A DNA stretch of 64,000 bases. Source: a virus (lineage: Duplodnaviria; Heunggongvirae; Uroviricota; Caudoviricetes). The DNA lies in IMG/VR virus record IMGVR_UViG_3300023082_000008, positions 1 through 64,000 of that record, one strand, 5' to 3'. Below, piece after piece: positions 1 through 64,000 of this stretch. The stretch's first letter is position 1. Each line of letters starts with the position of its first letter. Both the position numbers and the translations under genes were made by a program. The notes under the pieces are model-generated. The model saw only the letters and a program-made list of their open reading frames with translations. It ran no database searches and was not told where the DNA came from.

Positions 1-147
1 ACCACGTCTGAGGTTGTGGCTAGGCTAGTAATGCTTGAGCGTGAAGTTCAAGCATTACTAGCCACCATTCAAACTATTCGTACCGATCTTCTAGGAAACG
101 GTGTCATTATGGATGCCGACGACCTAGAACATAACCAGAAAGATTGA
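1..147 (+). CDS. hypothetical protein, 3' end (gene starts upstream of window)
   Basis: Open frame from base 1 to TGA at 145-147; the next genes follow immediately on the same strand. Confidence 0.4.
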   Translation, partial: TTSEVVARLVMLEREVQALLATIQTIRTDLLGNGVIMDADDLEHNQKD

Positions 148-151
148 AACT

Positions 152-400
152 ATGAGCCTTTATTCTGATAAGGGAGAGCGAGAGAGTTATTTCATTTTCA
201 ATACGTTTCTCGCCAGTCTTGTGTTTGTAATCATTCTATTAATTACCGTTTTTGGATTCCGCGCTGGTCATCAGACTGGTGACAATGTCAACAAGACTTC
301 GGTGGCCTGTGTAAAGGCGGGCGGTAGTTGGCTTTACAACGACAATTCCTCTAAGTGGGAGTGCAAGAACAACTATACCAAGACTGAGGTTGTTCAGTGA
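152..400 (+). CDS. small membrane protein with N-terminal TM helix and C-terminal Cys pair
   Basis: 82-aa ORF. Hydrophobic segment LASLVFVIILLITVFGF. The C-terminus CVKAGGSW...WEC is paralogous to the next ORF. Confidence 0.5.
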   Translation: MSLYSDKGERESYFIFNTFLASLVFVIILLITVFGFRAGHQTGDNVNKTSVACVKAGGSWLYNDNSSKWECKNNYTKTEVVQ

Positions 401-564
401 AAGATGTTGACTGGATTGAAATTGCCATTGCGATCTTTCTGGTCATTCTGATCTGCGGACCGCTCGTTTCCAATGCATTTGACGATTACCAAGAAGACAA
501 AAAGGAAACCGCCTGCATTCAAGAGCGCGGCACATGGTCCAAGGATAGGTGTGTATTCCCATGA
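397..564 (+). CDS. small membrane protein, paralogue of 152-400
   Basis: GTG start overlapping the preceding stop (GTGA). TM segment IAIAIFLVILICGPLV followed by C...GTW...C. Ends in ATGA overlap with the next gene. Confidence 0.35.
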   Translation: MKDVDWIEIAIAIFLVILICGPLVSNAFDDYQEDKKETACIQERGTWSKDRCVFP

Positions 565-923
565 AGAACTGGCTAGATCAGGATATTACTATTGGTACTA
601 TTGTTTATCGTCAAGCCGACCGGTACGGATCACGTATTGGCAAAGTCGTCGGGTTTAAGACATTCAGTCCCGGCTCTGCTAGTGAACAAGAAAAGTTGAC
701 TATTCAGTGGTGTCTTGGAGAAACTGGTATTACCCATGTTCGTATTGATGAATTGGTCATTCCAGATTTGACATGGGCATGGGTGGTAGATAAAATGGAA
801 GCCCAGCACAGGGCAGATGTGAAGCGGTATAAAGAAATTGTCGCTAAGCATCCCGACCAGGAAGATAACAAATATTTCTTGCCCCAAGAAACTTGGTGGA
901 GAGAAGAGTTGACAGCATCCTAA
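561..923 (+). CDS. hypothetical protein
   Basis: ORF with ATG at 561; AAGGATAGG upstream. The alternative GTG at 549 is not excluded. Confidence 0.5.
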   Translation: MKNWLDQDITIGTIVYRQADRYGSRIGKVVGFKTFSPGSASEQEKLTIQWCLGETGITHVRIDELVIPDLTWAWVVDKMEAQHRADVKRYKEIVAKHPDQEDNKYFLPQETWWREELTAS

Positions 924-964
924 AGGATGTGTTAGACTTGTACTACGTCCTCAGGATGACGAAA

Positions 965-1037
965 AAGCCTGCTTTGGTCGGTGGGTTGTTGGCATCCCAT
1001 CTTGGCTCTGAACTAAGGCCACGTAGGTTCGATTCCT
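965..1037 (+). tRNA. tRNA-Gln (anticodon CTG)
   Basis: Acceptor TGGTCGG pairs with CCGATCA. Anticodon arm CTTGG-CTCTGAA-CTAAG. T arm GTAGG-TTCGATT-CCTAC. Confidence 0.7.
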
Positions 1038-1064
1038 ACCCGATCAGCGTAGAGAAAGAGAATT

Positions 1065-1262
1065 ATGCCTAGATATGATTACAAATGTGATGCCGTTAAG
1101 CCTAGTTGTGACTACACTACGGAAATAACACACAATTTTGATTATGAACTTACTTTAGAAGAGAAGTTGTGCCCTTGCGGCGATGGATATCTAGTCAAGA
1201 AATTTACTGCAACACCTGTTACCTTCAAAGGTAACGGATTTTACAAGACTGACAACGCTTGA
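1065..1262 (+). CDS. FmdB-family zinc-ribbon protein
   Basis: MPRYDYKCDAVKPSC...CPCGDGYL: two Cys pairs in the layout typical of FmdB-type regulatory zinc ribbons. Confidence 0.55.
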   Translation: MPRYDYKCDAVKPSCDYTTEITHNFDYELTLEEKLCPCGDGYLVKKFTATPVTFKGNGFYKTDNA

Positions 1263-1287
1263 CAGGGCAAGTTCAGTCTGCTAGACT
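1259..1287 (+). promoter_or_regulatory. sigma-70/HrdB-type promoter TTGACA-17-TAGACT driving a tRNA cluster
   Basis: TTGACA 1259-1264, 17-nt spacer, TAGACT 1282-1287. Lies immediately upstream of tRNA-Trp. Confidence 0.6.
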
Positions 1288-1300
1288 AGTAACACAACAT

Positions 1301-1371
1301 AGGCCATAGCGCAGGATGAGTTACAAGGATTCCAAACCCTTCGTACGTCGGTTCGAATCCGACATGGTCTG
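1301..1371 (+). tRNA. tRNA-Trp (anticodon CCA); CCA encoded at 1372-1374
   Basis: Acceptor AGGCCAT pairs with ATGGTCT. Anticodon loop TTCCAAA. T arm GTCGG-TTCGAAT-CCGAC. Discriminator G then CCA. Confidence 0.7.
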
Positions 1372-1402
1372 CCATTCAGGAGTGAATTAAACTACTCAAC
1401 AT

Positions 1403-1478
1403 GCTTGCTGGGACTGCTCGGAGTGGTCACTACCCTGTCACGGTAGATAGCAGGCGGGTTCAAATCCCGTAGCAGGCG
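1403..1478 (+). tRNA. tRNA-Asp (anticodon GTC)
   Basis: Acceptor GCTTGCT pairs with AGCAGGC. Anticodon arm CTACC-CTGTCAC-GGTAG. T loop TTCAAAT. Confidence 0.75.
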
Positions 1479-1479
1479 C

Positions 1480-1508
1480 TTGACACGGTCATACTGATCG
1501 TGTACACT
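1480..1508 (+). promoter_or_regulatory. promoter TTGACA-17-TACACT
   Basis: TTGACA 1480-1485, TACACT 1503-1508. Lies between tRNA-Asp and tRNA-Pro. Confidence 0.5.
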
Positions 1509-1530
1509 AGTAACAACAGCAACACAACCA

Positions 1531-1602
1531 CTGGATATAGGAAAATGGTAATCCGCACGGTTTGGGACCGTGAGACTGAGAGTTCGAGTCTCTCTATCCG
1601 GA
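1531..1602 (+). tRNA. tRNA-Pro (anticodon TGG)
   Basis: Acceptor CTGGATA pairs with TATCCGG. Anticodon arm CACGG-TTTGGGA-CCGTG. T arm GAGAG-TTCGAGT-CTCTC. Confidence 0.8.
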
Positions 1603-1655
1603 CCAGTCGTAAGGTGTAAAAGCCTTGCGATTGACCACTTACAATTAAATAGCAT

Positions 1656-1729
1656 GCCCCGTTAGAGTAGCGGTCCATCTCCCCTGTTTTTCAGGCAGGT
1701 AATCGTCGGTTCGAATCCGACACGGGGTA
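1656..1729 (+). tRNA. tRNA-Glu (anticodon TTC)
   Basis: Acceptor GCCCCGT pairs with ACGGGGT. Anticodon loop TTTTCAG. T arm GTCGG-TTCGAAT-CCGAC. Confidence 0.7.
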
Positions 1730-1989
1730 CTCTGGATTAGTGTAGATTGCACTCCGGTGTTAACCGGGAGCGTTGGGAGAATGGCCCAGCATCTTGAACC
1801 ACTTACCCGGCTTCGTCGAAATACACGGGGCCGGGTACCAAAACTTTCGTTAGCATAAAGCAATGCGGCCCCTTCGGTGGGGTAGATCGAGATTAGCGCT
1901 CTTGACGAAGGACCAACACCTAGTAGTGTACGTTGCACTCTCGGGGCAAACCGAGGAGGCCGTGGTTAAACTCCCGGCTGGGTGGCCAT

Positions 1990-2061
1990 GGGACGGTAGT
2001 ACAATGGTAAGTGCAGTTCTCTGATACGGAACAAACCAAGGTTCAATTCCTTGTCGTCCTA
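1990..2061 (+). tRNA. tRNA-Ile (anticodon GAT)
   Basis: Acceptor GGGACGG pairs with TCGTCCT (two G-U pairs). Anticodon arm GTTCT-CTGATAC-GGAAC. T arm CAAGG-TTCAATT-CCTTG. Confidence 0.75.
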
Positions 2062-2098
2062 CGAGCAGGAGTCACGGGTTCGAATCCCGTACAGGCCG
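2062..2098 (+). other. orphan tRNA 3' half (T arm plus acceptor 3' strand) with no matching 5' half
   Basis: ACGGG-TTCGAAT-CCCGT then ACAGGCC-G, directly abutting tRNA-Ile. No GGCCTGT-like 5' strand lies within 400 nt upstream. Confidence 0.5.
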
Positions 2099-2168
2099 CG
2101 AGAGCGACCGGTTAGTTTAGCGGCAAAATACCTGCGTGTTCTTTTCAACCAACAGAAAGGTCCAGCCA

Positions 2169-2846
2169 ATGACAAACGAGTCGGAGGCTGGGCCTTCTTT
2201 CGTAATAATGGTACATCACAACGATGTCAAGGACTTGACTGAGTACCGCCTGAGCATGACGCACGGTGATCTTGATTTTGAGTTCAAGATGAAGTACTCG
2301 ATCACCACCGAAGCGCTGGTCAAAATGCCAAACGCATTCCTCGCTACTGAAATCATCAGTTACTTTGTCGAAGGAATCACCGAAAAGGCTCCGTGGTACA
2401 ACCCAAACTGGATTCAGAATAAGTTGATGAAGTTTGACACTCTCAACAATAAGCCCATGCTTAGCAATCCTTGCCAAGCGATACCCGCCAGCAGTTTTGC
2501 CTCGGGCGGTACCGTCAAGAGTGCTGGTGAATTCTCTGCTGACTGGGTAGATGCAAAGCCGGTGGACGTTCAGTTGAATGAACTATCAGACCTACTGCCC
2601 GGAATGCAGACCGAGGTAGAGTATCCTTGCGAGTGCCTAGGTCATTTCTTTAAGTCGGAAGACGGTGAGTACATTCCTGCAAAGAAATTGCAGCCTGATC
2701 CGCTTAAGGCTGTGATCATGCACATGAACGACGCTCACTCGAAAGACTGGTCGGATGACCGTATCTGCGAGTGGCTAGATGACCTCCACGACAACGGTGT
2801 CGTGGACCTGAGTATCGAAATTCCCGATAAGGAGATTCAAGTATGA
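2169..2846 (+). CDS. hypothetical protein
   Basis: ORF with ATG at 2169 and a GAAAGG ribosome-binding site 9 nt upstream. The GTG at 2136 would extend it but overlaps the tRNA-like region. Confidence 0.6.
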   Translation: MTNESEAGPSFVIMVHHNDVKDLTEYRLSMTHGDLDFEFKMKYSITTEALVKMPNAFLATEIISYFVEGITEKAPWYNPNWIQNKLMKFDTLNNKPMLSNPCQAIPASSFASGGTVKSAGEFSADWVDAKPVDVQLNELSDLLPGMQTEVEYPCECLGHFFKSEDGEYIPAKKLQPDPLKAVIMHMNDAHSKDWSDDRICEWLDDLHDNGVVDLSIEIPDKEIQV

Positions 2847-3055
2847 ACGTAATTGAGCGCAACACAGAAAAGGTCGCAGAGACGATCAGCACGGAAGACC
2901 TTGAGAAGATGACGCGTCCACTGCGTCTTACCGACCTGCTCCGTGAGGGGCGCGAGGCCGGTATCGAAAAGGCTGTTGGTAGTTGGTCTGACGAGAGCAA
3001 GATGTGCTTCCTCGCCACGGCTGCTACCACGGCAAAGGCTCGCGGTATCTTTTGA
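2843..3055 (+). CDS. hypothetical protein
   Basis: 70-aa ORF with ATGA overlap to the upstream gene. Confidence 0.5.
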   Translation: MNVIERNTEKVAETISTEDLEKMTRPLRLTDLLREGREAGIEKAVGSWSDESKMCFLATAATTAKARGIF

Positions 3056-3056
3056 T

Positions 3057-3479
3057 ATGGAAGAAATAAGAAGTTTTACGGGAGAACATTTCTTCCTCTC
3101 TAACTTCTACCGTGAAAATGGTTCGACGGTAGAACACCGCTTCCAAGCAGCCAAGACCGATCGAATCCATGAAAAGGAACAGATCATGGCTGCTCCAACA
3201 CCAGCCAAGGCAAAGTATTGGGGTAGACGCTGCACCATGAGACCTGACTGGGAGACCGAGAAGGTCAACGTCATGTATCACCTAGTCAAGAACAAGTTTA
3301 GTCACCCCGATTTGGGCCGACGTTTGCTTGAGACGGGCGACGCTTATTTGGTTGAGGGAAACACATGGGGAGATAAATTCTGGGGCGTAGAGACCGATTC
3401 TGGTGAGGGCGAGAACCATCTGGGTATGATTCTGATGCGTGTTCGTGAGGAGTTGACACGGCACCAGCCCCTCGTGTAG
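3057..3479 (+). CDS. NADAR-domain protein (YbiA/DUF1768 family; ADP-ribose or NAD-derivative N-glycosidase type)
   Basis: FFLSNFY...VEHRFQAAK...EQIMAAPTPAKAKYWGRRC...GNTWGDKFWG are NADAR family hallmarks. ATG at 3057 follows the TGA at 3053-3055. Confidence 0.7.
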   Translation: MEEIRSFTGEHFFLSNFYRENGSTVEHRFQAAKTDRIHEKEQIMAAPTPAKAKYWGRRCTMRPDWETEKVNVMYHLVKNKFSHPDLGRRLLETGDAYLVEGNTWGDKFWGVETDSGEGENHLGMILMRVREELTRHQPLV

Positions 3480-3516
3480 TCTGTACGAATCGCCCGCATA
3501 GAGAAAGGCACCATTC

Positions 3517-4665
3517 ATGATCTTTATTGTTATCCTTATGGTCTCAATGATTGCGAGTGGTGCTTTTTTCGTTGCTAGTAAAGATATCAAGATTGGGCCG
3601 TTGAAGAGAAAGACCAAGACAGAAGCCTTTGAGCCCTATGTAGTAGGAATCAACAAGTTTCTCATTCCTCATTCTGAGTGGAGAAAGAACCTTGAATACG
3701 AATTGTCTAAGATGCGAACAATGCACGACAGTATTACATACCCCGAAGACTGGGTGTTGCTTGAGCCACTAGTTGATCCTAAGCCCAATCCATTTAGTGG
3801 CGCGTTTAAAACGCATGATACGAATGACACATATTCAGATCACAAGAACACATACGCCTATCGCTACAAGAAAATGCTTGAGCGTGAGAAGCGTGCGCTG
3901 GAAGACCTCAAGCGCAAGGAAGACGCGAACCACGCCAAAAATAGATACTATCCAAGGGTCGCTAAGAATGTCAGGGTTGGCTACCAGTCTGACAATAACC
4001 TTATGCTCATTGGCTCTATTCCCCATCGGGATAAGAATATGATGGAGCAGGTCTATAAAGATGCTCGCACTAATGAACTCAGGACCGTGTGGACCGCCTT
4101 GCCCTCAACTCAGACACCTATGGTTATTACTACCGGCTCGTCTACGGCTGATACGATCTATGCGGGCACTCGTGTCTGGCCCAAGGAGATTCCTGTCGGA
4201 CCCGAGATGAGTCACGACAACCTGATGAAGTTCAAAAAGGCAGAACTCGTTTCAATGGCCGAGCACTATGGCATTGACGTGAAGTCTAGTTGGACAAAGA
4301 CCGATCTTGTGCAGCACATTCAGGATTTGTCTGACGAGCGTAAAAAGCAAATCGACATTGGTACTTTCCAAGATTACATGTGGAGAAAGTACAATGGTCC
4401 GAAAACTCAGGGTAAAGGACGCAAGTCCCTTGATCACAATTTCAAGAAGTACGACCGTGAGCCCGAGCCGGTAGCCGAAGAGCCCATCGAGTGGACAAAG
4501 GCCATGGAGCCCCTAACAGGTGAAATTCAAATGTCAATGTCTATTCCACCGCCAGTGCTGACGCCTAATGAGTCTCGTGTTGCTCTGCACAAGCACAAGG
4601 ATCGTGTGACAGGCGAGTGGAAAAATCACTTCGCCTATGGCTATTGCGACAAGTGCAATATGTAG
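3517..4665 (+). CDS. hypothetical protein with N-terminal TM anchor
   Basis: 382-aa ORF with an N-terminal hydrophobic segment. An 8-bp hairpin at 4684-4716 follows. Confidence 0.65.
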   Translation: MIFIVILMVSMIASGAFFVASKDIKIGPLKRKTKTEAFEPYVVGINKFLIPHSEWRKNLEYELSKMRTMHDSITYPEDWVLLEPLVDPKPNPFSGAFKTHDTNDTYSDHKNTYAYRYKKMLEREKRALEDLKRKEDANHAKNRYYPRVAKNVRVGYQSDNNLMLIGSIPHRDKNMMEQVYKDARTNELRTVWTALPSTQTPMVITTGSSTADTIYAGTRVWPKEIPVGPEMSHDNLMKFKKAELVSMAEHYGIDVKSSWTKTDLVQHIQDLSDERKKQIDIGTFQDYMWRKYNGPKTQGKGRKSLDHNFKKYDREPEPVAEEPIEWTKAMEPLTGEIQMSMSIPPPVLTPNESRVALHKHKDRVTGEWKNHFAYGYCDKCNM

Positions 4666-4726
4666 TGTAGAATGGTGTGGGTACCGTCCGTGGTTGAACA
4701 TCTACCGTACGGACGGGCGGTATTCA

Positions 4727-4800
4727 TGCGCCATGGACCGAACGGTTTGACGGTGGCTGTCTTATATGCAGTTGGAGCAGGTTCAATTCCTGCATGGCGT
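4727..4800 (+). tRNA. tRNA-Ile (anticodon TAT)
   Basis: Acceptor GCGCCAT pairs with ATGGCGT. D stem ACCG/CGGT. Anticodon arm GCTGT-CTTATAT-GCAGT. T arm GCAGG-TTCAATT-CCTGC. Confidence 0.65.
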
Positions 4801-4803
4801 ACC

Positions 4804-4832
4804 CTTGACAGGGTCGGTAAAGTTAGGTAGAG
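4804..4832 (+). promoter_or_regulatory. promoter TTGACA-17-TAGAGT
   Basis: TTGACA 4804-4809, TAGAGT 4827-4832. Upstream of the 4869 gene. Confidence 0.5.
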
Positions 4833-4868
4833 TACTCTTGTATTGACTCGAAAAGATAGGAATGCTTA

Positions 4869-5204
4869 ATGAAGCGTTGCGGTTTTTGTGGAGAGAACAA
4901 GTCACTGGACCAGTACCGAATGAGGAAGACCCCTCCTATTCAACATTATGCTTACTGTAACTCTTGTGTGTATCATGCTTCAAAGAACAAGGCTAGTTAT
5001 AGCGAAGATGTGCGAGTGATGAGAGAGAAGGCTATTTCTATGCGTGCCTTTACTCCTGATCAAGATAAAGAAATTTACATTCGGGTCCTTTCTGGTACTC
5101 CTAGAACTGTCATTGCTTCCGAACATGGGGTGTCAAATTCATGTGTAGGCAAAGCCTTTAAGCGGGGTCGCTCAATGGAAATCAAAGAGCAAATGAAAAG
5201 TTGA
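4869..5204 (+). CDS. hypothetical Cys-rich protein
   Basis: 111-aa ORF starting MKRCGFCGE...CNSC, with zinc-finger-like Cys pairs. Confidence 0.55.
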   Translation: MKRCGFCGENKSLDQYRMRKTPPIQHYAYCNSCVYHASKNKASYSEDVRVMREKAISMRAFTPDQDKEIYIRVLSGTPRTVIASEHGVSNSCVGKAFKRGRSMEIKEQMKS

Positions 5205-5228
5205 CATTGCCGAATGTATCATGTAGAC
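5200..5228 (+). promoter_or_regulatory. promoter TTGACA-17-TAGACT driving the two Gly tRNAs
   Basis: TTGACA 5200-5205, TAGACT 5223-5228. Confidence 0.6.
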
Positions 5229-5239
5229 TAGAACTACAT

Positions 5240-5312
5240 GCGTGTGAGGCCCATTTGGACGGGCAGGTGATTTCCAATCATCAGGCAGCGAGTTCGAGGC
5301 TCGTCACACGCT
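5240..5312 (+). tRNA. tRNA-Gly (anticodon TCC)
   Basis: Acceptor GCGTGTG pairs with CACACGC. D stem GCCC/GGGC. Anticodon arm GGTGA-TTTCCAA-TCATC. T arm GCGAG-TTCGAGG-CTCGT. Confidence 0.8.
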
Positions 5313-5381
5313 CCATCAGCGGGGTAACGATTAGATGCAGCCACCGTTACTCAAATGAGACTGGGTACGCCCGCTGACTAT

Positions 5382-5452
5382 GTGGTATAAGTGTTCTGGT
5401 TGCACATAACCTTGCCAAGGTTAGGGAGCGAGTTCGATTCTCGTATACCGCA
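5382..5452 (+). tRNA. tRNA-Gly (anticodon GCC)
   Basis: Acceptor GTGGTAT pairs with ATACCGC. Anticodon arm TAACC-TTGCCAA-GGTTA. T arm GCGAG-TTCGATT-CTCGT. Confidence 0.75.
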
Positions 5453-5526
5453 CGACACCAAAAGGTGCTATCGAGGAATGATCCACCCGCGTATGCAAAC
5501 GGATTACAATATGCTAGAATAGATAC

Positions 5527-5682
5527 ATGACAGAGACATTCAAATATCGTGTAGTTTTGGAAGTAGAAGTTGAAGCGTTTGATGCAGATGACGCTTTTGA
5601 CAAATTGCAAGATGCAATCGGAGCGGGAGAAAACCTCGGTGTTCTTATTTCTGATTGTGAATACAAGCCAAAGAAAAGATAA
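5527..5682 (+). CDS. small acidic hypothetical protein (51 aa)
   Basis: ORF MTETFKYRVVLEVEVEAFDADDAFDKLQDAIGAGENLG... Lies between the tRNA-Gly genes and the next ORF. Confidence 0.35.
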   Translation: MTETFKYRVVLEVEVEAFDADDAFDKLQDAIGAGENLGVLISDCEYKPKKR

Positions 5683-5688
5683 ATAGAT

Positions 5689-5877
5689 ATGGACATTGCT
5701 CGTTGGTGTGAAGAGTGTAACTCAGAAGAGGCACTTGTTAGAGTTGTAGAAGATTTGGGTGGTAATCAATGGACTCACAACTGGTGCATCGAATGTGCAA
5801 AAAACAAGGTATTGACAGACGGTGAGTGGACTGCTACAATGGACTTACCACCAGATTTCAAGCCACCAATTGAATAG
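5689..5877 (+). CDS. zinc-ribbon hypothetical protein
   Basis: 62-aa ORF with WCEECN...WCIECA. Confidence 0.5.
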   Translation: MDIARWCEECNSEEALVRVVEDLGGNQWTHNWCIECAKNKVLTDGEWTATMDLPPDFKPPIE

Positions 5878-5883
5878 CAACAT

Positions 5884-5955
5884 GGGGATATAGTAGTAAT
5901 GGTAACACGACAGTTTTGCATACTGTAATCCGGGGTTCGAATCCCCGTATCTCCA
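5884..5955 (+). tRNA. tRNA-Ala (anticodon TGC)
   Basis: Acceptor GGGGATA pairs with TATCTCC. Anticodon arm ACAGT-TTTGCAT-ACTGT. T arm CGGGG-TTCGAAT-CCCCG. Confidence 0.75.
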
Positions 5956-6027
5956 CGCGACCAGTCGTTGAAACTGGTGGGTATCTAGAACCCTTACTTC
6001 TGATACTAGGAACAGATGCTAGAACAT

Positions 6028-6100
6028 GGGTTGTGAGCAGGTTAGGACTTGCGCTAAGTTGAAGCCTTAGAGACACTCGGTTCGAACCCGAGACTTCCCA
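6028..6100 (+). tRNA. tRNA-Phe (anticodon GAA) with two U-U mismatches in the acceptor stem
   Basis: D stem GCAG/CTTG. Perfect anticodon arm CTAAG-TTGAAGC-CTTAG. T arm CTCGG-TTCGAAC-CCGAG. Acceptor GGGTTGT pairs with ACTTCCC at 5 of 7 positions. Confidence 0.55.
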
Positions 6101-6164
6101 CACTGGCAGTCATGCCACGAGATTAAATAGGTCACATAGCCTTAGGGTTCTCAAAAATGACAAT

Positions 6165-6236
6165 GGGTCATTAGTGTTAATGGGAGCACGCTAGTTTTGC
6201 ACTCTAGTAGAGTGGGTTCGAGTCCCACATGTATCC
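6165..6236 (+). tRNA. tRNA, anticodon TGC (Ala-like), with acceptor mismatches; possible pseudogene
   Basis: Anticodon arm CTAGT-TTTGCAC-TCTAG. T arm GTGGG-TTCGAGT-CCCAC. Acceptor GGGTCAT pairs with ATGTATC at 5 of 7 positions. Confidence 0.45.
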
Positions 6237-6357
6237 ACTTTGGGTAGTTTTAATAGAAAACATGCTTTACATATGGCCGGTACCAGCCAGTAAAGCAGAT
6301 GTGGGTATCGAGGCCCACCCTGATTCCACCTAGAACCGTCAACAGAAAGAGGCTATC

Positions 6358-6585
6358 ATGGCTGTAGCAAAGCGTAACGAGAAGCAAAAGGCCATTGGTC
6401 AGGCGTCGTACGCCCGTGCCAAGGCACGCAAGGCCAAGAACATCGAGGAACAAGACCTCAAGACCCGCACGAATGACGTGTTCCGTGCCAAGGGCGAGCG
6501 CACTCCGTATCAGGAGCGTAAGCGCGAGAAGTACCTCGCCCGTCTGGCGAAGAAGTACGGCTCGGAGAGTGTTGACAAGGACTAA
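6358..6585 (+). CDS. small basic hypothetical protein
   Basis: 75-aa Lys/Arg-rich ORF. Its 3' end contains the promoter for the next gene. Confidence 0.5.
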   Translation: MAVAKRNEKQKAIGQASYARAKARKAKNIEEQDLKTRTNDVFRAKGERTPYQERKREKYLARLAKKYGSESVDKD

Positions 6586-6600
6586 GGTCCCTGCTAGACT
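6572..6600 (+). promoter_or_regulatory. promoter TTGACA-17-TAGACT
   Basis: TTGACA 6572-6577, TAGACT 6595-6600. Upstream of the LPXTG-protein gene. Confidence 0.55.
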
Positions 6601-6628
6601 GGTGCTCCGACCTATAGAGGGAGTCTAT

Positions 6629-7828
6629 ATGAAGAAGATTATCCTGCTGGTCATCGCAATGGTTGTGATGACACTCAGCATGGCTACCGGGGCATCGGCC
6701 ACAGAGCAGTCCACTGCTCTTCCTGCCAACGGTGTCACGAGCATTACCCAGAATGGTGACAACTTCACCATCAACCTTGCCAGCGCAGACGCCAGCGAGG
6801 TAAAGTACATCAAGCCCGGTAACACGGTTTTGTGTTCCGAGCATGAGGGCAAGCCAAAGAATGGTCACCCGCTGTGCGACAAGACCAGTTACACGATTAC
6901 GTCCAATGCGGACTGTGTCATGTTTCAGGTTGACTGGACGGACAACAAGCACAACAGTTCCGATCCTGTCAAGTGTCGTGACAAGACTGAGCCGCCAGCA
7001 GAGCCTCCCTTCAAGGATTATGAAGTTCAGGCATGCTGGAAGGTAGATAACTGGAAGGTGGGCGACGACGACTGGCCACAGACTCGTGTCGATTGCCCTA
7101 TCCCCGACAAGGCAACTACTTGTGAGGATGAGCGTTACCAGTTCGACAAGTACTGGATTCGTGACAAGGCAGATGAGGACAAGTTCAATAACCTCAAGAC
7201 GCTAGAGAATTCCGGTTCTGACGGGTCACTAGAGCCGCACGACTACTACGTCAAGACGGTACCCGGAGATAAGACCAAGTGCGCGCCGGTAGACGAAGAG
7301 ATTCCTGTACCCGCGATGCCACAGATTCTTGATCCTTGTGGTCCCGGTAATGCAAGTTGGGTCGTTCCTGCCGACACCGATAAGATCAATTGGGAAATTA
7401 CTAATGGTCCTCTTGGAGAAAAGAGCCTAACCGCTACTGCCAAGGACGGTTACACATTCCCCAACAAGGAAAAGGTTAAGGGATTCGGTAATGCACCGGA
7501 AACTAATCTTGATGCCTGCCCGGTGGTAGAGCCTCCTGTTGTAGTACCGCCGGTTGTTGAGCCTCCTGTGCCCACGCCTCCGGTAGTTACACCGCCCCCA
7601 GTATTGCCGCCAGTGACGGACAACCCGCCAATTGTGGACGAGCCTGAGGGAGAGATTGGTACGCCAATCAGCGAGCGTCGTGACAGCACGCCAGCCTCGC
7701 CGGTATATGACGAGCCAGTCTACAAGGCACTGCCTAATACAGGTGGCCCACAGGCTTGGTACGTCCTCGCAGGACTAGCCCTAGTTGCAGCCGGTACCAC
7801 GGTTGTGCTAAGATTGAGCAAGAAGTAA
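6629..7828 (+). CDS. secreted LPXTG cell-wall-anchored protein with a Pro-rich PPVV repeat stalk
   Basis: N-terminal signal peptide MKKIILLVIAMVVMTLSMATGASA. C-terminal LPNTGG, then a hydrophobic segment, then RLSKK, which is a sortase sorting signal. AGAGGGA ribosome-binding site before the ATG at 6629. Confidence 0.75.
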   Translation: MKKIILLVIAMVVMTLSMATGASATEQSTALPANGVTSITQNGDNFTINLASADASEVKYIKPGNTVLCSEHEGKPKNGHPLCDKTSYTITSNADCVMFQVDWTDNKHNSSDPVKCRDKTEPPAEPPFKDYEVQACWKVDNWKVGDDDWPQTRVDCPIPDKATTCEDERYQFDKYWIRDKADEDKFNNLKTLENSGSDGSLEPHDYYVKTVPGDKTKCAPVDEEIPVPAMPQILDPCGPGNASWVVPADTDKINWEITNGPLGEKSLTATAKDGYTFPNKEKVKGFGNAPETNLDACPVVEPPVVVPPVVEPPVPTPPVVTPPPVLPPVTDNPPIVDEPEGEIGTPISERRDSTPASPVYDEPVYKALPNTGGPQAWYVLAGLALVAAGTTVVLRLSKK

Positions 7829-7945
7829 TCATGGCGAGCCGCCCCGCAGCATTGCGGGGCGGTAGTCAGGGAAAGAGGAAATATGACAGGATTTAACACG
7901 GGCTGATTTCTTTCTAGACTAACGTTTAGAAAGGAGGTAAGCAAA

Positions 7946-8161
7946 TTGCCCGGACCTCAATCCGTCCCAAATGGGGACACAACAATCGTGCGCGGACATG
8001 TGAATGAAGTATTCATGTGTGACCTGCACAATAAAGAGTACGATCACAAGGACCACACAGAAACATATCGCAAGGAAGATGGACTTCTTCTCTGCCGTAT
8101 GGTATCCTTGAGGGAGTACCTAGGCAAGCGTAACAGGCTTGTGACAGGAAAGACAAAGTAA
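7946..8161 (+). CDS. hypothetical Cys/His-rich protein
   Basis: 71-aa ORF containing CDLHNKEYDHKDHTETY...LLC. Confidence 0.45.
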   Translation: MPGPQSVPNGDTTIVRGHVNEVFMCDLHNKEYDHKDHTETYRKEDGLLLCRMVSLREYLGKRNRLVTGKTK

Positions 8162-8169
8162 TCTAGTGA

Positions 8170-8230
8170 CTGATCCCGATAACACGGTACGCACATGAAA
8201 ATGGAGACGTATCCCGGTAGTACGGTCAGC
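8170..8230 (+). repeat. about 61-bp dispersed repeat, copy 1 (partner at 28982-29042)
   Basis: CTGATCCCGATAACACGGTACGCACATGAAAATGGAGACGTATCCCGGTAGTACGGTCAGC matches the second copy at about 80% identity. Confidence 0.6.
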
Positions 8231-8452
8231 ATGGATAATTTAAGATGACTGCCGGTCTATGCTCCACGTAGGGTGCACCTACAAAGTCCTTGAGGCTTGA
8301 TACGGAATGGGGAAGCGCGGTAGTTGTCAACTATAACTGAATAGGTCGGGTGCTATCAACAGCACGGTGGGAATTATCCCTAGGGGAAACCTTATACTCT
8401 GTGTTTGCAAAATGGACGATCTGGTACACAAGTCAGGTCACCCGACCAACAT

Positions 8453-8522
8453 GCCCCACGTGCCGGATGCACAATTGAGCCTTCTAATCTCTATTTGCCG
8501 AGTTCGACTCTCGGGTGGGGTA
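8453..8522 (+). tRNA. tRNA with atypical anticodon arm (possibly TCT, Arg); CCA encoded at 8523-8525
   Basis: Acceptor GCCCCAC pairs with GTGGGGT. T arm CCGAG-TTCGACT-CTCGG. Discriminator A then CCA. Only 70 nt long; the anticodon stem is ambiguous. Confidence 0.5.
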
Positions 8523-8602
8523 CCAGAAATCACAGAGTTAATGACTTTGGTCAAATAGCCTAATTAACTATTTGATTAGCGTATGTGAGATTTCGTTAAT
8601 TT

Positions 8603-8674
8603 GCGCTTGTAGTTCAGAGGCAGAACATTGGTTTCCTAAACCAACGGTCGCGGGTTCGAATCCCGCCAAGCGCA
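8603..8674 (+). tRNA. tRNA-Arg (anticodon CCT)
   Basis: Acceptor GCGCTTG pairs with CAAGCGC. D stem GTTC/GAAC. Anticodon arm TTGGT-TTCCTAA-ACCAA. T arm GCGGG-TTCGAAT-CCCGC. Confidence 0.85.
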
Positions 8675-8938
8675 CGGCGGAAGGTCCGGTGCCAACTCCG
8701 GTACCCTGCATCGAATAGTCTAAAATTGTGAGTACGCGTAGCGGAAAGCATCAACTGACGAAAGAGCAGGCGAAGTTCTCAGTAGAACACCGCATTTATT
8801 TGTACCGTGAGGACCGAAGCGTCTGGCCATAACAAATTCCAGTGGTCGGGTAGCGGGGTGAGGTCTGATACTGTCGAAGGGAATCTCCCAAGAGTAATGG
8901 ATTGTGAGGGAGAGCGGTATAATTTACTTAGAGTCGAC

Positions 8939-8968
8939 TTGACTTTATCATTCACAGTCTGCTAGACT
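8939..8968 (+). promoter_or_regulatory. promoter TTGACT-18-TAGACT upstream of the prs-nadV operon
   Basis: TTGACT 8939-8944, TAGACT 8963-8968. About 80-nt structured leader before prs. Confidence 0.55.
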
Positions 8969-9049
8969 GTACCTAGGAAGTTTTCAGAAGCGTTCGAACA
9001 AGCGGCTTCGCTTCCTCAAGGCCCTTCGTGGCCCAGAAAGGATAAAACA

Positions 9050-9931
9050 ATGTTCACTGATGAAATTCAGGTTGCATATACCACAAAGTTTGTGCATCCT
9101 TCAAATATGCTACCGACTCGTAACGATTTGGTAAAATTCAACGCTGATCTAGGATCATACCCAGACGGTATGCCCTTTATCAAGCAAGACGCTGTTCGTG
9201 ATCTGCACAAGGCAGACCTTACAGTCGTTATTCGCCAGAAGAGCCTAGAGTCGTTCGTTACCGGCCTGTTTATGGTGGATGCCCTACGCGAACGAGGCAA
9301 CTTTGTTCGCAAGTTGGTGCTGCCATTCATTCCCGCAGCACGACAGGATCGGATCAACCCCGAGGGAGATTATCTCTTTACCCTCAAGTCCGTTGCGAAG
9401 ATGATCAATGATCGCAACTTTGATGAGGTTGTTGTCCTTGATCCTCACAGCACAGTGGCCACGGCTCTTATTGACCGTGTCCGCGTTTTCCCAATCGCAG
9501 ATATGCTGCACAAGTTCTGGGTTGGATATGACGCTGTCATCGCTCCCGATAAGGGCGCGGTAGGACGTGCACAGGAAGCAGCCGATGCCCTAAACATCAT
9601 TAACGGAACCAACATGCCCGTTATCCACGCAGACAAGACACGTGACGTTGCTACTGGCAAGTTGACCGGGTTCGATGTTAGCGTAGAGGCAGGCAAGCAC
9701 TACCTTGTCTTTGACGATATTTGCGACGGTGGTGGTACCTTTATTGGTCTTGGAGACAAGATCGTACAGCAAGGTGCTTCGGCTGGACTCTTCGTCACCC
9801 ATGGTGTATTCTCCAAGGGCACAGGAGTGCTAAGCAACATTTACGGTGCAATTACAACAACAGACTCCACACTATTCGACAAGCACGACGTTCGGGTCAT
9901 CCCGGTCGTTGAAAGGATGATCATTTCATGA
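9050..9931 (+). CDS. prs: ribose-phosphate pyrophosphokinase (PRPP synthetase)-like
   Basis: VVLDPHS and LVFDDICDGGGT (PRPP-binding loop) motifs. Classic phage pairing directly upstream of nadV with ATGA overlap. Confidence 0.75.
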   Translation: MFTDEIQVAYTTKFVHPSNMLPTRNDLVKFNADLGSYPDGMPFIKQDAVRDLHKADLTVVIRQKSLESFVTGLFMVDALRERGNFVRKLVLPFIPAARQDRINPEGDYLFTLKSVAKMINDRNFDEVVVLDPHSTVATALIDRVRVFPIADMLHKFWVGYDAVIAPDKGAVGRAQEAADALNIINGTNMPVIHADKTRDVATGKLTGFDVSVEAGKHYLVFDDICDGGGTFIGLGDKIVQQGASAGLFVTHGVFSKGTGVLSNIYGAITTTDSTLFDKHDVRVIPVVERMIIS

Positions 9932-11388
9932 GCGCAGCAGACGCACTATTTTACACAGACGGTTACAAGTTGGGTCACATTCACATGTACCCCGAGAAGA
10001 CAGAGTTTGTTCTGTCCAACTTCACTCCCCGTACCAGCCGCATCAAGGATATCGACAATGTCGTGTTCTTCGGTCTACAGCACTGGCTGGCTGAGACGCT
10101 GGGTGAAACGTGGGGTCGCTTCTTCGCTGGTGACATTGAAGAGATTGTCGCTGAGTACGAGGACTTCCTGTCCAACTACCTCGGACCCAACACGGTTGGT
10201 TCGCAGCAGTGGCGCGACCTGCACGCTCTGGGCTACCTGCCACTAGAATTCCGCGCGGTACCTGAGGGTTCCAGCGTTCCCCTGCGAGTTCCTATGTTTA
10301 CCGTAGAGAACACGCACAAGGACTTCTACTGGCTGGTGAACTACCTTGAGACCAGCATGTCCAACGCTCTGTGGATGCCTTGCACGTCGGCAACCATTGC
10401 CAAGCGTATGCGCACAATGCTGAATGAAAAGGCACTCAAGACCGGCAAGACGGTAGATGACGTGGCATTTGGTGGTCATGATTTCTCCATGCGCGGTATG
10501 AGCGGACTTGATGCCTGCCAGACCAGCGGAGCAGCACACCTTGTTTCCTTTACGGGAAGTGACAGCCTGCCTGCCATTCGATTTGTTAAGAAGTTCTACC
10601 CAACCGATTCGTTCATTGGTGGTGGCGTTCCTGCAACTGAGCATGCCGTGATGTGCGCGGGCGGTAAGGAATCCGAGATTGAGACATTCCGTCGTCTTCT
10701 TCGTGACAACCCCACAGGTATCCTAAGTGTTGTTTCTGACACATGGGACCTATGGCGAGTACTCACGGTCTACCTGCCAGAACTCAAGGATGAGATTATG
10801 GCTCGTGAGGGCACGCTGGTTATTAGACCAGACTCCGGTAACCCTTCGAATATCCTGATGGGTGATCCGGACGCTGAGGCAGGCTCGCCAGCATCCAAGG
10901 GTGTTGTCAACCTGCTCGCAGAGGTCTTCGGAACCACGACCAACGAGGCAGGATTCAAGAGCCTTGACAGCCATGTCGGTGCTATTTACGGTGATTCGAT
11001 TAACTTCGAGCGTGCCGACGATATCACCAACCGTCTGATTGAGCAGGGCTACGTTGCTACGCAGGTTGTTCTGGGAATGGGTAGTTACGGCTACCAGATG
11101 AACACTCGTGACACGTTCGGCTTCGCTATCAAGGCGACGAATGTCGTTATTGATGACGTCGAGACGCCCATCTTCAAGGACCCGATCACGGACGACGGCA
11201 CGAAGAAGTCTCTCAAGGGACGTATCGCGGTGTTCGAAAACTCTAGTGGTGAGTTGGCGGTTGCAGACAATCAGGCTCCGGGCAGTGCAATGCTGGATAA
11301 CAGCCTGCTCAAGCCGGTATGGAGAAACGGAAAGTTCATCAAGGAATACACCTTTGATGAGGTCCGTGAAAATGCCCTCCGAGCATAG
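9928..11388 (+). CDS. nadV: nicotinamide phosphoribosyltransferase (NAMPT/NadV)
   Basis: Full-length similarity to NAMPT: DGYK at the N-terminus, FGLQ, AVPEG, FTVENT, DFSMRG, AHLVSF and IRPDSGNP blocks. Confidence 0.9.
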   Translation: MSAADALFYTDGYKLGHIHMYPEKTEFVLSNFTPRTSRIKDIDNVVFFGLQHWLAETLGETWGRFFAGDIEEIVAEYEDFLSNYLGPNTVGSQQWRDLHALGYLPLEFRAVPEGSSVPLRVPMFTVENTHKDFYWLVNYLETSMSNALWMPCTSATIAKRMRTMLNEKALKTGKTVDDVAFGGHDFSMRGMSGLDACQTSGAAHLVSFTGSDSLPAIRFVKKFYPTDSFIGGGVPATEHAVMCAGGKESEIETFRRLLRDNPTGILSVVSDTWDLWRVLTVYLPELKDEIMAREGTLVIRPDSGNPSNILMGDPDAEAGSPASKGVVNLLAEVFGTTTNEAGFKSLDSHVGAIYGDSINFERADDITNRLIEQGYVATQVVLGMGSYGYQMNTRDTFGFAIKATNVVIDDVETPIFKDPITDDGTKKSLKGRIAVFENSSGELAVADNQAPGSAMLDNSLLKPVWRNGKFIKEYTFDEVRENALRA

Positions 11389-11473
11389 GTACAAGTACAC
11401 AGTGATCTTCCGGGACGGTACGTTTTATCAGGGGGATGTGCCGCCACCGGAGAAAACTGCTTGGGATTATCCC

Positions 11474-11502
11474 TTGACACACCTGTTCCTGTCGTATAAA
11501 AT
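11474..11502 (+). promoter_or_regulatory. promoter TTGACA-17-TAAAAT
   Basis: TTGACA 11474-11479, TAAAAT 11497-11502. Upstream of a small membrane-peptide gene. Confidence 0.4.
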
Positions 11503-11564
11503 GACTGGTACACGAATTGTTCAAGCCTACAAAGACTTGGCAATCACAACCATTAGGAGTCAAC

Positions 11565-11675
11565 ATGCTTGGATTCGCTCTCATTGTCATCGCTGGTCTG
11601 GTCACCAAGGTCGTTAAGGACGTTACCAACCTGCCCAACCCTGTTACTCCTGAGAATCAGGGCGCGATCCTTTAG
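11565..11675 (+). CDS. small membrane peptide (36 aa)
   Basis: MLGFALIVIAGLVTKVV... with an AGGAGT ribosome-binding site 5 nt upstream. Confidence 0.45.
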   Translation: MLGFALIVIAGLVTKVVKDVTNLPNPVTPENQGAIL

Positions 11676-11715
11676 TTGACACACACATGGAGCCTGTGTT
11701 AAACTGGTTCTACAA

Positions 11716-11787
11716 GCCCGAATGGTCCAATGGACATGACGCGACGCTACGGACGTTGAGATGGAGGTTCGATTCCTCTTTCGGGTA
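11716..11787 (+). tRNA. tRNA-Arg (anticodon ACG)
   Basis: Acceptor GCCCGAA pairs with TTCGGGT. Anticodon arm CGACG-CTACGGA-CGTTG. T arm GGAGG-TTCGATT-CCTCT. Confidence 0.75.
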
Positions 11788-11789
11788 CT

Positions 11790-11861
11790 GTGTACGTGGC
11801 AGATAGGTAATGCCCTCGGTTGTGATCCGAGACCATGCGGGTTCAAATCCCGTCGTACACC
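11790..11861 (+). tRNA. tRNA-His (anticodon GTG)
   Basis: Acceptor GTGTACG pairs with CGTACAC. Anticodon arm CTCGG-TTGTGAT-CCGAG. T arm GCGGG-TTCAAAT-CCCGT. Confidence 0.8.
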
Positions 11862-11895
11862 CCATTTGAACCGTCACCTAGAGTAAGGCTATGTT

Positions 11896-12102
11896 ATGAA
11901 AATTAGGCCACTCAGCCGCAGGATGGAAAATTTTCTGTTTATTTCAATCGTGTTAATTGTTGTACTAGTAATTCCAACAATTATAGTTGCTTACACATAT
12001 GAAGAAAAGCCAAGTTCTCACCAACAGTGCCGAGTCGCTAACGGCCAGTGGGTTGACGGACCTGCAACGCGCCCGTACTGCATCTACCCTAGGGGATATT
12101 AA
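11896..12102 (+). CDS. small membrane/secreted hypothetical protein
   Basis: 68-aa ORF with TM segment FLFISIVLIVVLVIPTIIVAY and Cys residues in the C-terminal part. Confidence 0.5.
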   Translation: MKIRPLSRRMENFLFISIVLIVVLVIPTIIVAYTYEEKPSSHQQCRVANGQWVDGPATRPYCIYPRGY

Positions 12103-12542
12103 TGAAGGTTACAGAAATTCAGGGTGATCTATTTGCAGACCTTAAGGTAGGTGATGCAGTAGCGCATGGAGCGAACTGCCGTGGAATCATGGGAGCCGGT
12201 GTGGCAAAAGCAATCAAGGCCAAATTCCCCCAGAACTTTAATTACTACAATCAGTTTTGCAATCGAGATATGTTTAAGCCCGGAGACATTATCCCTTTTC
12301 AGGAAAATGGCTTTGTAATCTACAACCTTGGCACTCAGTATGAACTCGGTGCTGATGCCAAGGTTGAAAACGTCAGGGTCTCTGTCCGTTCCATGGTTTC
12401 TCACGCAGCGACATACACGGACCTTAAGCAGATCAAGACCGTGCGTCTGGGCTGTGGAATCGGTGGTCTGGACTGGGACGAAGTGAAGCCGGTACTTGAA
12501 GAGATTCCCTCGGAACTAGAATTAATCGTTTATTACTTCTAA
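12102..12542 (+). CDS. macro-domain protein (ADP-ribose binding or hydrolase)
   Basis: GDLF...AHGANCRGIMGAGVA is the macro-domain nucleotide-binding loop. 146 aa, typical length for a stand-alone macro domain. Confidence 0.7.
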   Translation: MKVTEIQGDLFADLKVGDAVAHGANCRGIMGAGVAKAIKAKFPQNFNYYNQFCNRDMFKPGDIIPFQENGFVIYNLGTQYELGADAKVENVRVSVRSMVSHAATYTDLKQIKTVRLGCGIGGLDWDEVKPVLEEIPSELELIVYYF

Positions 12543-12579
12543 AGGTTGCTATTAAGCATTCACGTGGTATGATTGAGAC

Positions 12580-13041
12580 ATGCTAAGCACAGTTCAGCGC
12601 TATCTCAACCGCCTTGTATGGAAAACTCCTCGACAGCGGTTTACCACATTTCTTCAAATTGGAATTATTCACACATTAATTTTTGGCCTGGCATTTACAC
12701 TTTTTTCAGGCACACATATTGTAGATGAATTACAGTTGTTTCAATTTACATCAGAATATTTGCCAAACATACCTGGAAATTTGTGGGGAGCCTTACTATT
12801 ATTGGTAGTTTTTGGACATATTTGCGAAATGATATTCAGAGGTAAAGGAATCGGTTCTGTTACGGCCATGATAGGATTCATGTTGTGGTTGTACGCGGCA
12901 TTGTCTTATATCTCTTTAGGATTGTACGCGTCAGTATTTTTAGTTTGTTTTTGGCCTGTTTGTTTTTGGATTTGGTATTATGCTTCGGCAATTATCTACA
13001 AGAAACAACTTGACAGGGGCCTCATCAAGCCTGTAGACTAG
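12580..13041 (+). CDS. polytopic membrane protein, family paralogue 1 (related to 36703 and 37128)
   Basis: Four predicted TM helices. Shares the C-terminal FWxW...Y motif with the two tandem paralogues. Confidence 0.6.
   Translation: MLSTVQRYLNRLVWKTPRQRFTTFLQIGIIHTLIFGLAFTLFSGTHIVDELQLFQFTSEYLPNIPGNLWGALLLLVVFGHICEMIFRGKGIGSVTAMIGFMLWLYAALSYISLGLYASVFLVCFWPVCFWIWYYASAIIYKKQLDRGLIKPVD
13010..13039 (+). promoter_or_regulatory. promoter TTGACA-18-TAGACT
   Basis: TTGACA 13010-13015, TAGACT 13034-13039. Drives the tRNA-Cys cluster. Confidence 0.55.
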
Positions 13042-13045
13042 AAGT

Positions 13046-13144
13046 GTCAGTCCGAGGGTGGGCGATGATAAGGCAGAACTGGACCTGTTAGTTGCGAGAC
13101 TAGCCGTTTACGACCATTAGGGGACGAGTTCGTGTAGGACTGAC
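13046..13144 (+). other. tRNA-sized imperfect stem-loop without a canonical T loop
   Basis: GTCAGTCC at 13046-13053 pairs with GGACTGAC at 13137-13144, enclosing internal helices. No TTCGA-type loop is present. Confidence 0.3.
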
Positions 13145-13150
13145 ATTCAT

Positions 13151-13222
13151 GGCGCTGTGACCGAGTGGCATAGGTAGTGGATTGCAACTCCACTTACGTC
13201 GGTTCAATTCCGACCTGCGTCT
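13151..13222 (+). tRNA. tRNA-Cys (anticodon GCA); CCA encoded at 13223-13225
   Basis: Anticodon arm GTGGA-TTGCAAC-TCCAC. T arm GTCGG-TTCAATT-CCGAC. Acceptor GGCGCTG pairs with CTGCGTC with one mismatch. Discriminator T then CCA. Confidence 0.7.
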
Positions 13223-13422
13223 CCATCAATCTTGAGAGGGCGGTAGGTGAAAAAGGGATTATAGTAGCCAGTCAACCAAACCAGAATCCCCGAAAGACAC
13301 AGGTTGAATGTCGTGAGACAACAATGCTAACTGTTAGGGTTGACACCAACTTTTCAACATGCTACACTTGACTTGTCAGGGAATCAGAGGATTGGCATTA
13401 ACCTCTATAAACATTGCCTCAT

Positions 13423-13495
13423 GCCGATTTAACTCAGTGGTTAGAGTGTCTCGTTTACACCGAGAGGGTCGGGGGTTCGAATCCCTCAATCGGTA
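13423..13495 (+). tRNA. tRNA-Val (anticodon TAC)
   Basis: Acceptor GCCGATT pairs with AATCGGT. D stem ACTC/GAGT. Anticodon arm TCTCG-TTTACAC-CGAGA. T arm GGGGG-TTCGAAT-CCCTC. Confidence 0.8.
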
Positions 13496-13695
13496 CAAAA
13501 GCGGTAAAGTACACATCGCTTAGCAGGGTAATATCCAGTTACGCCGGAAGTCCCGGCCTCTGTCTGGTTCCTGTGTCATGGTCCTGGGGCCGGTGCCCTA
13601 TTATCTTTTACACGGATTTGAGTCGGGATCAACACCCGGTGGGACTACGTACAGCCAGACCAAGGCTAAAGCCGGTATTAATCGGAAGGTCACAT

Positions 13696-13763
13696 GCCAG
13701 TAGTAGGCTTACGAAAGATCACTCATAACGATCTTGCATGGAGTTCAAATCTCCTTACTGGTA
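13696..13763 (+). tRNA. tRNA-Met (anticodon CAT), short D arm
   Basis: Acceptor GCCAGTA pairs with TACTGGT. Anticodon loop CTCATAA. T loop TTCAAAT. 68 nt. Confidence 0.55.
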
Positions 13764-13765
13764 CT

Positions 13766-13834
13766 GCGGAGTAGTGAAATGGTATCACGCGGGGCTCATA
13801 ATCCCGAATTCCTGTTCGAGTCAGGCTACCGCCT
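13766..13834 (+). tRNA. tRNA with CAT anticodon and initiator-like GGG/CCC anticodon stem; CCA follows at 13835-13837; acceptor pairing poor
   Basis: Anticodon arm CGGGG-CTCATAA-TCCCG. T loop TTCGAGT. The 5' strand GCGGAGT pairs with the 3' end only with a bulge. The three G-C pairs next to the loop resemble initiator tRNA. Confidence 0.45.
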
Positions 13835-13886
13835 CCATTTGCCCACCTGTGCATCAAAATATGGACATGCACAGTTGGGTTTTGTT

Positions 13887-13940
13887 CCCCACCGTTTCTA
13901 GAAAAATATTTCTAGGAATTGGTGGGGATTTTTATATTTT
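13887..13940 (+). terminator. rho-independent terminator closing the tRNA cluster
   Basis: CCCCACC...GGTGGGG stem containing the inner palindrome TTCTAGAAAAATATTTCTAGGA, followed by ATTTTTATATTTT. Confidence 0.6.
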
Positions 13941-13958
13941 CAATGTTACAATTGAAGT

Positions 13959-14513
13959 ATGAAGAGATTACTTGTTGCCCTTGCCATTTTCTTTGCCTTT
14001 TTTATTCCCGTGCCGGCTCAGGCTGATACGTGTGTGGACGACTTGATCAACCTAGGAACTGGTCTTTGTCTTTATGGTGGACCACAATTGCCCCGTATTT
14101 TACCTCTTGATCCTCCGCTGATTAGCAGACCAACGCCTGCGCCTACCACACCAGCACCGCAGGCCACACAGTCTCCACGTGCCTCTCAGCCAACGCAGCA
14201 GCCTGCTCAACCGGCTCCAAAAAAGACCACTGCGCCTCGACCACAGCCAAAATCAGGCAGTGTCACACAGGCTCCCAAGACCTCTGGTCCTGCAACTCCG
14301 CGTCCTTCCGCGACACCATCACGTGCTACGGTTACGCCAAGCGCGGCGGCACCAACCAAGACAGCGACACCTAAGATAGAAGAGAAACGAATTATTGTTG
14401 TACAGAAAGAGCCCAACACAATCACGGTTGGATACACTCTTGCCACGGTGCTAGGAATCGTTGCGATTGCAGTGTGTGCATCATTCCTGATCTTTTATCG
14501 CCGCCGCTCTTGA
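13959..14513 (+). CDS. secreted Pro/Thr-rich protein with C-terminal membrane anchor
   Basis: Signal peptide MKRLLVALAIFFAFFIPVPAQA. P/T/A-rich linker. C-terminal TM segment followed by RRRS. Confidence 0.65.
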   Translation: MKRLLVALAIFFAFFIPVPAQADTCVDDLINLGTGLCLYGGPQLPRILPLDPPLISRPTPAPTTPAPQATQSPRASQPTQQPAQPAPKKTTAPRPQPKSGSVTQAPKTSGPATPRPSATPSRATVTPSAAAPTKTATPKIEEKRIIVVQKEPNTITVGYTLATVLGIVAIAVCASFLIFYRRRS

Positions 14514-14538
14514 CACCCTGACGTTCATGCACTAGAGT
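14510..14538 (+). promoter_or_regulatory. promoter TTGACA-17-TAGAGT
   Basis: TTGACA 14510-14515, TAGAGT 14533-14538. Confidence 0.5.
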
Positions 14539-14577
14539 GGTACTCACAACAACTTGACCACCAACGTTAGGAAACAC

Positions 14578-15102
14578 ATGACTGACTTCGTAAAGGGCCA
14601 GACCGCTACATTCAGTGCTCGCACTAGTGTTCCTCTGTATGTCAACTCGCACAACTTCAAGACTTTCCAGAAGGGCACCACGGGAGTCATCACGGTTGTT
14701 CGAAAGAACACCATTGGTGTCACGCTTCCCTACGACGAGAAGACCAATTACGTTTTCTCTGTTCCTCGCTCGGTGCTTGAGACCCCCAACGGTGAGGTCT
14801 GGACACCCGTTGTGAAGCCAGCCACACGCAAGATTGGTGATAAGCCAGAGGGTGATCATTTGGACAAGGATGATCCCCGTATCCAGTGGATTTTCGAGGA
14901 TGCTGCACGTGTTGCCAAGAATTCGGGACATTGCTGGGAGTACGACAACCTTTGTGATCGTCTCGGTATTCCGGGTCGTCTTCGTGACATTGAGGTCAAG
15001 ACCACGATCAATGGCCTGTCCATTGTCTCGACAGTCAAGGCACGTTCCAAGGACGAGGCAGAGAAGATCGTCAAGGAAAAGATTACCGCTGCAAAGGCTT
15101 GA
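14578..15102 (+). CDS. hypothetical protein
   Basis: ORF with ATG at 14578 after an AGGAAACA ribosome-binding site. The track's TTG at 14554 would extend it. Confidence 0.6.
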   Translation: MTDFVKGQTATFSARTSVPLYVNSHNFKTFQKGTTGVITVVRKNTIGVTLPYDEKTNYVFSVPRSVLETPNGEVWTPVVKPATRKIGDKPEGDHLDKDDPRIQWIFEDAARVAKNSGHCWEYDNLCDRLGIPGRLRDIEVKTTINGLSIVSTVKARSKDEAEKIVKEKITAAKA

Positions 15103-15127
15103 CTCAGGTCGAGCGATAGTGTAGAGT
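15099..15127 (+). promoter_or_regulatory. promoter TTGACT-17-TAGAGT
   Basis: TTGACT 15099-15104, TAGAGT 15122-15127. Confidence 0.5.
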
Positions 15128-15512
15128 AGAACTTGTACCGCGCAGACCCTGACGATATGAGTCGATCACGGAAGCGCAAGCAATGTAGGCGCGGTACAAC
15201 CACGGGGATGATTTGGTATTCGACTCCGTCAATTAAATATAGATACGCAGCCAGTGTTACGGCGTTTACCAGACACTTAAAAGAGGTACGCCAAAAAATA
15301 AATGACGACTATGATGTTGTCGCAGGGGCAGAGGCTATCCTAGCCAACGCTTCGCTCGTTACAGTTTGATCCTTAGGGATTAAAGGCGGTAACGATAAGG
15401 TGGCTACCACCTTACTAACCAAAACGTAGCACCAACAGTTTATCCGTATCTGCTAAACGGATTGGTGGAATCGTTGACCGGCTTAAGCAACCGTTCAGCC
15501 CCAGTAATACCG

Positions 15513-15588
15513 GGAGCGGTACTCAATGGCTGTAATTCGTACTACAGGAAAATGACGGAACACCGGGGTTCGACTCCCCGCATCTCCA
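15513..15588 (+). pseudogene. tRNA-like element with canonical T arm but no foldable anticodon arm (probable pseudo-tRNA)
   Basis: CGGGG-TTCGACT-CCCCG then CATCTCC-A. The best 5' partner, GGAGCGG, has two mismatches. No X5-L7-X5' anticodon arm was found. Confidence 0.35.
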
Positions 15589-15605
15589 CAACAGACAGGA
15601 AACTC

Positions 15606-15920
15606 ATGGACGTTTATGAGCGTGCAGCCCAGTATCTTTTAGATAATGGCTGGGCTAAGGGCCAAATGGGTGGTAGTGGAAATCCATCTTGTTTACTAGG
15701 TGCTATTCAAGAAGTTTCTAGTTATCAGGAATTGCATATTCTTTCACGCCTACCCCGCGCGGTAGCACTAGACCTTTACCCAGAACGTGCCAATGCAAAC
15801 CTTTCAGAAGAGTATGCTACTATGAGGGGCAACCTGGTGAAGTTTAACGATCATCCGGACACAGTTCTGGCAGATATTCTAATGATTCTACGGGAATCTT
15901 CGAACAGGAGTAATTTATGA
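15606..15920 (+). CDS. hypothetical protein
   Basis: In-frame ATG (MDVYERAAQYLL...) with a CAGGAAAC ribosome-binding site, placed after the tRNA-like element. The longer track ORF would overlap that element. Confidence 0.5.
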   Translation: MDVYERAAQYLLDNGWAKGQMGGSGNPSCLLGAIQEVSSYQELHILSRLPRAVALDLYPERANANLSEEYATMRGNLVKFNDHPDTVLADILMILRESSNRSNL

Positions 15921-16462
15921 ATGCGCTAAATGAAGCAGCACGTGGTGTTAATAATGCATGGTGTAAGGGAGACCTCCGTAAAGAGGCAGAGTCGAAGGAT
16001 TCCGGCGATCAGTACTGTTCTGTGAGTCATCTAGCCCTTTCTTTGGCCAAGGCTCAGGGTCTAGAACTTTCCATTGATGGAGAGCATGTCGGTTTTTCTG
16101 AAATGATTGATAAGTATAATAAATGGTTCCTCGATGATTTCGACGGTAATGCTCCAGAAGGACTTGATGATGATACACTTGAGGGTTCTTATACTTTCAT
16201 CGACAACACTACTGAGGGCAAGTTGCTGGCCGATACCATCAAGGCAAATTTTTCCGACCGCCTTAAGGATATTCACGTAGACAATGTTTCGGATTCTTAT
16301 ATCATCTGGAATTTCAACGATCACGGCGATACTACTCGCGAAGAGGTTATTTCTATGATGGAAAAGGCAGCGGCATCCGTTGATGAACAGAGTGCATTTG
16401 AGGAAAAGACTTCTGATGACCTTGTTGCAGAGATGGATGAACTTCTCAATGAGAAGGTTTGA
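15917..16462 (+). CDS. acidic hypothetical protein
   Basis: 181-aa ORF with ATGA overlap to the upstream gene. A terminator hairpin follows. Confidence 0.6.
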   Translation: MNALNEAARGVNNAWCKGDLRKEAESKDSGDQYCSVSHLALSLAKAQGLELSIDGEHVGFSEMIDKYNKWFLDDFDGNAPEGLDDDTLEGSYTFIDNTTEGKLLADTIKANFSDRLKDIHVDNVSDSYIIWNFNDHGDTTREEVISMMEKAAASVDEQSAFEEKTSDDLVAEMDELLNEKV

Positions 16463-16488
16463 CAGTCACAGCAAGACTATGCTAGACT
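16459..16488 (+). promoter_or_regulatory. promoter TTGACA-18-TAGACT
   Basis: TTGACA 16459-16464, TAGACT 16483-16488. A GC-rich hairpin at 16499-16528 lies between the promoter and tRNA-Asn. Confidence 0.55.
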
Positions 16489-16533
16489 AGTAACACAAGC
16501 GGGGCCGGTACGAAAGTACCGTCCCCGCACCAT

Positions 16534-16605
16534 TGCTCAGTAACTCAGCGGCAGAGTAGGGTGCTGTTAACACCAAAGTCGTAGGTTCGATCCCTACCTG
16601 AGCAG
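16534..16605 (+). tRNA. tRNA-Asn (anticodon GTT); CCA encoded at 16606-16608
   Basis: Acceptor TGCTCAG pairs with CTGAGCA. Anticodon loop CTGTTAA. T arm GTAGG-TTCGATC-CCTAC. Discriminator G then CCA. Confidence 0.75.
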
Positions 16606-16651
16606 CCATTCGGGCGCGAATCTAAACACGTAAAACATTAAAGGGGTTAAA

Positions 16652-16966
16652 ATGGTAGACGAATTAATCGGTACTCGCAAGGGTACAATCAAGGTAACAC
16701 AGGTTGCTTGCATTGAAGTGGACCTTGATAAAACCATTTCAAACGTTTTCCCTTTGGCAGGAATTAACGAGCCTGTGTCATCTCTGGAAGACTTGCTGGT
16801 TATTTTTAAAAAGAATGCCCAAGCGGCAATTGATTGGAATCCAGGATCAAAGTTTGAAACTGTTGATGTAACTATTCTTGCACCAGAAGTGCAAGAGCAA
16901 GTAGATTTGCTTCGCAAAAAAGCACAAGATGCCCTAGACGAAGCAAACCAACTTATCAAAGGCTAA
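16652..16966 (+). CDS. hypothetical protein
   Basis: 104-aa ORF. Confidence 0.55.
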   Translation: MVDELIGTRKGTIKVTQVACIEVDLDKTISNVFPLAGINEPVSSLEDLLVIFKKNAQAAIDWNPGSKFETVDVTILAPEVQEQVDLLRKKAQDALDEANQLIKG

Positions 16967-16972
16967 ATTCAT

Positions 16973-17057
16973 TGAGGTATAGACCGTAATTGGCAGCGGG
17001 CTCCCCTGTTAAGGGAGTGTTTAACAGACCTTGTAGGTTCGAGTCCTACTTCCTCAG
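16973..17057 (+). tRNA. tRNA-like, GTT anticodon loop, 85 nt with an unpaired 15-nt variable region (atypical)
   Basis: Acceptor TGAGGTA pairs with TTCCTCA at 6 of 7 positions. Anticodon arm CTCCC-CTGTTAA-GGGAG. T arm GTAGG-TTCGAGT-CCTAC. Confidence 0.4.
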
Positions 17058-17082
17058 CGCAAAAGAAAGTCAAGAGAAAGAC

Positions 17083-17111
17083 TTGACACCCACTGGTCAG
17101 TAAGATAGACT
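17083..17111 (+). promoter_or_regulatory. promoter TTGACA-17-TAGACT driving an ~850-nt non-coding transcript and tRNA-Lys
   Basis: TTGACA 17083-17088, TAGACT 17106-17111. Confidence 0.6.
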
Positions 17112-17950
17112 GGTGGAACACCAAGCGGGCCGAATGTTGGCCGATACCATAGGATTCGTCCTCGGAGTCGTAGCACCGGCGCTTGGTTCATAATTTAAAA
17201 CAGGCATGGCTGATAAGTGCGGGTGACCGTACAGAAAGGCTAGATGACTTCTAGTCGCCAGTGACGCAAGTCGCGGGTAAACCATGCAATCTGCAACTAC
17301 CAAGAGTCTTGAAAGAGGTTCTAACCCGGTGAGCAGGGAACGGCCAGCGCCTAGCGGTGAGGTCAACGGTGTACCCAAGCCAAGGTTTCCATACGCAAAT
17401 CGGCAAAGTAGGACAGAAGGATATGCTAGTCCAAGGCTGCAACCGAGGGCGGTATCCATGTTCAGGAGAAAGTGGACTGCGGAGTTCATGAGTACTCGTT
17501 ACGATTGTCAGTAGCCGCAAGCGAACGCATATTGATGGTGTGAGACATTCTTTAGCCCAAAAGGCTACGGACTCTCAGGGAAACCACATCGTCTGTCGGA
17601 ACCCTTTGGGGCCGGGCTAGCGCCCCATCCAACCATTTGAAGGTTATCAAATATAAAAGCAAAAGTGTTTCCCCGCTGTAAGCGTAAGTGTCCAAATGCT
17701 AGACCGCAAGGAATCTAGCCTGTACCGCGCCGCAAGCAACGTACAGTCTGTATGAAAGTAGTTCAACCTAGAGGCTTGCTACCTTTGGGCCAAACCAAAT
17801 CAGCAGAGTAGGTTACAGCGTAAAAGAATGGTAGACTCAAACTACCGGGCATGGTAACTAGTGCGGGAACGTACTGGAAAAGTTGGGAAACAATAATCCA
17901 ACGAAAGGTTACCAGCCGGGGAGAGTATTCTCATCTCCCCGGTACAACAT
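17112..17950 (+). ncRNA. candidate large structured non-coding RNA (no convincing ORF)
   Basis: No ORF has a ribosome-binding site or is operon-consistent. Many hairpins, e.g. CCGGGGAGAGTATTCTCATCTCCCCGG, GGGGCCGGGCTAGCGCCCC and CCAAGCG...CGCTTGG. It is promoter-driven and ends at tRNA-Lys. Confidence 0.4.
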
Positions 17951-18022
17951 GGCTCTCAGACCATCCGGTTTGGTACCTCGCTCTTAACGAGAATGTATAG
18001 GGTTCGATTCCCTAGGGAGCCA
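17951..18022 (+). tRNA. tRNA-Lys (anticodon CTT)
   Basis: Acceptor GGCTCTC pairs with GGGAGCC. D stem ACCA/TGGT. Anticodon loop CTCTTAA. T arm TAGGG-TTCGATT-CCCTA. Confidence 0.75.
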
Positions 18023-18157
18023 CCGAGCAAGTCTTTACGACTATAAGCCTCAGGTGACGTGTGATAAGTGATCATAAGCGCACGGTGTACTAAGGTGAAT
18101 CATCCCAGTGATGCGAACTGCTCGACCAACTTGAACCGTCAACAGTTAGGTACACAC

Positions 18158-18484
18158 ATGAGTTACATGAGAAATGCAACCAATGACAATGTGTACCGGG
18201 CCACTATTGTGGTTGAGCAGAGGCTCCTGAAAGACGACAGCGTTGTCCAGACATGGACCGCACACTCCCGCGCATACAACACCACGTCTGCTGGTGCTAC
18301 CATGTGGCTCAACGAGCAGGTACGGGATCTTGGAGACGTTGAGAAAAGAGTCCGGGACGAATACCGCACCGACATTTATCGGACCGGTAAATCGAAGCAC
18401 AAGACGTATGAGACGCTGGTAGAAGGTACCGGAGTATTTGTCGCTACCGGTTGGACTCCCAAGCCAAAGAAAGGTAGAAAGTAA
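18158..18484 (+). CDS. hypothetical protein
   Basis: ORF from the ATG at 18158. Confidence 0.5.
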   Translation: MSYMRNATNDNVYRATIVVEQRLLKDDSVVQTWTAHSRAYNTTSAGATMWLNEQVRDLGDVEKRVRDEYRTDIYRTGKSKHKTYETLVEGTGVFVATGWTPKPKKGRK

Positions 18485-18687
18485 TGTACGCATTCACACC
18501 TAATCAGTTGCGAGCACTGGCAGATTCTATCGAGGCTCTGAATGACGGTCTTGTGGGAGATTCTTTGACAGAACTGGCCTATGACGATGTTCCAATTACC
18601 AACATGAACAACGATCTAATTGGTAAGATCAGTTACGATGAAAACGGAGCCTATGGCTTCATGGTCAAAAAGAAGTGGGGATACTAA
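18484..18687 (+). CDS. hypothetical protein
   Basis: 67-aa ORF with overlapping stop-start. Confidence 0.5.
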   Translation: MYAFTPNQLRALADSIEALNDGLVGDSLTELAYDDVPITNMNNDLIGKISYDENGAYGFMVKKKWGY

Positions 18688-19049
18688 TGGCTCGAACATT
18701 TGCTGACGATGAGGTTATCTACCGGGCGGTAGTCAAGACCGAATACCGTCACCTACAGAGCAACAAGCCTTTCATCCTTAATGAGGGAACTGAGCATGCC
18801 ACTACCGGCTATTACCGAATTAACGGGCCTTACAGTAGTACGGCAGCAGCCAAGCGTCAGTTGAAAAGCCTCTTACGCGATCCTCATAGCAAAGAAGACG
18901 TTGAGGCACAGAACAAAAGACGCGTTGAGCAGAATGCCCGCCTCGCGCAAATGGGACGCAACCCGTATCCAATGCGCGAGTATTATGAGATAGTAACTGA
19001 CTTTGGTATTGACAAAGTTGAACCATCAGACTGGAGGAGGGTTGTATGA
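18675..19049 (+). CDS. hypothetical protein
   Basis: 124-aa ORF. Confidence 0.55.
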   Translation: MGILMARTFADDEVIYRAVVKTEYRHLQSNKPFILNEGTEHATTGYYRINGPYSSTAAAKRQLKSLLRDPHSKEDVEAQNKRRVEQNARLAQMGRNPYPMREYYEIVTDFGIDKVEPSDWRRVV

Positions 19050-19369
19050 GCGTTCAAAAATTTGATTGGGGCGACAAATACTATACAGCAGCCTTCAAAT
19101 TCGTTCATACTACCGACCCTACAGTTTCTTTTATTAGATACTATGGTGTCTGGAAGACTACAAGAAATCCTAATCAGTATATCAAAACAACACTTAACTG
19201 GCAGCATAGATTTCAAAAGGCTCGTGCCGAGGGTGTGACTAAGTACATTCGATCGCCCAACGATGCGTGCTATCCTGTTCAGCACGCATCCTACAAAATT
19301 ACACATGCATGGATTTCTGTCATCGACGCCGGTACGGAAACAGTTGACAACTCCATGATCACAGTGTAG
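19046..19369 (+). CDS. hypothetical protein
   Basis: 107-aa ORF with ATGA overlap. Confidence 0.55.
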   Translation: MSVQKFDWGDKYYTAAFKFVHTTDPTVSFIRYYGVWKTTRNPNQYIKTTLNWQHRFQKARAEGVTKYIRSPNDACYPVQHASYKITHAWISVIDAGTETVDNSMITV

Positions 19370-19372
19370 ACT
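19344..19372 (+). promoter_or_regulatory. promoter TTGACA-17-TAGACT
   Basis: TTGACA 19344-19349, TAGACT 19367-19372. The -10 overlaps the stop codon of the upstream gene. Drives two tRNAs. Confidence 0.55.
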
Positions 19373-19424
19373 AGAAGTATCACGACTGGTAGTCGTTCTG
19401 TGCAGGAAGGCTACCAGTTCTCAT

Positions 19425-19497
19425 GTACACGTATTCCAATGGTAGAGAAACATCGTTGAGGACGATGCCAGTGAGGGTTCGATTCCCTTCGTGTGCA
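19425..19497 (+). tRNA. tRNA with anticodon GAG (Leu-type) but class I length; CCA encoded at 19498-19500
   Basis: Acceptor GTACACG pairs with CGTGTGC. Anticodon arm CATCG-TTGAGGA-CGATG. T arm GAGGG-TTCGATT-CCCTT. Discriminator A then CCA. No long variable arm. Confidence 0.6.
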
Positions 19498-19501
19498 CCA
19501 T

Positions 19502-19575
19502 GGCGCTCAGGTTATACGGCATTTAACATCTGACTTTTAATCAGAGGGCAGTGGGTTCGATTCCCACGGGCGCCA
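19502..19575 (+). tRNA. tRNA-Lys (anticodon TTT); CCA encoded at 19576-19578
   Basis: Acceptor GGCGCTC pairs with GGGCGCC. Anticodon arm TCTGA-CTTTTAA-TCAGA. T arm GTGGG-TTCGATT-CCCAC. Then A and CCA. Confidence 0.85.
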
Positions 19576-19653
19576 CCAAAATTTTCATGTTGACCAGTCG
19601 GTCCACATGTGCTATGCTTCTAGCACATTCCCACCAAGGAAAGGCAATCATTT

Positions 19654-21558
19654 ATGATTCCACAGAAGACCAATGCCACTGTCGAGGGTTCGCTCGGGGG
19701 TCGAACCGCTGCTGCTACTGTCCGTCCTGAGGACATGGCACATATCATGCAGGTTCTTACTGACTTGTATTCAGACAATGCTCTGGCCGTACTTAGAGAG
19801 TACAGCACCAACGCTCGCGACGTGCACATCAAGTACAAGATTGCACGTCCTATTGAGGTCACGCTACCTTCGCGCCTATCCAACACCCTGACGATCAAGG
19901 ATTTTGGTCCCGGCATGGACGGTGATGACATGGAAATCACTTATACCCATTACGGACGCTCCAACAAGCGTGAGTCTGCCGATGAAAATGGCTTTTTGGG
20001 TCTGGGCTCCAAGTCGGCCCTGACTTATACAACCACTTTCACGGTTGTTTCCGTCAAGGATGGAATTAAGACTCAGGCTGTCGTCTTTCGCGATGAGGAG
20101 GGACTGCTCCACATTAACATTGTGGCAGAATCTCCCACGACCGATCTTTCAGGAACGATTGTCACCATTCCAACAAAGTTGGGTGACAACTTTACCGATA
20201 AGGCCAGAGAGTTTTACAAGGTTTGGGACAAGGGCACGGTTCTGGTCAACGGCGAGCAGCCAAAGCACATCAGTGAAGAGGATGGTTGGACTGTCCTCGG
20301 TGATCACTACATTCGTATAAACCAGAATGGCTACCGCTCCGAGTCTCGCATGAACGTTGTCATGGGCAACGTCACCTACAAGGTTGAAATGCCGACTCCA
20401 TCATCGTTCCGTGTTGGAATTGAGACATTTACTTTCGTTCCCAACGGCTCGGTGAAGTTCGTTCCCTCTCGTGAGGCTCTGGACCTCAAGCCGTCCACAA
20501 AGGCTGTTGTAGACAATGCGTGGGATGACATGGCTACTCGCTACCTCGCTTATTTCAAGGACGGTCTGGCCAAGGCTCAGACGATTGAGGATGCCGTCAA
20601 GGTCTTCCTTCCTATGATGAGCGTGCTCGGTCACCAGCAGGGACTTGAGTGGCGCGGTATCAAGTTGCAGGAAACGAATCGCTACAATGGACGAGAGTGG
20701 TCCAAGGGCTGGCAGAACAACGGTATTGGTGCAACTCAGATGCGTGACAATGTATCTTTGTCTACCGCATATGCCAGCGACACGGCATTTATCACCAACC
20801 GTACCTCCAAGTCTTCGCTGAGTTCTGGTGAAAAGGCACGTTTGGCTCAATACTTGACCGCAAATGGCGGCGGTATTACGCGGGTTTACTTCAATGGAGA
20901 TGAACTCGATGTATTCAAGGGTGCGAAGAAGATTGATTGGCAGGTCGTTCTGACCTCGACTCAGTCTCCGACCACTCCCAAGACCACGCGTCCCAAGGAT
21001 CAATGGGAGTATTACACGACGGACGGTACCTCTCGTACCCGTCAGTTCGGCTCGGTACCGGCAGGCAAGACAGTCCTGTACGGCTCCAACACCGAACTCC
21101 GTCTAGATACTTGGAATCCCATTGACCTTGATTTTCTTAATCACATGGGTCCGCAGTACGTTTGGTTCAATGTGGCGCTGAATCGTCAGGAGAAGTTCAA
21201 GCGGGACAATCCCGGAGCGGAGCATTTCCGTACGCATCTTGACAAGTTTGTCGAGAAGGTCCGACACAGTCTGACAGAGGAAGAGAAGTTGGCTTACAAG
21301 GCTTACGATCTAGGGGATTCTCTTCTCTATGACAGTCTTCTCGGCAAGACTGATGACCCGCTTATTGACCTGATTCATGGTACAATGGGAGTAGCAAAGG
21401 TAAAGGGAGAGAAGGTAAATCGCATCCTGCGACTGGTTCGCAAGGGTTCGTTCTCAGTGCCCGGTGAAGATTACATTGCAGAGAATTACCCTCTTGCAAC
21501 ACGTGATCATATCGACCACAGCATTCTCTACATCAACTACATCAAGAATGGAAAGTGA
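19654..21558 (+). CDS. rIIA: rIIA-like protein with N-terminal GHKL (histidine-kinase-like) ATPase fold
   Basis: Bergerat-fold motifs EYSTNARD (N box), DFGPGM (G1) and GFLGLGSKS (G2). The 634-aa size and the rIIB-like gene directly downstream fit the T4 rIIA/rIIB arrangement. Confidence 0.55.
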   Translation: MIPQKTNATVEGSLGGRTAAATVRPEDMAHIMQVLTDLYSDNALAVLREYSTNARDVHIKYKIARPIEVTLPSRLSNTLTIKDFGPGMDGDDMEITYTHYGRSNKRESADENGFLGLGSKSALTYTTTFTVVSVKDGIKTQAVVFRDEEGLLHINIVAESPTTDLSGTIVTIPTKLGDNFTDKAREFYKVWDKGTVLVNGEQPKHISEEDGWTVLGDHYIRINQNGYRSESRMNVVMGNVTYKVEMPTPSSFRVGIETFTFVPNGSVKFVPSREALDLKPSTKAVVDNAWDDMATRYLAYFKDGLAKAQTIEDAVKVFLPMMSVLGHQQGLEWRGIKLQETNRYNGREWSKGWQNNGIGATQMRDNVSLSTAYASDTAFITNRTSKSSLSSGEKARLAQYLTANGGGITRVYFNGDELDVFKGAKKIDWQVVLTSTQSPTTPKTTRPKDQWEYYTTDGTSRTRQFGSVPAGKTVLYGSNTELRLDTWNPIDLDFLNHMGPQYVWFNVALNRQEKFKRDNPGAEHFRTHLDKFVEKVRHSLTEEEKLAYKAYDLGDSLLYDSLLGKTDDPLIDLIHGTMGVAKVKGEKVNRILRLVRKGSFSVPGEDYIAENYPLATRDHIDHSILYINYIKNGK

Positions 21559-22445
21559 ATCAATTGACTCAATACAATCACACAATTCACACTACCGAAG
21601 ATAGTACATTTGCTATCCTCACGGTAGATGGTGAAATTAAGGTTGCCACAGACGACAACCCGCAGATCAACGAAATTGTTGAACTGCTTCGCTCAGCCGA
21701 GACTGCAAAGTCTCGCAAGAAGAATTCGTCTGATTTTTATGCCAAGGCTCTGAGCCTGTTCGACGTTCGTGCTGCTGTTGTCAGTGCCTACGAAACCCTC
21801 TCAGACCGCATCAAGGTGGGCAATGACGACCGCGTTTATTTCGACGGGGACCGTCTGCCCGAGGTTATCGAGAACATCATCATTCGTTCTCTGCATGAGA
21901 AGAACGGTGGACATGTGTCCGTTGTCAACTTCATCGAGAAGGTTTACAGCAACGTGTCAGCACACGTGCGCGAGCACCTGTTCAACTGGCTCTTGCAGGA
22001 AGATTTCACCATCACAACAAATGGTGATATTGTAGCCTATAAGGGTCTGAACCGTGATCTTGGCTCGATTACTCGCGGTCCTGCTGTTGTGGACGGCGTG
22101 CCTGTCAACGGCTCGGTTCCAAACCTTCCCGGCTCGGTTATTGAGATTCGTCGTAGCGATGTTGTTGACAATCCTCGTGTTGGCTGTGCATTCGGTCTTC
22201 ACGCTGGAACATACGGCTATGCTTCGGACTTTGCTCGCGGTGCACTGGTAGAGGTTCACATCAACCCTCGCGATGTTGTGTCGGTTCCTACCGATTGCAG
22301 CAGCCAGAAGATGCGTGTATCTCGATACCGCGTTGTTCAGGAAGTCACGGGCAAGTACAGTCAGAGCATTGTAGCGTCACACGCTGACGACGATGTAGAC
22401 GATGACTTCTCGGTCGAGTACGACGAGTCAATTCCAGTTTACTGA
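21555..22445 (+). CDS. rIIB: rIIB-like protein (assigned by position and size)
   Basis: 296-aa ORF overlapping the rIIA-like stop (ATGA), followed by a terminator hairpin. No motif was recognised by eye. Confidence 0.4.
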   Translation: MNQLTQYNHTIHTTEDSTFAILTVDGEIKVATDDNPQINEIVELLRSAETAKSRKKNSSDFYAKALSLFDVRAAVVSAYETLSDRIKVGNDDRVYFDGDRLPEVIENIIIRSLHEKNGGHVSVVNFIEKVYSNVSAHVREHLFNWLLQEDFTITTNGDIVAYKGLNRDLGSITRGPAVVDGVPVNGSVPNLPGSVIEIRRSDVVDNPRVGCAFGLHAGTYGYASDFARGALVEVHINPRDVVSVPTDCSSQKMRVSRYRVVQEVTGKYSQSIVASHADDDVDDDFSVEYDESIPVY

Positions 22446-22465
22446 GTTTTCTCTGGTGGGAAAGT

Positions 22466-22503
22466 GGGGACCAGCGCTGTAGAGTTGCGCTGGTCCCTTT
22501 CCT
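22466..22503 (+). terminator. terminator hairpin after the rII pair
   Basis: GGGGACCAGCGC...GCGCTGGTCCC stem followed by TTTCC. Confidence 0.55.
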
Positions 22504-22504
22504 A

Positions 22505-22533
22505 TTGACAAGGCTCGGGCGGTAGGCTAGGAT
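22505..22533 (+). promoter_or_regulatory. promoter TTGACA-17-TAGGAT
   Basis: TTGACA 22505-22510, TAGGAT 22528-22533. Confidence 0.45.
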
Positions 22534-22563
22534 GGTCACACAAGCCCACGAAAAGGAACCACT

Positions 22564-22716
22564 ATGGATGAAGAAATGAAGGAAGCAGTTATTCGTAAAT
22601 TGAATAAACTGCACTACATCACCGACGATATTCTTTATGTCAACCATTCTCCCGAGAGCCTTAAGGAAGAGTTGGATTCTATCGACGCACTTATTTCTAA
22701 GTTGGAGAATGCATGA
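22564..22716 (+). CDS. small hypothetical protein (50 aa)
   Basis: First of three small ORFs with 4-nt overlaps leading into the HAD phosphatase gene. Confidence 0.35.
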   Translation: MDEEMKEAVIRKLNKLHYITDDILYVNHSPESLKEELDSIDALISKLENA

Positions 22717-22895
22717 GATTCAACTTCCTGCATCGTCGCTCTAAGACCGCACCCGGCACTGAGAAGCACGCTGTGGCCTTTGGAGCCAAGTTTGGTTATT
22801 GGCCCTGCCACCGGGGTCCATTCATTACCATCGAGGCCGGTACGCACAGAATCGACATGTGGTACGGTACCCCTAGCATTGAGAGGCAGTCATGA
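22713..22895 (+). CDS. small hypothetical protein
   Basis: 60-aa ORF with ATGA overlaps on both sides. Confidence 0.4.
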   Translation: MRFNFLHRRSKTAPGTEKHAVAFGAKFGYWPCHRGPFITIEAGTHRIDMWYGTPSIERQS

Positions 22896-23044
22896 GCCTA
22901 GACGAGTTTCGAGCCCTGTCGTCGTCAGAGATGGAAGAGCACTTGCTTTCCGTCACTGCCCTGTGCTACGATGGTGCACCCAAGTCCCTTGCTCGCAAGG
23001 TTGAACTTTACATCCAGCGAATTAGAAATGAGCGAAGCCGATGA
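22892..23044 (+). CDS. small hypothetical protein (50 aa)
   Basis: Operon-consistent with ATGA overlaps. Confidence 0.35.
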   Translation: MSLDEFRALSSSEMEEHLLSVTALCYDGAPKSLARKVELYIQRIRNERSR

Positions 23045-23490
23045 AGAAGATGAGAGACGCTGTCATTTTTGACATGGACGGCACACTGGCTGACGTGTCG
23101 AGCATCCGTCACCACGTAACCGCTGGTCAGACCGACTTTCACGCGTTCCACATGGCCTCGGTCGACGTGCCTGCGCATCAGGACATCGTTGAGGAACTGT
23201 ACCGTCATCAGGCTGACAACAAGGCAATTGTGATTGTCACGGCTCGGAACGAGCGGTACATGAACGTGACCGTGTGGTGGTGCCTGTTCGCCGGTATCAC
23301 GTACGATCAAATGTACTTCCGCCCTAGGGACGATCAGCGTCCTGACGTGGAGGTCAAGCGCGACATTCTGGCTCAACTGCGCAAGGATGGATTCAACCCT
23401 GTCCACGCCTACGATGACAACCCGAGCATCGTGAACCTGTGGGCTGAGGAAAACATTCCTTGCACCGTCGTTCCGGGGTGGATCGAGTGA
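23041..23490 (+). CDS. HAD-superfamily phosphatase (Pnk 3'-phosphatase-like)
   Basis: VIFDMDGTLAD (DxDGT motif I), IVIVTAR (motif II) and YDDNPS (motif IV). 149 aa. Lies two genes upstream of the CCA-adding enzyme. Confidence 0.65.
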   Translation: MKKMRDAVIFDMDGTLADVSSIRHHVTAGQTDFHAFHMASVDVPAHQDIVEELYRHQADNKAIVIVTARNERYMNVTVWWCLFAGITYDQMYFRPRDDQRPDVEVKRDILAQLRKDGFNPVHAYDDNPSIVNLWAEENIPCTVVPGWIE

Positions 23491-23726
23491 CTCTCGTAGA
23501 TAAGAAAATTTCCGACATGCACTTCGAGTGTTCGCTACAAACGCACAATTTCAAGCGGGGCGGTACGGCAATGAGCGATTGTTGCCGCCGTCCCGCTACA
23601 GCAGCCGTCATTATGCCTAATGGTGATAAGATGTGGCGCTGTGGTGCACATTACAATGTTCGATCCATTATGCCTTTGGCTATGGGACCATGGGTCTTCA
23701 AGATTAAGGTGCCTAATGATCTTTAG
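23487..23726 (+). CDS. Cys-rich hypothetical protein
   Basis: GTGA overlap start. Contains CCRRP and CGAHY. An ATG at 23517 is an alternative start. Confidence 0.4.
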   Translation: MTLVDKKISDMHFECSLQTHNFKRGGTAMSDCCRRPATAAVIMPNGDKMWRCGAHYNVRSIMPLAMGPWVFKIKVPNDL

Positions 23727-23916
23727 TGATAAATGGGGTGAGCACCAGCACGAAGTTTCAGTGCCGGGAAGACCTTATGATCCATCTAGGCCGATCACTT
23801 GCGCTTCCTGCATCAATAGGCTAGACTCTTCCATGAACGCATGGTTAGACAAACTGACCAAGCGCGAGAATCTCCCTCCCAAATTCTGGGACGGATACAA
23901 GTTTTCTTGGAGTTAA
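23717..23916 (+). CDS. small Cys-containing hypothetical protein
   Basis: 66-aa ORF containing CASCINRL. Confidence 0.4.
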
Positions 23917-23917
23917 T

Positions 23918-24673
23918 ATGCAGATGTACGAAGTGGGCGGTTGCGTCCGAGACGAACTGATGGGCCACAAGTCCAGCGATATTGACTTTACCGTTGAGTT
24001 GTCTGGAAATGAAGATGCTTGGCACACGCCTCTCGGTACCGACCCCTTCCTTGTGATGGTGGCAGAACTTGAGCGTCGTGGATTTCAGATTTTTGCCACT
24101 ACGCCTCACTTTTTTGTGGCCAAGGGCAAGTTCCCCAAGACTCCTGAGTTTGCTCATTACGGTGGGCTCGTGGCTGACTTCGTGCTGGCCCGCAAAGAAT
24201 CCACTTACAGTGACGGTCGTCGTCCCGACGTAGTTGCCGTTGGCAATTTGTACGATGACCTCGCCCGTCGTGACTTCACGATGAATGCCATTGCCAAGGC
24301 AGAGGACGGCACGCTGATCGACCCGTTTGGTGGCCAGGCAGCGATTGAGGGCCGGTTTATTCAGACCGTGGGTGACCCTCACCTTCGTTTTCAGGAGGAC
24401 GCTCTGCGGGCCGTGAGGGCTCTTAGGTTCAGCGTGACAAAGGGCTTCCGCATCGCGGACGGTACGAAGTTTGCCATGGAGTCCATGGCTGTGCTTCACG
24501 CTATCAACACGAACATCTCTGACGAGCGCATCATGGCAGAACTATCTAAGATGTTCCGATTCGATACCATTGATTCGCTTGCTGCACTCAACAAGTTTCC
24601 GCAGTTGACTCGCGCCATGTTTTCTGGTAAGGTCAACCTTGACGCAACGATGAAGACCAAGAACAGGGGTTGA
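23918..24673 (+). CDS. cca: tRNA nucleotidyltransferase (CCA-adding enzyme), head domain, class II Pol-beta type
   Basis: N-terminal YEVGGCVRDELMGHKSSDIDFTV matches the GGxVRD...DxD signature of class II CCA-adding and poly(A) polymerases. RRD and ERI motifs are also present. Confidence 0.75.
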   Translation: MQMYEVGGCVRDELMGHKSSDIDFTVELSGNEDAWHTPLGTDPFLVMVAELERRGFQIFATTPHFFVAKGKFPKTPEFAHYGGLVADFVLARKESTYSDGRRPDVVAVGNLYDDLARRDFTMNAIAKAEDGTLIDPFGGQAAIEGRFIQTVGDPHLRFQEDALRAVRALRFSVTKGFRIADGTKFAMESMAVLHAINTNISDERIMAELSKMFRFDTIDSLAALNKFPQLTRAMFSGKVNLDATMKTKNRG

Positions 24674-24918
24674 TTATGGTAGCGACACTGGGCGATCTAC
24701 AGAGCATGTACGAGCGCGGCAACACTGGCGAATTCAGTCACATGATTATCAAGATGGACGTAATGGATTACTCCGATTATCCTGTTTACGTTGCCAAGGG
24801 TGAAAACCCACGTGAGGTTTCCCAGAACGAGGGCGGTAGGACCATGGAGTGCTACAGTTACGCTCTCGGCTGGGAGATTCAGTCCAAGGAAATTCGAGCC
24901 AATCACTGGGAGATGTAA
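24670..24918 (+). CDS. hypothetical protein
   Basis: 82-aa ORF with ATGA overlap. Confidence 0.5.
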   Translation: MIMVATLGDLQSMYERGNTGEFSHMIIKMDVMDYSDYPVYVAKGENPREVSQNEGGRTMECYSYALGWEIQSKEIRANHWEM

Positions 24919-25238
24919 TGGGAAACCGAACAACCATGTCTCTGAGCGAGATTTACGTCAAGCGTCAGCGGGCCATGGATGAACTGTCTGACCTTGAAAA
25001 GGCTGAGGCTGAAATCAAGGCTCAGTACAAGGACTTGGCCATGGCCATGCACAACACCTTGTGTTCCCAGAATCATACCGACGTCTGTGGCTGGGACTAC
25101 GAGGGAAACGACTGGACCAGTTACGCGCATGCCAAGTGGCTCAAGCGTGCTCAGGCATTCATGGCTGAATGTAGCGAATCCACTGAGGATGAACTCGTGG
25201 CTCTGATGGGTGCTCTCAAGCGAAGCAAGTCAGTCTGA
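24918..25238 (+). CDS. hypothetical protein
   Basis: In-frame ATG overlapping the upstream TAA (TAATG). Confidence 0.5.
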   Translation: MGNRTTMSLSEIYVKRQRAMDELSDLEKAEAEIKAQYKDLAMAMHNTLCSQNHTDVCGWDYEGNDWTSYAHAKWLKRAQAFMAECSESTEDELVALMGALKRSKSV

Positions 25239-25606
25239 TGGGGCACCGTCACGAGTATGGTACGGTGCTGTTTACGGTATTTGAGGCTTGGGTTCCAAAC
25301 GGGGCCGGTACAATGAAATGCGTCGGTCAGTGGTCTGCGACTAAGGATGCCTATATTAGCGCTCGGTCTGATCCCGATAAGTACTCTGTACCGGCTGACG
25401 GAGAAATCCGTGAAATTATCTACACCTCTTGCGGTGTGACTCATATACAGTGCAACTATGTTTGCGTGCTTAAGCAGCGCGTTTACAACGGCAACCAGTC
25501 TTACTGGAAGCCGGGTGAGAATGGTTGGTCACTCAAGCACGACCCTCGCAAGGATGACCCGGAATACCAGCAGTATCTTGCTCTCAAAAAGAAGTTCGAA
25601 AAATGA
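25238..25606 (+). CDS. hypothetical protein
   Basis: 122-aa ORF with ATGA overlap. Confidence 0.5.
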   Translation: MGHRHEYGTVLFTVFEAWVPNGAGTMKCVGQWSATKDAYISARSDPDKYSVPADGEIREIIYTSCGVTHIQCNYVCVLKQRVYNGNQSYWKPGENGWSLKHDPRKDDPEYQQYLALKKKFEK

Positions 25607-25795
25607 GGCACAAAATTGTATCCAACGTTAGCCTGTGGGCTACAAATCCTTGGAGAGGTCTTGCCAAGGCCGACACATCTGTGCTACTCTATGATTCCTC
25701 CCACAGCATGCCGGACACTTTTCGGCTAGGGTTCGGGATTATTTTCCTCGGACTTGACATCATTTTTTTCAAGAAAAACTAGCAAAGGACTGAAT

Positions 25796-26056
25796 ATGTC
25801 GAACTGGACTCAGAAGCCTCATAACATCACCAACAAGGCGCACGTCCTTGACTACGTTACCAAGGCTGGTGCCAAGGGCGTGACCGTTGTTGAGGTTCGC
25901 CGCGATACCGGTTTCCATCACGGGCAGGCCTCTGGCTCGCTCTCAATGCTTGACCTTGACGACAAGGTTTCTCGCTTGTATGAGAAGCGTGACGGTTACT
26001 CGATTTACGTTGTCGCTGGCTCCGAGGCTGGTCGCACGGTTATTGCGCGCTCATGA
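25796..26056 (+). CDS. hypothetical protein (possible winged-helix DNA-binding)
   Basis: ATG at 25796 with an AAAGGAC ribosome-binding site. 86 aa. Confidence 0.5.
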   Translation: MSNWTQKPHNITNKAHVLDYVTKAGAKGVTVVEVRRDTGFHHGQASGSLSMLDLDDKVSRLYEKRDGYSIYVVAGSEAGRTVIARS

Positions 26057-26316
26057 AGTACCTCAAGCCGGTACATTTCATTGTAGGGTTTTTGCGGGCC
26101 TTTATTCTTCCTTACAACTATCGCTCTTTGTTCATGGGAAAAATCAAGGTCGCGGTGTACCTGCACGGTGGTACGATTTTGTATATCAAGTGTTCAAAGT
26201 ACACTATTACCCTTGGTGATGAAACCGCTAAGTACAATTTCTCTGACTTTCAAGAACAGTTCAAGATCAAGCCTACGCACATCGAGGCCATTCGTGTAGT
26301 TGACTGGTTCCGGTAG
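26053..26316 (+). CDS. hypothetical protein
   Basis: 87-aa ORF with ATGA overlap. Confidence 0.5.
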   Translation: MKYLKPVHFIVGFLRAFILPYNYRSLFMGKIKVAVYLHGGTILYIKCSKYTITLGDETAKYNFSDFQEQFKIKPTHIEAIRVVDWFR

Positions 26317-26345
26317 TTGACAGACTAATTTCAGTCTGATACACT
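26317..26345 (+). promoter_or_regulatory. promoter TTGACA-17-TACACT
   Basis: TTGACA 26317-26322, TACACT 26340-26345. Drives a tRNA cluster. Confidence 0.5.
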
Positions 26346-26428
26346 TGAGAGAACAAATACAGGGGACTAGTAATCTAACAGATCACTGGCTGGTTAAAGG
26401 CAGCCGTTACTAGGAACCGGATATTTAT

Positions 26429-26501
26429 GGGTTATTAGCACAGTGGTTACTGCATTCGGTTCTTACCCGAAGGAACCTCGGTTCGAATCCGAGATAACCC
26501 A
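26429..26501 (+). tRNA. tRNA-Lys (anticodon CTT), second copy
   Basis: Acceptor GGGTTAT pairs with ATAACCC. Anticodon arm TTCGG-TTCTTAC-CCGAA. T arm CTCGG-TTCGAAT-CCGAG. Confidence 0.75.
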
Positions 26502-26623
26502 CAAAGACAGAAGTCGACGTCTGTCTAGTAAGTGGCACGACGGTGCTGGTTCTTCGGAACTATTGAATATGCTGGACAACACATAGAAACCGAGTATTCA
26601 TCCTTACGTGAAAATTGCAGTTT

Positions 26624-26695
26624 GTTACATTCGACGAATTGGTTAAGTCACATGAGTAATATCTAGAGATGCAGGTTCGAGTCCTGCATGTGACG
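26624..26695 (+). pseudogene. tRNA-shaped gene with perfect acceptor, D and T arms but no foldable anticodon arm (pseudo-tRNA or atypical)
   Basis: Acceptor GTTACAT pairs with ATGTGAC 7 of 7. T arm GCAGG-TTCGAGT-CCTGC. The anticodon region CATGAGTAATATCTAGAGAT does not fold. Confidence 0.4.
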
Positions 26696-26709
26696 GCTGC
26701 AACAATCAT

Positions 26710-26782
26710 GTCCCATTAGAGTAGCGGTTATCTCGTTTGATTCTCAGTCAAAAGATCGTCGGTTCGAATCCGACATGGGATG
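26710..26782 (+). tRNA. tRNA-Glu (anticodon CTC)
   Basis: Acceptor GTCCCAT pairs with ATGGGAT. Anticodon arm TTTGA-TTCTCAG-TCAAA. T arm GTCGG-TTCGAAT-CCGAC. Same scaffold as tRNA-Glu(TTC). Confidence 0.8.
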
Positions 26783-26813
26783 CATTTTACCATCTACAGA
26801 AAGAACCGTCATT

Positions 26814-27029
26814 ATGGAAAATGTTCGTCACGCCTCTGGTGAAAACACCGAGGTTTATTGCATTGAGGTTCCTACAGAGAATCCCGACTATGCCGCCGTG
26901 CTTTTCGAGAAGTTGGCCAAGTTGGTTGCCAAGAGCCACCCTGAGGGTCGATATGTTTCCGCTCTCAATGGTCCCTACTTCGTTGACTATGACTCGCACT
27001 ACGTCATTGACGTACACTTCTCTGTCTGA
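26814..27029 (+). CDS. hypothetical protein
   Basis: ATG at 26814 after an AGAAAGAACC ribosome-binding site, immediately downstream of tRNA-Glu. Confidence 0.5.
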   Translation: MENVRHASGENTEVYCIEVPTENPDYAAVLFEKLAKLVAKSHPEGRYVSALNGPYFVDYDSHYVIDVHFSV

Positions 27030-27067
27030 TAGACTCTGTCTACACCCTCTAAAGAAAGAGTTCTACT

Positions 27068-27478
27068 ATGAGTGATATCTTCGGTTCCCCTCGTCCACGA
27101 CCTCCCCGTCCCGGCTACCGTTACCGTCGTAGCAGTGATCATGGGTTCCTTATCCTGCTCGTGGTGCTTGCTATCTTCGCTGCAATTGTCGTTGGTTTTG
27201 TAGTCAAGGCGTATTACGGCGAGGACCAGCACACGGCCTGTGTTGTCTCTGATAAGGATCGTGTATCCAAGAGCGAGGGCGGTAGCGAGATGCGAGTCTA
27301 CACTGACAACTGCGGAACCTTCGTAGTATCAGATGGAGTCATCAAGACAGACTTCAATTCGGCTGATCGGTATGCTAAGATTAAGGTTGGAAAGACCTAC
27401 GACATTACTTCATATGGTTTTCGCTTCGGTTTGACAAGTTCTTTCCCCAAGATCATTGACGCCACCGAAGTCAAGTGA
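27068..27478 (+). CDS. membrane-anchored hypothetical protein
   Basis: Basic N-terminus followed by TM helix FLILLVVLAIFAAIVVGFVV. 136 aa. Confidence 0.55.
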   Translation: MSDIFGSPRPRPPRPGYRYRRSSDHGFLILLVVLAIFAAIVVGFVVKAYYGEDQHTACVVSDKDRVSKSEGGSEMRVYTDNCGTFVVSDGVIKTDFNSADRYAKIKVGKTYDITSYGFRFGLTSSFPKIIDATEVK

Positions 27479-27534
27479 TAGACTCCTACTCGTAGCAGCA
27501 ATACTTTCCCGTCCGTTAAACAGTTAGGAAATAC

Positions 27535-28437
27535 ATGTTTTCAATTTTTGTCATGGCAGCCTTCATTGCCATTGCGGCTTTTCTCCTCATCAAGGGTCGT
27601 ATCACTTGGACCAAGCAATCTGGCTACAGCGATGTAAGTGAACACTCACATTCACTCCGACCATACGCTGCTATTCCAATTGTTCTTCTGCTGCTCGTTG
27701 CTTTCTTCTCGTTTACAACGCGCGTTGAGGCCAAGCAGGTTGGTGTTCTTAGCACATTTGGCAAGCCTTCTGACAAGACATACGGTTCCGGTCTGGCATT
27801 CCACATGCCTTGGCAGGAGATGACCCAGATCGACGCCACAACTCAGACCAATGAGTATCACGGTGGCAACGCTCTCAAGGTCATTCTGGCTGACAAGAAC
27901 ACGGCTGACATTTCAGTTACTATCCGATGGGCTGTCAACCCGAAGAACGCGAACGACGTGTATGCTGACTTCCGTTCGAATGATCCCACCGAATCGTTGC
28001 GCAAGGCTGTTGTTTCAACACAGTTGAAGGCTGCACTGAACACGGTATTCAATGGTTACGACGCCACGGCTGAAAAGCCCGCAACGCCTGATGACCTTTC
28101 CAAGCAGGTTGAGAGCATCCTCAAGACCCGCACGGACGAACTGGTCAACATCAAGTCGATTACGATTTCTTACATCAAGCCTGACGCGACCGTTCAGAAG
28201 AAGATTGATCAGTTGCAGAGCCAAAAGGCCCAGACCAAGGTGGCAGCCGAGAAGGTTCTTACCGCTGATCAGGAAGCACAGGCCAACCGTAAGTTGTCCG
28301 AATCAGTTAGCAATGATCCGAACGTGCTTGTTTCCAAGTGCCTCGACCTCATTGCCGATGGTGACCTTAACCCTCCCGCTGGTTTCTCTTGCTGGCCGGG
28401 ACAGGGCGGTAGCGTAGTAATTCCCTCAACTAAGTAG
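27535..28437 (+). CDS. SPFH/band-7 (prohibitin/HflK-like) membrane protein
   Basis: Two N-terminal TM segments then an SPFH-like core (VEAKQVGVLSTFGKPSDKTYGSGLAFHMPW...) and a coiled-coil tail. Confidence 0.6.
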   Translation: MFSIFVMAAFIAIAAFLLIKGRITWTKQSGYSDVSEHSHSLRPYAAIPIVLLLLVAFFSFTTRVEAKQVGVLSTFGKPSDKTYGSGLAFHMPWQEMTQIDATTQTNEYHGGNALKVILADKNTADISVTIRWAVNPKNANDVYADFRSNDPTESLRKAVVSTQLKAALNTVFNGYDATAEKPATPDDLSKQVESILKTRTDELVNIKSITISYIKPDATVQKKIDQLQSQKAQTKVAAEKVLTADQEAQANRKLSESVSNDPNVLVSKCLDLIADGDLNPPAGFSCWPGQGGSVVIPSTK

Positions 28438-28467
28438 TTGACAGCACTCGAAAGAGTGTGATAGACT
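28438..28467 (+). promoter_or_regulatory. promoter TTGACA-18-TAGACT (spacer contains the hairpin CACTCGAAAGAGTG)
   Basis: TTGACA 28438-28443, TAGACT 28462-28467. Drives the Tyr/Ser tRNA cluster. Confidence 0.5.
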
Positions 28468-28515
28468 ACTAGAAGTTGATTGGTGGGAGTCACCAAGTAA
28501 AACTAAAACTCACTT

Positions 28516-28586
28516 GGCGTACAGCGTAGGCTGTGTCGGCGTGGCTGTAAACCACCTCCGTTCCGGTTCGAATCCGGGGTACGCCA
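28516..28586 (+). tRNA. tRNA with GTA anticodon loop (Tyr-like) but class I length, weak D arm; possible pseudogene
   Basis: Acceptor GGCGTAC pairs with GTACGCC 7 of 7. Anticodon arm GTGG-CTGTAAA-CCAC. T arm TCCGG-TTCGAAT-CCGGG. Confidence 0.5.
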
Positions 28587-28597
28587 CAGAGCAGTTA

Positions 28598-28620
28598 CAA
28601 GGTGCAACCTTGATTTTTTG
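28598..28620 (+). terminator. rho-independent terminator inside the tRNA cluster
   Basis: CAAGGT-GCA-ACCTTG hairpin followed by ATTTTTTG. Confidence 0.55.
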
Positions 28621-28691
28621 GAGTCGCGTCTAGAAATTAGCGGGGCTGGGTCTCAGTACCCAGTTACACGTGCAACTGCCGACAAATTCAT

Positions 28692-28774
28692 GCATCATTA
28701 TTCCGTAGGGGTAGCGGGACTGGCTGTAAACCAGTTGTCATTAGACTCGGGTGGTTCGACTCCATCATGGTGTA
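28692..28774 (+). tRNA. tRNA-Tyr (anticodon GTA), class II
   Basis: Acceptor GCATCAT pairs with ATGGTGT. Anticodon arm ACTGG-CTGTAAA-CCAGT. Variable-arm hairpin GTC-ATTA-GAC. T arm GGTGG-TTCGACT-CCATC. Confidence 0.75.
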
Positions 28775-28881
28775 CAAACGGTGTCCCCTCGCACAGAGGG
28801 AAATCACAGTGAGGTAATAGCCCGTATGAGTCCTCACAACCTTACCCAGCAATGATTCTGTGCGGATCAGGTAAGGACATT

Positions 28882-28972
28882 GGAGAGTTATCCGGACAGG
28901 CGACGCCGGTGCTGCCTTGAAAACAGTTAGGTCCGTTAGTAGCGGGCTGGGGTTCAAATCCTCAACTCTCCG
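28882..28972 (+). tRNA. tRNA-Ser (anticodon TGA), class II; CCA encoded at 28973-28975
   Basis: Acceptor GGAGAGT pairs with ACTCTCC. Anticodon loop CTTGAAA. Long variable arm GTCCG...CGGGC. T arm TGGGG-TTCAAAT-CCTCA. Then G and CCA. Confidence 0.7.
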
Positions 28973-28981
28973 CCACACTGA

Positions 28982-29042
28982 CTGATCCCGAACGTACGGT
29001 ACGCAAATGTAAGAATCGACGTATCCCGGTTACACGGTCAGC
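28982..29042 (+). repeat. about 61-bp dispersed repeat, copy 2 (partner at 8170-8230)
   Basis: CTGATCCCGAACGTACGGTACGCAAATGTAAGAATCGACGTATCCCGGTTACACGGTCAGC. Confidence 0.6.
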
Positions 29043-29085
29043 GGTGTTTATACATTAGTAAGAACCGTCAATAGAAAGTAATCCT

Positions 29086-29949
29086 TTGAATATTATTGCA
29101 ATGGATCAAGAGAGAAAGGGTCTTGACGTTATCGTCAATGGCGCTGATCCTATCTATGTAACTGATCCGCATTCTTTGATCCTACCGTCCGGTGGCGGGG
29201 TCATTGTTGCTGATGGAAATGTTTGGGGACTACCCAACGGACTTTCTGTTTCCCAGTTTGTCTGGACTGACAAAGAGGACCGCAACGATTTCATAGAGTC
29301 GGCGGTAGCACAGGGCTACGCTTGCAGATCAGTCAATACCAAGTATGCTGAGGGTCTGTACAAGATTCGTAAAATGGAACCAGAAGATGCTGTTATTGCC
29401 TTGTATGATAAGGTCAAGGCCAGTTATGATGAAAAGGGTCGTTACGATTCCGCTAAGGCGGTACGTGACTCTCGCGGAGATATCTCTTTTGGTCAGCAGC
29501 AGATCGTTGTTGGTGATTTTCTAAGAATTCAAAATCTTGATAACTATGATTCTGACTTCATGCGCAATGGCATTCAGATTGCATGGGATGCTCTGGACAA
29601 GCCCGGAAGAGAGATGTTTGGTATGACCAAGACGCTTCCCAAGATGGGCGCTAATAAAACCCCCAATCGAATCGCCGCAGTACTGGCTTGCACACACGAT
29701 CCTGCCACTGGCGAGCGCAGGGAATTCAATGGTCTGCCATGGGGCAAGCAGTTTATTATCAGGCGCGTGATCGGCCTTTCTGGCATGATGAGAGGTACTG
29801 GGCCAACCGCACCGGGCAACCCAATGCGCGCGGTACTCAGAATCCTTGGCCGTAGAAGCACCAATAGCATTAATGTAGAAGAGAGAAAGCAGATGGACAA
29901 ATACGTTGCCCAACTGATTGACGCTTTTCAACAGCATCCAACAATTTAG
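29086..29949 (+). CDS. hypothetical protein
   Basis: 287-aa ORF. Confidence 0.6.
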   Translation: MNIIAMDQERKGLDVIVNGADPIYVTDPHSLILPSGGGVIVADGNVWGLPNGLSVSQFVWTDKEDRNDFIESAVAQGYACRSVNTKYAEGLYKIRKMEPEDAVIALYDKVKASYDEKGRYDSAKAVRDSRGDISFGQQQIVVGDFLRIQNLDNYDSDFMRNGIQIAWDALDKPGREMFGMTKTLPKMGANKTPNRIAAVLACTHDPATGERREFNGLPWGKQFIIRRVIGLSGMMRGTGPTAPGNPMRAVLRILGRRSTNSINVEERKQMDKYVAQLIDAFQQHPTI

Positions 29950-30139
29950 ACTTGTGAGGGTCGAGACTAACCCCGTTGGTATGGTTGGCATGCAGAAATG
30001 TTATGACCAACCCCGGAGACATGGCCAGCAGGCCCTCACAAACCATTTTACCGACCAACCCCGACGACATGGCTGGCACATAGAAATATGGTGATCAACC
30101 CCGGACGTATGGCTGGCGGTAATTCAATTTAGGAGAATA

Positions 30140-30325
30140 ATGAGCACGTGGAATGATAGAATTACTACCGCCCAGTGCTACTGTGGTTCTCGTCATTTCA
30201 CCATCTGGATTTCTTTCGATGAGGATGGTACACTAGCAACACATAGTCTAGATATGAACTGTCTAGAATGTGGGGCTAAATTCAATATTCCAACAGCACT
30301 TGACCCTGCTGCTGATTTACGCTAG
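30140..30325 (+). CDS. small zinc-ribbon-like hypothetical protein
   Basis: 61-aa ORF containing CYCGSRH and CLECGAKF. Confidence 0.45.
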   Translation: MSTWNDRITTAQCYCGSRHFTIWISFDEDGTLATHSLDMNCLECGAKFNIPTALDPAADLR

Positions 30326-30334
30326 GATGGTTTC

Positions 30335-30703
30335 ATGAGCAAATGGGATGAATACGGAACAAAAGACCCCGACGCGCCATGGAATCGTGAGTACCCTCGT
30401 GCTTTCAACCGACGCAAAAAGACCAACAAATGGTGTAAGGGCAAGGTTGGAGTGAAGCACGAGTACGCTCTCAAGGATCGCTGGGATTGTTTCTGGGAAG
30501 TAAAAACCAACACATATGTTGGACGATACCCCAACTGGAAGCGCGGCATCCGTGCAATTTGGCGCTGCGGTTGTCAGTTGCGTTGCGTAGGATGCAATAA
30601 GCACAGTTGGACTTCATCTTTTTATGGAGATTGTTTGCACCTTGATGATAAGGTTCGAACCCGTCCAAAGGCTGATGAGTACGAAATGTATCACTGGCGC
30701 TGA
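30335..30703 (+). CDS. Cys-rich hypothetical protein
   Basis: 122-aa ORF with several Cys, including CKGKVG and CGCQLRCVGC. Confidence 0.5.
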   Translation: MSKWDEYGTKDPDAPWNREYPRAFNRRKKTNKWCKGKVGVKHEYALKDRWDCFWEVKTNTYVGRYPNWKRGIRAIWRCGCQLRCVGCNKHSWTSSFYGDCLHLDDKVRTRPKADEYEMYHWR

Positions 30704-30704
30704 C

Positions 30705-30733
30705 TTGACGGGCCGGTAGCAAGATGCTACACT
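30705..30733 (+). promoter_or_regulatory. promoter TTGACG-17-TACACT
   Basis: TTGACG 30705-30710, TACACT 30728-30733. Confidence 0.5.
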
Positions 30734-30760
30734 TGTTACGCACAGCAAGGAAGTGATTGA

Positions 30761-30820
30761 ATGTATATCGGACTAGGCACTCTTGTGGTAGTAGTTGTAC
30801 TGCTCATCATCTTTCTATAA
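30761..30820 (+). CDS. tiny hydrophobic peptide (19 aa)
   Basis: MYIGLGTLVVVVVLLIIFL with a strong AAGGAAG ribosome-binding site 7 nt upstream. Confidence 0.35.
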   Translation: MYIGLGTLVVVVVLLIIFL

Positions 30821-31085
30821 CTAAATATTTTGATCAATACGGACTATCGCGCACACGAGTAACACAACATGTCGTGTGGGAGGAACCTCCGGACTGCTAC
30901 GACAGAGCCGTGTAGTTTTGCTTTGACAAGCGCTACTAAGCCCAATTTAAAAAACAGGGTGCAGGCATATGGCAGCAATCTCAAGCAGTATGAGCGACTG
31001 TCGTCGTGATGAAATACGGGTAGAGAGCAAAGGTGGATGATAGTCTTAAATGACAGAATCCGGGGTATGTGATTGGTCAATTCAT

Positions 31086-31168
31086 GCTAGCGTGGTGGAA
31101 TGGTATGCACAGTCGTCTCAAAAGCGACCGGTCGAAAGATCATGCGGGTTCGACTCCCGTCGCTAGTA
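31086..31168 (+). tRNA. tRNA-Leu (anticodon CAA), class II
   Basis: Acceptor GCTAGCG pairs with CGCTAGT. Anticodon arm GTCGT-CTCAAAA-GCGAC. Variable-arm hairpin. T arm GCGGG-TTCGACT-CCCGT. Confidence 0.75.
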
Positions 31169-31590
31169 CAAACTGTAAAAGAACTGCCAGCACAGGCCCG
31201 GTAATGCGCCGGTATACAGTGAAAACGTGTTACAGGTTATAGGGCTTACGCGTCCGGTACCGTGCCTCTTGGCCTTGGCTATGTAACTACTGGAAACCGC
31301 AACAGGATAAGGGAGTAACGGCCCAAGCGGACAAGGAAAGTCAGCCCGGTGGGCTCCGGGAACATCTTGCTAAGATGATTGGTCCTGAAAGGGACTGGGG
31401 ATCGTGCCCTCGGCTTTCCGCTGAAATTGCTACTACCCCCGGCACTTCGGTGCGTCTGTCATAATAATGTAGTTTAAACAGGGGCCATGGTTGACTCCCT
31501 TGGGCAATTTCAACATCTTGGGGATGGTCGCAACAGCGCATCTTAAATGAGGGTTTTGTCCCCGCCCAAGTCCAATGAAATGGAGGCGTC

Positions 31591-31797
31591 ATGAGACAGG
31601 AACCGGCCCCGTGTCCGTTCATTGAGGCATGGAAAGGCGTCTGCGGAAAGCCTACCAGACTAGGATATTGCCCTGAGCACCTAGGCATCTCTTGTTTTCG
31701 TTGTGACATACAAGCCAATAGAAATTGCGCACACACCGGCTATGGTGTGTGCTTAACCCCAATGTGTGACGACCATCGCCACCATTCAGATGGATAG
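31591..31797 (+). CDS. Cys/His-rich small protein
   Basis: 68-aa ORF with at least 8 Cys. Confidence 0.45.
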   Translation: MRQEPAPCPFIEAWKGVCGKPTRLGYCPEHLGISCFRCDIQANRNCAHTGYGVCLTPMCDDHRHHSDG

Positions 31798-31803
31798 GAT
31801 AGT

Positions 31804-32073
31804 ATGAAGTATATTAAGACGAACGTACCCGAGCCTGCACCGGTACCGCCTCTAACGCACACGATTGAAATCACTCAAGAAGAACTTGATTTTATCGTGT
31901 CAGCGTCGCACGCTTTTGGCAAACAGGGTTTTAATCTAATTGGTGCTGGCGATTTTTTCAATGGACAAGAGCACGAAGTAATAAGCGAGTATAAAGAAGT
32001 AGCGTTTCGTTTGGCAGATGAATTGTTAACTGTCCGTACCCATAGCCCTGTTTTCAGAAAGATCGGTAAATAA
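31804..32073 (+). CDS. hypothetical protein
   Basis: 89-aa ORF. Confidence 0.5.
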   Translation: MKYIKTNVPEPAPVPPLTHTIEITQEELDFIVSASHAFGKQGFNLIGAGDFFNGQEHEVISEYKEVAFRLADELLTVRTHSPVFRKIGK

Positions 32074-32289
32074 ATGCTAGACGAAAAGCGTGAGTACGTC
32101 TTGTACTCTTCGTACACAGGTGATACACTAGGCAAGTTCGACAGCCGCAAGGAAGCCAATGTCGAGCGTAACATTTCAGAGCGTGACGGAGACTATTCCA
32201 CACGTATTCGTACTATCGTCACACAGGTAGAAAGATTTCCTGTGAAGCCGGTATCGACAGAAAGTAATCACAATGAGCCTTCTTCGTAA
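32074..32289 (+). CDS. hypothetical protein
   Basis: 71-aa ORF. Confidence 0.45.
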   Translation: MLDEKREYVLYSSYTGDTLGKFDSRKEANVERNISERDGDYSTRIRTIVTQVERFPVKPVSTESNHNEPSS

Positions 32290-33256
32290 TAAGTCCGACG
32301 AGGTCGTCAAGAAGGGCGTCCTTGATCGTGGAGAGTTTAACCCTCCTGCCGATTCGTTCCATCTCAAGATGTATAAGTACTGGGAGCGGAATACCGGCGC
32401 TAGGATTCCCAAGACAGAGAACTTTTGCCATTACTGGCGCGTTGTTGCGCTGTGGAGTCCTCTTACTTTCATTCGTGAGAAGTTCCTCGATGCAATTGTT
32501 GTCAGCACTACGTGGCTGATTCTGACAGCCCTGTATGTTCTTGGTGCTATTGCGCTGGGCGTGTTCTCATCGTTCTGGTTCCCGGTTATTATGCTGGGTG
32601 TCCCTTACATTCTCGCTGGTATTGTTTCAGGCGGTGTCTCCTATACAACAGGAGAAGGATTCGGAAATCTTGATGAAGATGATACGGTGGACAAGCGTGC
32701 ATTCAAGTTAGCCACATTTATTACCGCTCCCATTAGCCTAGCACTGTACGGTATTCTCAACTTCTTCGAATTTGTTGGGGACAAGGCTGACGATATGTCT
32801 AATAAGACCAAGAAGCGTCTTGACGATGTTTTCAAAATTTTTATTGGCCTAATTATTGTAGGTTTAATTTCTATTCTTGCAATTGCTGGTGTTTCTGATT
32901 TTGGATGGATTTTCTTCGCTTACGCAGCCGGTGCTATTGTTGCCCTTCTAGCATTCGTTGTTGGTGCGTCATTCCTGATTGCCAAGATCGAGGCTATTGG
33001 CAACGCAAAGCGTGAGGCCAAGAGAGAGCGCCGCGAGAAGTACATTAATGGTGAAATTACTGCCGAGGAGTACTTTGGAAATTCGTGGGAGCCGGGTAAG
33101 ATTTACAATTTCTTCGACCGATTCCTATTTACGCCCGCTGCTAAGGTTCTGACGCCTGTGGGAGACTTCCTTGTGCTGGCATGGAACGTGGTGCGAGTCA
33201 AGAAGTGGAAGATTTGCCCCATTGTGAACATTCCTGCGGAGCGCGTTTCCGAGTAG
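32273..33256 (+). CDS. polytopic membrane protein
   Basis: 327-aa ORF with at least 6 hydrophobic helices and a KREAKRERREK charged segment. Confidence 0.6.
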   Translation: MSLLRNKSDEVVKKGVLDRGEFNPPADSFHLKMYKYWERNTGARIPKTENFCHYWRVVALWSPLTFIREKFLDAIVVSTTWLILTALYVLGAIALGVFSSFWFPVIMLGVPYILAGIVSGGVSYTTGEGFGNLDEDDTVDKRAFKLATFITAPISLALYGILNFFEFVGDKADDMSNKTKKRLDDVFKIFIGLIIVGLISILAIAGVSDFGWIFFAYAAGAIVALLAFVVGASFLIAKIEAIGNAKREAKRERREKYINGEITAEEYFGNSWEPGKIYNFFDRFLFTPAAKVLTPVGDFLVLAWNVVRVKKWKICPIVNIPAERVSE

Positions 33257-33292
33257 AGTGCGGTAGGAACGGTACAGACTTATACTTAATGC

Positions 33293-33541
33293 ATGAGAAT
33301 GTACCGTTCCTACCAGACCTTTATCACATGGTATAGACACCCTGCTCAGCAGCGTGTACTATACAAGTACCGCAAATGGTTCTGGGTGTTACTATTGGCA
33401 GCATCCATTCCAACAGGGTGGATTCTTTCAACAGCGTTCATCTCGGCGTTGTCTATTATCGCTTTGTTCATTGGTGACAGCAGCGCTGAAATGGCAGCAG
33501 AAGGAACACTTGAGCAGAAAAAGTTGACAGAGTCAGACTGA
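33293..33541 (+). CDS. small membrane protein
   Basis: 82-aa ORF with two TM helices. Confidence 0.5.
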   Translation: MRMYRSYQTFITWYRHPAQQRVLYKYRKWFWVLLLAASIPTGWILSTAFISALSIIALFIGDSSAEMAAEGTLEQKKLTESD

Positions 33542-33612
33542 GCATGTTAGACTTGACGTAGTCAATGACAGCCGCCAATTGTAAGGGGCGGGGTAAAAAT
33601 ACCAAACACCAT

Positions 33613-33685
33613 GGTTGCGTATTCCAACGGCAGAGAAACACGGCTTAGACCCGTGACAGTGTGGGTTCGAATCCCACCGCAACTA
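33613..33685 (+). tRNA. tRNA with anticodon TAG (Leu-type) but class I length
   Basis: Acceptor GGTTGCG pairs with CGCAACT. Anticodon arm CACGG-CTTAGAC-CCGTG. T arm GTGGG-TTCGAAT-CCCAC. A canonical class II tRNA-Leu(TAG) follows at 33958. Confidence 0.55.
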
Positions 33686-33690
33686 CAATG

Positions 33691-33954
33691 TACGATGCCA
33701 AGAAAGCAGATAAGATTCGTGCTGACGAGAAACGTCAGGCATTGAGGGCATATCTTCTAGAAAAGGGTTGTACAGATTGTGGCTATAATGTCCATTATGC
33801 TGCTTTAGAATTCGATCACCTACCCGAGTTTGAAAAGTTGCAGAACGTTATGGCTTTGTGTTACGCTTCATGGGAAAGAATCTGGGCCGAAGTTGCCAAG
33901 TGCGAAGTTGTTTGTAGCAACTGTCACAGTATTCGGACTCATGAGCGCAAGTAA
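33691..33954 (+). CDS. HNH endonuclease
   Basis: CTDCGYNVHYAALEFDHLPEF...CSNCH is the HNH motif with flanking Cys pairs. Start placed at the ATG directly after the tRNA. Confidence 0.65.
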   Translation, partial: YDAKKADKIRADEKRQALRAYLLEKGCTDCGYNVHYAALEFDHLPEFEKLQNVMALCYASWERIWAEVAKCEVVCSNCHSIRTHERK

Positions 33955-33957
33955 TAT

Positions 33958-34042
33958 GGGGATATGGTGGAATTGGTAGTCACGTGGGCTTTAGGTGCCC
34001 ATGCGTTAGTAGCGCGTGCAGGTTCGAGTCCTGTTATCCTCA
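33958..34042 (+). tRNA. tRNA-Leu (anticodon TAG), class II
   Basis: Acceptor GGGGATA pairs with TATCCTC. Anticodon arm TGGGC-TTTAGGT-GCCCA. Long variable arm. T arm GCAGG-TTCGAGT-CCTGT. Confidence 0.75.
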
Positions 34043-34044
34043 CT

Positions 34045-34123
34045 TAGCGAGTGGTGGAAAGGTATACACTCCCTTGATCAGGGAACCGAAAGGTGTTTGT
34101 AGGTTCGAATCCTACCTCGCTGA
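34045..34123 (+). tRNA. tRNA with 14-nt variable hairpin and apparent GAT anticodon (identity uncertain)
   Basis: Acceptor TAGCGAG pairs with CTCGCTG. D stem GTG/CAC. Anticodon arm TCCC-TTGATCA-GGGA. Variable arm ACC-GAAA-GGT. T arm GTAGG-TTCGAAT-CCTAC. Confidence 0.5.
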
Positions 34124-34160
34124 TTTTTATAGCAAGAACCGTCAATAGATTGGAAATAAT

Positions 34161-34358
34161 ATGACCGAGCAGCCCAACTCTTTTCTTGAGGGAATCCAGA
34201 ACGTCATCAAGTGGGCAGAGTTTAATCACGAACTTAAGGCCGCTGTTGATTCGGGCGAGGGTATCGTGCTTGACAGTCAGCAGGTTAAGGCTGTAGCATT
34301 TGGTATCAGCACTTTGGCCCAGGTGGCTAAGGAGTCTGGACTTCTAGACCGCCCGTGA
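34161..34358 (+). CDS. hypothetical protein
   Basis: 65-aa ORF. Confidence 0.45.
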   Translation: MTEQPNSFLEGIQNVIKWAEFNHELKAAVDSGEGIVLDSQQVKAVAFGISTLAQVAKESGLLDRP

Positions 34359-34394
34359 CATCAAATTATTTTCCCCTAACAGTTAGGAAAAGTT

Positions 34395-34565
34395 ATGGAT
34401 AACATCATGCAGGCTCTTAAGTTAATCGAGGATTTTGCGGCTCTTACAGCACGTTTGCAGGAGGCGGAGGATGCCAAGACCGGCATCGAGTTGTCGCTCT
34501 CTGAAATTGGTACGCTGGGTGACGTACTAGAGACATATAATTTTATGTTGAAGAGCCAGGGATGA
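34395..34565 (+). CDS. small hypothetical protein
   Basis: 56-aa ORF with ATGA overlap to the next gene. Confidence 0.35.
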   Translation: MDNIMQALKLIEDFAALTARLQEAEDAKTGIELSLSEIGTLGDVLETYNFMLKSQG

Positions 34566-34720
34566 GTCTCTTCCTGTGGCTGCTGATTTATGCGGCAGTA
34601 GTCACACCCTTCGCCATTTTGATGGTGCCCAAGGTTCACGTATGGACAGCACCGCTGTATTTTGTGCTGATCTTTGCCTCATGTTATGCAGTGTCTTTTG
34701 TGCCCGGTGTGTCTGGTTGA
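34562..34720 (+). CDS. small membrane protein
   Basis: 52-aa ORF with two hydrophobic segments. Confidence 0.35.
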   Translation: MSLFLWLLIYAAVVTPFAILMVPKVHVWTAPLYFVLIFASCYAVSFVPGVSG

Positions 34721-34746
34721 CATACTGCTAGCAGAGATGCTACACT
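34717..34746 (+). promoter_or_regulatory. promoter TTGACA-18-TACACT driving the Thr/Gln tRNA array
   Basis: TTGACA 34717-34722, TACACT 34741-34746. An 11-bp stem hairpin at 34751-34802 forms the leader. Confidence 0.5.
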
Positions 34747-34802
34747 GTACTTACCGGCCCGCAATGATTTGGGCAACCTCTCTACGCGGGTCGGTATTCA
34801 GT

Positions 34803-34873
34803 GCCTCTTTCGCTTAATGGTAAAGCCCGTACCTTGTAAGTACGAGCCGTCAGTTCGATTCTGACAAGAGGCC
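34803..34873 (+). tRNA. tRNA-Thr (anticodon TGT)
   Basis: Acceptor GCCTCTT pairs with AAGAGGC. Anticodon arm CGTAC-CTTGTAA-GTACG. T arm GTCAG-TTCGATT-CTGAC. Confidence 0.8.
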
Positions 34874-34911
34874 CGTAGTCGGAAACAAAGGTTCAATTCC
34901 TTTACACTACT
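34874..34911 (+). other. T-arm/acceptor minihelix (tRNA 3'-half-like) abutting tRNA-Thr, copy 1
   Basis: CGTAGTCGGAAACA-AAGG-TTCAATT-CCTT-TACACTAC. GTAGT pairs with ACTAC. A second copy of the same motif lies at 35341. Confidence 0.45.
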
Positions 34912-35137
34912 GCTCCAAGTGGTCGTGTTAGTTTAATGGCAAAACACCGGCGTTAATTTTGGTAGTAATGTCAGCGCGGTACTTAATGATAGGCCGTGGC
35001 GGTTACTACCGAATAACAAGGACGAATGTCTGAAAGCAACAATAGCCCAATTAGAGGCAGCCTGACAATGGAGTGTCCCACCAATAAGCGTTTAAAGCGG
35101 TGGGTAGTGGTGGTGAAAACCCATCTTGTTGCCAAAT

Positions 35138-35209
35138 GGTTCCTTAGTATCAACGGTAGAACGATTGTTTCGTAATCAATTAGTGTCAGTTCGACTCTGA
35201 CAGGAACCT
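35138..35209 (+). tRNA. tRNA-Thr (anticodon CGT)
   Basis: Acceptor GGTTCCT pairs with AGGAACC. Anticodon arm ATTGT-TTCGTAA-TCAAT. T arm GTCAG-TTCGACT-CTGAC. Confidence 0.65.
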
Positions 35210-35268
35210 CTGGGACTTAATCAGTCTCGCGGGTAAGGTTGGTTGATTACCTTCCAAATCCCGTACCT

Positions 35269-35340
35269 GCCTCAATGGCGCAGTGGTAGCGCACATCCTT
35301 GGTAAGGATGAGGTCATGGGTTCAATCCCCATTTGAGGCT
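35269..35340 (+). tRNA. tRNA-Thr (anticodon GGT)
   Basis: Acceptor GCCTCAA pairs with TTGAGGC. D stem GCGC/GCGC. Anticodon arm CATCC-TTGGTAA-GGATG. T arm ATGGG-TTCAATC-CCCAT. Confidence 0.85.
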
Positions 35341-35379
35341 CGTAGTCGGAAATATAAGGTTCGATTCCTTATGAATGCC
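35341..35379 (+). other. T-arm minihelix, copy 2, followed by a duplicated tRNA 5'-half-like fragment
   Basis: CGTAGTCGGAAATAT-AAGG-TTCGATT-CCTT-ATGAATGC. The downstream TAGTTTAATGGTAAAACACCGGCGTTA matches 34931-34955. Confidence 0.4.
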
Positions 35380-35423
35380 TCATATAAAGGCCTAGTTTAA
35401 TGGTAAAACACCGGCGTTACCAA

Positions 35424-35494
35424 TGGGGGCTGTGCTGGCGCGCAACTCGGACTTTGAATTCGAGCCATGGTAGGATCGAAACCTACGCCCCCAG
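35424..35494 (+). tRNA. tRNA-Gln (anticodon TTG) with A54 T-loop variant; CCA encoded at 35495-35497
   Basis: Acceptor TGGGGGC pairs with GCCCCCA 7 of 7. Anticodon arm TCGGA-CTTTGAA-TTCGA. T arm GTAGG-ATCGAAA-CCTAC. Then G and CCA. Confidence 0.6.
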
Positions 35495-35499
35495 CCATT

Positions 35500-35534
35500 G
35501 GCCTTGATCCTCGCGGGTCAGGGCCATTTCTTTT
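35500..35534 (+). terminator. rho-independent terminator closing the tRNA array
   Basis: GGCCTTGA-TCCTCGCGGG-TCAGGGCC stem followed by ATTTCTTTT. Confidence 0.65.
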
Positions 35535-35549
35535 ACACATAGGAGATAA

Positions 35550-36209
35550 ATGAGCGACTTTACAGATGAAGAACTACGCCGTCTAGGCGAGGAATATCTC
35601 AAAGAGCATCCTGACCTAGTTGAGCGATACTTGGCTGAAAAGGCCAAGGAACGAGCAGATCAGACTGAGACCACAGAAGTACAGGATGCGGCTCTGGTGG
35701 CTTCGGAAAATGAAGAGGTCCAGCCGGTAGCAGAAGATAATCCTGAGCCCGAGAAGACCGGTCTAGAGGCTTACAAGGCCAAGTCAGACGAACTGATCGC
35801 CATTGTCTACCCCGTCTCATGGCCAAGTCCAACAGAGGACGTTCCGAATCCTCACAGCACCTTGATCTTCCTCGGGCCGGTAGAAGATGCTACCTTTACC
35901 AAGGATGACCTTAAGGCTGTACTAAAGGTATTCATTTGGGAGCCTTTCGACGCAGCCCTTGGTGAGGTTAAGATGTTCACAGACGATGACGGTAACGACA
36001 CAATTCCTGTTGTTACCCTGCTGGGTGAGCAGTTGTATGTAAACCGTCAGACGCTTGAGGAAGAACTTGGAAAGCATGGTATCAAGGATGCTTCTGAACA
36101 TGAGTACAGTCCTCACATTACCGTCGATCCCGTGTCCATGCAGTCCGTTCCTCTCATGAGCGTTCGTCTGGGCAAGCCTCAAATCTGGTGGGGCACTGAT
36201 CGTGGCTGA
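35550..36209 (+). CDS. 2H phosphoesterase (LigT / cyclic phosphodiesterase-like) with acidic N-terminal extension
   Basis: Two H-x-T/S-x motifs (PHSTLIFLG and SPHITVDP) with the spacing typical of 2',3'-cyclic phosphodiesterase / 2'-5' RNA ligase family. 219 aa. Confidence 0.55.
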   Translation: MSDFTDEELRRLGEEYLKEHPDLVERYLAEKAKERADQTETTEVQDAALVASENEEVQPVAEDNPEPEKTGLEAYKAKSDELIAIVYPVSWPSPTEDVPNPHSTLIFLGPVEDATFTKDDLKAVLKVFIWEPFDAALGEVKMFTDDDGNDTIPVVTLLGEQLYVNRQTLEEELGKHGIKDASEHEYSPHITVDPVSMQSVPLMSVRLGKPQIWWGTDRG

Positions 36210-36651
36210 TCCAAAATTTTTGGTTCCTTGGTTTACAGAATTTTTTAGTTCCAAGCGTTGGTATGATGGTTCATTCCATCAAAGGGTAAATCGTACATTG
36301 CCAAATCAAGGCCGTCTCTTAAATGGTGGACTGGACGAAGAGGGTAATAAGTGTTGGGCGGTACGCTTGGACTTTGAGGTTGATATGGATATTAATGGGC
36401 TCGGTCCGTCCAATCAGGAGGCTCGTCGTCAAATGATTGAGGTTATGGCTAAAGACATGGCAGACCTCGTGGTTAATGGAAATCGTTCCGGTACCGACCC
36501 GCATCTTAAGATGTATGATGGTGAAAAGCGCACCGGGCTGCAATTAGTAGATTTTGAATCTAACCATGTTGTGTACTACAAGGTTCCCAAGCCCAAGAAG
36601 CACACTATTGAATATAACGCTTGGACGATCATCAAGCCCGTCTTCAAGTGA
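36202..36651 (+). CDS. hypothetical protein
   Basis: 149-aa ORF whose start overlaps the upstream stop. Confidence 0.55.
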   Translation: MADPKFLVPWFTEFFSSKRWYDGSFHQRVNRTLPNQGRLLNGGLDEEGNKCWAVRLDFEVDMDINGLGPSNQEARRQMIEVMAKDMADLVVNGNRSGTDPHLKMYDGEKRTGLQLVDFESNHVVYYKVPKPKKHTIEYNAWTIIKPVFK

Positions 36652-36702
36652 CTAAAGTCCCTTTGTTTGCAATCTAAAAATACCCAATGGTATAATTAAA
36701 GA

Positions 36703-37128
36703 ATGAAGATTAAATGGGATAATTTTGCAAAGGGTAGCGGCGATGCGCCAATTAACCCATTTATGTATGTTTTTACGTACATAACCGCCGTGTTCGGCAT
36801 CTGTTTTACATTCTTTCCTCACGTTTCAGGAGCATATCAGACATTCCTTTACGAACTGACAACCCTCCAAACGCAAGAGTTTACTACAAGTATTTGGGGA
36901 CTTTGTGCTATTGTAGCCGTTGTTATTGGTCTGGTGGCTCTCAACTACCGCAAGCGCTGGATGGGTAATGCCGCGTCCATGTTTGGTTTCTTGGTATGGT
37001 TGTTTGCTGCTGTGACATATGCTGTGGGAGGATTTTGGTTTGGCTTTCTTGTGGCAGCCCTGCCAAACGTTTACTTCTGGGCATGGATGTATTTCAAAAC
37101 GGAGCAGTATCATCGTAGATACGGCTAA
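36703..37128 (+). CDS. polytopic membrane protein, family paralogue 2
   Basis: Four TM helices. C-terminal YFWAWMYF...YHRRYG matches the family motif. Confidence 0.6.
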   Translation: MKIKWDNFAKGSGDAPINPFMYVFTYITAVFGICFTFFPHVSGAYQTFLYELTTLQTQEFTTSIWGLCAIVAVVIGLVALNYRKRWMGNAASMFGFLVWLFAAVTYAVGGFWFGFLVAALPNVYFWAWMYFKTEQYHRRYG

Positions 37129-37607
37129 TGACTATTAAGCGCGCTTGGCACAGACTTAGATATTTACACGGCAAGCAAACAGTCAATCCGCTTTTATACA
37201 TTTTTGTGTACTTTTCATTCATTACCGGCTTGGCTTTTACATATCTGACGTTGGCCGGTACGGAGCACGGTTTAACCATGTACCAAGTCATGCTAGACTC
37301 GGCAGGATACGGCGGAACGCTCATGTGGGGTGTTCTGATGACTCTGGCAGCCATTGGAATTGTCGCCTCGCTAATCCTTCGCACACGTATTATTGCGGAG
37401 AGCACGGCGTTTCTTGGATTCGGTCTATGGTTCTGCCTTGGCTGGGTCTATGGACTTGATGGCTACCTAGATGGTATACTCATCACAGTTGTGCCTAACA
37501 TTGCTTTTTGGGTCTGGTTTAGTTTGAGGATTGAGTGGTACCGTCGCGTGGTTGTGCCGGTAAGAAAGCAGCAGCGAAGTGTTGACATGTACAACGATGG
37601 CTGCTAG
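37128..37607 (+). CDS. polytopic membrane protein, family paralogue 3 (tandem)
   Basis: Same topology, with AFWVWFSLRIEWYRR at the C-terminus. ATGA-type overlap with paralogue 2. Confidence 0.6.
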   Translation: MTIKRAWHRLRYLHGKQTVNPLLYIFVYFSFITGLAFTYLTLAGTEHGLTMYQVMLDSAGYGGTLMWGVLMTLAAIGIVASLILRTRIIAESTAFLGFGLWFCLGWVYGLDGYLDGILITVVPNIAFWVWFSLRIEWYRRVVVPVRKQQRSVDMYNDGC

Positions 37608-37620
37608 ACTGGTGGTTCAA
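37592..37620 (+). promoter_or_regulatory. promoter TTGACA-17-TAGACT
   Basis: TTGACA 37592-37597, TAGACT 37615-37620. Drives tRNA-Leu(TAA). Confidence 0.55.
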
Positions 37621-37658
37621 GGGCTGGGTAACCCTTGTAAAAATTTAACTGCCCGCTT

Positions 37659-37742
37659 GCCTGAGTGGTGGAATGGTATACACCGTCGCCTTAAAAGCGA
37701 CCGAGATTTAATCTCATGCGGGTTCGACCCCCGTCTTAGGCA
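37659..37742 (+). tRNA. tRNA-Leu (anticodon TAA), class II
   Basis: Acceptor GCCTGAG pairs with CTTAGGC. Anticodon arm GTCGC-CTTAAAA-GCGAC. Variable arm GAGAT-TTA-ATCTC. T arm GCGGG-TTCGACC-CCCGT. Confidence 0.8.
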
Positions 37743-37766
37743 CTTCTACAACAGTTAGGAACCGTC

Positions 37767-38228
37767 ATGTTTTTCATCAATCCTGTTCACAAGTTCATGA
37801 CCTACGCGTCCATGCTTGTCGGCGCTGTTGCGATGATGTTCTCGCTTACGGCCTGTTCTGACTATGAGAATGTGAGTGAGACTTATCCGCTCCGTGAGAT
37901 TGTTCTAGGCAACCAGAAAGATATGAATGGCAGTTACTTCCTGATTGCGGGCGGTGTAGGAAAGCACACGAACGCCTATTACCAGTTCTATGTAGAATCT
38001 CCTGATGGTACAATTGCTCTGCATAAGAACAAGGCAGAGGACGTGACGTTGCGTCTGCGCAAGGAAGGTACCAAGCCTTTTATCAAGTGCTCCGGTGATC
38101 GTATTGATATTCAGCCCGGAGAGCGCTACGATTTTAATGGATCATACACCAAGTACCACTGCGTGTTCAATGTGCCTGAGTCTGCTATCGGTACGACTGT
38201 TGATATCGACATTACAAAGGTAAAGTGA
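37767..38228 (+). CDS. lipoprotein
   Basis: Signal peptide with lipobox: MLVGAVAMMFSLTAC. 153 aa. Confidence 0.6.
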   Translation: MFFINPVHKFMTYASMLVGAVAMMFSLTACSDYENVSETYPLREIVLGNQKDMNGSYFLIAGGVGKHTNAYYQFYVESPDGTIALHKNKAEDVTLRLRKEGTKPFIKCSGDRIDIQPGERYDFNGSYTKYHCVFNVPESAIGTTVDIDITKVK

Positions 38229-38393
38229 TGAATCCCCTACTTAAGAATGACCTCAAGGCTCTTGTCAAGGAGTACACCGATCAGCGTGGCGAAGAAAACG
38301 GTACCCAGTGGGGCTATGCCCGTGGTACATCGTTCGATGACTTTTGCGATTGGCTCAATGGTAAGCCCACGAACAACAACAGGAGTTATTGAT
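38229..38393 (+). CDS. small hypothetical protein (54 aa)
   Basis: Operon-consistent small ORF. The overlapping - strand track ORF is rejected. Confidence 0.35.
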
Positions 38394-38494
38394 GAGCGAA
38401 TGCTCTTGCAATGGACATAGCCCACGTCCTGTAGTAAAGTGGACCATGTATGGGCCACCTATTCCCCGAGTTGAATGGTATTGTGAGGATTTTT

Positions 38495-38725
38495 ATGTTT
38501 GAGCCGCTGGTTGAAGATATTCAGGTGCAGATTGACATTGTCGAAGGCTTTATTGCCGTGGCCAAGGCTAAGGGTAAGACGCTGCAAATGTTCGGCCTAC
38601 AGGACGTGCGCCTTGAACTTATGCGAGCGCGTGACAACGTCAAGGAAGCCGGTAGGAAGGTAGAAGACGTGCACGCCCTAGACAAGAAACTGAATAAGAC
38701 CAAGGTCTTGACTTCAACCTCCTGA
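38495..38725 (+). CDS. hypothetical protein
   Basis: ATG at 38495 after a TGAGGA ribosome-binding site. 76 aa. Confidence 0.45.
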   Translation: MFEPLVEDIQVQIDIVEGFIAVAKAKGKTLQMFGLQDVRLELMRARDNVKEAGRKVEDVHALDKKLNKTKVLTSTS

Positions 38726-38736
38726 CCTGCTAATAT
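38708..38736 (+). promoter_or_regulatory. promoter TTGACT-17-TAATAT
   Basis: TTGACT 38708-38713, TAATAT 38731-38736. Confidence 0.45.
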
Positions 38737-38742
38737 AGACAC

Positions 38743-38922
38743 ATGAGAAACATTAAGGGTAATTCCCTCTTCGCTAATGCGTACGTGCGAGACGGTGAGC
38801 ACACGTACTACAAGGACGCAATGCTCATTGCAGTTCTTTCACACACTCACGGTGACAGCCGTGAAGGTGCGCAGGGCAAGATTCTGCGCAAGATGCTAGA
38901 CGACGTTAACCTAGATGGTTGA
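38743..38922 (+). CDS. small hypothetical protein (59 aa)
   Basis: ORF MRNIKGNSLFANAYVRDGEHTYY... with stop overlapping the next start. Confidence 0.4.
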   Translation: MRNIKGNSLFANAYVRDGEHTYYKDAMLIAVLSHTHGDSREGAQGKILRKMLDDVNLDG

Positions 38923-39862
38923 CGCATACGGGCATGAACTAGACTTCAATGGCTGGACTGATGAGGTTTGGGCCATTCATGTCAAGCAACAGAAAAATTT
39001 GGCATTGCTTATAGGCATGCCATTCGAAGAGCCTGAGAGGCCGGTACAAGAGGTGACAAATCCCGAGGTAATGATCATTGGTGACACCCATGGCGATCTA
39101 AATGAGTACATGAAGTTGCTCAAAATCGCCAAGAGCGAGGGTGTCACGAAGATTTTTCAGGCTGGCGACTGCGGTCTATTTCCTGCATTCCCCGGCTACG
39201 CCCAGTGGCTTGATGCTATTCAGGAGGAAAGTTCTTCACTTGGTATCAAGAATTACTGGATTCGTGGAAACCATGATGACCCTGACGAGTGGCAGCACGT
39301 GATTGATCGTCATGCCACCACCAATGGCTGGGGCACGCTACGCTCCACTATCTTCCTCGCACCCCGCGTACACTACTTCAAGCACAATGGCGTAAGATTC
39401 CTGGGAGTGGGCGGCGCGGTAAGCATTGACAAGGTGAGTCGTCTGGCCCGTGAGCGCAAGCCCGGTACTGAGTGGTGGCCTAACGAAATCATCACGGTTG
39501 AGGACGTAGCCGCCGTTGAGCGCCGTCACATCGACGTTCTTATTACTCACGAGTGTAGCAACTACACCCATTTCCATGGCCGTGTGAAAAACGATTCTGA
39601 CAGTGAGAGCAACCGTCGTCGTCTTGACGAGGTGCTTAAGCGCAGCACACCGGACTGGCATTTCCACGGTCACATGCACACTAAGTACGATTGGGACAAC
39701 TACATGGTTCACGAGATGAATCATAACACCCGCACAATCGGACTTGAGTGCAATCAGGACGCTATGTGGCACAACGGTCCGAGCACCGGCAATAACTGGG
39801 GTATCTTTGATACCAACACGTTGACGTGGCGCTGGCAGGGTAAGTTCAACGATCCAAAGTAA
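38915..39862 (+). CDS. calcineurin-like metallophosphoesterase
   Basis: Phosphoesterase motifs GDTHGD, GDCG and GNHD in canonical order. 315 aa. Confidence 0.75.
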   Translation: MVDAYGHELDFNGWTDEVWAIHVKQQKNLALLIGMPFEEPERPVQEVTNPEVMIIGDTHGDLNEYMKLLKIAKSEGVTKIFQAGDCGLFPAFPGYAQWLDAIQEESSSLGIKNYWIRGNHDDPDEWQHVIDRHATTNGWGTLRSTIFLAPRVHYFKHNGVRFLGVGGAVSIDKVSRLARERKPGTEWWPNEIITVEDVAAVERRHIDVLITHECSNYTHFHGRVKNDSDSESNRRRLDEVLKRSTPDWHFHGHMHTKYDWDNYMVHEMNHNTRTIGLECNQDAMWHNGPSTGNNWGIFDTNTLTWRWQGKFNDPK

Positions 39863-39941
39863 GGTAATAGTTAGACACAATGGTACCGGCTGGAAGATGG
39901 TCGGTACCATTGTGCATTCCAAAGAAAGAAAAGGGAAAATA

Positions 39942-40157
39942 ATGCGCGTTACATGGGATGAGTCCGATAAGTTCGTCGCAGAGCAGCAGGCCAAGGGAAA
40001 TGATTTCCATTGGGACGGGTACGAGATTGTACATTTCGATCCGCACCCGGCTGGCTTCTACAAGGGCGTGTACCGTAATGGCGAGTACGGTTTTGAAAAG
40101 CGCTTTGAAGTCAACGCCAAGGGTGATTATCACATCACTAGGAGATTAACCACATGA
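39942..40157 (+). CDS. hypothetical protein
   Basis: ATG at 39942 with an AAAGGGAAAATA ribosome-binding site. Confidence 0.45.
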   Translation: MRVTWDESDKFVAEQQAKGNDFHWDGYEIVHFDPHPAGFYKGVYRNGEYGFEKRFEVNAKGDYHITRRLTT

Positions 40158-40291
40158 AGCACAAGAAAGACATAGTAAAAGTAGAAAGACAGGCATTGCT
40201 TGATATTTTTCGCTTTGCCAGAGATGAAGGTCCAAATGACATCACATTCCAAATGTCATTGCTGGACGTTGCGGAGGCGCTGTCCAAGTGA
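40154..40291 (+). CDS. small hypothetical protein (45 aa)
   Basis: ATGA overlap. Operon-consistent. Confidence 0.3.
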   Translation: MKHKKDIVKVERQALLDIFRFARDEGPNDITFQMSLLDVAEALSK

Positions 40292-40560
40292 GTTGGAGAG
40301 ATTTCGCACTATGTCAGTCAGGAGTTCCCGTCGAACACTTCTTCGATACGTACAAGGATGATGAGGCAGTAGCCAAGGCAGTTGATGCAATGTGCATCTC
40401 CTGCCCGGTCTTCCAGCAGTGCAATGAAGAGGCGATGCAGAACAAGGAATACGGCGTATGGGCCGGTATCTTTCGAAAGAATGGTATGCCATATAAAAAA
40501 AGAAACATGCACAAGACGCCAGAGGTATGGGCAGCAATTAAGGAACGTATTGAAGAATGA
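40288..40560 (+). CDS. whiB: WhiB-like (Wbl) Fe-S transcription factor
   Basis: Four Cys in the Wbl spacing (C...C-x2-C-x5-C: ALCQSG...CISCPVFQQC), followed by the G-[VI]-W-[AG]-G turn (GVWAGI). This family is restricted to Actinobacteria and their phages. GTG start. Confidence 0.65.
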   Translation: MSWRDFALCQSGVPVEHFFDTYKDDEAVAKAVDAMCISCPVFQQCNEEAMQNKEYGVWAGIFRKNGMPYKKRNMHKTPEVWAAIKERIEE

Positions 40561-40793
40561 TTTTTCATAGTACATTTGTTCAAAACGAATTAGATATTTT
40601 GATTAAAGACGTACCAGAGTTAGTTATTGGTATGAGGGAAGAAAATGAAACTTTTATTCTTATTCTACCCAACAGTTTCGATAATCTTCCAACACTGGCC
40701 CGTGTTAGTGCATTCCATAAAATAAACGGAATGATGCAGAGGCTAACAGCAGCCGGTATTCGTGTATCCATGGAACGTACAAACATGGTATAA
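40557..40793 (+). CDS. hypothetical protein
   Basis: 78-aa ORF with ATGA overlap. Confidence 0.45.
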   Translation: MIFHSTFVQNELDILIKDVPELVIGMREENETFILILPNSFDNLPTLARVSAFHKINGMMQRLTAAGIRVSMERTNMV

Positions 40794-40830
40794 TTGACAT
40801 TCACCCAAAATCATAGCAAGTAGGAGTTAA

Positions 40831-41067
40831 ATGAGCAACGTCAAGTGCACATCGTGTGGAGAGCAGCGCTTCGAACTCAAGAATGTTCAGTCAAAACTGC
40901 TTCCCTCAATGAAGTTTCTGATGTGCACACAGTGCATCACCAAGGGATGGGAGCCAAGATGGGCGATCATCATGGCAGGACAGCAGTTCGGCAACGACTT
41001 GATTAAGTCGTATATCTCTAAAGGTAAGTATCATGGAGAAAAGATTTTACTAGAAGAAGTTCTTTAG
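40831..41067 (+). CDS. zinc-ribbon hypothetical protein
   Basis: CTSCG...CTQC pair of CxxC. Confidence 0.5.
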   Translation: MSNVKCTSCGEQRFELKNVQSKLLPSMKFLMCTQCITKGWEPRWAIIMAGQQFGNDLIKSYISKGKYHGEKILLEEVL

Positions 41068-41140
41068 TTCATTTTGAAGTAGGACCAGCAGCATGTTAAA
41101 ATTAAGGCATGAACACCGCCGAGATTCTCCCTAACCCACA

Positions 41141-41491
41141 ATGTCAACTGCCCTAATTGTGCTTGTTGGCACTCTATTCGGCGGGGCGGGGCTGAAACTA
41201 CTAGAGTTGCTCTGGTCCAGATTTCAAGAGGGCCGACTTGAGCGTAAAGCCGCTAATCAGCGGTTTGAATTACGTGCTCAAGAACTACAAGACAAGCAAT
41301 TGGAAGGTCTTGCAGAAACATTAAAAACAGCGCAAGATAATTTACGAGCAGCAGAAGCAGAAATTGATAAATGGCGCGAAGAATATTTCGATGTTCGTAC
41401 CGAACAACTCAAGCAACTGGCTGACCTACAGGCAGCACTTCTCAAGATTAAGGAGTTGGAGAATGAAATTAACCGACTCAAGAGTATTTAG
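41141..41491 (+). CDS. membrane-anchored coiled-coil protein
   Basis: N-terminal TM helix ALIVLVGTLFGGAGL followed by a long heptad-rich helix. Confidence 0.55.
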   Translation: MSTALIVLVGTLFGGAGLKLLELLWSRFQEGRLERKAANQRFELRAQELQDKQLEGLAETLKTAQDNLRAAEAEIDKWREEYFDVRTEQLKQLADLQAALLKIKELENEINRLKSI

Positions 41492-41690
41492 CAGAAACGA
41501 AGATCGCTGTGACCGCTGCGGAGCCGAGGCTATGTATGCAGCGGTTCACAGCGACTCTGAATTGGAATTGCTGTTTTGTGTCCATCACTTCACATCCAAC
41601 AGCAGCGCATTGATTCAGCAAGGATTCCTGTTCATCAAGAATCCCAAGGCAATCGCCCACACACAGGGCTTGACCGGCGTCACATCGTAG
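41463..41690 (+). CDS. hypothetical Cys-containing protein
   Basis: In-frame ATG (MKLTDSRV...) overlapping the upstream gene end. Confidence 0.4.
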   Translation: MKLTDSRVFSRNEDRCDRCGAEAMYAAVHSDSELELLFCVHHFTSNSSALIQQGFLFIKNPKAIAHTQGLTGVTS

Positions 41691-41697
41691 TGTAGAG
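41669..41697 (+). promoter_or_regulatory. promoter TTGACC-17-TAGAGT
   Basis: TTGACC 41669-41674, TAGAGT 41692-41697. Confidence 0.4.
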
Positions 41698-41705
41698 TCA
41701 TCTGC

Positions 41706-42215
41706 ATGATGACAACAGACCAGCGCAAGGCGCTATTTGACACCTACCGCGATCCTGATGCCACACAGGCAGCCAAGGACGAGGCTAAGCGTGCTCTCCT
41801 ACAGGATGCCGAAGAGCAGAGGAATGCTCAGGTGGAGGCCAATAAGCGTTTTCTAGAGACGTATGAGCCCCGAGACGAATTCGAGCGACGCACCTTTGAG
41901 CGTGCCAAGAAAACCAATACTCACATTATGAATGCATCCGTGCCTCGTGGCTGGAACAAGCGCGTCGATGGTCTGGTCGATGAGATTCTCTACCTTGACC
42001 CGAACGCAACCTTCTCTCAGTTCAAGAGTAAATTCGGTGTACTGCGAGTCTACGGCACATTTAACGAGGCCGCTCAGAACGCTGTCAGGCAGGCTGAGGC
42101 CGACTGTGAGTCGCTGTGCTTCTGGTGTGGTGACCACGCCGAGGACCGTTGGAACTCCGAGCCTGCTTGTGCCAACCACAAGAAGGGTGTGTTTGATCCT
42201 CATGACGAATACTAA
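41706..42215 (+). CDS. hypothetical protein
   Basis: 169-aa ORF. Confidence 0.55.
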   Translation: MMTTDQRKALFDTYRDPDATQAAKDEAKRALLQDAEEQRNAQVEANKRFLETYEPRDEFERRTFERAKKTNTHIMNASVPRGWNKRVDGLVDEILYLDPNATFSQFKSKFGVLRVYGTFNEAAQNAVRQAEADCESLCFWCGDHAEDRWNSEPACANHKKGVFDPHDEY

Positions 42216-42454
42216 GACCATCATGCTACCGCCCGTCGCGCCGGTATTGACAGACCTCAAACAGTACGAGGATAATCTTTACCAACGCATCCGACAGGCC
42301 ATTGAAAATGCTAGGAGACTACGATGACACCAAGCCAGCAGGCACAGATTGACAAGTGGCAGAAGGAACTGCTAGAGTCTCAGAACAGCGGAGAGTACAC
42401 GGCCATGTCTATTCTGCTCATTCGACTGGACACACTACAGAAGTTGGGATTGCT

Positions 42455-42625
42455 ATGAACGCTCGTACGGTTGGTAGGTTAGAGGATATCCGGTCTTCTA
42501 TGTTTGTTGCCGCGAACGAATACCCCGACATGCCCACGGATGAGTGGAGTGCTTTGGCTCGAATGATTGGAACGCTTGACTCAATGATCAACAAGTATTG
42601 GATGGACTATAATGCTGGCCTATGA
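42455..42625 (+). CDS. small hypothetical protein
   Basis: ATG at 42455. Two smaller ORFs at 42206-42340 and 42324-42458 precede it. Confidence 0.35.
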   Translation: MNARTVGRLEDIRSSMFVAANEYPDMPTDEWSALARMIGTLDSMINKYWMDYNAGL

Positions 42626-42818
42626 AGTAAGCAATGGTGCAAGGATCAAGTGGAACGGCTTCGCCCATCATGTCATCTCTGTACCGCCTCCCAATCTAGA
42701 AAATGCAAAGACCAAGACGCCCATGATGTGTAAGTTCATGCTTGCTACACGCCTGGGACACCACGGTACCGTCATTGAGATTGCCGTACCCTTCGATGAA
42801 GAAATGGAAGTACTATGA
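42612..42818 (+). CDS. hypothetical protein
   Basis: 68-aa ORF. Confidence 0.45.
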   Translation: MLAYEVSNGARIKWNGFAHHVISVPPPNLENAKTKTPMMCKFMLATRLGHHGTVIEIAVPFDEEMEVL

Positions 42819-43183
42819 GAAAGACACTTACTTATGATGACGCCGTTGCACTGCTAGATCGTGCTGTAGCCGAAAAGGGTGCCGACTATGTGTATCCCGA
42901 GGAAGAGAAGCGTGAGGGCGGGGAATTTGGCAGTATGATGTGTCAGTACCGCACCGATAGTGGTGGACCCTCATGCATCATCGGATTCGTCGGCAACTAC
43001 CTCGGCGTGCTGGACCAATTCACCGAAGCCAAGCCCGGTGTAGAAAACCTCAAGAATGCAGGGTACGATTTTGATAATCGCACATATGCTCTGCTTGATG
43101 AGTCCCAGTCAGATCAGGACTGGGGTATTACTTGGGGAGAATCTGTCGAGCGGGCAAAGAACCACGTATCGAACGGGCTATGA
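42815..43183 (+). CDS. hypothetical protein
   Basis: 122-aa ORF with ATGA overlap. Confidence 0.5.
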   Translation: MRKTLTYDDAVALLDRAVAEKGADYVYPEEEKREGGEFGSMMCQYRTDSGGPSCIIGFVGNYLGVLDQFTEAKPGVENLKNAGYDFDNRTYALLDESQSDQDWGITWGESVERAKNHVSNGL

Positions 43184-43243
43184 TAACATGAAAGATCGTG
43201 CTATGGGTAAACTCGGTATGTGTCTGCTCAAGGTGTTGAGAGA

Positions 43244-43474
43244 ATGACTTCGCTATGGATTGAAGGATATGCGGCTACCGGCGACGGTGGTCCAGCACAA
43301 TACCTTGGAGAATATGAGGGTGAATACTTCGAGGCGGTAGCCAAATGGGCTATTGAGAAGAACTCAAGGCAGGAATGGGGCACACTGCGTTATGACACAG
43401 ACACAAAGGTCTGGTCAGCGTGGGGCTGTCGCATCTTCGACAATGAGTCAGAGGCTAGGAGCGCATTCGGGTGA
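43244..43474 (+). CDS. hypothetical protein
   Basis: ATG at 43244 after AAGGTG. The track GTG at 43220 is an alternative. Confidence 0.45.
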   Translation: MTSLWIEGYAATGDGGPAQYLGEYEGEYFEAVAKWAIEKNSRQEWGTLRYDTDTKVWSAWGCRIFDNESEARSAFG

Positions 43475-43848
43475 TCGCATGGATAATCCTTGCTCATCTT
43501 GTAGGGGACTACCTTTTACAAACTGACTGGATGGCTCAGGAAAAAACTAAACGTTGGCTACCGGCCATTCTGCACGGTCTGGCGTACACTCTACCGTTCT
43601 TGTTGATCACAACCTCGCCATGGGCGTTGCTGGTCATTGGTGGCACACACATTGTAATCGACCGGTACAGACTGGCCAAGCATGTGGTATGGTTCAAGAA
43701 CCAGTTGCAGCCCAAGCGTTATCGTCCAGGCCACACTCCGACCGGTATGCTAGAAGAGACACCTGACTGGTTGGCCTACTGGCTACTCTTTATCCAAGAT
43801 AACATTATCCATATTCTAATCAACGTATTGGCGGTAGTATACCTATGA
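43471..43848 (+). CDS. DUF3307-like membrane protein
   Basis: AHLVGDYLLQTDWMA followed by TM helices. 125 aa. Confidence 0.45.
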   Translation: MIAWIILAHLVGDYLLQTDWMAQEKTKRWLPAILHGLAYTLPFLLITTSPWALLVIGGTHIVIDRYRLAKHVVWFKNQLQPKRYRPGHTPTGMLEETPDWLAYWLLFIQDNIIHILINVLAVVYL

Positions 43849-43984
43849 CAAATATTGAATTTAGATTCCCCGGTGGGCGTTGGGAGCCCGTGCCACCCCA
43901 GTACACAGTCACCCAAGCATTTATTATGTACGCTAACTATGATCTTCGTGTAGAGGGAGAAATCTACTTAGCACAGGGAGAAGA

Positions 43985-44656
43985 ATGACAAACAACCCAT
44001 TCAGCGATATTTTTGGGGAAGAGCCCAAAAATACAGGGCCAATCGTGAAGAATGCACCCGCAAACTTCATGGTTTTGAACCAACTCAACCCTTTCTTGGC
44101 AGGGACAAAGGGATTTGTGGCTGGTGGAGTGTTCAAAAACATCTTTACGCAGACACCTTTTAGAGATGTCGACGTATTCTTTCGCTCGGAGGCTGACTTC
44201 AACGAGGCTGACCGTGATTTTGAGGACATTCAAAACCTAGAATTGATTTATGAGAACGACAAGGTACGTGCATTCCGTAAGAACGGTGTGCGTGTTGAGT
44301 TGATTCGTCACACATTTGGTGAGCCACAGGACTTGCTGACCAACTTTGACTTCACAATTACGAAGTTTGCGTATGGTTTTGCTCTTCCTGACCCCAATTC
44401 CACTGAAAAAGTGCAGATTACACCTCGTTTTGTATGGCATCACGAAGATTTCTTCGAGCACTTGGCCATGAAGCGCCTTGTGATTGATGATAGACTGGTT
44501 TTGCCTGTCAATTCTTGGGAAAGATCGTACAAGTATGCTCGTCAAGGCTACAATCTGTGCAAGGACAGCAAGATTACCCTGCTCAGTGAGATTATTCGAC
44601 GCGGACCGGTAGAGGAAAGCGATCTACAGGCTGGCCTATACGCAGGGATTGACTAA
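43985..44656 (+). CDS. Pol-beta-superfamily nucleotidyltransferase (second NTase, distinct from the CCA enzyme)
   Basis: GFVAGGVFKNIFTQTPFRDVDVFF fits the hG[GS]-x(9-13)-Dh[DE]h NTase signature. 223 aa. Confidence 0.55.
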   Translation: MTNNPFSDIFGEEPKNTGPIVKNAPANFMVLNQLNPFLAGTKGFVAGGVFKNIFTQTPFRDVDVFFRSEADFNEADRDFEDIQNLELIYENDKVRAFRKNGVRVELIRHTFGEPQDLLTNFDFTITKFAYGFALPDPNSTEKVQITPRFVWHHEDFFEHLAMKRLVIDDRLVLPVNSWERSYKYARQGYNLCKDSKITLLSEIIRRGPVEESDLQAGLYAGID

Positions 44657-44814
44657 ATGATCACTAACAATGAGTTCTATCGCTGGAAGACCATGTATTT
44701 GGCTAATCGCTACCGCTTTGTGGCCAGGCGTGGTCATCTTATGTCTGCTGATTACAGGCAAGGAATGTTGGATGCGCTAAAACATCTCGAAAATAACATG
44801 AGAATTGAGGGATC

Positions 44815-45099
44815 GTGAATAAAGTAGTGGCCGGTAGTTTAAATGGCTCACATCTAGGACGCCTTTTGTCTAAAGACGAAATTGCTAAGACAACGGGACT
44901 GCTCCCTCTTCAAGGACACTTTTGGTATGGAATTATCACAAATATTCAGCATACCAAGGATGGTTCGGTGACAGTTCTGTTAAGCATTCCTCCAAAGATG
45001 CAGGATTTGAAGAAAATCGTCTCTAATCGTAATCCTTATACAAGACAGCATCACATGTACTTGTCTCAGGATCAGGAAATTGAGTTAGTGGCATCGTGA
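44815..45099 (+). CDS. hypothetical protein
   Basis: 94-aa ORF. Confidence 0.45.
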   Translation: MNKVVAGSLNGSHLGRLLSKDEIAKTTGLLPLQGHFWYGIITNIQHTKDGSVTVLLSIPPKMQDLKKIVSNRNPYTRQHHMYLSQDQEIELVAS

Positions 45100-45512
45100 A
45101 ACGTTTACTAATTACCGGCTCGCGTAATTTTACAGACGCGAATGCAATGACAATCTATCTTCGTGGTGCGTATCGCAAACTCAAACGAGATATCAAAATT
45201 CTTGAGGGAGTTGTTGCACCGATCACTCTGGTGTCAGGGAACGCACCCGGTGCCGATCTAATGGCTGAGGATATTTGGAGCCGGTATGTCAGCACCGAAT
45301 TAATCGAACGCTGGCCAGCCAAGGATTTTTCTCACCCGCTTAAGCGCAACGATCACATGGTAGGTCTCGGTGCTGATATGTGTGTGGCCTTTCCAACGTG
45401 GTGCGTGCAACTCAAGTGCAAAGGCAGACCGAAGCACTACAGCCATGGCACAGACTACACGATCAAAAAAGCACAGACCGCAGGTATTGACACACGCGTT
45501 CTCATGCCCTAG
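45096..45512 (+). CDS. SLOG/DUF2493-like Rossmann-fold protein
   Basis: LLITGSRNF...VSGNAPGADLMA resembles the YspA/DprA-like SLOG nucleotide-binding core. Confidence 0.45.
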   Translation: MKRLLITGSRNFTDANAMTIYLRGAYRKLKRDIKILEGVVAPITLVSGNAPGADLMAEDIWSRYVSTELIERWPAKDFSHPLKRNDHMVGLGADMCVAFPTWCVQLKCKGRPKHYSHGTDYTIKKAQTAGIDTRVLMP

Positions 45513-45514
45513 AC
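45486..45514 (+). promoter_or_regulatory. promoter TTGACA-17-TAGACT
   Basis: TTGACA 45486-45491, TAGACT 45509-45514. Confidence 0.5.
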
Positions 45515-45544
45515 TGGTGGCACACCAACGAACTAGGAGTGACT

Positions 45545-45775
45545 ATGATTAAGGTCCAGTACGTCATGAGATACCTGAACGGTCTGTACGTGCAGCGTGA
45601 TGACTCTACCGGCCCCATGTCCACCGGAGGCTACCCGACCCCCGTTCCCGACATCGAGGACGCGACGGTATGGGACGATCTTGAGTCTGCCATGAAGTAC
45701 CAGCAGATGTTTATTCGATCTACTCCATTCGAAATCTTTCAGGTCACTGTTACCTACAGCGTGGAGGCTATCTGA
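45545..45775 (+). CDS. hypothetical protein
   Basis: ATG at 45545 after AGGAGTG. Confidence 0.5.
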   Translation: MIKVQYVMRYLNGLYVQRDDSTGPMSTGGYPTPVPDIEDATVWDDLESAMKYQQMFIRSTPFEIFQVTVTYSVEAI

Positions 45776-45935
45776 TGGACACTTGGCATTACCAACTCGG
45801 TAGCCCAGCCACGACGACCCAGACCCAAGGCACCGTTCAGGCGGTAGACTGGTACGGTGCGCTTAACGAAGTGACCAGGGTCATCAAGGACTCGGGTCTT
45901 GAGCCCAACGAGGTTTACGTTTGGAGTGATGACGC

Positions 45936-46202
45936 GTGAGTAATTCAGCCAAGGACGTTTCAGGAATGCTCTGGGACGATATTCGCAAGACCTTGCGTGA
46001 CGCCGAGAAAGGGGTATTCACCAGGGATGATTACTGGAACCTGGTTCATCTGATTAACGATTATGGATTTGCCATGCAGGTCGCCGGTATCCGTGGAGAA
46101 GTCCATTCAGAAGCCAGAGAGCGCGTGTTCTCCAACATTATGGGTGCAACTCCCGGTGTTGATGCTCGTGAAGATAGGGAGAAGTACAACTATGGCGGTT
46201 GA
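45936..46202 (+). CDS. hypothetical protein
   Basis: 88-aa ORF. Confidence 0.45.
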   Translation: MSNSAKDVSGMLWDDIRKTLRDAEKGVFTRDDYWNLVHLINDYGFAMQVAGIRGEVHSEARERVFSNIMGATPGVDAREDREKYNYGG

Positions 46203-46206
46203 GCGT

Positions 46207-46491
46207 ATGATCTGTTGTGGCGAACTGACCCACGTGTACGGTGACGCTGGTAATCGCCCACACGCAAAGAACTGCAAGAATTACAACCCTCGCAAGATGG
46301 ACATTGAGACGTTCCTGACCGAGTACCCTGAGCGCCTGCGCCGTCAACTCAAGTCGCTAGAGGTCAAGGCGCAGGAATATGAGCGTTCCTATGGTGGAGG
46401 TGGCTACGATCCGTCAGAACTGACCCGCATTGCCGGTAAGATCGAGGGAATCAATATTGCCCTGTCCAACTGGTCGGAGATGTGCCAGTAG
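46207..46491 (+). CDS. hypothetical protein
   Basis: ATG at 46207 (MICCGELTHVY...). Confidence 0.45.
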   Translation: MICCGELTHVYGDAGNRPHAKNCKNYNPRKMDIETFLTEYPERLRRQLKSLEVKAQEYERSYGGGGYDPSELTRIAGKIEGINIALSNWSEMCQ

Positions 46492-46645
46492 TGGCTAGGT
46501 CAGGATGGTGCATCGAGAACACCAAGCACACCGAAGAACTAGAGGCGTGCAAGTGGGATAAGTGTGATTGCAAATGCCATAACGCCAACGGTACCGGCAT
46601 CAACCCAACAAAGCGCAAGCCCACCAAGAGAAAAGGTAAGTACTA

Positions 46646-46825
46646 ATGTTCGTTCTGTTCATCATTGCAGCAGTTATCGCTGGTCTTCAAGGCATTGTTC
46701 GTATCTTCAATATGATTGTTGCAATTGAGGAAGACCTTGAGGATGAGTTTACTTCGGCCTTCTTTGGGTTCGTCTGGGCAGTGTTCTTTGTCGTTATGTT
46801 CATTCTGGCAGCGATACATGTTTAA
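46646..46825 (+). CDS. small membrane protein (59 aa)
   Basis: Two hydrophobic helices and an AAAAGGTAAG ribosome-binding site. Confidence 0.4.
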   Translation: MFVLFIIAAVIAGLQGIVRIFNMIVAIEEDLEDEFTSAFFGFVWAVFFVVMFILAAIHV

Positions 46826-46996
46826 GCGTTATCAAACATTGGGGCTGATTACACTACCTGAGCCACCAGACACTACCATCCGTCGTGCTCACTTGACAAT
46901 CTATGGTGGTCTATGGCATCGTAGAAGTATGATCCGACTGTACCGCCAGCGGTACGGGAGGCATCATGTCATTGTACACAAATCTAGGAGAAAATC

Positions 46997-47254
46997 ATGA
47001 CAGAGTTTCGAGCGAAGCACGGCAAGGTGCTCATTAACCTTACCGATGTACCTTCTCCACCTGACAATGTATACTCAGAACTCCTAAAGGAAGAGGCTAG
47101 CCGATACCGCCCCACATGGGACGCGTCTACTTTTTGGAATATTGTCAATTCTCTGGTTGATTTTGGGTACATTGAAATTGTCAATGATGTTGAATTGAAA
47201 CTGACCAACGATGGAAAGTTTCGCAGAGAATTCTTCATCAAAGAACAGGATTGA
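46997..47254 (+). CDS. hypothetical protein
   Basis: 85-aa ORF. Confidence 0.45.
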   Translation: MTEFRAKHGKVLINLTDVPSPPDNVYSELLKEEASRYRPTWDASTFWNIVNSLVDFGYIEIVNDVELKLTNDGKFRREFFIKEQD

Positions 47255-47269
47255 TGTTACAATAGTTCT

Positions 47270-47485
47270 ATGAGCCTTTTTAGAACACAGGAAGAACTAG
47301 TGGGACACGTCTCACAGATAATGGAAGCAAATGGTTGGCATAAGGAATGGGTAAACATTTCCACCGCTGGCACATGCCTCATTAGATGGTCCAAGGCAGG
47401 TTACGATTTCACCATGTCGTTGGAAGACATGCTTGGACTTGATGGTACACCCCTTCCAGATGTTTCAGACTTACTCGTAGACTAA
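47270..47485 (+). CDS. hypothetical protein
   Basis: 71-aa ORF. Confidence 0.45.
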   Translation: MSLFRTQEELVGHVSQIMEANGWHKEWVNISTAGTCLIRWSKAGYDFTMSLEDMLGLDGTPLPDVSDLLVD

Positions 47486-47494
47486 GGATCAATC

Positions 47495-47749
47495 ATGGAA
47501 TTCAAGGATGGCGACCGCGTACATGGCCAATACGGTAACGTGTGGGAACGCCGCAGCGGACGATGGGTCAATGTAGAGACAGCGTCTCCGTTGACTTCAT
47601 GTTCAGACTCAACAATGGAATACCTGTTGGGTCTTAAAGTCGACTACCCAAAGCCTACCGAAACCAAAGGTCCGAAGAAACTCTCCAAAAGCGCGCCGGT
47701 AGAAGTTCCTATTTACGTTTACAAGTTCACTCTTAAGCAGGGAGAGTAA
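47495..47749 (+). CDS. hypothetical protein
   Basis: 84-aa ORF. Confidence 0.45.
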   Translation: MEFKDGDRVHGQYGNVWERRSGRWVNVETASPLTSCSDSTMEYLLGLKVDYPKPTETKGPKKLSKSAPVEVPIYVYKFTLKQGE

Positions 47750-47979
47750 TGTCAACTTCAACACTGGAAATGATTGAAACCAACAAGAATGCAGAAATCA
47801 ATGATATTGCTCATTTGTACTGCGGAGAATGCTACCCTTACGACCCAGACTGCACACACGCCATGTGTGGTCATGAGTTTGAATCAGAATGGGCCGATGA
47901 CAGCGCGATAGAAGACGATGAATGCGTTGTTTGTGTAGATTTGTTTGAAACGCATTGTTATAGGGAGCACGGGGAATGA
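47749..47979 (+). CDS. Cys-rich hypothetical protein
   Basis: 76-aa ORF with several Cys pairs. Confidence 0.45.
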   Translation: MSTSTLEMIETNKNAEINDIAHLYCGECYPYDPDCTHAMCGHEFESEWADDSAIEDDECVVCVDLFETHCYREHGE

Positions 47980-48266
47980 TCGTGCATATTGGTCGTTCGT
48001 GGGAGCCAGACCAGCATCTAGAGATTGCTTGCCCTTGTCCAAAGGCCCCTTGCGGACTCGTATTAATGTCGGGGACTAATGATCCAGACATTATTTACTG
48101 TGAGCAGCACGACCCTGCTGAGGCCCGCACAATGCGCCAGATTCATAATGACACTCACTGTCCTTCCATGGATCATGCAATTTCTGAGGAAGCCGCAGCC
48201 CAATGGAGAGAATGGGCGGTAGAGCAAGGTGCAGAGGTTGTTGACACGTCCGATCTGTTCCGCTAG
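47976..48266 (+). CDS. Cys-rich hypothetical protein
   Basis: 96-aa ORF with CPCPKAPCG. Confidence 0.45.
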   Translation: MIVHIGRSWEPDQHLEIACPCPKAPCGLVLMSGTNDPDIIYCEQHDPAEARTMRQIHNDTHCPSMDHAISEEAAAQWREWAVEQGAEVVDTSDLFR

Positions 48267-48269
48267 ACT
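48241..48269 (+). promoter_or_regulatory. promoter TTGACA-17-TAGACT
   Basis: TTGACA 48241-48246, TAGACT 48264-48269. Confidence 0.5.
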
Positions 48270-48296
48270 GTAGTCACACAGACCTTAGGAGAAATT

Positions 48297-48680
48297 ATGG
48301 ATGTTAAGTCATTCGAGCAGGTTCAAGAGCCTAGCAGCGAGAATGTGCAGATGGTTCATGCCTTCACCCTTGGTCGTCAGGACCGCACGCTCGTCTATGG
48401 CTATACCCTTGAGCGTGAGACGTTTCACGTGTATGTGCGCGGTGGAGAGATTCATGTGCACATCTACAATCACAGGGGAGAGACGCTCAGCCACATTCAT
48501 GGTGATGAGTTGCCTGCTGAGGCTTTACGTCCATCCAAGCGTGCATACCCGGCTCTTACTGAGTATGCTTTTGCTCAGTATATGAAGAGCATTGGTTTTC
48601 CGTTAACGTTTACTACATTCAACCAGAATCAGTACGACAAGAACCTTTTCGCTACTTACTATGGAAAGTTGGCCCCATGA
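48297..48680 (+). CDS. hypothetical protein
   Basis: 127-aa ORF. Confidence 0.5.
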   Translation: MDVKSFEQVQEPSSENVQMVHAFTLGRQDRTLVYGYTLERETFHVYVRGGEIHVHIYNHRGETLSHIHGDELPAEALRPSKRAYPALTEYAFAQYMKSIGFPLTFTTFNQNQYDKNLFATYYGKLAP

Positions 48681-48847
48681 GCGATTCATCTATTTTTGCT
48701 GTTGCACGGTCCATTCAAGATATGGCTCAGCAGAAGCGCGTCGAAAACATTCTTGAACTGGCCAGCATGTATAATGCCAAGGGTAATCGAAGACTGGCTG
48801 AGTCCTACATGACCAGGGCAGGCGAAGAACTTGGACTGAACACATGA
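48677..48847 (+). CDS. small hypothetical protein
   Basis: 56-aa ORF with ATGA overlaps on both sides. Confidence 0.35.
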   Translation: MSDSSIFAVARSIQDMAQQKRVENILELASMYNAKGNRRLAESYMTRAGEELGLNT

Positions 48848-49047
48848 GGACCGAGGAGTTGACCAAGCGCTTGCATGATCTGCGCATGGCTCAGGAGATT
48901 TTCATTCGACAGGGTGATATCAAGTCTGCTATGATCATGACGGTTGCGATTGGCGAGGCCAGTCGTGAGTCAAGCAATTCGAATCGTCGTGCGCGGTACC
49001 TAGAGTATCAGAACAGGAAGCGTCACTATGAGCCTGCGAGGCATTGA
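48844..49047 (+). CDS. hypothetical protein
   Basis: 67-aa ORF. Confidence 0.4.
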   Translation: MRTEELTKRLHDLRMAQEIFIRQGDIKSAMIMTVAIGEASRESSNSNRRARYLEYQNRKRHYEPARH

Positions 49048-49228
49048 AAGTCAACTTAGACGCATTGCTAACGCTTTAGAGGTAATGGCCGGTACAGAAA
49101 GTACCGCTCAAATAAGAGTGCGCCGTCAGAGACAAACAGAGCGAGAAATCTACGGCAATCCTGACATAGCATGCGGCAAGCAAATTTGTGGCCTAGGAGA
49201 TGGTCACCTAGGAAAGTGCAGGTATTAG
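49028..49228 (+). CDS. hypothetical protein
   Basis: 66-aa ORF. Confidence 0.35.
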   Translation: MSLRGIESQLRRIANALEVMAGTESTAQIRVRRQRQTEREIYGNPDIACGKQICGLGDGHLGKCRY

Positions 49229-49510
49229 ATGGCGATCATGGATACTGACTTCGATTTTTTCACTTTTGAAGATTTGGATGTGGAGTGTGAAGCGCTTCAT
49301 CACGAAAAGTATGGGAATGGACCTGCTATTGCATTGGTTACTAAAATTCATCCTTGTTGCGGATACAAGAATAATTACTACTTTTGTGCAGGATGCGTTT
49401 TCGATATTACCACTTCAACAAAGCAAATTATTCATAGCCTAGGCCCTCGGCCTTGTGGTGGACGTTACACGCCCAAAAAGATTGCTGTCAAGAAAGTAGA
49501 GTACTTATGA
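49229..49510 (+). CDS. Cys-rich hypothetical protein
   Basis: 93-aa ORF with HPCCGYKNNYYFCAGC. Confidence 0.45.
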   Translation: MAIMDTDFDFFTFEDLDVECEALHHEKYGNGPAIALVTKIHPCCGYKNNYYFCAGCVFDITTSTKQIIHSLGPRPCGGRYTPKKIAVKKVEYL

Positions 49511-49698
49511 ATAAATATGAACTGTGGACGGAGCAGGACGGTATTGAGTGCAAGAGTCTAGTTAATGACCTAATGCCCGAAGAACTAGAGACGCTTGAGA
49601 GCGCCCAGAATATTGCTAACGAAATGAACGCCGTCGCGGTAGAGAAGAGAGACCCCGACGATCGCATGTTCTATTTCGTCAAGGAAATCCTAGAGTGA
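49507..49698 (+). CDS. hypothetical protein
   Basis: ATG at 49507 with ATGA overlap. Confidence 0.4.
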   Translation: MNKYELWTEQDGIECKSLVNDLMPEELETLESAQNIANEMNAVAVEKRDPDDRMFYFVKEILE

Positions 49699-49958
49699 TG
49701 AATGAGAAGTTGGAAGAGTACTGGCTTGTCACCTACCGCACGCTAGAGCGTGTAAAGACTGAGATGAGCCACATGGGTGATCACTGGGACGCTGTTAATT
49801 TAGGTGAGTGGGAGACGCTACCTCATAATTTTGAAGCCCGTCAATCCGCTGCTGCGGCCTTCTGGGCGTACGTTGATCAAGGATACGACTGTCGATTCAA
49901 GCACGTTCTGGTGAGAAAGGAAATCACCAACGAGCCTGCTCCACAGAGGCCCAAGTGA
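49695..49958 (+). CDS. hypothetical protein
   Basis: 87-aa ORF. Confidence 0.45.
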   Translation: MMNEKLEEYWLVTYRTLERVKTEMSHMGDHWDAVNLGEWETLPHNFEARQSAAAAFWAYVDQGYDCRFKHVLVRKEITNEPAPQRPK

Positions 49959-50164
49959 ACGAGGAATACCTTCTTCGTATTCGATTTTGTCAGGCGGCAC
50001 GCACAACACGTCATGCCATTGCTGACGAACTGGGATATAACCCACCAAAGGCGGGCGGTAGCGATTTCGGTTGGGACGGAGAAGTTTTAAGACTCATAAA
50101 AGAAAACAATCAGATGGACCGCCTTAAACGAATACTAATTAAGAGAGGGATTCTACGTGACTGA
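49955..50164 (+). CDS. hypothetical protein
   Basis: 69-aa ORF. Confidence 0.4.
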   Translation: MNEEYLLRIRFCQAARTTRHAIADELGYNPPKAGGSDFGWDGEVLRLIKENNQMDRLKRILIKRGILRD

Positions 50165-50319
50165 CGAAAAGTGGGCCGGTAGAATTTGTATTATGTGTAA
50201 CGGTACGGGCATCCATCACATTCTTGATCCCGACACACCTCCCATGACAACAACGCGCCGTGACATAGCGACCAATCTTAATTGCCCAACATGCAATGGA
50301 CATGGAAGGGAACCAGCGG

Positions 50320-50523
50320 ATGACTGATTTTGAGTATGAGATGTTTGAGATGCGTAAGGCCAAGACATACGCTATTGAAAATCAGGTGTCAGTCATGTTC
50401 ACTCACAAAACCAAAGGCGCTCAGAGGTGCCACTGCGGGCGGTACAAAGGCAGGCAAGGGCCCTGCTCCTTAGAGTTCAAAGTATACAGAGACGGATCAT
50501 TCATGGGATGGGAACACTATTGA
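50320..50523 (+). CDS. hypothetical protein
   Basis: ATG at 50320. Confidence 0.4.
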   Translation: MTDFEYEMFEMRKAKTYAIENQVSVMFTHKTKGAQRCHCGRYKGRQGPCSLEFKVYRDGSFMGWEHY

Positions 50524-50620
50524 TGAAGAGACTCATTAACCGCATACGCAATCACTGGCGAAAGCATTGGGCCATGGAACCAGAAGAGATTCATGATGCT
50601 TCCAGATGGGGTGATAGGTA

Positions 50621-50950
50621 ATGCCTAGCACAACCAAGCATGTGTGTATTAAGCACAGAACCGTCAACAAGCCATGCTGTGATGAACCCAAGGCCAGCAC
50701 GCATCACTCGTGGAGACCTCCAAAGAAGAACGACGACAGGGCATGGAAGCGCATTGAAAATGGTGACTGGCTCTGGGATCACCGTATTATTGACAGTCGT
50801 CAGGAGGGCGGTAGAATGAGACTAGACCCAGATCGTTGGACCGAGGGCGGATTTAATGGCTACAATCATTGGGCAGAATGGATGAGAGAGTCAGCACCCT
50901 ACATGTCGCGGGAAATGAAAGCAGCATGGTACAGGAGTCTCAATGATTGA
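50621..50950 (+). CDS. hypothetical protein
   Basis: 109-aa ORF, Trp-rich. Confidence 0.45.
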   Translation: MPSTTKHVCIKHRTVNKPCCDEPKASTHHSWRPPKKNDDRAWKRIENGDWLWDHRIIDSRQEGGRMRLDPDRWTEGGFNGYNHWAEWMRESAPYMSREMKAAWYRSLND

Positions 50951-51137
50951 TAATTTTCATAATTGTTACGAAGGGCACTGCCCTGACTACCCGTTGATTA
51001 AGGTTATTAACGACGCTATAGAGAAGAGAAAAGACATGTCCAAGGCGTGGGTGGAAGGATACCGTGCTGCTATCAATGACACTGGTGCCATGTACGTTTA
51101 TGAGGTAACTCCAAATCCCTATGAAGATAATGACTGA
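50943..51137 (+). CDS. hypothetical protein
   Basis: 64-aa ORF. Confidence 0.4.
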   Translation: MIDNFHNCYEGHCPDYPLIKVINDAIEKRKDMSKAWVEGYRAAINDTGAMYVYEVTPNPYEDND

Positions 51138-51525
51138 TTTCAAGAACAACAAATACCTGAGTGCCATGTTAGCATGGGGACTTTTGTGCTGGGCATTTCT
51201 GGCCTACAAATTTTGGGGATGGATTTTTCGGTTTGCAATTTTTGAGTTTGAAAATTTCGGTTCTGAATTTTCGGTCACGAAAAACCGGTCAGGAAATTTC
51301 GGTCAGCACAAACCGAGCATGATGGACTGGGAAGCACCAGACGGTGTGCTAGAATTCAGTCATGAAGAAACGGAAGCCCACGTGGCCAAACTCCTAGAAG
51401 AACAGGTGCCCAAGGACGGGCTGGTACAGATGCTACACTCTGGATACAAACCCCAACACTACGACACAACAGACATTCGTATGGTGGTAAGGAAGAACAG
51501 ACGCGGAAAAGGGAGAACATGGTAG
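51121..51525 (+). CDS. membrane-anchored hypothetical protein
   Basis: 134-aa ORF with TM helix LSAMLAWGLLCWAFLAY. Confidence 0.5.
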   Translation: MKIMTDFKNNKYLSAMLAWGLLCWAFLAYKFWGWIFRFAIFEFENFGSEFSVTKNRSGNFGQHKPSMMDWEAPDGVLEFSHEETEAHVAKLLEEQVPKDGLVQMLHSGYKPQHYDTTDIRMVVRKNRRGKGRTW

Positions 51526-51725
51526 TAACGATTGTGGGAGTGGTGCTGCTTGTGATAGCATTCCTGTGCCCACTCATTCATGACATGTTTTTCAATCCAA
51601 AGATCATTGCAGCGAGGCACGAGCGCCAAGAGTGCAGGGCTAGAGCCTTTGATCAGGTGTGGGATGAGAACTGGAAGGGCTCCGATGAAGACAGCCCTGA
51701 TGGATTCAATAACGCCTTGAAGTAG
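51519..51725 (+). CDS. small membrane protein
   Basis: 68-aa ORF with an N-terminal TM helix. Confidence 0.45.
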   Translation: MVVTIVGVVLLVIAFLCPLIHDMFFNPKIIAARHERQECRARAFDQVWDENWKGSDEDSPDGFNNALK

Positions 51726-52192
51726 AGCCGGGCGGTATGAATAGACCAACTGATACATAGAAGAACTAAGAGATGCTATAGAGCATATGCCTGTTTGATA
51801 ACTTAACACAGACTGTCACAACCTCCCACATGTGTTAAGACCTGTGGCTGTGTGCATGACAGTGAAAAGATGCTACTTGTGATCAATGCTTCGCTGTTCT
51901 ACGGACATTGGATACCTAAAAAGAGTCCAATCCAAGTGTAGTTTGTCCAGTATGTGAGATATGATCTATCGAATAACGATAGATAGATATTTAGGTGTAA
52001 TAGATCAATAACATAAAAAGGCTCTTTTTTCCCTCCAATTGCAGTGTTTTTTGGCCATAGCGTTCAAAAGTTGGCCAAAACTGCCACAATTTGTACTAAA
52101 AGTGTAACATTTTGAACATTTTCCACAATTGCGACAAATATAGCCAATTTAGAGGCCAATTAGAGAAATTGTAGCGGCGCCCAGCAGTTTTT

Positions 52193-52270
52193 CAAAATCC
52201 CCAGAAATTCAAAAGACCCTTGTAATATGTACAAAATCCCCAGAAATTTGAAAAGTCCCTGTAATATGTA
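52193..52270 (+). repeat. tandem 39-bp direct repeat (2 copies) in an AT-rich non-coding region
   Basis: CAAAATCCCCAGAAATT(C/T)GAAAAG(A/T)CCCT(T)GTAATATGTA occurs twice in tandem. Confidence 0.7.
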
Positions 52271-52457
52271 ACTCATATGTGAGATACGGGTCAGGATTTT
52301 CCCCGGGGTCAGATCAACCAAAACAGGCCAAATCTACAATCCTACCCGATCCGTGAGATATTTTCAACCCATTTGCCACATTTTGAGACAAAATCTTTCC
52401 TGTCCACACTCTGAGACAGGACTATACAGGCCGATACAGAGTGTGTATGTTTGACCT

Positions 52458-52721
52458 ATGAGCACACAAACAGTTTACGCAAACATCTCTACCGGCCGCC
52501 TTGCAGCAAGGGTCGCCACCGACGACGCCTCGCTTGTGTCCGTATGGATTCCCAACGGTCCGGTGCTGGGGTTCTACAAGTTGAGCCGATTCGGTGGAGC
52601 GCTTTCCTCTAAGAGGCTTGCCAGACTTTTCGAGGCCAAGTGTGCGGGATGCTTTCACGCTACGGGTGGACGCTACAAGGGATGCCCGACAAGACAGAAT
52701 GGCACGCCGAACTACAACTAG
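52458..52721 (+). CDS. hypothetical protein
   Basis: 87-aa ORF downstream of the palindrome sites at 52376-52418. Confidence 0.45.
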   Translation: MSTQTVYANISTGRLAARVATDDASLVSVWIPNGPVLGFYKLSRFGGALSSKRLARLFEAKCAGCFHATGGRYKGCPTRQNGTPNYN

Positions 52722-52857
52722 ACAACCATCCATCCATAGGCTAAGATCGAACCATGATGCAAAACATCCTCGCAGTTCTTCCCTACATGGTAGGTTTGGC
52801 ATTCGTCGCCGCTACCGTCGCTCTCGCAGCGCACATGATTGAAAAGGATATGAGAAA

Positions 52858-53088
52858 ATGAGTTACACTCTCGGTTTCTTCGAACTGTCCGACGATCTAG
52901 CGCATGATCCGGACCCGGTGGAACTCTCCCACGGTGAGAATGTTACGCTACTCATGCGCGAGGCCATGGAAAAGTACAGTGTGCATACGTGGCGATTCGA
53001 CGGCGATTGCTGGGAGTCGGATAACACAACCCGATTCAATCACTCCCGTTGTGCAGGACGTTTTTACGTCATGGACAATTTCGACTAG
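52858..53088 (+). CDS. hypothetical protein
   Basis: 76-aa ORF. A strong hairpin at 53105-53147 follows. Confidence 0.45.
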   Translation: MSYTLGFFELSDDLAHDPDPVELSHGENVTLLMREAMEKYSVHTWRFDGDCWESDNTTRFNHSRCAGRFYVMDNFD

Positions 53089-53364
53089 TCCACCCTCTAG
53101 GGTTGAGAGGGAAGGGAAAATTTGTGGTGGATTTTCCCTTCCCCTCCCCGCACATGTGTGCTAGGATCAAGTCATGAAAACTTACCTGGTGGCAGTGCTC
53201 GGATATGACTATGACAGTGACGAAAGGGTCACCCTGTCATTCTTTGTCGAGGCCGGTAGCCATGAAAAGGCTAAAGACATAGTAGGATCATACAATCGTG
53301 TACGTACCCTTGAAAGGGTTACATTCATGGAAGCAAAACAACTCTAATCCTTTAAGGGGAATTC

Positions 53365-53580
53365 ATGTTTAAGACAATTGATACCGTACCGGCCCATACG
53401 TTGGAAGCGGGTGACGTATTCGATTCGGACAGTGACGGTATTGTTACTGTCGTGTCAGTTGATGATGAAGGTGACAATCTGACCGTTACTGCAACGGATT
53501 CTTTCGATGATACAATCGAATTCACCTTGAATCCCATTCGGGATATTCCTATTCTTCAAGAAGTAGATGACGAAGAATAA
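53365..53580 (+). CDS. acidic hypothetical protein
   Basis: 71-aa ORF. A 57-aa ORF at 53174-53347 precedes it. Confidence 0.45.
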   Translation: MFKTIDTVPAHTLEAGDVFDSDSDGIVTVVSVDDEGDNLTVTATDSFDDTIEFTLNPIRDIPILQEVDDEE

Positions 53581-53583
53581 TTG

Positions 53584-53632
53584 TCCACATTCTGAGACAG
53601 ACCTTGACAGGCTTAGACAGAGAGCATAGTCT
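53584..53632 (+). promoter_or_regulatory. palindrome site TCCACATTCTGAGACA plus promoter TTGACA-17-TAGTCT
   Basis: Inverted repeat at 53584-53599. TTGACA 53604-53609, TAGTCT 53627-53632. ATG of the downstream gene at 53639. Confidence 0.55.
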
Positions 53633-53638
53633 TTAGTC

Positions 53639-54193
53639 ATGAACACAGACACCGCAGTCAGGAACATCATCGCTACCGCCCGCAAGGCTACTGCCGCAGA
53701 GATTGAAGCGGGTGCCGAATGGTACGGCGTGGCACATGACGCTGCCAAGGATATGTCGTCTCTCGAAATGGGTGCGGGTGTGATTGCAGCACTGTCACCT
53801 ATGATGGGATGGGATCGAAACGTCATGCTTGCATACCGCGCATTCGCAGACGGAACAGCGTCCGGTGCTATGGGTGCCAGCGTCCGTAAGGCTAATGCAA
53901 TCATGACCGGAAACGACCCCCTGGACATTCTCGGCGGTGCTAAGGTACGATCGTTCTATGCAAACATCGTCAACCCTATGGGCGCGGACGTGACCATTGA
54001 TCGGCACGCGTTCGATATCGTTTACGGTCGTGCTACCGACGACAAGACTCGTGGCATTCTGTCCCGCAAGGGCATGTATGAGTTGCACGCCGACGCGTAC
54101 AGGCAGGCCGGTATGATGCTGGGTGGACTCACTGGCGCACAAATGCAGGCCATTACCTGGGTTGCGTGGCGCCGCATTAAGGGGATCAAGTGA
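53639..54193 (+). CDS. hypothetical protein
   Basis: 184-aa ORF. Confidence 0.6.
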   Translation: MNTDTAVRNIIATARKATAAEIEAGAEWYGVAHDAAKDMSSLEMGAGVIAALSPMMGWDRNVMLAYRAFADGTASGAMGASVRKANAIMTGNDPLDILGGAKVRSFYANIVNPMGADVTIDRHAFDIVYGRATDDKTRGILSRKGMYELHADAYRQAGMMLGGLTGAQMQAITWVAWRRIKGIK

Positions 54194-54288
54194 GATATGC
54201 GCAATATTGTTGCGTTTGTGGATGCTTGCATGAACATGACTTGCATAGGCCTAAGTCACCCAAACCTACATACCCACCAAGATTCTAA

Positions 54289-54338
54289 TCTCACATACTG
54301 AGACACCACTATACAAACCTCACACGATAGGCTACACT
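54289..54338 (+). promoter_or_regulatory. palindrome TCTCA-CATAC-TGAGA plus weak-minus-35 promoter TATACA-17-TACACT
   Basis: Inverted repeat 54289-54305. TATACA 54310-54315, TACACT 54333-54338. A small basic ORF at 54346-54492 follows. Confidence 0.5.
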
Positions 54339-54491
54339 AGAACCATGAAGAACAACCGTCGCCCCCAGACCCCCAAGTCCACCCCGCGCGCATTCGCTGG
54401 CAAGTACCGCGAATCGGACGACTTCAACACACCTACCGCGCGGTACGATCGTTCCGACGATCGTCGCGCTCGACAGAACGGATACAAGTAA

Positions 54492-54866
54492 ATGACAAAT
54501 ACGTATGCTCTAGGCATTAACGAAACAAATGCAGATACACACCTATGGATTAAGGTGGACGGTCCAGACAATGAGATTGTCTTTACCTCATTCGCCGAAG
54601 CCCTTAAGTCGAATGTTGAGGGATCGTTTGCAGTAGCAGACGTCATTGCAAACCTTAAGGCCGATCACCTTAAGATTCTGGCTATCTATGTCGATAGCGT
54701 TCCTACCGTCGATCATACTCCGCATCTTTTCAGTGAGGCAGACCTCAGCGTTACCCTATTCGATAAGGAATCGGGTGACTACCTAGTCACTCGTGGCATT
54801 GAGTCGTGGGCCGGTATCTATGGCGTACGTGTCACGGTCCCTGACCATGGTATCAGTGTCCACTAG
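54492..54866 (+). CDS. hypothetical protein
   Basis: 124-aa ORF. A rho-independent terminator at 54886-54920 follows. Confidence 0.55.
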   Translation: MTNTYALGINETNADTHLWIKVDGPDNEIVFTSFAEALKSNVEGSFAVADVIANLKADHLKILAIYVDSVPTVDHTPHLFSEADLSVTLFDKESGDYLVTRGIESWAGIYGVRVTVPDHGISVH

Positions 54867-54885
54867 TCCTAGCACATAAGTCTAT

Positions 54886-54920
54886 CCCCTGTCTATACCG
54901 GCAGGGGATTTTCTTTTCTC
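54886..54920 (+). terminator. rho-independent terminator
   Basis: CCCCTG-TCTATACCGG-CAGGGG followed by ATTTTCTTTTCTC. Confidence 0.65.
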
Positions 54921-54929
54921 AAATTTCTA

Positions 54930-54979
54930 TCTCAACATGTGAGATAGAGGTAGACAGGGCATGATATCCCTAGTATTGT
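54930..54979 (+). promoter_or_regulatory. palindrome TCTCA-ACATG-TGAGA plus TAGACA promoter
   Basis: Inverted repeat 54930-54944. TAGACA 54951-54956. A -10 candidate TATTGT 54974-54979. Confidence 0.45.
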
Positions 54980-55019
54980 TCTATTTGTAAGGAAAACACA
55001 CACTCACAAAGGGAAAATC

Positions 55020-55274
55020 ATGCGTATCACTCGCAAGATGGTCGATGCTCGGATCGAATCGGTCAACGTTCTTTTGGGCCACGGTGAGAATCCGGCCTAT
55101 AGCACGGTGGGCGCGGTTACTCTCGGTTCCGCCTACGGTGGATACAGGGTGGAACGATACTGCAATGATGCCGGGGCGGTCTCGACTCTCACCAATGGAT
55201 ATGGTACTCTGCGAGAGGCCTATGGTTTCTTGCAGGGCATGCTTTCCGGTCTGAGAATCTCGAAGGAGATTTAA
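55020..55274 (+). CDS. hypothetical protein
   Basis: 84-aa ORF. Confidence 0.5.
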   Translation: MRITRKMVDARIESVNVLLGHGENPAYSTVGAVTLGSAYGGYRVERYCNDAGAVSTLTNGYGTLREAYGFLQGMLSGLRISKEI

Positions 55275-55324
55275 TCTCACATTCTGAGATTCCACTAGAC
55301 AAGCCAATCAGGATAGGCTAGATT
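55275..55324 (+). promoter_or_regulatory. palindrome TCTCA-CATTC-TGAGA plus promoter TAGACA-17-TAGATT
   Basis: Inverted repeat 55275-55289. TAGACA 55296-55301, TAGATT 55319-55324. ATG at 55331. Confidence 0.55.
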
Positions 55325-55330
55325 AGAGAC

Positions 55331-55675
55331 ATGAAAACAAACACCGCAAGAGAATACCTCGTCGGAAAGGGCCTCGCAAAGGCCGGACGGGGAAAGTTCT
55401 CCAACGCTGCAAAAGAGCACCTGTCGGAAGCAATCGCCGCCGGTATGGTATTCTCTGATTACTCTGAAAAGGGTTCATCTGCTAAGGTGAACATGACAGA
55501 AGAATCGTACGAAATTGCTCCCATGACGTGGCCCAATGGGTCCGCCCGATTTGTCGAAAACGGCAAAAAAATTTCCATGAAAAGTGCTTGCAATTCATGC
55601 GGATACAGTCTAGGCTGGTGTGAGTGCGCAACGCCTCGTGTCTACAGTAAGGTCGTGGTCATATCAGCAAACTAA
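55331..55675 (+). CDS. hypothetical protein with C-terminal Cys cluster
   Basis: 114-aa ORF with CNSCGYSLGWCEC. Confidence 0.5.
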   Translation: MKTNTAREYLVGKGLAKAGRGKFSNAAKEHLSEAIAAGMVFSDYSEKGSSAKVNMTEESYEIAPMTWPNGSARFVENGKKISMKSACNSCGYSLGWCECATPRVYSKVVVISAN

Positions 55676-55868
55676 GCAAGGCCGCAAATGTGGGAATTTA
55701 CGGTGCCGCGTCAACTGTTGCACTGGCACTGATTATTCCCGCTGCGATTCTGTTCGGATTGTTCGCAGTCTTTTTGAAGGCACTTGTCTAAAAGACTTGA
55801 TTCGAACGCGAAACACTGATACACTCAAAACACACCGCAAAACACACACTCATAGAAAAGAGAATCAC

Positions 55869-56189
55869 ATGTCGAACAACACCAACGCCCCCGTCCTGGT
55901 CTCCGCTTCCTACGTCCGCGATTGGGCCGTCCGTACCGGTCTCCGGTCCGCTGAGGCCAAGGTCATCGGAAAGTTGACCAACGCCGAGGTTTCGGCTTTC
56001 AACAGCAAGCACAAGAGCAAGGCGTACAAGCCCGGCCAGGCTCCGGCGAGTACCATCGCCGTCAAGGTCGGTCGAAAGGTTGTCCACGTCGAGAGTGCCA
56101 CGCTGCGGTCCGCGATCGGTGCCGGTAAGCGTGGAAAGGTCAACGCGAGCAAGGCCGCTGAGTACGTCATCGGTGCCGGTCTGGTCTGA
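55869..56189 (+). CDS. possible Lsr2-like DNA-binding protein
   Basis: SYVRDWAVRTGLRSAEAKVIGKLTNAEV resembles the Lsr2 DNA-binding helix region [23 protein letters not shown]. Basic, 106 aa. Confidence 0.3.
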   Translation: MSNNTNAPVLVSASYVRDWAVRTGLRSAEAKVIGKLTNAEVSAFNSKHKSKAYKPGQAPASTIAVKVGRKVVHVESATLRSAIGAGKRGKVNASKAAEYVIGAGLV

Positions 56190-56207
56190 TACGGGCCAAA
56201 AAGTTTT

Positions 56208-56250
56208 GAGAAAAATTCTCCCTAGAACTTCCCTAGGGAGAATTTTTCTG
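56208..56250 (+). terminator. bidirectional terminator palindrome
   Basis: GAGAAAAATTCTCCCTAG...CTAGGGAGAATTTTTCT: a perfect 18-bp inverted repeat flanked by A- and T-runs. Confidence 0.65.
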
Positions 56251-56293
56251 TTATGCTAGTTTTACAAGCCAATCACGAACAGAGGAAAATGAA

Positions 56294-56503
56294 ATGAAGT
56301 CCACTATTGCTACCATCGTTGTCGCCCTGTCTTTTGTTGTCGTTTCCCCGGCCTCGTCTGCGGATGCGCACGAAAGCGGTAAGCGGACCGAAACCGTGTA
56401 CGGAAAGATCAAGATGAACAAGACAAGCAAGTTCATCTGCAAGGGCAACACGTTCGATTCTGCTCCTTCGGGTCGCCTCTGCAAGACCAACAAGTGGCAG
56501 TAA
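56294..56503 (+). CDS. small secreted protein
   Basis: Signal peptide MKSTIATIVVALSFVVVSPASSADA. 69 aa with two Cys. Confidence 0.5.
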   Translation: MKSTIATIVVALSFVVVSPASSADAHESGKRTETVYGKIKMNKTSKFICKGNTFDSAPSGRLCKTNKWQ

Positions 56504-56719
56504 AAAAGTGGCCGGTAGGACTAGACACCTACCGGCCACTAGGCTAGACTCTAGATATGAACACAAACACAAGCGGACAGACCGACTACTGCGACTACTG
56601 CGAAACTACGGTTACGATCGTAGACGACTCCATCGAATCTGACGACATGGGTTTTGAGTATCATGTTTACATGTTTTCTTGTGGCCACGATTCCGCCCTG
56701 AAATTGTTCTAAAAAGATT

Positions 56720-56749
56720 CCCCAATCTGCGGATTGGGGCTTTCTTTTG
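56720..56749 (+). terminator. rho-independent terminator
   Basis: CCCCAATC-TGCG-GATTGGGG followed by CTTTCTTTTG. Confidence 0.65.
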
Positions 56750-56791
56750 CTCCGATTCTGTACTAGGATGGGTTTGGTGCCTGAAAATAAA

Positions 56792-56843
56792 TCTCACTAT
56801 GTGAGATGGCCCTATACAGGGTGGCCGGTATGTGCATAGAAAA
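56792..56843 (+). promoter_or_regulatory. palindrome TCTCA-CTATG-TGAGA plus TATACA promoter
   Basis: Inverted repeat 56792-56806. TATACA 56813-56818. Upstream of the 56940 gene. Confidence 0.45.
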
Positions 56844-56939
56844 TTCAAAGATATTCAAAATAGGGCTTGCATAGACTATCCCCATACCCTAGACTGTAGA
56901 TACAAGGTAACAACAACCCACACACACATAGGACATACC

Positions 56940-57287
56940 ATGCTCAACCTTGATACCTACTACTACGGCACCGGATACAAGGGCACCAATGCGGTGGCCT
57001 ATGAGACGGGTACGGGTGTGCAGGCGGTAGCAGTAGGGGATACTATGGCCGATGCAGTGCACAAGATGACTATGTGTGCTAGTGATGATGAAACAAACAT
57101 CATTGACTATGTGTGGATGGATGCAGCACAACATGTCTCATATGTCTCTCTCATGAACGCATATGATGGATGCCGCGTCGCTTGCGACTCATGCAACGAC
57201 CCGGTGACGCTTGAAGTTGTCGACTGGATCGACGCGCGGGGCACGTGCGAGTCTTGCGGTAGTGAGGTGACTTACTACGACTTCTAA
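56940..57287 (+). CDS. Cys-rich hypothetical protein
   Basis: 115-aa ORF with several Cys pairs in the C-terminal half. Last + strand gene before the strand switch. Confidence 0.5.
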   Translation: MLNLDTYYYGTGYKGTNAVAYETGTGVQAVAVGDTMADAVHKMTMCASDDETNIIDYVWMDAAQHVSYVSLMNAYDGCRVACDSCNDPVTLEVVDWIDARGTCESCGSEVTYYDF

Positions 57288-57294
57288 GGCATGT

Positions 57295-57326
57295 GGGAGG
57301 CCCGCTAAGGGCCTCCCATTCCTTTT
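57295..57326. terminator. bidirectional terminator between convergent gene blocks
   Basis: GGGAGGCCC-GCTAA-GGGCCTCCC followed by ATTCCTTTTAGG. Lies between the + strand gene ending at 57287 and the - strand gene ending at 57438. Confidence 0.65.
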
Positions 57327-57437
57327 AGGTTCGTCAGTATATCGGCGCACTAAAGGGTCTCAGATCGCAATATTTGCGGCCTGTATCATCCAAGAATATC
57401 CAGATGTTAACCCTAGCAATATTTAGAAAGTTAACAA

Positions 57438-58085
57438 TTACTTTGTATCGACGCCGCGCATGTCAACGCCATTTCTTAACTTGCTGACAATGACTTTTGA
57501 GACTCCGTACTTTTCTGCCATAGACTTTCCAGAACCACGACTGTATGGTTTTGTGAGGATATCTGCTACAGCCTCAGGAGAGAGTTTGCTACGATACTGT
57601 TGGCGAGGTATGTTTCGATTCTCTCCACCGGTATAGAATTCAAAAGACCGACCGGTAAGGATTCTTCTAACCAGTTCTTCTGAGACATTGTACTGCTGTG
57701 CCAAGTCAACGACCATTGTCTTAGTAATGGGAGAATTGTAAATGTTCTTCACGTCTTTGATCGGAAGAAGATTGTGTCCTCTTTCCTTTGACAATTTATC
57801 GTCACTGTTGACCTTGGCTGTGCCTAGAAAAAGATGTTCGGGACGAACACATTTTCGATTGTCACACTTGTGGCACACCTGAAATCCTGTAGGATCACCA
57901 TTGAAAACCTCGTATGTTATCCTGTGAGCGCCAATGGTTTTTTGTCTACCCGTGAAGTCGCGCAGATTTCCGTATCCCGTGCGAGTGTTCTTGGTCCACT
58001 CCCAGCAGTGCCCCAGTTCCGGTCGCACGATGGTACCAGTTTTGTCAACGTTATCCCAGAACCAGTCTGGTATTAAAATAGTCAT
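57438..58085 (-). CDS. HNH homing endonuclease (HNH_3 type)
   Basis: [15 protein letters not shown]...[11 protein letters not shown]...[18 protein letters not shown] core with a C-terminal DNA-binding region. Confidence 0.7.
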
Positions 58086-58112
58086 GGTCTAATGATACCA
58101 CACAAAAGTTAA

Positions 58113-58337
58113 CTATAGTCGCAATCTGTAAAACCATTTTACATGCTGCGTGGTTTGAGGCTCCCATCCAAGAGTGGCAAGTGCCGCGCCAAAAGCAGTT
58201 CTTCGAACAGGAAGCCATTCTCCAGTCTTGAACATGATATGTTTGGGTTCTTTCCAAAATTTGATGAATCGCCCTACGACCAAAATGATACTGAGAGTTG
58301 TTAGACCCCAGACACCAAATTGTAAGAAAAGAATCAT
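58113..58337 (-). CDS. small membrane protein
   Basis: 74-aa ORF with two hydrophobic helices. Confidence 0.45.
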   Translation of the reverse strand: MILFLQFGVWGLTTLSIILVVGRFIKFWKEPKHIMFKTGEWLPVRRTAFGAALATLGWEPQTTQHVKWFYRLRL

Positions 58338-58504
58338 CCCATAAAATTTCTGAACTTGTAAATGAAGTACGCCAGCGAGCCCAGCACGCCAACAACCACA
58401 CCGGCGATGGTGCTCAAAATTACTGCGATCATATGTCCTCTTTCATGCAGGGAATTTACTAGGGTTTCTAAGAGAGTTAAAAATGAGGGAATCTATGAGG
58501 GTTA

Positions 58505-58729
58505 CTACAACCGACCAATAAGTAGACCTTCGGCCACTTCCCAATTCAGTTCACCCTTGTCGAGAGCGACAGAGTAGGCACATTTCCGAAGGTCGATGCC
58601 CGTGTTGACGCATTCGTGCGAGTGCATGATATAAATAGTACCAGCCTTGAATAACAGAAGATGATAGTCTTCATGGCGTGGTACGCCGAAAATCTTTTCA
58701 ATCTTCTTTGGGTCCACGAGTTCAGTCAT
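58505..58729 (-). CDS. hypothetical protein
   Basis: 74-aa ORF. Confidence 0.45.
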   Translation of the reverse strand: MTELVDPKKIEKIFGVPRHEDYHLLLFKAGTIYIMHSHECVNTGIDLRKCAYSVALDKGELNWEVAEGLLIGRL

Positions 58730-59060
58730 TACTCAAAACCCATTTATGACTAAAGTCTCCCAGCGTCATACGCTTATAGTCTGCGGCGAGTATTACGTCA
58801 TCCATGCTAAATCCGAATTCATCGCACATGGTGCGCATAACCTCGTACACGTCGCCCAGTTCTAAAATCGTATCAGTCCACACCCCGGACTTTGGGCTTG
58901 TGCTGGCTACCTCTTCGGCTTCTTCGATCAACTTGGCCTTGAGCAGCGCGCGGTAATCGTTGTTTTCTATCTGGCTTCGCGCTGTGAACCCAACATTCTC
59001 AGGCTTGCTAGGCCAGTCATAAACTCTACGCCCTATAACGTTTCTAACTAATTTGCGCAT
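58722..59060 (-). CDS. MazG-like nucleotide pyrophosphohydrolase
   Basis: KLIEEAEEV...ELGDVYEVM matches the MazG/HisE-type EExxE...D helix motifs. 112 aa. Confidence 0.55.
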   Translation of the reverse strand: MRKLVRNVIGRRVYDWPSKPENVGFTARSQIENNDYRALLKAKLIEEAEEVASTSPKSGVWTDTILELGDVYEVMRTMCDEFGFSMDDVILAADYKRMTLGDFSHKWVLSND

Positions 59061-59422
59061 TAGTATTCTCCGTATCCTCTGCTAGGAATTGAGGGTGGGT
59101 TTTGCCTACCGCCGTACTGTACTAGTGATGTGTGAATCCATAAGTTCTCCACGTGGGGATTCCCAATGAGCAGCATGTCTCCCAAATTGGCGATGACAGC
59201 GTAGGTGCGGTCTTCGTATTCAACCGTGTGGGTTCTGTTAAGGCCGTTGAAATATGTGCTCATGGAATAATCTTTCTGTCTGAGGTCTCTACCTGTAGCC
59301 AACCATAGCCATAATTGTCTAGGTCTTTGTATACCTGGCGGCTGTACTGTACCGCGCGGGACTTTTTGAATTGGTCCCACCACTGGATCATTTTCCCGGC
59401 TGCTCTCCGTACGTTTCAGCAT
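59060..59422 (-). CDS. hypothetical protein
   Basis: 120-aa ORF. Confidence 0.5.
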   Translation of the reverse strand: MLKRTESSRENDPVVGPIQKVPRGTVQPPGIQRPRQLWLWLATGRDLRQKDYSMSTYFNGLNRTHTVEYEDRTYAVIANLGDMLLIGNPHVENLWIHTSLVQYGGRQNPPSIPSRGYGEY

Positions 59423-59702
59423 TGGTTGCTACTGCCGTATTGGTCGTTGTAATGTCAGCCCAAATCGCAGGCTTGATGCCTGGACTAATGTAAGGATTCG
59501 GTTGAGCCGGTACTTTGGGAGCAATATACGGAGTTGTGTTAAGTTTTGGCTTTTCATTCCTAGCCTCAATATCGTTGGCAATAGACCGTAGTAGTCCCGC
59601 AATAACCTCAGCAGGCAACTGTGACTCCAAAATATTAACGTACTGTACGTATTCTTGGTCTGGCGTATCTTGATTGTCCAAAATTTCAATTGAAATCTGC
59701 AT
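59388..59702 (-). CDS. hypothetical protein
   Basis: Start placed at the internal Met (MQISIEILDN...) to avoid overlap with the upstream gene. Confidence 0.4.
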   Translation of the reverse strand: MQISIEILDNQDTPDQEYVQYVNILESQLPAEVIAGLLRSIANDIEARNEKPKLNTTPYIAPKVPAQPNPYISPGIKPAIWADITTTNTAVATNAETYGEQPGK

Positions 59703-60088
59703 TAAATGTCTCCCCATTCTCTCCACACCTTGGTGTGCTCTCTTAAGTATCTATGACGAATGCTAAATTTTCCATTTTTGTCAGTCGGTACGTGATTCTC
59801 AACAAACAACTCAGCGTCATCGAGGGTATCGAATGGTCCATGCTGTTCTAATTTTCCGGCAATGCGCTCACTGCCGTAGTTAAACTCGTTCGTTTCAAAC
59901 GTGTCGGGCCACTTTTCTTCCACCAACCATTTTTCATCAATCAGCGGGAACGACTTAATCTTGTCGTGGCGTTTCTTTGCATCCAAACGCATTCTTTCCA
60001 TGAAACCGATTTGAGGATTAGGATTTTTAGGCTTCGCCATTAGGAAACCAAGTATGAAGACGTGTTTGCGACCCAACGGTTGCGCCAA
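59702..60088 (-). CDS. hypothetical protein
   Basis: 128-aa ORF. Confidence 0.5.
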   Translation of the reverse strand: MAQPLGRKHVFILGFLMAKPKNPNPQIGFMERMRLDAKKRHDKIKSFPLIDEKWLVEEKWPDTFETNEFNYGSERIAGKLEQHGPFDTLDDAELFVENHVPTDKNGKFSIRHRYLREHTKVWREWGDI

Positions 60089-60399
60089 GACCAGTCATCA
60101 AGGACATAATTAGCAAATTCTGTCTCGTCAAGGTCAACATGACTTTCAACTTCCCAGTCTAGACGCTTGAGCGCGGTATCGTAGGACTTGATAAACGACT
60201 CTGGCTTAGGAAGATCAGAAATAGGCATCTGAACACTATCAAAATTGCCCTCTAGGCTTTCTCCAAGCACTTCACGCAGACGAGCAACAACCTTTTCTTC
60301 CCACAGGGCGCGGGCGGCTCGGTACTCGGTCCAGTGCTTTTTGCGATTTGACTCCAAAGTCTCTCTAAGTCGTAATACTTCTACTGTGGTTGTGTTCAT
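60040..60399 (-). CDS. hypothetical protein
   Basis: 119-aa ORF. Confidence 0.5.
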   Translation of the reverse strand: MNTTTVEVLRLRETLESNRKKHWTEYRAARALWEEKVVARLREVLGESLEGNFDSVQMPISDLPKPESFIKSYDTALKRLDWEVESHVDLDETEFANYVLDDWSWRNRWVANTSSYLVS

Positions 60400-60425
60400 T
60401 TAACTCCTATATGTGATATTGGTCA

Positions 60426-60866
60426 CTAAATTACTTCGCCGCGCGACTTAATTCGCTGTAACGCCGCTGCTCGGTCGTCTACACTAAAAGAATATAGCCG
60501 ATCAAAGGCCTTGTTCTCTTCCAGTGACGCTTTTCTATAATCTCTTAGTGCTTTTTCAACGGCAATCTCGTGCGTTGCCTCACCAGACAGGCCGGTATAG
60601 GCTTCGGGAACCTCGACAGTCTCGAAACTCTTGACGCAAGCCGTAACAGTACCGGGCTCAACCTCGGTACGACCCTGATCTTGAAAGTATACACCATTGA
60701 GGGCATTCTCAACAATACGTGTAGGAGACTCCTGCAAAACGATTACCGCGCCGTGGTCAGTGTGACCATAGTGATCCAGCGCAACGTGCACAGCGTGTGC
60801 TGCCTGCTTACCTCGTGACATATTCTTGTTCACGAGAATGACCATGCGGCCCTCTGTTTCAGTCAT
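60426..60866 (-). CDS. PTH2-family peptidyl-tRNA hydrolase-like
   Basis: N-terminal MVILVNKNMSRGKQAAHAVHVAL parallels the PTH2 core (MVLVVRTDL-MGKGKIAAQCSHAA). Confidence 0.45.
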   Translation of the reverse strand: MTETEGRMVILVNKNMSRGKQAAHAVHVALDHYGHTDHGAVIVLQESPTRIVENALNGVYFQDQGRTEVEPGTVTACVKSFETVEVPEAYTGLSGEATHEIAVEKALRDYRKASLEENKAFDRLYSFSVDDRAAALQRIKSRGEVI

Positions 60867-60999
60867 AGTACCTTCTCAAAATAGCGTTCGATGATCTTGA
60901 CAACGATTCTGGCATCCTTAGGAGTGAGGCTGGTGTTTGAAGACCAGTCCGCATTCTTTTTGAGATTTTCTAGAATCTTGGCAACTTCCTCAATTGAGG

Positions 61000-61269
61000 T
61001 CATCCGGGGTATGCCTCGTCAATCTTCTTGTCGACGGCGTCGAGGCCCATTTGCTGCCAAAGTGCTACATCAGCAGCGTCTGGTCCAAAGATTGCACCGT
61101 ATGAAATATCTACCGGCTCGTTGAGGATGATTTCGCCTTCTTTTACACCGTAGATATTCCGCAAAGCAGTGACGACAATGGTTCCTTTTCGGTCGGTGTC
61201 GTCGTCATAGATGACCTCCAACTTCCAATCACCCTTGTCGATGGTGTTAATGTAAGCCATATCACTCAT
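61000..61269 (-). CDS. hypothetical protein
   Basis: Start at internal Met (MSDMAYINT...) to avoid a long overlap with the upstream gene. Confidence 0.4.
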   Translation of the reverse strand: MSDMAYINTIDKGDWKLEVIYDDDTDRKGTIVVTALRNIYGVKEGEIILNEPVDISYGAIFGPDAADVALWQQMGLDAVDKKIDEAYPG

Positions 61270-61558
61270 CAGGTGCTCCATAGCGCTCGCGGAGGCGATC
61301 CACAAGGGACTTTTCCTCCATGTTGTAGAAATTGGTAGCCGTGGTACGGTCGTCGCCGGTAACGTCACGCAGATTCCAGAGCAACTGAGTGAGTCTCATG
61401 TCTGGGTACATACGCCAAACACGCTTGACTTCGTCCAAAACGTCATCAATTCGCTCAATAGGACGAGTTGTGCGCTGGGTAATTTCACTACCGGGGACAA
61501 CAGACGCGCCGGTGCGTGTAATCTTGACCTTTGGGTCTTTTGGATCAGCCATTAGCAC
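61262..61558 (-). CDS. hypothetical protein
   Basis: 98-aa ORF. Confidence 0.45.
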   Translation of the reverse strand: MLMADPKDPKVKITRTGASVVPGSEITQRTTRPIERIDDVLDEVKRVWRMYPDMRLTQLLWNLRDVTGDDRTTATNFYNMEEKSLVDRLRERYGAPDE

Positions 61559-62049
61559 TCCGTGAAATAGTTGTAAATCTCACGCATGGCGCGAACATCG
61601 CCACCAGCGGTGTGATCGGGCGTTGAAATCTCAATACCCTGCTCTTCGAACCAGTTGAAGATGCCCTTCATGCCCATAGGAGCCCGCGTGTTATCAATCT
61701 GGGCCGTGGCCCACGACTCAATATCCAAGAGCCTGTAGTGAGCGGGAAATGAGCCCCAGCGTGCAAGCAACTTGTCCCGGTCAAAGGATGGGTTGGCTGC
61801 GATGATGGTTGTCTCGGGCGTGATCATGGAGAAGAGACGGTGTTCTTCCTTCGGTTCCCACACGAACGGGTTGGATGCGCCACGGTTGACGTAATCTGTC
61901 ATTTCAAGAGCCTTTTCACTGGCTCCTACAGTCGTGTGAGAAACAAAGAATGATCGAACCGGGCCGGTGAGTTCGGCGTAGCCAATCTCCCATACCTGAT
62001 GATGGGGCTCAAGACCCGTGGTCTCGGTGTCTAGAAACAGGAAACTCAT
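61552..62049 (-). CDS. DnaQ-like 3'-5' exonuclease (DEDDh)
   Basis: Exo I motif FLDTETTGL near the N-terminus, then Exo II/III-type HTAGGDV near the C-terminus. 165 aa. Confidence 0.7.
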   Translation of the reverse strand: MSFLFLDTETTGLEPHHQVWEIGYAELTGPVRSFFVSHTTVGASEKALEMTDYVNRGASNPFVWEPKEEHRLFSMITPETTIIAANPSFDRDKLLARWGSFPAHYRLLDIESWATAQIDNTRAPMGMKGIFNWFEEQGIEISTPDHTAGGDVRAMREIYNYFTEC

Positions 62050-62261
62050 TTGATTAATCCTTTAAGGTGATTGATTTGGGCGTTGCATTCTCTAACGTTG
62101 GCTTCAAGTACGTTGATTTTGCCGTCGATATATGCGATGGTCGTGTTTTTCTTCTTTGTGGCTCGCTTTTTCATCGGTGAGATGATAGCGTTTTGGCTCG
62201 CATATTTTAGTGCCTCTGAGTACGGAATGCAGTGACAAACCGTAATGACGTCAAGTCTCAT
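62046..62261 (-). CDS. hypothetical protein
   Basis: 71-aa ORF. Confidence 0.4.
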   Translation of the reverse strand: MRLDVITVCHCIPYSEALKYASQNAIISPMKKRATKKKNTTIAYIDGKINVLEANVRECNAQINHLKGLIK

Positions 62262-62399
62262 ACTCCCGGCCAGTTTCTGCGCGGAGAGTCAACGTCCATG
62301 CGTCCCTGAGGTAGGGCGGTAACGACGGACAGGATGATGAGAATGAACGAGGCGACGAACACGATCCAGAAGAATGTCATGGCAACAGCCTACAGGGTA

Positions 62400-62657
62400 T
62401 CAGTGGTCTTTGTCAAGGTCTTCTACAGGAATAGTTTTGACGGGCTCCATGATGCCGCAGGCGAAAATTTCTTCGCGTGGACCAATGGTATCAAGGTATT
62501 CACTGATGGTCATAAGTAGGACATGACTTTTACCGCTCGGCATGTGAGCGACAATGACTTGGCGATCTTCGCCGCCTATAAACATGGTCGAAGGCGTAAT
62601 TGCCTCAACCATGTCAGTATTGATGCGAGTTTTAGCCCGAGTCTTAAGGTATGTCAC
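62400..62657 (-). CDS. hypothetical protein
   Basis: 85-aa ORF. Confidence 0.45.
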   Translation of the reverse strand: MTYLKTRAKTRINTDMVEAITPSTMFIGGEDRQVIVAHMPSGKSHVLLMTISEYLDTIGPREEIFACGIMEPVKTIPVEDLDKDH

Positions 62658-62814
62658 AAGAGTTCTCCCTTGCCTGCCTTAATGTAGGCATCGACGTAGA
62701 AATCGGTCAACACCATGAGATGCCATGCACCACCCTTGCGCTGGTATGTCAAGGGAATACCGGCAGCCTTGATAACAACCTTGTCGCCGTCGCTGTAATT
62801 CATTTCAGTCATTC

Positions 62815-63033
62815 TTACTCCTGAGAAAGGATATTGATAGGATTGAAGTTGGGAATAGGAGCACCTAGACCTCCCTCACGATGGAGAGTTTCTAGGCGTT
62901 CTGCACCAGCGGGGTTATCCTCGCGGTACATTGCCATAAGTACATCATAGATGCGGAGCAGTGTCAAGGTCTGAGCATCCTGATCAGATGCGTCGGGACG
63001 CTCATCCTTTTGTTCAGAATTACCAAAGATCAT
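62815..63033 (-). CDS. hypothetical protein
   Basis: 72-aa ORF. Confidence 0.45.
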   Translation of the reverse strand: MIFGNSEQKDERPDASDQDAQTLTLLRIYDVLMAMYREDNPAGAERLETLHREGGLGAPIPNFNPINILSQE

Positions 63034-63212
63034 GCAAGCCTCAAACTAAAAACATCGTCCCATACAACAGCAACTTCGACACGACCAACGGCTACCTCAA
63101 TAGCGGTATCATCAATGTGTACAATAGGTCCGTTGGCAACAGCCTTGCGACCGGTACCAAACTTTGACTCGTATGCAAGGATAACCTTGTCGCCTACCTT
63201 AAATTCATCCAT
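63030..63212 (-). CDS. hypothetical protein
   Basis: Start at internal Met (MDEFKVGDKVIL...). The longer version would overlap the upstream gene by 89 nt. Confidence 0.4.
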   Translation of the reverse strand: MDEFKVGDKVILAYESKFGTGRKAVANGPIVHIDDTAIEVAVGRVEVAVVWDDVFSLRLA

Positions 63213-63411
63213 GTGGGGTTCCAATCTTGGAAGTGGGTTTGTCAATGGTTTTGCGAGTGTACTGTATGCGCTCGATGCTCTCAATCTCATCATAGCGAAA
63301 AAAAGAGTCTCCTAGCATGAAAGCAGCGTCCGTGGGGTCATTCCAGAAAAACTGGCCGACGTAAATTTCTCCCAATTCGTCGGTAATTTTGTACCAATTG
63401 CCTACTTGCAT
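63205..63411 (-). CDS. hypothetical protein
   Basis: 68-aa ORF. Confidence 0.45.
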   Translation of the reverse strand: MQVGNWYKITDELGEIYVGQFFWNDPTDAAFMLGDSFFRYDEIESIERIQYTRKTIDKPTSKIGTPHG

Positions 63412-63510
63412 TTTTCTCCTAGTTATTCATAGTCCATGTTCTGACAGTAATGAGAATCTCCCAAGAGCAGTACCCAGCACCAGCAGCGAGTACAAAAATA
63501 GCGAGGGTAG

Positions 63511-63936
63511 TTAGCCATTATCCTTGTTAGGATTAGACCAATTTACCGGCAACCATGTCCCTAAAGGGAGGTCGACCTGCAATTTCTTGACCTTCTCCAC
63601 ACGACAATGCAGAGACCTCTGTAGAATTTCGAGGATGGCGGACTCGGAATAGAAGATATTGTAATATCCATCGTCGTCCCAACCCACGTAGCGAGAGGTT
63701 TCCGCAACAACCTCGGTCCCGTTAACAACGGTACGAGCGGTGTAGATCAGTCGTTCATTGTCGGTCTTCTCGATCTTGGCACCAGAGTCATCGGTTTCAG
63801 TGAAAGTGCGGTATTCCTTCCTAACCTCCACCGGAGTGTCGATGTAATAGGTGGGCTCTGCCTCAATTGGCTCTCCCGTGTAAGGATGCTTGTCCTTCTT
63901 CTTGAACCAACTCATAGTTTGTTGTCCTTCTTCCAC
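63511..63936 (-). CDS. hypothetical protein
   Basis: 141-aa ORF. Confidence 0.55.
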   Translation of the reverse strand: MEEGQQTMSWFKKKDKHPYTGEPIEAEPTYYIDTPVEVRKEYRTFTETDDSGAKIEKTDNERLIYTARTVVNGTEVVAETSRYVGWDDDGYYNIFYSESAILEILQRSLHCRVEKVKKLQVDLPLGTWLPVNWSNPNKDNG

Positions 63937-64000
63937 TTCTTGTAGGCCTTGAACTCTTGGTAGTCTTCAATGCTAGCACGGTAGGCCTTGTTGGTCAAGG
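63930..64000 (-). CDS. hypothetical protein, 3' end (gene continues beyond the window)
   Basis: Open frame on the - strand running off the window edge. Stop overlaps the 63936 start. Confidence 0.3.

Follow-up and report, generated by a model that had tools for sequence, protein, structure and literature searches.

The window, the whole stretch of 64,000 nucleotides analysed here, belongs to a phage genome that was assembled as a circle of ~126 kb, and makes up its non-structural accessory arm. The genes for rIIA/rIIB, WhiB and relatives among the actinophages mark it as phage DNA, and the last two point to an actinobacterium as the host clade. The RNAs of the region, and the genes that are or have been grouped with them, are the following:

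975..37743, + strand: tRNA gene region, with 36 ARAGORN tRNAs, 2 weaker Rfam-only ones and small ORFs in between
15204..15591, + strand: phage tmRNA (RF00023, 66.2 bits; gathering score 47)
17533..17937, + strand: GOLLD RNA, full length (RF02032, 187.7 bits; gathering score 150)
23041..23490, + strand: stand-alone HAD 3'-phosphatase of the T4 Pnkp type (HAD_PNKP, E = 7e-18; phrog_415, E = 4e-37)
23918..24673, + strand: short class II tRNA nucleotidyltransferase, 251 aa, head and neck only (Pfam, PHROG and PDB matches, motifs)
30831..31083, + strand: minimised bacterial type-A RNase P-like RNA, 253 nt (RF00010, covariation)
35550..36209, + strand: 2H phosphoesterase with HSTL and HITV motifs (fold, LigT/ThpR-type sequence matches)
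38915..39862, + strand: calcineurin-type metallophosphoesterase (Pfam Metallophos, E = 3e-16; phrog_1649)
43985..44656, + strand: Gad2-family nucleotidyltransferase, the second NTase of the window (PF26128; class II CCA-enzyme-like fold)
60426..60866, - strand: divergent PTH2-type peptidyl-tRNA hydrolase (motifs, profile search)
61552..62049, - strand: DEDDh (DnaQ-like) 3'-5' exonuclease (DEDDh motifs; phrog_192 'DNA polymerase exonuclease subunit', E = 6e-19)

The tRNA genes found by ARAGORN all lie on the + strand; Rfam reports 27 tRNAs at the gathering score and, in E-value mode, two that ARAGORN misses (17951-18022 and 26624-26695). An earlier note on this DNA had counted about 41 tRNAs for at least 19 amino acids, many of them with an encoded CCA, between 23041 and 62049. 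The number is 36-38, and that range holds just 14 of the 36 ARAGORN tRNAs, the other 22 lying at 975-19578; the coverage is in turn complete, with 31 distinct anticodons for all 20 amino acids among the 36. The statement on CCA was too generous: only 11-12 of the 36, about one third, carry it in the genome, and about two thirds are thus dependent on CCA addition. In M. tuberculosis, a member of the host clade, more than half of the tRNAs need CCA addition, according to an excerpt of PMC10673834.

Three further RNAs, overlooked in the earlier note, accompany the tRNAs. The tmRNA, for which low-threshold ARAGORN predicts the non-canonical tag DDYDVVAGAEAILANASLVTV, and the GOLLD RNA, which is followed directly on its 3' side by the tRNA-like element 17951-18022, are both inside the array. 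The third, the RNase P-like RNA, ends 3 nt ahead of tRNA-Leu(caa) (31086-31169) and matches RF00010 with 58 bits over model positions 1-367 (E = 2.4e-15 over 40 kb, 4e-17 locally), below the gathering score of 100. It retains P1, P2, P3, the P4 pseudoknot, P5 and the GGU of P15/L15, with the specificity domain cut down to ~70 nt. Elements of this kind occur within tRNA arrays on 7 IMG/VR contigs and at 20 of 32 metagenome loci, as well as, unannotated, in four cultured Microbacterium phages; one relative (L003) keeps it with compensatory changes in P1 and P2, and in a relative whose proteins are just 58-63% identical the RNA is 89% conserved. Of the cells in six distinct sequences, 96.5% pair, whereas sliding the partners leaves 29-43%; compensatory changes are seen in 29 of 53 pairs, and none of 500 shuffles reaches this. 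P4 pairs throughout (100%), with three compensatory states.

Compared to bacterial type A RNase P RNA (RF00010), the phage RNAs share P1-P5 with the P4 pseudoknot, the GCAA of J5/15, the GGU of L15 and the ACAGAA.CCGG block, but are 221-305 nt long rather than ~350-400 nt, with P7-P14 shrunk to ~70 nt and the P16/P17 region missing; further, they sit inside phage tRNA arrays, and their P4 core bases vary compensatorily. Known minimal RNase P RNAs include those of Mycoplasma fermentans (~276 nt) and the type T RNA of Pyrobaculum. The phage RNA might be no working ribozyme at all: it could be the decayed remnant of a gene captured from the host, a decoy that binds up host RnpA and so shuts off the host's tRNA maturation, or a structured spacer that serves the processing of the tRNA transcript. 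This would agree with the score below threshold, the loss of most of the specificity domain, the lack of conservation in the flanking ORFs and the failure to find a phage protein cofactor (RnpA); it would also agree with the window copy altering two nucleotides of the P4 core, A67 and G68 (E. coli numbering), which are to our knowledge universally conserved in RNase P RNA. Simple decay is, however, ruled out by the covariation across divergent phages; moreover, the invariant columns (GAGGAA..UCCGG, GCAA, CGGGUA, ACAGAA.CCGG) fall on the catalytic core and on the elements that contact the substrate, and RNase P RNAs that are naturally minimal or consist of the C domain alone are active when protein is present. 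We thus consider a non-ribozyme role unlikely.

The six ORFs named in the earlier note all lie exactly where it placed them, and four of them plausibly belong to an RNA or tRNA set: the HAD phosphatase, the class II tRNA nucleotidyltransferase, the 2H protein and the PTH2. The nucleotidyltransferase, taken there for a CCA-adding enzyme, falls into the class II tRNA nucleotidyltransferase family (PolyA_pol head, E = 3e-19; PHROG tRNA nucleotidyltransferase, E = 7e-48; PDB 1miv, E = 4e-28), with the motifs GGCVRD...DID, RRDFTMNA and EDALR. Short homologues of ~245 aa bear the same annotation, tRNA nucleotidyltransferase, in phages of Microbacterium, Arthrobacter, Synechococcus and Cellulophaga. 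It lacks the body and tail domains, which anchor the tRNA in full-length CCA enzymes. The E. coli multifunctional CCA addition/repair enzyme has, in addition, an HD domain with activities of its own. With this enzyme (NF008137) the phage protein shares the class II head and neck, as well as the concept of a 3'-end repair that joins phosphoesterase and CCA-adding activities, but it ends after the neck, without an HD domain; phosphoesterase activity, if any, would thus come from separate genes (HAD, 2H, metallophosphoesterase).

The first of these, the HAD phosphatase, is of the Pnk type, as had been proposed: it has the DMDGT nucleophile motif and a C-terminal DD, aligns with the phosphatase domain of T4 Pnkp (5uj0) and with Pnkp1, and shows no kinase domain within 23041-23490, while its homologues in cluster C mycobacteriophages carry the label 'polynucleotide kinase'. 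Its place two genes upstream of the CCA enzyme holds here, but the adjacency is not kept in LinStu, Frankenweenie and Cece. The 2H gene starts 53 nt past tRNA-Gln(ttg), and its product, which has an N-terminal helical or disordered extension of ~80 aa, has a true 2H fold; the earlier assignment to LigT-like cyclic phosphodiesterases holds in this respect, but the fold, which matches viral 2-5A/cGAMP phosphodiesterases about as well as RNA cyclic phosphodiesterases, cannot separate it from phosphodiesterases of nucleotide signals. The metallophosphoesterase, which is near the 2H gene also in two relatives (L003 and L004), is possibly an extra end-healing phosphoesterase; enzymes of its superfamily can have 2',3'-cyclic phosphodiesterase activity, as stated in an excerpt of PMC2190708.

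The two remaining ORFs of the six probably lie outside the RNA set. The second NTase was confirmed as an ORF with an NTase fold, but PF26128 is recorded for it (P0024) and for all of its at least 120 listed homologues, placing it in the Gad2 (anti-Gabija) family, and it reads EDFFE, without the Arg of the nucleotide-templating EDxxR motif; it is thus probably a counter-defence protein rather than a tRNA-care enzyme. With the Gad2 of SPbeta-like phages (Yirmiya et al., bioRxiv 10.1101/2023.05.01.538930), the mechanism of which is not known in that paper, it shares the family and a predicted nucleotidyltransferase domain, but it has 223 aa rather than ~400 aa, and its anti-Gabija role is putative. 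The DnaQ-like exonuclease is encoded in a leftward operon beside the ThyX, HIT, RNR and glutaredoxin genes, a setting of DNA metabolism that the earlier note itself had named as speaking against such an assignment; the phage genome encodes a DnaE-type Pol III alpha, and the exonuclease is most likely its proofreader.

The window is rich in counter-defence genes, located in one early region with the RNA set: NADAR, the DarG-like macro domain, the Prs-like/NAMPT-like pair and, probably, the Gad2-family NTase. This speaks for the reading that only the tRNAs, tmRNA, CCA enzyme and PTH2 serve translation. In that case, the 2H protein would be an immune-signal phosphodiesterase (Acb1-like or 2-5A-like), the HAD protein a DNA or nucleotide 3'-phosphatase and the second NTase an anti-Gabija protein, all being neighbors only because large phages pool early accessory and counter-defence genes in one region. 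Pnkp-type phosphatases act also on DNA 3'-phosphates and nucleotides, and homologues of the HAD protein in other phages adjoin terminase, Ser/Thr kinase and PurA genes. Against this, the best sequence-level matches of the 2H protein are LigT/ThpR models; its nearest viral fold neighbors are actinophage 2H proteins labelled 'RNA ligase', with Acb1 just in 44th place; relatives, too, have its gene lodged among tRNA genes; and the HAD gene is two genes away from the CCA enzyme. This reading is somewhat unlikely, if the strongest of the alternatives.

Between the last tRNA and the PTH2 gene, which runs in the opposite direction, there are 22 kb. Its product retains the GK...H and D.GRTE motifs and has a C-terminal helical extension, with ~25 middle residues deleted; as a single sequence it scores 22 bits against a Pfam cut-off of 23, but a 15-sequence profile retrieves PTH2 structures only (best E = 1.2e-7), which supports the earlier assignment to a divergent PTH2-like hydrolase.

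The earlier note had left open whether this set repairs tRNAs cleaved by host anticodon nucleases. Such repair needs a 5' kinase and an ATP-dependent ligase, or else RtcB, which in turn needs the 3'-phosphate or cyclic phosphate that a 3'-phosphatase removes. As noted before, no RNA ligase or polynucleotide kinase is found in the window at the Pfam/PHROG level; with 10 kb added at either end, the search covers 84 of ~126 kb and still shows no kinase, Rnl or RtcB domain. T4-style repair of the anticodon loop is thus not supported. Completion by host RtcB, as the note had suggested, is inconsistent in itself, since the HAD phosphatase would strip the end that RtcB requires. From the T4 Pnkp-Rnl1 system, the phage shows in these 84 kb just the 3'-healing half, with the DxDGT and DD motifs conserved and neither 5' kinase domain nor ligase. 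What speaks for heal-and-seal repair (cf. T4 Pnkp/Rnl1) with the sealing enzymes elsewhere in the genome, besides the Pnkp type of the phosphatase, is that ~42 kb lie beyond the 84 kb searched, that the related cultured phage Zooman, unlike the phage in these 84 kb, has an RtcB-like ligase, 2 kb from its tRNA array, and that 2H, CCA enzyme and PTH2 recur in phage RNA-repair gene sets (PMC7824862). In jumbo phages, however, stand-alone healing enzymes usually accompany ATP-grasp ligases (PMC7824862), and none is seen here. Heal-and-seal repair is thus distinctly improbable, and the better fit is a route that supplies and matures tRNAs and heals their 3' ends without a ligase.

A tRNA set with a few real tRNA-care enzymes is an ordinary combination in large phages, and the idea of a phage toolkit for tRNA care is already published for the RNA-repair and ribosome-rescue sets of jumbo phages (Iyer, Anantharaman, Krishnan, Burroughs, Aravind 2021, PMC7824862). 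These share many tRNAs, HAD phosphatases (including stand-alone ones), 2H, CCA-adding enzyme and PTH2 with the phage described here, which, at ~126 kb, is not a jumbo phage and, unlike them, shows no RNA ligase, kinase or RlaP NTase in the 84 kb. Comparable, too, are actinophages rich in tRNAs (Microbacterium phages Zooman, Big4, A3Wally and Cece; cluster C mycobacteriophages such as LinStu; Streptomyces phage Coruscant), which have large tRNA arrays, a stand-alone Pnk-type phosphatase and, in one region, rIIA/rIIB, the Prs-like/NAMPT-like pair and the short tRNA nucleotidyltransferase, and, in the four Microbacterium phages, the mini RNase P-like RNA; there is, however, no similarity at the nucleotide level, and protein identities are just 28-49%. 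The RNase P-like RNA is a new element: we found no description of it for any phage, and RNase P has 0 occurrences in the jumbo-phage overview (PMC7824862).

The earlier observation is thus largely real, and its interpretation stands in part: without the break-repair reading, DnaQ and the second NTase, it leaves a phage that invests heavily in its own tRNA pool. By a modest balance of probability, the core of the region is an island for tRNA supply and maturation, rather than for T4-style break repair. The 36-38 co-oriented tRNA genes would be transcribed and RNase P would take off the 5' leaders, with the phage RNA, the structure of which is borne out by covariation, adding activity together with host RnpA; the short class II nucleotidyltransferase, clear in its family, would then add CCA. 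[quoted passage not shown]

ARAGORN predicts 36 tRNA genes between 975 and 37743, all on the forward strand, with 31 different anticodons that together cover all 20 amino acids; Rfam finds 27 tRNAs at its gathering score and, in E-value mode, two elements that ARAGORN does not call (17951-18022 and 26624-26695), of which, at a lowered threshold, one resembles a weak tRNA-Lys(ctt) and the other is an odd element without a clear anticodon. The large set described in the earlier note is thus borne out, its count of about 41 being a modest overcount and its 'at least 19 amino acids' an undercount; the interval it assigned to the set left the first 22 tRNAs outside. Its remark that many of these tRNAs have an encoded CCA is wrong in emphasis, since two thirds of them do not (genomic CCA is present in only 11-12 of the 36). 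Other structured RNAs accompany the tRNAs, all three listed here having been overlooked.

Structured RNAs accompanying the tRNA genes
15204-15591, forward strand: tmRNA (Rfam 66.2 bits)
17533-17937, forward strand: GOLLD RNA, full length, inside the tRNA region (Rfam 187.7 bits)
30831-31083, forward strand: mini RNase P-like RNA

For the tmRNA, low-threshold ARAGORN predicts the tag DDYDVVAGAEAILANASLVTV, flagged 'not identified' and lacking the usual terminal degron of ALAA type; no SmpB is found in the 84 kb examined of the ~126-kb genome. GOLLD is known within tRNA clusters of mycobacteria (PMC6582537); here it is directly followed by the weak tRNA-like element at 17951-18022 (39.7 bits; Lys-ctt at low threshold). 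As in the window, GOLLD, tmRNA and mini RNase P occur together on an IMG/VR contig (L006).

The RNA at 30831-31083 matches bacterial type A RNase P RNA (RF00010) with 58 bits, against a gathering score of 100, and E = 2.4e-15 in Rfam E-value mode; it spans the whole of the model (1-367) in only 253 nt and ends 3 nt before tRNA-Leu(caa). The catalytic core is in place, with the P4 pseudoknot between GAGGAAAGUCCGG and ACAGAA.CCGGCUUA (strands kept as GAGGAA..UCCGG and ACAGAA.CCGG), P1-P3, P5, GCAA in J5/15, and P15 with the CGGGUA that carries the GGU of L15. A full specificity domain is absent, as is a score at the gathering level: P7-P14 shrinks from about 140 model positions in the bacterial type A RNA to some 70 nt, and there is no P16/P17 region. 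The 305-nt RNA of a related locus (L018) reaches 101 bits against the same model.

That this RNA is real and under selection is indicated by its conservation in a relative, its covariation, the states of P4, and its recurrence in the tRNA arrays of phages and metagenomes. The relative on NCBI contig JAWVHH010000272.1 carries the same RNA in the same place, 89% identical to the window copy and with compensatory changes in P1 and P2, on a contig whose proteins are only 58-63% identical. A pattern built from the conserved blocks retrieves seven IMG/VR contigs, each with a copy of 221-305 nt that scores 66-101 bits against RF00010 inside or beside a tRNA array, one of them also carrying GOLLD and tmRNA. 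Across six distinct sequences, 96.5% of the cells pair in a structure made up of P1, P2, P4, P5 and the P15 region, compared with 29-43% when the partners are slid, and 29 of the 53 pairs show compensatory changes, a level reached by none of 500 shuffles; P4 itself takes three forms, each with compensating changes in both strands (AAAGU/CUU, AACCU/GGU and AAGUU/GCU). The conserved-block pattern finds 32 metagenome contigs; in 20 of them two or more tRNAs lie within 1 kb, and some copies belong to arrays of 15-40 tRNAs. Among 185,579 species genomes its only matches are on three MAG contigs, from Elusimicrobia and a CPR bacterium; these lie outside tRNA arrays and are probably those organisms' own reduced RNAs. 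In all, the searches yield roughly 40 mini RNase P sequences.

Among cultured phages, blastn with the canonical copy of a related locus (L007) gives no match, and blastn with the window copy gives weak matches only, which led to Microbacterium phage Zooman. The RNA is present in four cultured phages of Microbacterium foliorum (Zooman, Big4, A3Wally and one more), in a gap between tRNA genes that is left unannotated; in Zooman (OK040793.1, 89338-89558; L019, 2837-3057), the unannotated RNA of 221 nt takes up exactly the space from tRNA-Arg(ccg) to tRNA-Arg(cct).

Our reading of its function is tentative, and we give it slightly less than an even chance: large actinophages and many uncultured relatives would encode a reduced bacterial-type RNase P RNA (~220-305 nt), carried like a tRNA inside tRNA arrays and predicted to be a functional ribozyme that works with host RnpA or cuts the adjoining tRNA in cis. 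This RNA and the phage CCA enzyme would between them free phage tRNA biogenesis from most of its dependence on the host. Few natural RNase P RNAs of bacterial type would be smaller, and compensated changes in the P4 core would be tolerated. Alternatively, the RNA may sequester host RnpA as a decoy or serve as a spacer for processing: it lies under the Rfam threshold, two P4 bases that we take to be universally conserved are altered in the window copy, no Pfam match to RnpA is present anywhere in the 84 of ~126 kb examined, and the ORFs flanking the RNA are not conserved. A small basic protein encoded upstream was considered as a phage analogue of RnpA and set aside, the flanking ORFs of the window and of a relative's locus with similar gene order (L003) being dissimilar by eye. 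A scan for promoters and terminators around the RNA performs no better than on shuffled sequence. Beyond tRNA-Leu(caa), gene calling on the source contig leaves some 630 nt (31170-31803, forward strand) empty; the counterpart gap in L003 measures only ~220 nt. RNase P is generally seen as an essential ribozyme that is strictly cellular; full-text literature searches, which do not reach many subscription papers, returned no description of an RNase P RNA encoded by a phage.

Genes for putative tRNA-directed enzymes, and their neighbours, follow the tRNA set.

Enzyme genes and neighbouring genes
23041-23490: Pnkp-type HAD 3'-phosphatase
23918-24673: short class II tRNA nucleotidyltransferase (predicted CCA-adding enzyme)
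35550-36209: protein of the 2H phosphoesterase superfamily
38915-39862, forward strand: calcineurin-type metallophosphoesterase
40288-40560, forward strand: WhiB-like regulator
60426-60866: PTH2-like protein
61552-62049: DnaQ-like exonuclease
L012 (DNA to the right of the window) 7057-7410, ~2.6 kb past the window's right end: HIT/DcpS_C-family hydrolase, next to ThyX

By sequence, the assignment of the CCA-adding enzyme to class II holds: motifs A, B and D of the head are intact (GGCVRD..DID, RRDFTMNA and EDALR), and it matches PolyA_pol (E = 3e-19) and PDB 1miv (E = 4e-28). With 251 aa, it consists of head and neck only; the body and tail domains, which bind the tRNA elbow in full-length enzymes of ~390-470 aa, are missing, and alignments stop at about query residue 215-235, equivalent to about residue 203-263 of 400-aa enzymes. 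Short versions of this kind recur among phages as a family (phrog_24229, a profile of 245 positions). The multifunctional CCA/repair enzyme of E. coli combines phosphoesterase and CCA-adding activities in one protein; its HD domain is absent from the phage enzyme.

The HAD protein, two genes upstream, is likewise what it had been taken for: it matches HAD_PNKP (E = 7e-18) and phrog_415 (E = 4e-37), aligns over its whole length with the phosphatase domain of T4 Pnkp (5uj0, across residues 6-144) and with Capnocytophaga Pnkp1, and contains both the DMDGT motif, with the DxDxT nucleophile of Pnkp 3'-phosphatases, and the DD motif. Unlike T4-type Pnkp, it lacks the P-loop 5'-kinase domain, being a phosphatase alone (149 aa), and no kinase domain is found in the neighbouring genes. 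Its closest homologues are 'polynucleotide kinase' genes of ~150-170 aa in cluster C mycobacteriophages and 'phosphatase' genes in large Streptomyces phages. A search with the HAD protein in IMG/VR and JGI metagenomes returned no loci on which synteny with the CCA gene could be followed in close relatives, and elsewhere the pairing is not kept: the HAD gene lies by the terminase in LinStu and among hypothetical genes in Frankenweenie, and the CCA gene lies by a SpoT-like gene in Cece.

The 2H gene begins 53 nt past a tRNA, and in a relative, too, it lies between tRNA genes. Its product has the two HxT/S motifs (invariant in eight homologues) and the two-lobed fold of its superfamily, and scores above the cut-off of PF13563, in keeping with the earlier description. 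Its top fold matches are mixed (rotavirus VP3 2-5A phosphodiesterase, bacterial RNA 2',3'-cyclic phosphodiesterase, LigT, Usb1, poxvirus cGAMP phosphodiesterase and Acb1), RNA cyclic phosphodiesterases and nucleotide-signal phosphodiesterases being matched equally well; the fold thus does not fix the substrate. Sequence models place the protein modestly nearer the LigT/ThpR side (TIGR02258, E = 3.5e-7, 30.3 bits against a cut-off of 65.7), a side that the nearest viral folds would also modestly favour, these being actinophage 2H proteins labelled 'RNA ligase', with Acb1 ranking only 44th. The metallophosphoesterase and WhiB-like genes follow the 2H gene in an order kept in L003 and in a second such locus, L004. 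PDB searches with the 2H protein (single sequence or profile) and with the metallophosphoesterase were uninformative.

The PTH2-like protein probably keeps its family on profile and motif evidence: a profile of 15 homologues matches PTH2 structures only (1xty, E = 1.2e-7), and the catalytic-site motifs GK..AAQ..H and D-A-G-x-T-E are conserved and aligned. Against the assignment, the single sequence scores 22 bits, under the Pfam cut-off of 23, and some 25 residues between the motifs are deleted from the known fold of ~115 aa; the protein also has a helical C-terminal extension. Its gene lies four genes downstream of the DnaQ-like gene in the same leftward operon, which adjoins ThyX and the HIT gene, with class II RNR, glutaredoxin and a lysin just beyond. 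A place among DNA-metabolism genes tells against an RNA role for the DnaQ-like protein, formerly counted with the RNA enzymes; the PTH2-like gene shares the operon and probably retains its family, the HAD gene lies by the CCA gene and the 2H gene by a tRNA. The DnaQ-like protein has the DEDDh motifs of ExoI, ExoII and ExoIII (FLDTETTG, ANPSFD and HTAGGD) and matches phrog_192, 'DNA polymerase exonuclease subunit' (E = 6e-19); a PDB search was uninformative, and there is no sign of an RNA role. Genes for a DnaE-type Pol III alpha, for RecA and for a dNMP kinase are also present in the genome; the simplest role for the DnaQ-like protein is replication proofreading. HIT enzymes can strip adenylates from nucleic-acid ends or aminoacyl-adenylates; the context of this one looks like nucleotide metabolism.

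No RNA ligase (Rnl1/Rnl2 or RtcB), kinase or RlaP domain is found in the window plus 10 kb on each side (84 of ~126 kb), and a PHROG scan of ten unassigned ORFs, among them the four neighbours of the 2H gene and every one of 230-480 aa, yields neither function nor ligase; Pfam- and PHROG-level scans thus agree with the earlier note that the window holds no RNA ligase or kinase domain. The T4 repair route requires a 5' kinase and an ATP-dependent ligase. RtcB requires a 3'-phosphate or cyclic phosphate, ends that a 3'-phosphatase destroys; completion of repair by host RtcB, as had been proposed, therefore does not fit with the HAD 3'-phosphatase, the only firmly identified healing enzyme. A Pnkp-type phosphatase that stands alone beside a CCA enzyme speaks for ligase-free repair of 3' ends rather than for repair of anticodon loops. 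Cleavage by metal-independent RNases yields ends with a 3'-phosphate or cyclic phosphate; the phosphoesterases would remove it, after which the tRNA 3' end would be rebuilt by the CCA enzyme. We infer that this ligase-free route fits better than the T4 or RtcB routes. As a whole, the earlier observation mostly stands and its repair interpretation does so only in part. A toolkit of phage tRNAs, HAD, 2H, CCA enzyme and PTH2 has already been laid out for jumbo phages (Iyer et al., 2021, PMC7824862), in an overview that never mentions RNase P; by itself, the tRNA-plus-enzymes picture is one more example of this published pattern.

Several genes of the window are more readily connected with counter-defence.

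Candidate counter-defence genes
2943-3479, forward strand: NADAR domain protein (E = 2e-24), within the tRNA region
9050-9931, forward strand: ribose-phosphate-diphosphokinase-like (Prs-like) protein (TIGR01251, E = 4e-24, below cut-off)
9928-11388, forward strand: NAMPT/NAPRTase-like protein (NF006629, 512 bits), overlapping the Prs-like gene
12102-12542, forward strand: macro domain protein (best match DarG antitoxin macrodomain, NCBIfam E = 1.9e-22), within the tRNA region
43985-44656: Gad2-like nucleotidyltransferase

The NADAR and DarG-like macro proteins are candidates for reversing DarT-type DNA ADP-ribosylation. The Prs-like/NAMPT-like pair, also present in Microbacterium phage Cece, presumably resembles the phage pair Adps/Namat (NARP1), which reconstitutes NAD+. 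The protein at 43985-44656, described before as a second nucleotidyltransferase of the tRNA set, is a nucleotidyltransferase and is better placed here, as a predicted counter-defence gene: a precomputed match to PF26128 (Gad2) exists for the exact protein (E <= 1e-5), and the same family is recorded for all 120 of its homologues among the matches listed; a PDB search with its profile was uninformative. Inhibition of Gabija has been tested for SPbetaL7 Gad2 and a Brevibacillus homologue only (bioRxiv 10.1101/2023.05.01.538930).

The remaining landmarks connect the genome to phages of actinobacteria.

Other landmarks of the window
19654-21558: rIIA-like protein
21555-22445: rIIB-like protein
27535-28437, forward strand: SPFH/Band 7 protein (E = 5e-21), between tRNA clusters and kept in L003
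57438-58085, reverse strand: HNH endonuclease

The best relatives of both rII-like proteins belong to Streptomyces, Rhodococcus and Microbacterium phages (28-40% identity), and the gene order resembles that of Cece: rIIA, rIIB, Prs-like, NAMPT-like, then a short tRNA nucleotidyltransferase. From these relatives and the phage-encoded WhiB, the host is most likely an actinobacterium. At the nucleotide level, megablast with 21 kb of the window gives no match among 50,697 records of cultured phages. The window's exact proteins occur on ENA ERZ27228600 contig k141_1069415 (126,220 bp), where record position 1 lies at window position 5269 and record position 120,812 at window position 1; this mapping gives a 141-nt self-overlap of the assembly, which indicates circular closure and a genome of ~126,079 bp. 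Coding strand and GC skew change near 52 kb, where ~700 nt (~51725-52420) have no called gene. In Zooman (L019, 5125-6041), the tRNA array is followed ~2 kb downstream by an ADP-ribosyltransferase and an RtcB-like RNA ligase.

Overall, we read the window as a tRNA supply-and-maturation island, with tRNAs, tmRNA, GOLLD, mini RNase P-like RNA, short CCA enzyme, PTH2-like protein and one to three predicted end-healing phosphoesterases, interspersed with predicted counter-defence genes. Its tRNA and enzyme part is ordinary and well precedented, and what adds interest is the RNase P-like RNA. For two enzymes the reading changes, the stand-alone Pnkp-type phosphatase and the Gad2-like nucleotidyltransferase; an anti-Gabija family with a CCA-enzyme-like fold is a lead to the mechanism of Gad2. 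The RNase P idea is directly testable, since the RNA is present in already-cultured phages such as Zooman, and if true it would account for unannotated gaps in their tRNA arrays. A family of phage mini RNase P RNAs would offer naturally pruned catalytic cores for structure-function work, and, as a natural minimal RNase P, it would mean that viruses take over the 5' maturation of tRNAs as well.

What the first reader, a model, noticed from the sequence alone, without database searches (positions are those of the whole stretch)
34874..35423. Duplicated module of T-arm minihelix plus tRNA 5'-half-like fragment following two different tRNA-Thr genes
Immediately after tRNA-Thr(TGT) and again after tRNA-Thr(GGT) comes the nearly identical string CGTAGTCGGAAA-A-AAGG-TTC(A/G)ATT-CCTT. 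This is a tRNA T arm with a short acceptor-like helix and no body. About 20-30 nt further on comes a conserved (T)AGTTTAATGG(C/T)AAAACACCGGCGTTA, a tRNA-like D arm plus the start of an anticodon stem that never completes. A third body-less T-arm/acceptor hairpin abuts tRNA-Ile at 2062-2098. I tested a circularly permuted tRNA for copy 1 (3' half before 5' half): the acceptor strands pair 6 of 7 but no anticodon arm forms, so I do not call it. These may be processing signals, since minihelices are substrates for RNase P, tRNase Z and the CCA enzyme. Alternatively they may be decoys for host tRNA-targeting nucleases, or scars of tRNA-gene duplication.
Basis: seen in the sequence. Interest (0 to 1): 0.55.

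Follow-up and report, generated by a model that had tools for sequence, protein, structure and literature searches.

The report
Inside-out tRNA mimics behind phage tRNAs
The two "fragments" seen after each tRNA are the two halves of one ~80-base RNA that folds like a tRNA turned inside out (acceptor end closed, anticodon loop cut open), a conserved tRNA mimic of the kind known from bacterial YrlA Y RNAs but here fused directly behind phage tRNA genes and without the usual Ro60 protein partner.

Summary
The repeated strings are real and non-random. Each "T-arm minihelix" plus "5'-half fragment" is a single 78-82 nt module: M1 34874-34955, M2 35341-35419, M3 2062-2139.

Each module is a circularly permuted tRNA cloverleaf. 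Between them lie a variable loop, a canonical T arm, a closed acceptor-like hairpin and a D arm.

The break falls between anticodon nucleotides 35 and 36. M3, un-permuted in silico, is 83% identical to an actinophage tRNA-Asp(GUC).

Related actinophage contigs keep a module after tRNA-Thr(UGU) in 4 of 4 lineages. All seven modules pair fully in the closing stem (35/35 cells) and in the T stem, with many compensatory changes. This indicates a selected RNA fold, not a scar.

The other two positions are variable: the post-Thr(GGU) module is present in 2 of 4 lineages, the post-Ile module in 1 of 2.

The architecture matches the tRNA-like domain of YrlA Y RNAs, described as resembling circularly permuted tRNAs with closed acceptor stems. 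The modules lack the Ro60-binding stem, no Ro60 gene was found, and they do not score with Rfam YrlA.

No RNA ligase was found, and several acceptor hairpins are poor or tetraloop-capped. A decoding permuted tRNA is therefore unlikely. Verdict: a new variant of a known kind; its function is inferred.

The parts
34717..34746 (+). sigma-70-type promoter (TTGACA-18-TACACT) of the tRNA unit that holds M1 and M2
   Evidence: the same TTGACA...TAnACT type precedes other tRNAs
34803..34873 (+). tRNA-Thr(UGU); its discriminator base (34873) directly abuts module M1
   Evidence: Rfam tRNA 61.3 bits
34874..34955 (+). Module M1, a permuted tRNA-like unit. 5' tail CGTA 34874-77. Closing-stem strand GTCGG 34878-82. 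Variable loop 34883-86. T arm 34887-903. Closed acceptor-like hairpin 34904-28 (ACACTAC.../...GTCGTGT, 11 layers, CCA triloop). U8A9 34929-30. D arm 34931-45. A26 34946. Closing-stem strand CCGGC 34947-51. 3' tail GTTA 34952-55.
   Evidence: 79.9 bits
35269..35340 (+). tRNA-Thr(GGU); its discriminator (35340) abuts module M2
   Evidence: 70.5 bits
35341..35419 (+). Module M2. CGTA 35341-44. GTCGG 35345-49. Variable loop 35350-54. T arm 35355-71. Short (4-bp) middle hairpin within 35372-92. TA 35393-94. D arm 35395-409. A 35410. CCGGC 35411-15. GTTA 35416-19. Four more bases (CCAA) follow, then tRNA-Gln.
   Evidence: 72.2 bits
35424..35497 (+). tRNA-Gln(UUG) with an unusual T loop (ATCGAAA) and an encoded CCA. 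Processing of its 5' end would set the 3' end of M2.
   Evidence: ARAGORN only; not reported by Rfam; sequence
35499..35536 (+). intrinsic terminator (12-bp stem plus T run) that closes the unit
1990..2061 (+). tRNA-Ile(GAU); its discriminator (2061) abuts module M3
   Evidence: 59 bits
2062..2139 (+). Module M3, a permuted tRNA-Asp-like unit. CGA 2062-64. GCAGG 2065-69. Variable loop 2070-73. T arm 2074-90. Acceptor-like hairpin 2091-2112 (9 layers, 2 mismatches, GAGA tetraloop). TA 2113-14. D arm 2115-29. A 2130. CCTGC 2131-35. GTGT 2136-39.
   Evidence: ARAGORN calls the un-permuted form tRNA-Asp gtc; 71.6 bits; 59/71 identical to Streptomyces phage Manuel tRNA-Asp

Best explanation
Each module is an ~80-nt RNA domain derived from a tRNA (tRNA-Asp type) by circular permutation.

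Gene order: anticodon nt 36-38, the 3' strand of the anticodon stem, the variable loop, the T arm, the acceptor 3' strand, a short cap, the acceptor 5' strand, U8/A9, the D arm, the 5' strand of the anticodon stem, then anticodon-loop nt 32-35.

Fold: a tRNA cloverleaf with an intact D-loop/T-loop elbow, a closed acceptor end and an open anticodon end.

Shown or read from sequence:
- The module lies on the same strand as the phage tRNAs, and M1 and M2 sit inside one promoter-to-terminator unit predicted by consensus scans.
- Its first base follows the discriminator of a bona fide tRNA.

Inferred:
- Co-transcription with the tRNAs.
- Ordinary tRNA 3'-end processing of the upstream tRNA (RNase Z-type cleavage) releases the module's 5' end.
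- Where a tRNA follows (M2, and L011_X in a relative), RNase P sets the 3' end. The product would be a discrete small RNA.
- It acts as a structural tRNA mimic, as the effector domain of YrlA Y RNAs does. It would present a tRNA elbow and body to tRNA-recognising proteins as a decoy or scaffold, rather than being aminoacylated or decoding.
For: Fold and covariation:
- RNAfold gives a closing stem plus three hairpins for all three modules.
- A manual structural alignment of 7 modules from 4 phage lineages gives 35/35 paired cells in the closing stem, with up to 4 pair types per position: CCGGC:GTCGG, CCTGC:GCAGG, TTTCC:GGGAA, CCCTC:GAGGG. The T stem is also 35/35 paired.
- The count of structure pairs: 96.7% of cells paired against 72% in shuffles, 9 of 13 pairs changed on both sides, and all slid registers at or below 63%.
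- G-U pairs make the fold specific to the + strand, i.e. to the RNA.
- The T loop (TTCRANY) and the D-loop GG are kept in all 7 modules. The 15:48 pair reads G:C or A:U in most (read from sequence).

Origin from tRNA:
- Un-permuted in silico, 5 of 7 modules are called tRNAs by ARAGORN.
- M3 is 59/71 identical to Streptomyces phage Manuel tRNA-Asp. That tRNA's loop CTGTCGA corresponds to GTGT|CGA at M3's two ends.

Conservation and context:
- A module follows tRNA-Thr(UGU) in all 4 lineages.
- A predicted promoter and terminator bracket Thr-M1-Thr-Thr-M2-Gln.

Precedent:
- The published YrlA architecture is the same: V, T, closed acceptor stem-loop, D, then a stem. [quoted passage not shown]
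- The Rfam YrlA consensus shows the same order.

Against a decoding tRNA:
- Acceptor hairpins are closed, irregular and of varied length, with a GAGA cap in M3 and only 4 bp in M2.
Against: - No expression or processing data exist. The 3' end is undefined for M1 and M3.
- The Rfam YrlA model does not hit any module at E<=10.
- My own model scores the Bxz1 YrlA no better than tRNA-dimer junctions.
- No Ro60/TROVE gene was seen in about 75 of 126 kb of the genome or in the relatives' loci. The known YrlA partner is therefore absent and the binding partner is unknown.
- Modules are dispensable at two of three positions in relatives.
- M1, M2 and L008_Y are mosaic. M1 shares its ends with M2 and its middle with L008_Y. 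Gene conversion therefore contributes to the similarity, and some 'covariation' could be whole-helix replacement.
Confidence: 0.5

Rival explanations
1. Cis-acting processing or stability element of the polycistronic tRNA transcript. The tRNA-shaped trailer would recruit or position tRNA-processing enzymes for the upstream tRNA, whose CCA is not encoded. Or it would act as a 5'/3' structural cap that protects neighbouring RNA, for example the mRNA that starts 30 nt after M3.
For: - Every module in this phage group starts at the base after a tRNA discriminator, with a conserved C-(G/C)-(U)-A.
- In L013 this tail reads CCA.
- The phage encodes its own CCA-adding enzyme and an RNase P RNA-like element.
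- M3 lies 30 nt upstream of an ORF start.
Against: - 33 of the 36 ARAGORN-called tRNAs in the window do without such a trailer.
- A simple hairpin would suffice for protection, yet the full D/T elbow and closing stem are conserved.
- What lies downstream differs: a structured spacer (M1), a tRNA (M2) and an ORF (M3).
- tRNA-Ile(GAU) and tRNA-Thr(GGU) in relatives lack the module.
Confidence: 0.2
2. Genuine circularly permuted tRNA genes. After the upstream tRNA is cut off, the 5'-phosphate at C36 is ligated to a 3'-OH at nt 35. This gives a circular intermediate with an intact 7-nt anticodon loop (GUC Asp in M3). The acceptor loop is then opened by RNase P and RNase Z and CCA is added, as in Cyanidioschyzon merolae.
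For: - The break falls exactly between nt 35 and 36, and both loop halves are retained.
- G32, U33, C36 and A38 are invariant in 7 of 7 modules.
- Joining gives 7-nt loops in 4 of 7 modules, and ARAGORN then calls Asp(gtc) or Val(tac).
- M3 has an Asp-like body and a G at the discriminator position (sequence).
- A 2H/LigT-like '2'-5' RNA ligase superfamily' gene and a CCA-adding enzyme are encoded nearby.
- M. smegmatis YrlA is cut by RNase P and receives CCA.
Against: - No RNA ligase (Rnl or RtcB) was found in Pfam or PHROG scans of neighbours or in the gene tables covering about 75 kb.
- The LigT-like gene tracks tRNA-Gln, not the modules (L015).
- Acceptor helices are poor or capped. M2 has none, M3 has 2 mismatches plus a GAGA cap, and L011_X and L013_X have 5 bp.
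- M1, M2 and L008_Y would have 8-nt loops.
- The 'anticodon' at the orthologous post-Thr position switches between UAC, GUC and an 8-nt loop among relatives.
- The phage already has Asp(GUC) and Val(UAC) tRNAs.
- No BHB motif or conserved 3' cleavage site is present.
Confidence: 0.12
3. Non-functional relics of tRNA-gene rearrangement (tandem duplication of a tRNA-Asp gene followed by loss of the outer halves). They would be kept similar only by gene conversion with other tRNA-like sequences.
For: - A clear tRNA-Asp origin.
- Presence/absence polymorphism at two positions.
- Mosaic similarity among M1, M2 and L008_Y.
- M2's middle hairpin looks degraded.
- tRNA-Ile followed by tRNA-Asp is a natural gene order in phage Manuel.
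Against: - The orthologous post-Thr(UGU) modules L008_X and L011_X share most of their sequence, yet they differ at 4 of 5 closing-stem pairs while staying fully paired. Their T stems also changed compensatorily.
- Elbow nucleotides are invariant in all 7 modules.
- The module is retained after tRNA-Thr(UGU) in 4 of 4 lineages, whose neighbouring protein is only 63-68% identical.
Confidence: 0.08

Closest known systems
YrlA (Y RNA-like A; Rfam RF02553), tRNA-like effector domain of bacterial and mycobacteriophage Y RNAs
   Same: - Same 5'-to-3' order: closing stem, variable region, T arm, closed acceptor-like stem-loop of variable length, UA, D arm, closing stem.
- tRNA tertiary-contact nucleotides are kept.
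- The literature describes it as resembling a circularly permuted tRNA with a closed acceptor stem and no anticodon loop, possibly evolved from a dimeric tRNA.
- It also occurs in actinophages rich in tRNAs. The example checked here is Bxz1, whose YrlA lies next to the Ro-like gp220.
   Different: - The modules have only a 5-6 bp closing stem. They lack the long Ro60-binding stem and the GNCGAAN0-1G motif.
- They sit directly on the 3' end of a tRNA.
- No Ro60/TROVE gene is nearby.
- There are three copies per genome.
- The D/T stem sequences are not the near-invariant YrlA ones.
- There is no Rfam YrlA hit at E<=10.
- They retain both halves of the anticodon loop as tails.
Circularly permuted tRNA genes of Cyanidioschyzon merolae and some archaea (Soma et al. 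2007; cited)
   Same: - The 3' half is encoded before the 5' half.
- The acceptor strands are joined by a short linker.
- The anticodon stem is formed by the transcript's two ends.
   Different: - Those are matured through a BHB motif, a splicing endonuclease and a ligase to functional tRNAs.
- Here there is no BHB and no ligase was found. The acceptor helices are imperfect or tetraloop-capped. The setting is a bacteriophage, and the leader is itself a complete tRNA.
Dimeric (tandem) tRNA genes in phage tRNA arrays
   Same: A T arm followed about 25-45 nt later by a D arm. Such junctions are the main false positives of my models, scoring up to 44 bits in tRNA-rich IMG/VR contigs.
   Different: - In a dimer, the T arm belongs to a complete upstream tRNA and the D arm to a complete downstream tRNA.
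- Here neither half has its partner in normal order.
- The two halves pair with each other in both the anticodon and acceptor stems.
Two-piece (permuted) tmRNA genes
   Same: The gene is permuted so that the T arm and acceptor 3' strand precede the acceptor 5' strand.
   Different: - No tag reading frame or pseudoknots.
- ARAGORN, which detects permuted tmRNA, reports none here.
- The phage has an ordinary one-piece tmRNA at 15204-15591.

Membership tests
YrlA / bacterial Y RNA (RF02553) | tRNA-like domain in the order stem, (V), T arm, closed acceptor-like stem-loop, D arm, stem | tested here: met
   compared with the Rfam YrlA consensus line and the descriptions
YrlA / bacterial Y RNA (RF02553) | Long stem formed by the 5' and 3' ends that carries the Ro60-binding site (GNCGAAN0-1G motif near the 5' end) | tested here: not met
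   The 5' side is occupied by a complete tRNA up to 3-4 nt before the 5-bp closing stem. No extended pairing is possible and there is no motif match.
YrlA / bacterial Y RNA (RF02553) | Encoded within about 4 kb of, and on the same strand as, a Ro60/Rsr (TROVE) gene | tested here: not met
   No TROVE in Pfam scans of neighbours or in the gene tables of L018, L019, L144, L008, L011 and L016. The 477-aa ORF is an LPNTG surface protein. About 50 kb of the genome was not seen.
YrlA / bacterial Y RNA (RF02553) | Scores with the Rfam covariance model (gathering score 69 bits) | tested here: not met
   No YrlA match at E<=10 on the window or on L008 9040-9545. For comparison, the Bxz1 YrlA scores 32.5 bits, and units in L063 and L078 score 34.7 and 29.7 bits.
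Circularly permuted tRNA genes (functional) | 3' half upstream of 5' half; the two halves reconstitute all four tRNA helices | tested here: met
Circularly permuted tRNA genes (functional) | Regular 7-bp acceptor stem with a removable linker, so that RNase P and RNase Z can create free ends | tested here: inconclusive
   6 of 7 pairs in M1 and L008_Y, but the helix continues 4 more pairs to a triloop. M3 has 5 of 7 plus a GAGA cap. M2 has none. L011_X and L013_X have 5 bp.
Circularly permuted tRNA genes (functional) | End-joining machinery (BHB motif plus endonuclease and ligase, or another RNA ligase) | tested here: not met
   No BHB-like leader/trailer pairing, since the leader is a tRNA. No Rnl or RtcB. 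There is only a 2H/LigT-like protein. The genome was only partly seen.
Circularly permuted tRNA genes (functional) | A mature, aminoacylatable tRNA is produced | not testable with these tools
   needs RNA-seq or Northern blots and acylation assays
Canonical tRNA gene | Recognised in genomic order by ARAGORN or the Rfam tRNA model | tested here: not met
   No call over 34874-34955, 35341-35419 or 2062-2139
Two-piece tmRNA | Tag reading frame and pseudoknots next to the permuted acceptor/T-arm domain | tested here: not met
   ARAGORN and Rfam report none at these sites

The most novel reading that the evidence does not exclude
These are the first bacteriophage examples of circularly permuted tRNA genes whose RNA ends are actually joined. 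The upstream tRNA's 3' processing creates a 5'-phosphate at C36. This end is sealed to nt 35 by a host or phage ligase. The product is either a covalently closed, exonuclease-proof circular tRNA mimic or, after the acceptor cap is opened, a working tRNA-Asp or tRNA-Val whose production depends on RNA-repair enzymes.
Probability: 0.1. Interest if true: 0.9.

Novelty: new variant of a known kind. Interest (0 to 1): 0.6.

Why it matters
YrlA-type tRNA mimics are known only as the effector half of Ro60-bound Y RNAs, and what that half binds is still unknown. Here the same inside-out tRNA fold occurs on its own, in three copies. It is fused to tRNA 3' ends in an actinophage that also carries more than 36 tRNAs, a tmRNA, a GOLLD RNA, an RNase P RNA-like element and a CCA-adding enzyme.

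This has three consequences:
- The tRNA-like domain appears to have a Ro60-independent function.
- M3 is a nearly unmodified permuted tRNA-Asp. It is a concrete intermediate for the proposed origin of YrlA from tRNA genes.
- The modules form a small, genetically tractable system in which to ask what a tRNA body without a CCA end or anticodon is used for during infection.

There is also a practical point. Such units are invisible to tRNA finders and look like 'fragments' or tRNA dimers. Similar units turned up in unrelated IMG/VR phage contigs.

Tried and rejected
1. Intron-split or tandem interrupted tRNA genes (5' half of M1 joined to 3' half of M2 across 385 nt). Rejected. The acceptor strands GTCGTGT and TGAATGC do not pair. 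In L008 the 5' half after Thr(UGU) (TTTCC) does not match the next 3' half (GTCGG). Halves pair only within a module.

2. Permuted group I intron-exon arrangement. Rejected from sequence. There is no G before C36, position 35 is A in most modules, and the upstream sequence is a tRNA.

3. Two-piece tmRNA. Rejected.

4. Ro60 partner. The 477-aa ORF 6395-7828 and its relative next to a vWA protein were tested. It is an LPNTG-anchored surface protein.

5. RNA ligase among neighbours. Pfam and PHROG scans found none. The hits were endonuclease VII-like, RIIB-like and 2H/LigT-like.

6. Link between the LigT-like gene and the modules. The gene follows tRNA-Gln even in L015, which has no modules. Adjacency is therefore probably not specific.

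7. Exact-pattern scans:
- Viral contigs with the 25-mer: 0 hits.
- Metagenome contigs with a loose 24-mer: 7 hits, six chance matches and one ordinary tRNA gene (L001).
- A protein-based search of viral contigs with the LigT-like protein: nothing.

8. BLASTN of modules against 50,697 phage records. Only half-length hits to ordinary tRNAs were found. No record covered at least 80% of a module.

9. Covariance models R1 and R2. These were useful inside this phage group. They cannot separate modules from tRNA-Asp-to-tRNA junctions elsewhere, and R2 gives L011_X only 17 bits.

10. Short contigs for P0003 and P0005. They do not reach the tRNA region.
Full report
**Observation.**
The window carries 36 ARAGORN tRNAs, all on the + strand.
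- CGTAGTCGGAAA occurs at 34874 and 35341.
- The 27-mer TAGTTTAATGGYAAAACACCGGCGTTA occurs at 34929 and 35393, with none expected in shuffles.
- By the Rfam tRNA alignments, the tRNA-Thr genes end at 34873 and 35340. The repeats therefore begin at the very next base.
- A third T arm outside any tRNA lies at 2074-2090, just after tRNA-Ile(GAU), which ends at 2061.

**Anatomy.**
Read as one unit, each module has this layout: tail C-G-(U)-A; 5-nt strand; 4-5-nt loop; canonical T arm (5 bp, loop TTCRAWY); middle hairpin; U-A; D arm with GG in its loop; one base; 5-nt strand; tail G-U-K-W.
- The two 5-nt strands are complementary: GTCGG/CCGGC in M1 and M2, GCAGG/CCTGC in M3.
- RNAfold closes a four-way junction with exactly this stem in all three modules.
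- This is a tRNA cloverleaf in circularly permuted order. The closing stem is the anticodon stem. The middle hairpin is the acceptor stem closed by a cap. The anticodon loop is the open end.
In fact only the loop is missing.
- A motif scan and covariance model R1 find exactly three modules in the window. They score 72-80 bits, and the next best hit is a 20-bit tRNA-dimer junction.

**Relatives.**
No known phage is close at the DNA level. The protein encoded just downstream belongs to the 2H/LigT-like '2'-5' RNA ligase superfamily. It has 8 homologues in 5.8 billion proteins.

Their contigs give four lineages of a ~120-126-kb, WhiB-encoding actinophage group. All four have the same unit: Thr(UGU)-X-Thr(CGU)-Thr(GGU)-Y-Gln(UUG).
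- Position X holds a module in all four lineages.
- Position Y holds one in the window and in L008. L011 and L013 have only a plain hairpin there.
- The site after tRNA-Ile(GAU) is empty in L016.
- L008_Y is the near-twin of window M1, including its middle hairpin. M1 shares its two ends with M2. The modules therefore exchange sequence.

**Selection on the fold.**
In a hand-made structural alignment of the seven distinct modules:
- The closing stem is paired in 35/35 cells, with four different sequences: CCGGC:GTCGG, CCTGC:GCAGG, TTTCC:GGGAA, CCCTC:GAGGG.
- The T stem is paired in 35/35 cells, with up to five pair types per position.
- On the MAFFT alignment, the count of structure pairs gives 96.7% paired cells against 72% in shuffles (0 of 500 reach the observed value). 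Nine of 13 pairs changed on both sides. No slid register exceeds 63%.
- L008_X and L011_X are obvious orthologues. Yet they differ at 4 of 5 closing-stem pairs without losing a pair.
- Several pairs are G-U, so the structure exists only on the + strand, the strand of the tRNA genes.
- The middle hairpin folds in every module but varies: 11 layers with a triloop in M1, 9 layers with two mismatches and a GAGA tetraloop in M3, 4 bp in M2, and 5-9 layers elsewhere.

**Origin.**
BLASTN of M3 against phage genomes hits the 3' halves of tRNA-Asp genes.
- Rotated back to normal order, M3 is 59/71 identical to Streptomyces phage Manuel tRNA-Asp across both halves.
- Manuel's anticodon loop CTGTCGA corresponds to M3's 3' tail GTGT plus its 5' tail CGA.
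- The gene is therefore broken precisely between anticodon nt 35 and 36, and C36 is joined to the discriminator of the upstream tRNA.
- In Manuel, tRNA-Asp directly follows tRNA-Ile. M3 occupies that same place here.
- ARAGORN of the 7 rotated modules as tRNAs: Asp(gtc), Val(tac), or with an odd loop (8 nt in M1).
- G32, U33, C36 and A38 are invariant in the seven modules.

**Transcription context.**
A consensus promoter (34717-34746) and a strong terminator (35499-35526 plus a T run) bracket Thr-M1-Thr-Thr-M2-Gln.
- M2 is flanked on both sides by tRNAs, and so is L011_X.
- Ordinary tRNA processing would therefore release these two as ~85-nt RNAs with 3-8-nt tails. This is an inference; no expression data are available here.

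**Comparison with known systems.**
The architecture is that of the tRNA-like effector domain of YrlA Y RNAs: V, T, a closed acceptor stem-loop of variable length, then D, inside a stem.
- That domain has been crystallised as a close tRNA mimic.
- In Mycobacterium phage Bxz1, the Rfam YrlA model finds such a domain 190 nt upstream of the Ro-like gp220.

Membership of the YrlA family fails on its defining features.
- There is no room for the Ro60-binding stem, because a tRNA sits 3-4 nt upstream.
- No Ro60/TROVE gene was found in the window ORFs tested or in about 75 kb of gene tables of this genome and its relatives.
- There is no Rfam YrlA hit at E<=10.
- R1 scores the Bxz1 YrlA like any tRNA-dimer junction: 16.7 bits, E 0.11.

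So the modules work like the YrlA tRNA-like domain, and perhaps share its kind of origin, but they are not members of that family.

**Is it a real permuted tRNA gene?**
For:
- An exact 35|36 break with both loop halves retained.
- A 7-nt loop on joining in 4 of 7 modules.
- An Asp-like body and a G at the discriminator position in M3.
- A CCA-adding enzyme and a 2H/LigT-like protein encoded nearby.

Against:
- No RNA ligase was found.
- The LigT-like gene follows tRNA-Gln even where no module exists.
- Acceptor helices are imperfect, absent or tetraloop-capped.
- M1, M2 and L008_Y would have 8-nt loops.
- The 'anticodon' at the orthologous X site changes identity between relatives.
- The phage already has Asp(GUC) and Val(UAC) tRNAs.

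I keep this as the novel reading at about 0.1.

**Broader occurrence.**
A loose pattern scan of IMG/VR returned mostly tandem tRNAs. It also returned three units that are not tRNA dimers:
- L063 8868-8983. Rfam YrlA scores 34.7 bits over the full model, and a DUF2828/DUF7788 protein lies about 6 kb away.
- L078 1985-2062. Rfam YrlA scores 29.7 bits, and a 7-bp acceptor hairpin is capped by UUCG.
- L101 3926-4010. It has a perfect 7-bp acceptor, an encoded T-CCA and an 11-nt linker, and scores 40.8 bits with the window-only model R2.

Orphan inside-out tRNA units may therefore be under-recognised in phage tRNA arrays. I did not characterise these three further.

**Verdict.**
- It is a conserved, structure-selected, tRNA-Asp-derived permuted tRNA mimic fused to tRNA 3' ends.
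- Its closest known relative in kind is the YrlA tRNA-like domain, from which it differs in lacking the Ro module and partner.
- The function, a trans-acting tRNA-body mimic versus a cis processing or stability element, is inferred and not shown.

Noticed in passing
window 17533-17937 (+), 17951-18022 (+): GOLLD RNA (Rfam 187.7 bits, above the gathering score of 150). It is followed 13 nt later by a tRNA-like gene that ARAGORN missed (Rfam tRNA 39.7 bits; anticodon loop CTCTTAA).
   Followed up: no
window 15204-15591 (+): Phage-encoded one-piece tmRNA (Rfam 66.2 bits, gathering score 47). ARAGORN did not report it.
   Followed up: no
window 30831-31083 (+): Short (~253 nt) match to bacterial RNase P class A RNA over the whole model (58 bits, below the gathering score of 100; E 3.9e-15). 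It ends 2 nt before tRNA-Leu(CAA). This may be a minimised phage RNase P RNA or a mimic.
   Followed up: no
window 26624-26695 (+); L008 2517-2590: Extra tRNA-like gene before tRNA-Glu(CTC) (Rfam tRNA 37.4 bits, not called by ARAGORN). At the same position in relative L008, ARAGORN calls 'tRNA-Pyl(cta)', that is a CUA (amber-reading) anticodon.
   Followed up: partly
window 8452-8523 (+): tRNA-like sequence with acceptor GCCCCAC/GTGGGGT and a good T arm, but an odd D arm and a ~9-nt anticodon-loop region (CCTTCTAAT). Neither ARAGORN nor Rfam calls it.
   Followed up: no
window 1731-1989 (+); L016 9626-9887: A ~260-nt non-coding stretch between tRNA-Glu(TTC) and tRNA-Ile(GAT) is conserved between the window and a relative whose flanking protein is only 39% identical. 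It has no Rfam hit and may be another structured RNA.
   Followed up: no
window 34752-34802 (+); L008 8915-8973; L011 9130-9185; L013 140-191: Conserved 5' leader hairpin (U)ACCGGCC...GGCCGGUA between the promoter and tRNA-Thr(UGU) in all four lineages. In the window its arms (ACCGGC / GTCGG) read the same as the closing stem of M1 and M2.
   Followed up: partly
window 34964-35012 (+); L008 9134-9184: Conserved stem-loop GGTAGTAATGTCAGCGCGGTACTTAATGATAGGCCGTGGCGGTTACTACC directly downstream of the post-Thr(UGU) module in the window and in L008.
   Followed up: no
window 6629-7828 (+) (ORF listed as 6395-7828): Phage-encoded protein with an N-terminal signal-like segment and a C-terminal LPNTG motif followed by a hydrophobic tail, i.e. 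sortase-anchor type. It is 75% identical to a protein in the relative.
   Followed up: partly
window 35550-36209, 23918-24673, 38915-39862 (+): RNA-end-metabolism genes: a 2H/LigT-like phosphoesterase immediately after the tRNA-Gln terminator (syntenic with tRNA-Gln in all relatives), a CCA-adding/poly(A) polymerase-family enzyme, and a metallophosphoesterase.
   Followed up: partly
L063 8868-8983 (-), L078 1985-2062 (+), L101 3926-4010 (-): Unrelated IMG/VR phage contigs carry permuted tRNA-like units that are not tRNA dimers. Two give sub-threshold Rfam YrlA hits. L101 has a perfect 7-bp acceptor, an encoded CCA and an 11-nt linker, and looks most like a true permuted tRNA.
   Followed up: partly
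L064 2440-2620 (+): After tRNA-Pro lies an apparent tRNA whose 5' half (AAGGGGTAGTTTAATTGGTAAAATGCTACG) and 3' half (...GGGTTCGAGTCCCAGCCCCTT) are separated by an insertion of roughly 70-80 nt in the anticodon-loop region.
   Followed up: no
whole window versus ENA contig k141_1069415: The window spans the ends of the 126,220-bp assembled contig. Window 2169 corresponds to about contig 122,980 and window 35550 to about contig 30,282. The genome assembles as a circle or with terminal redundancy.
   Followed up: no
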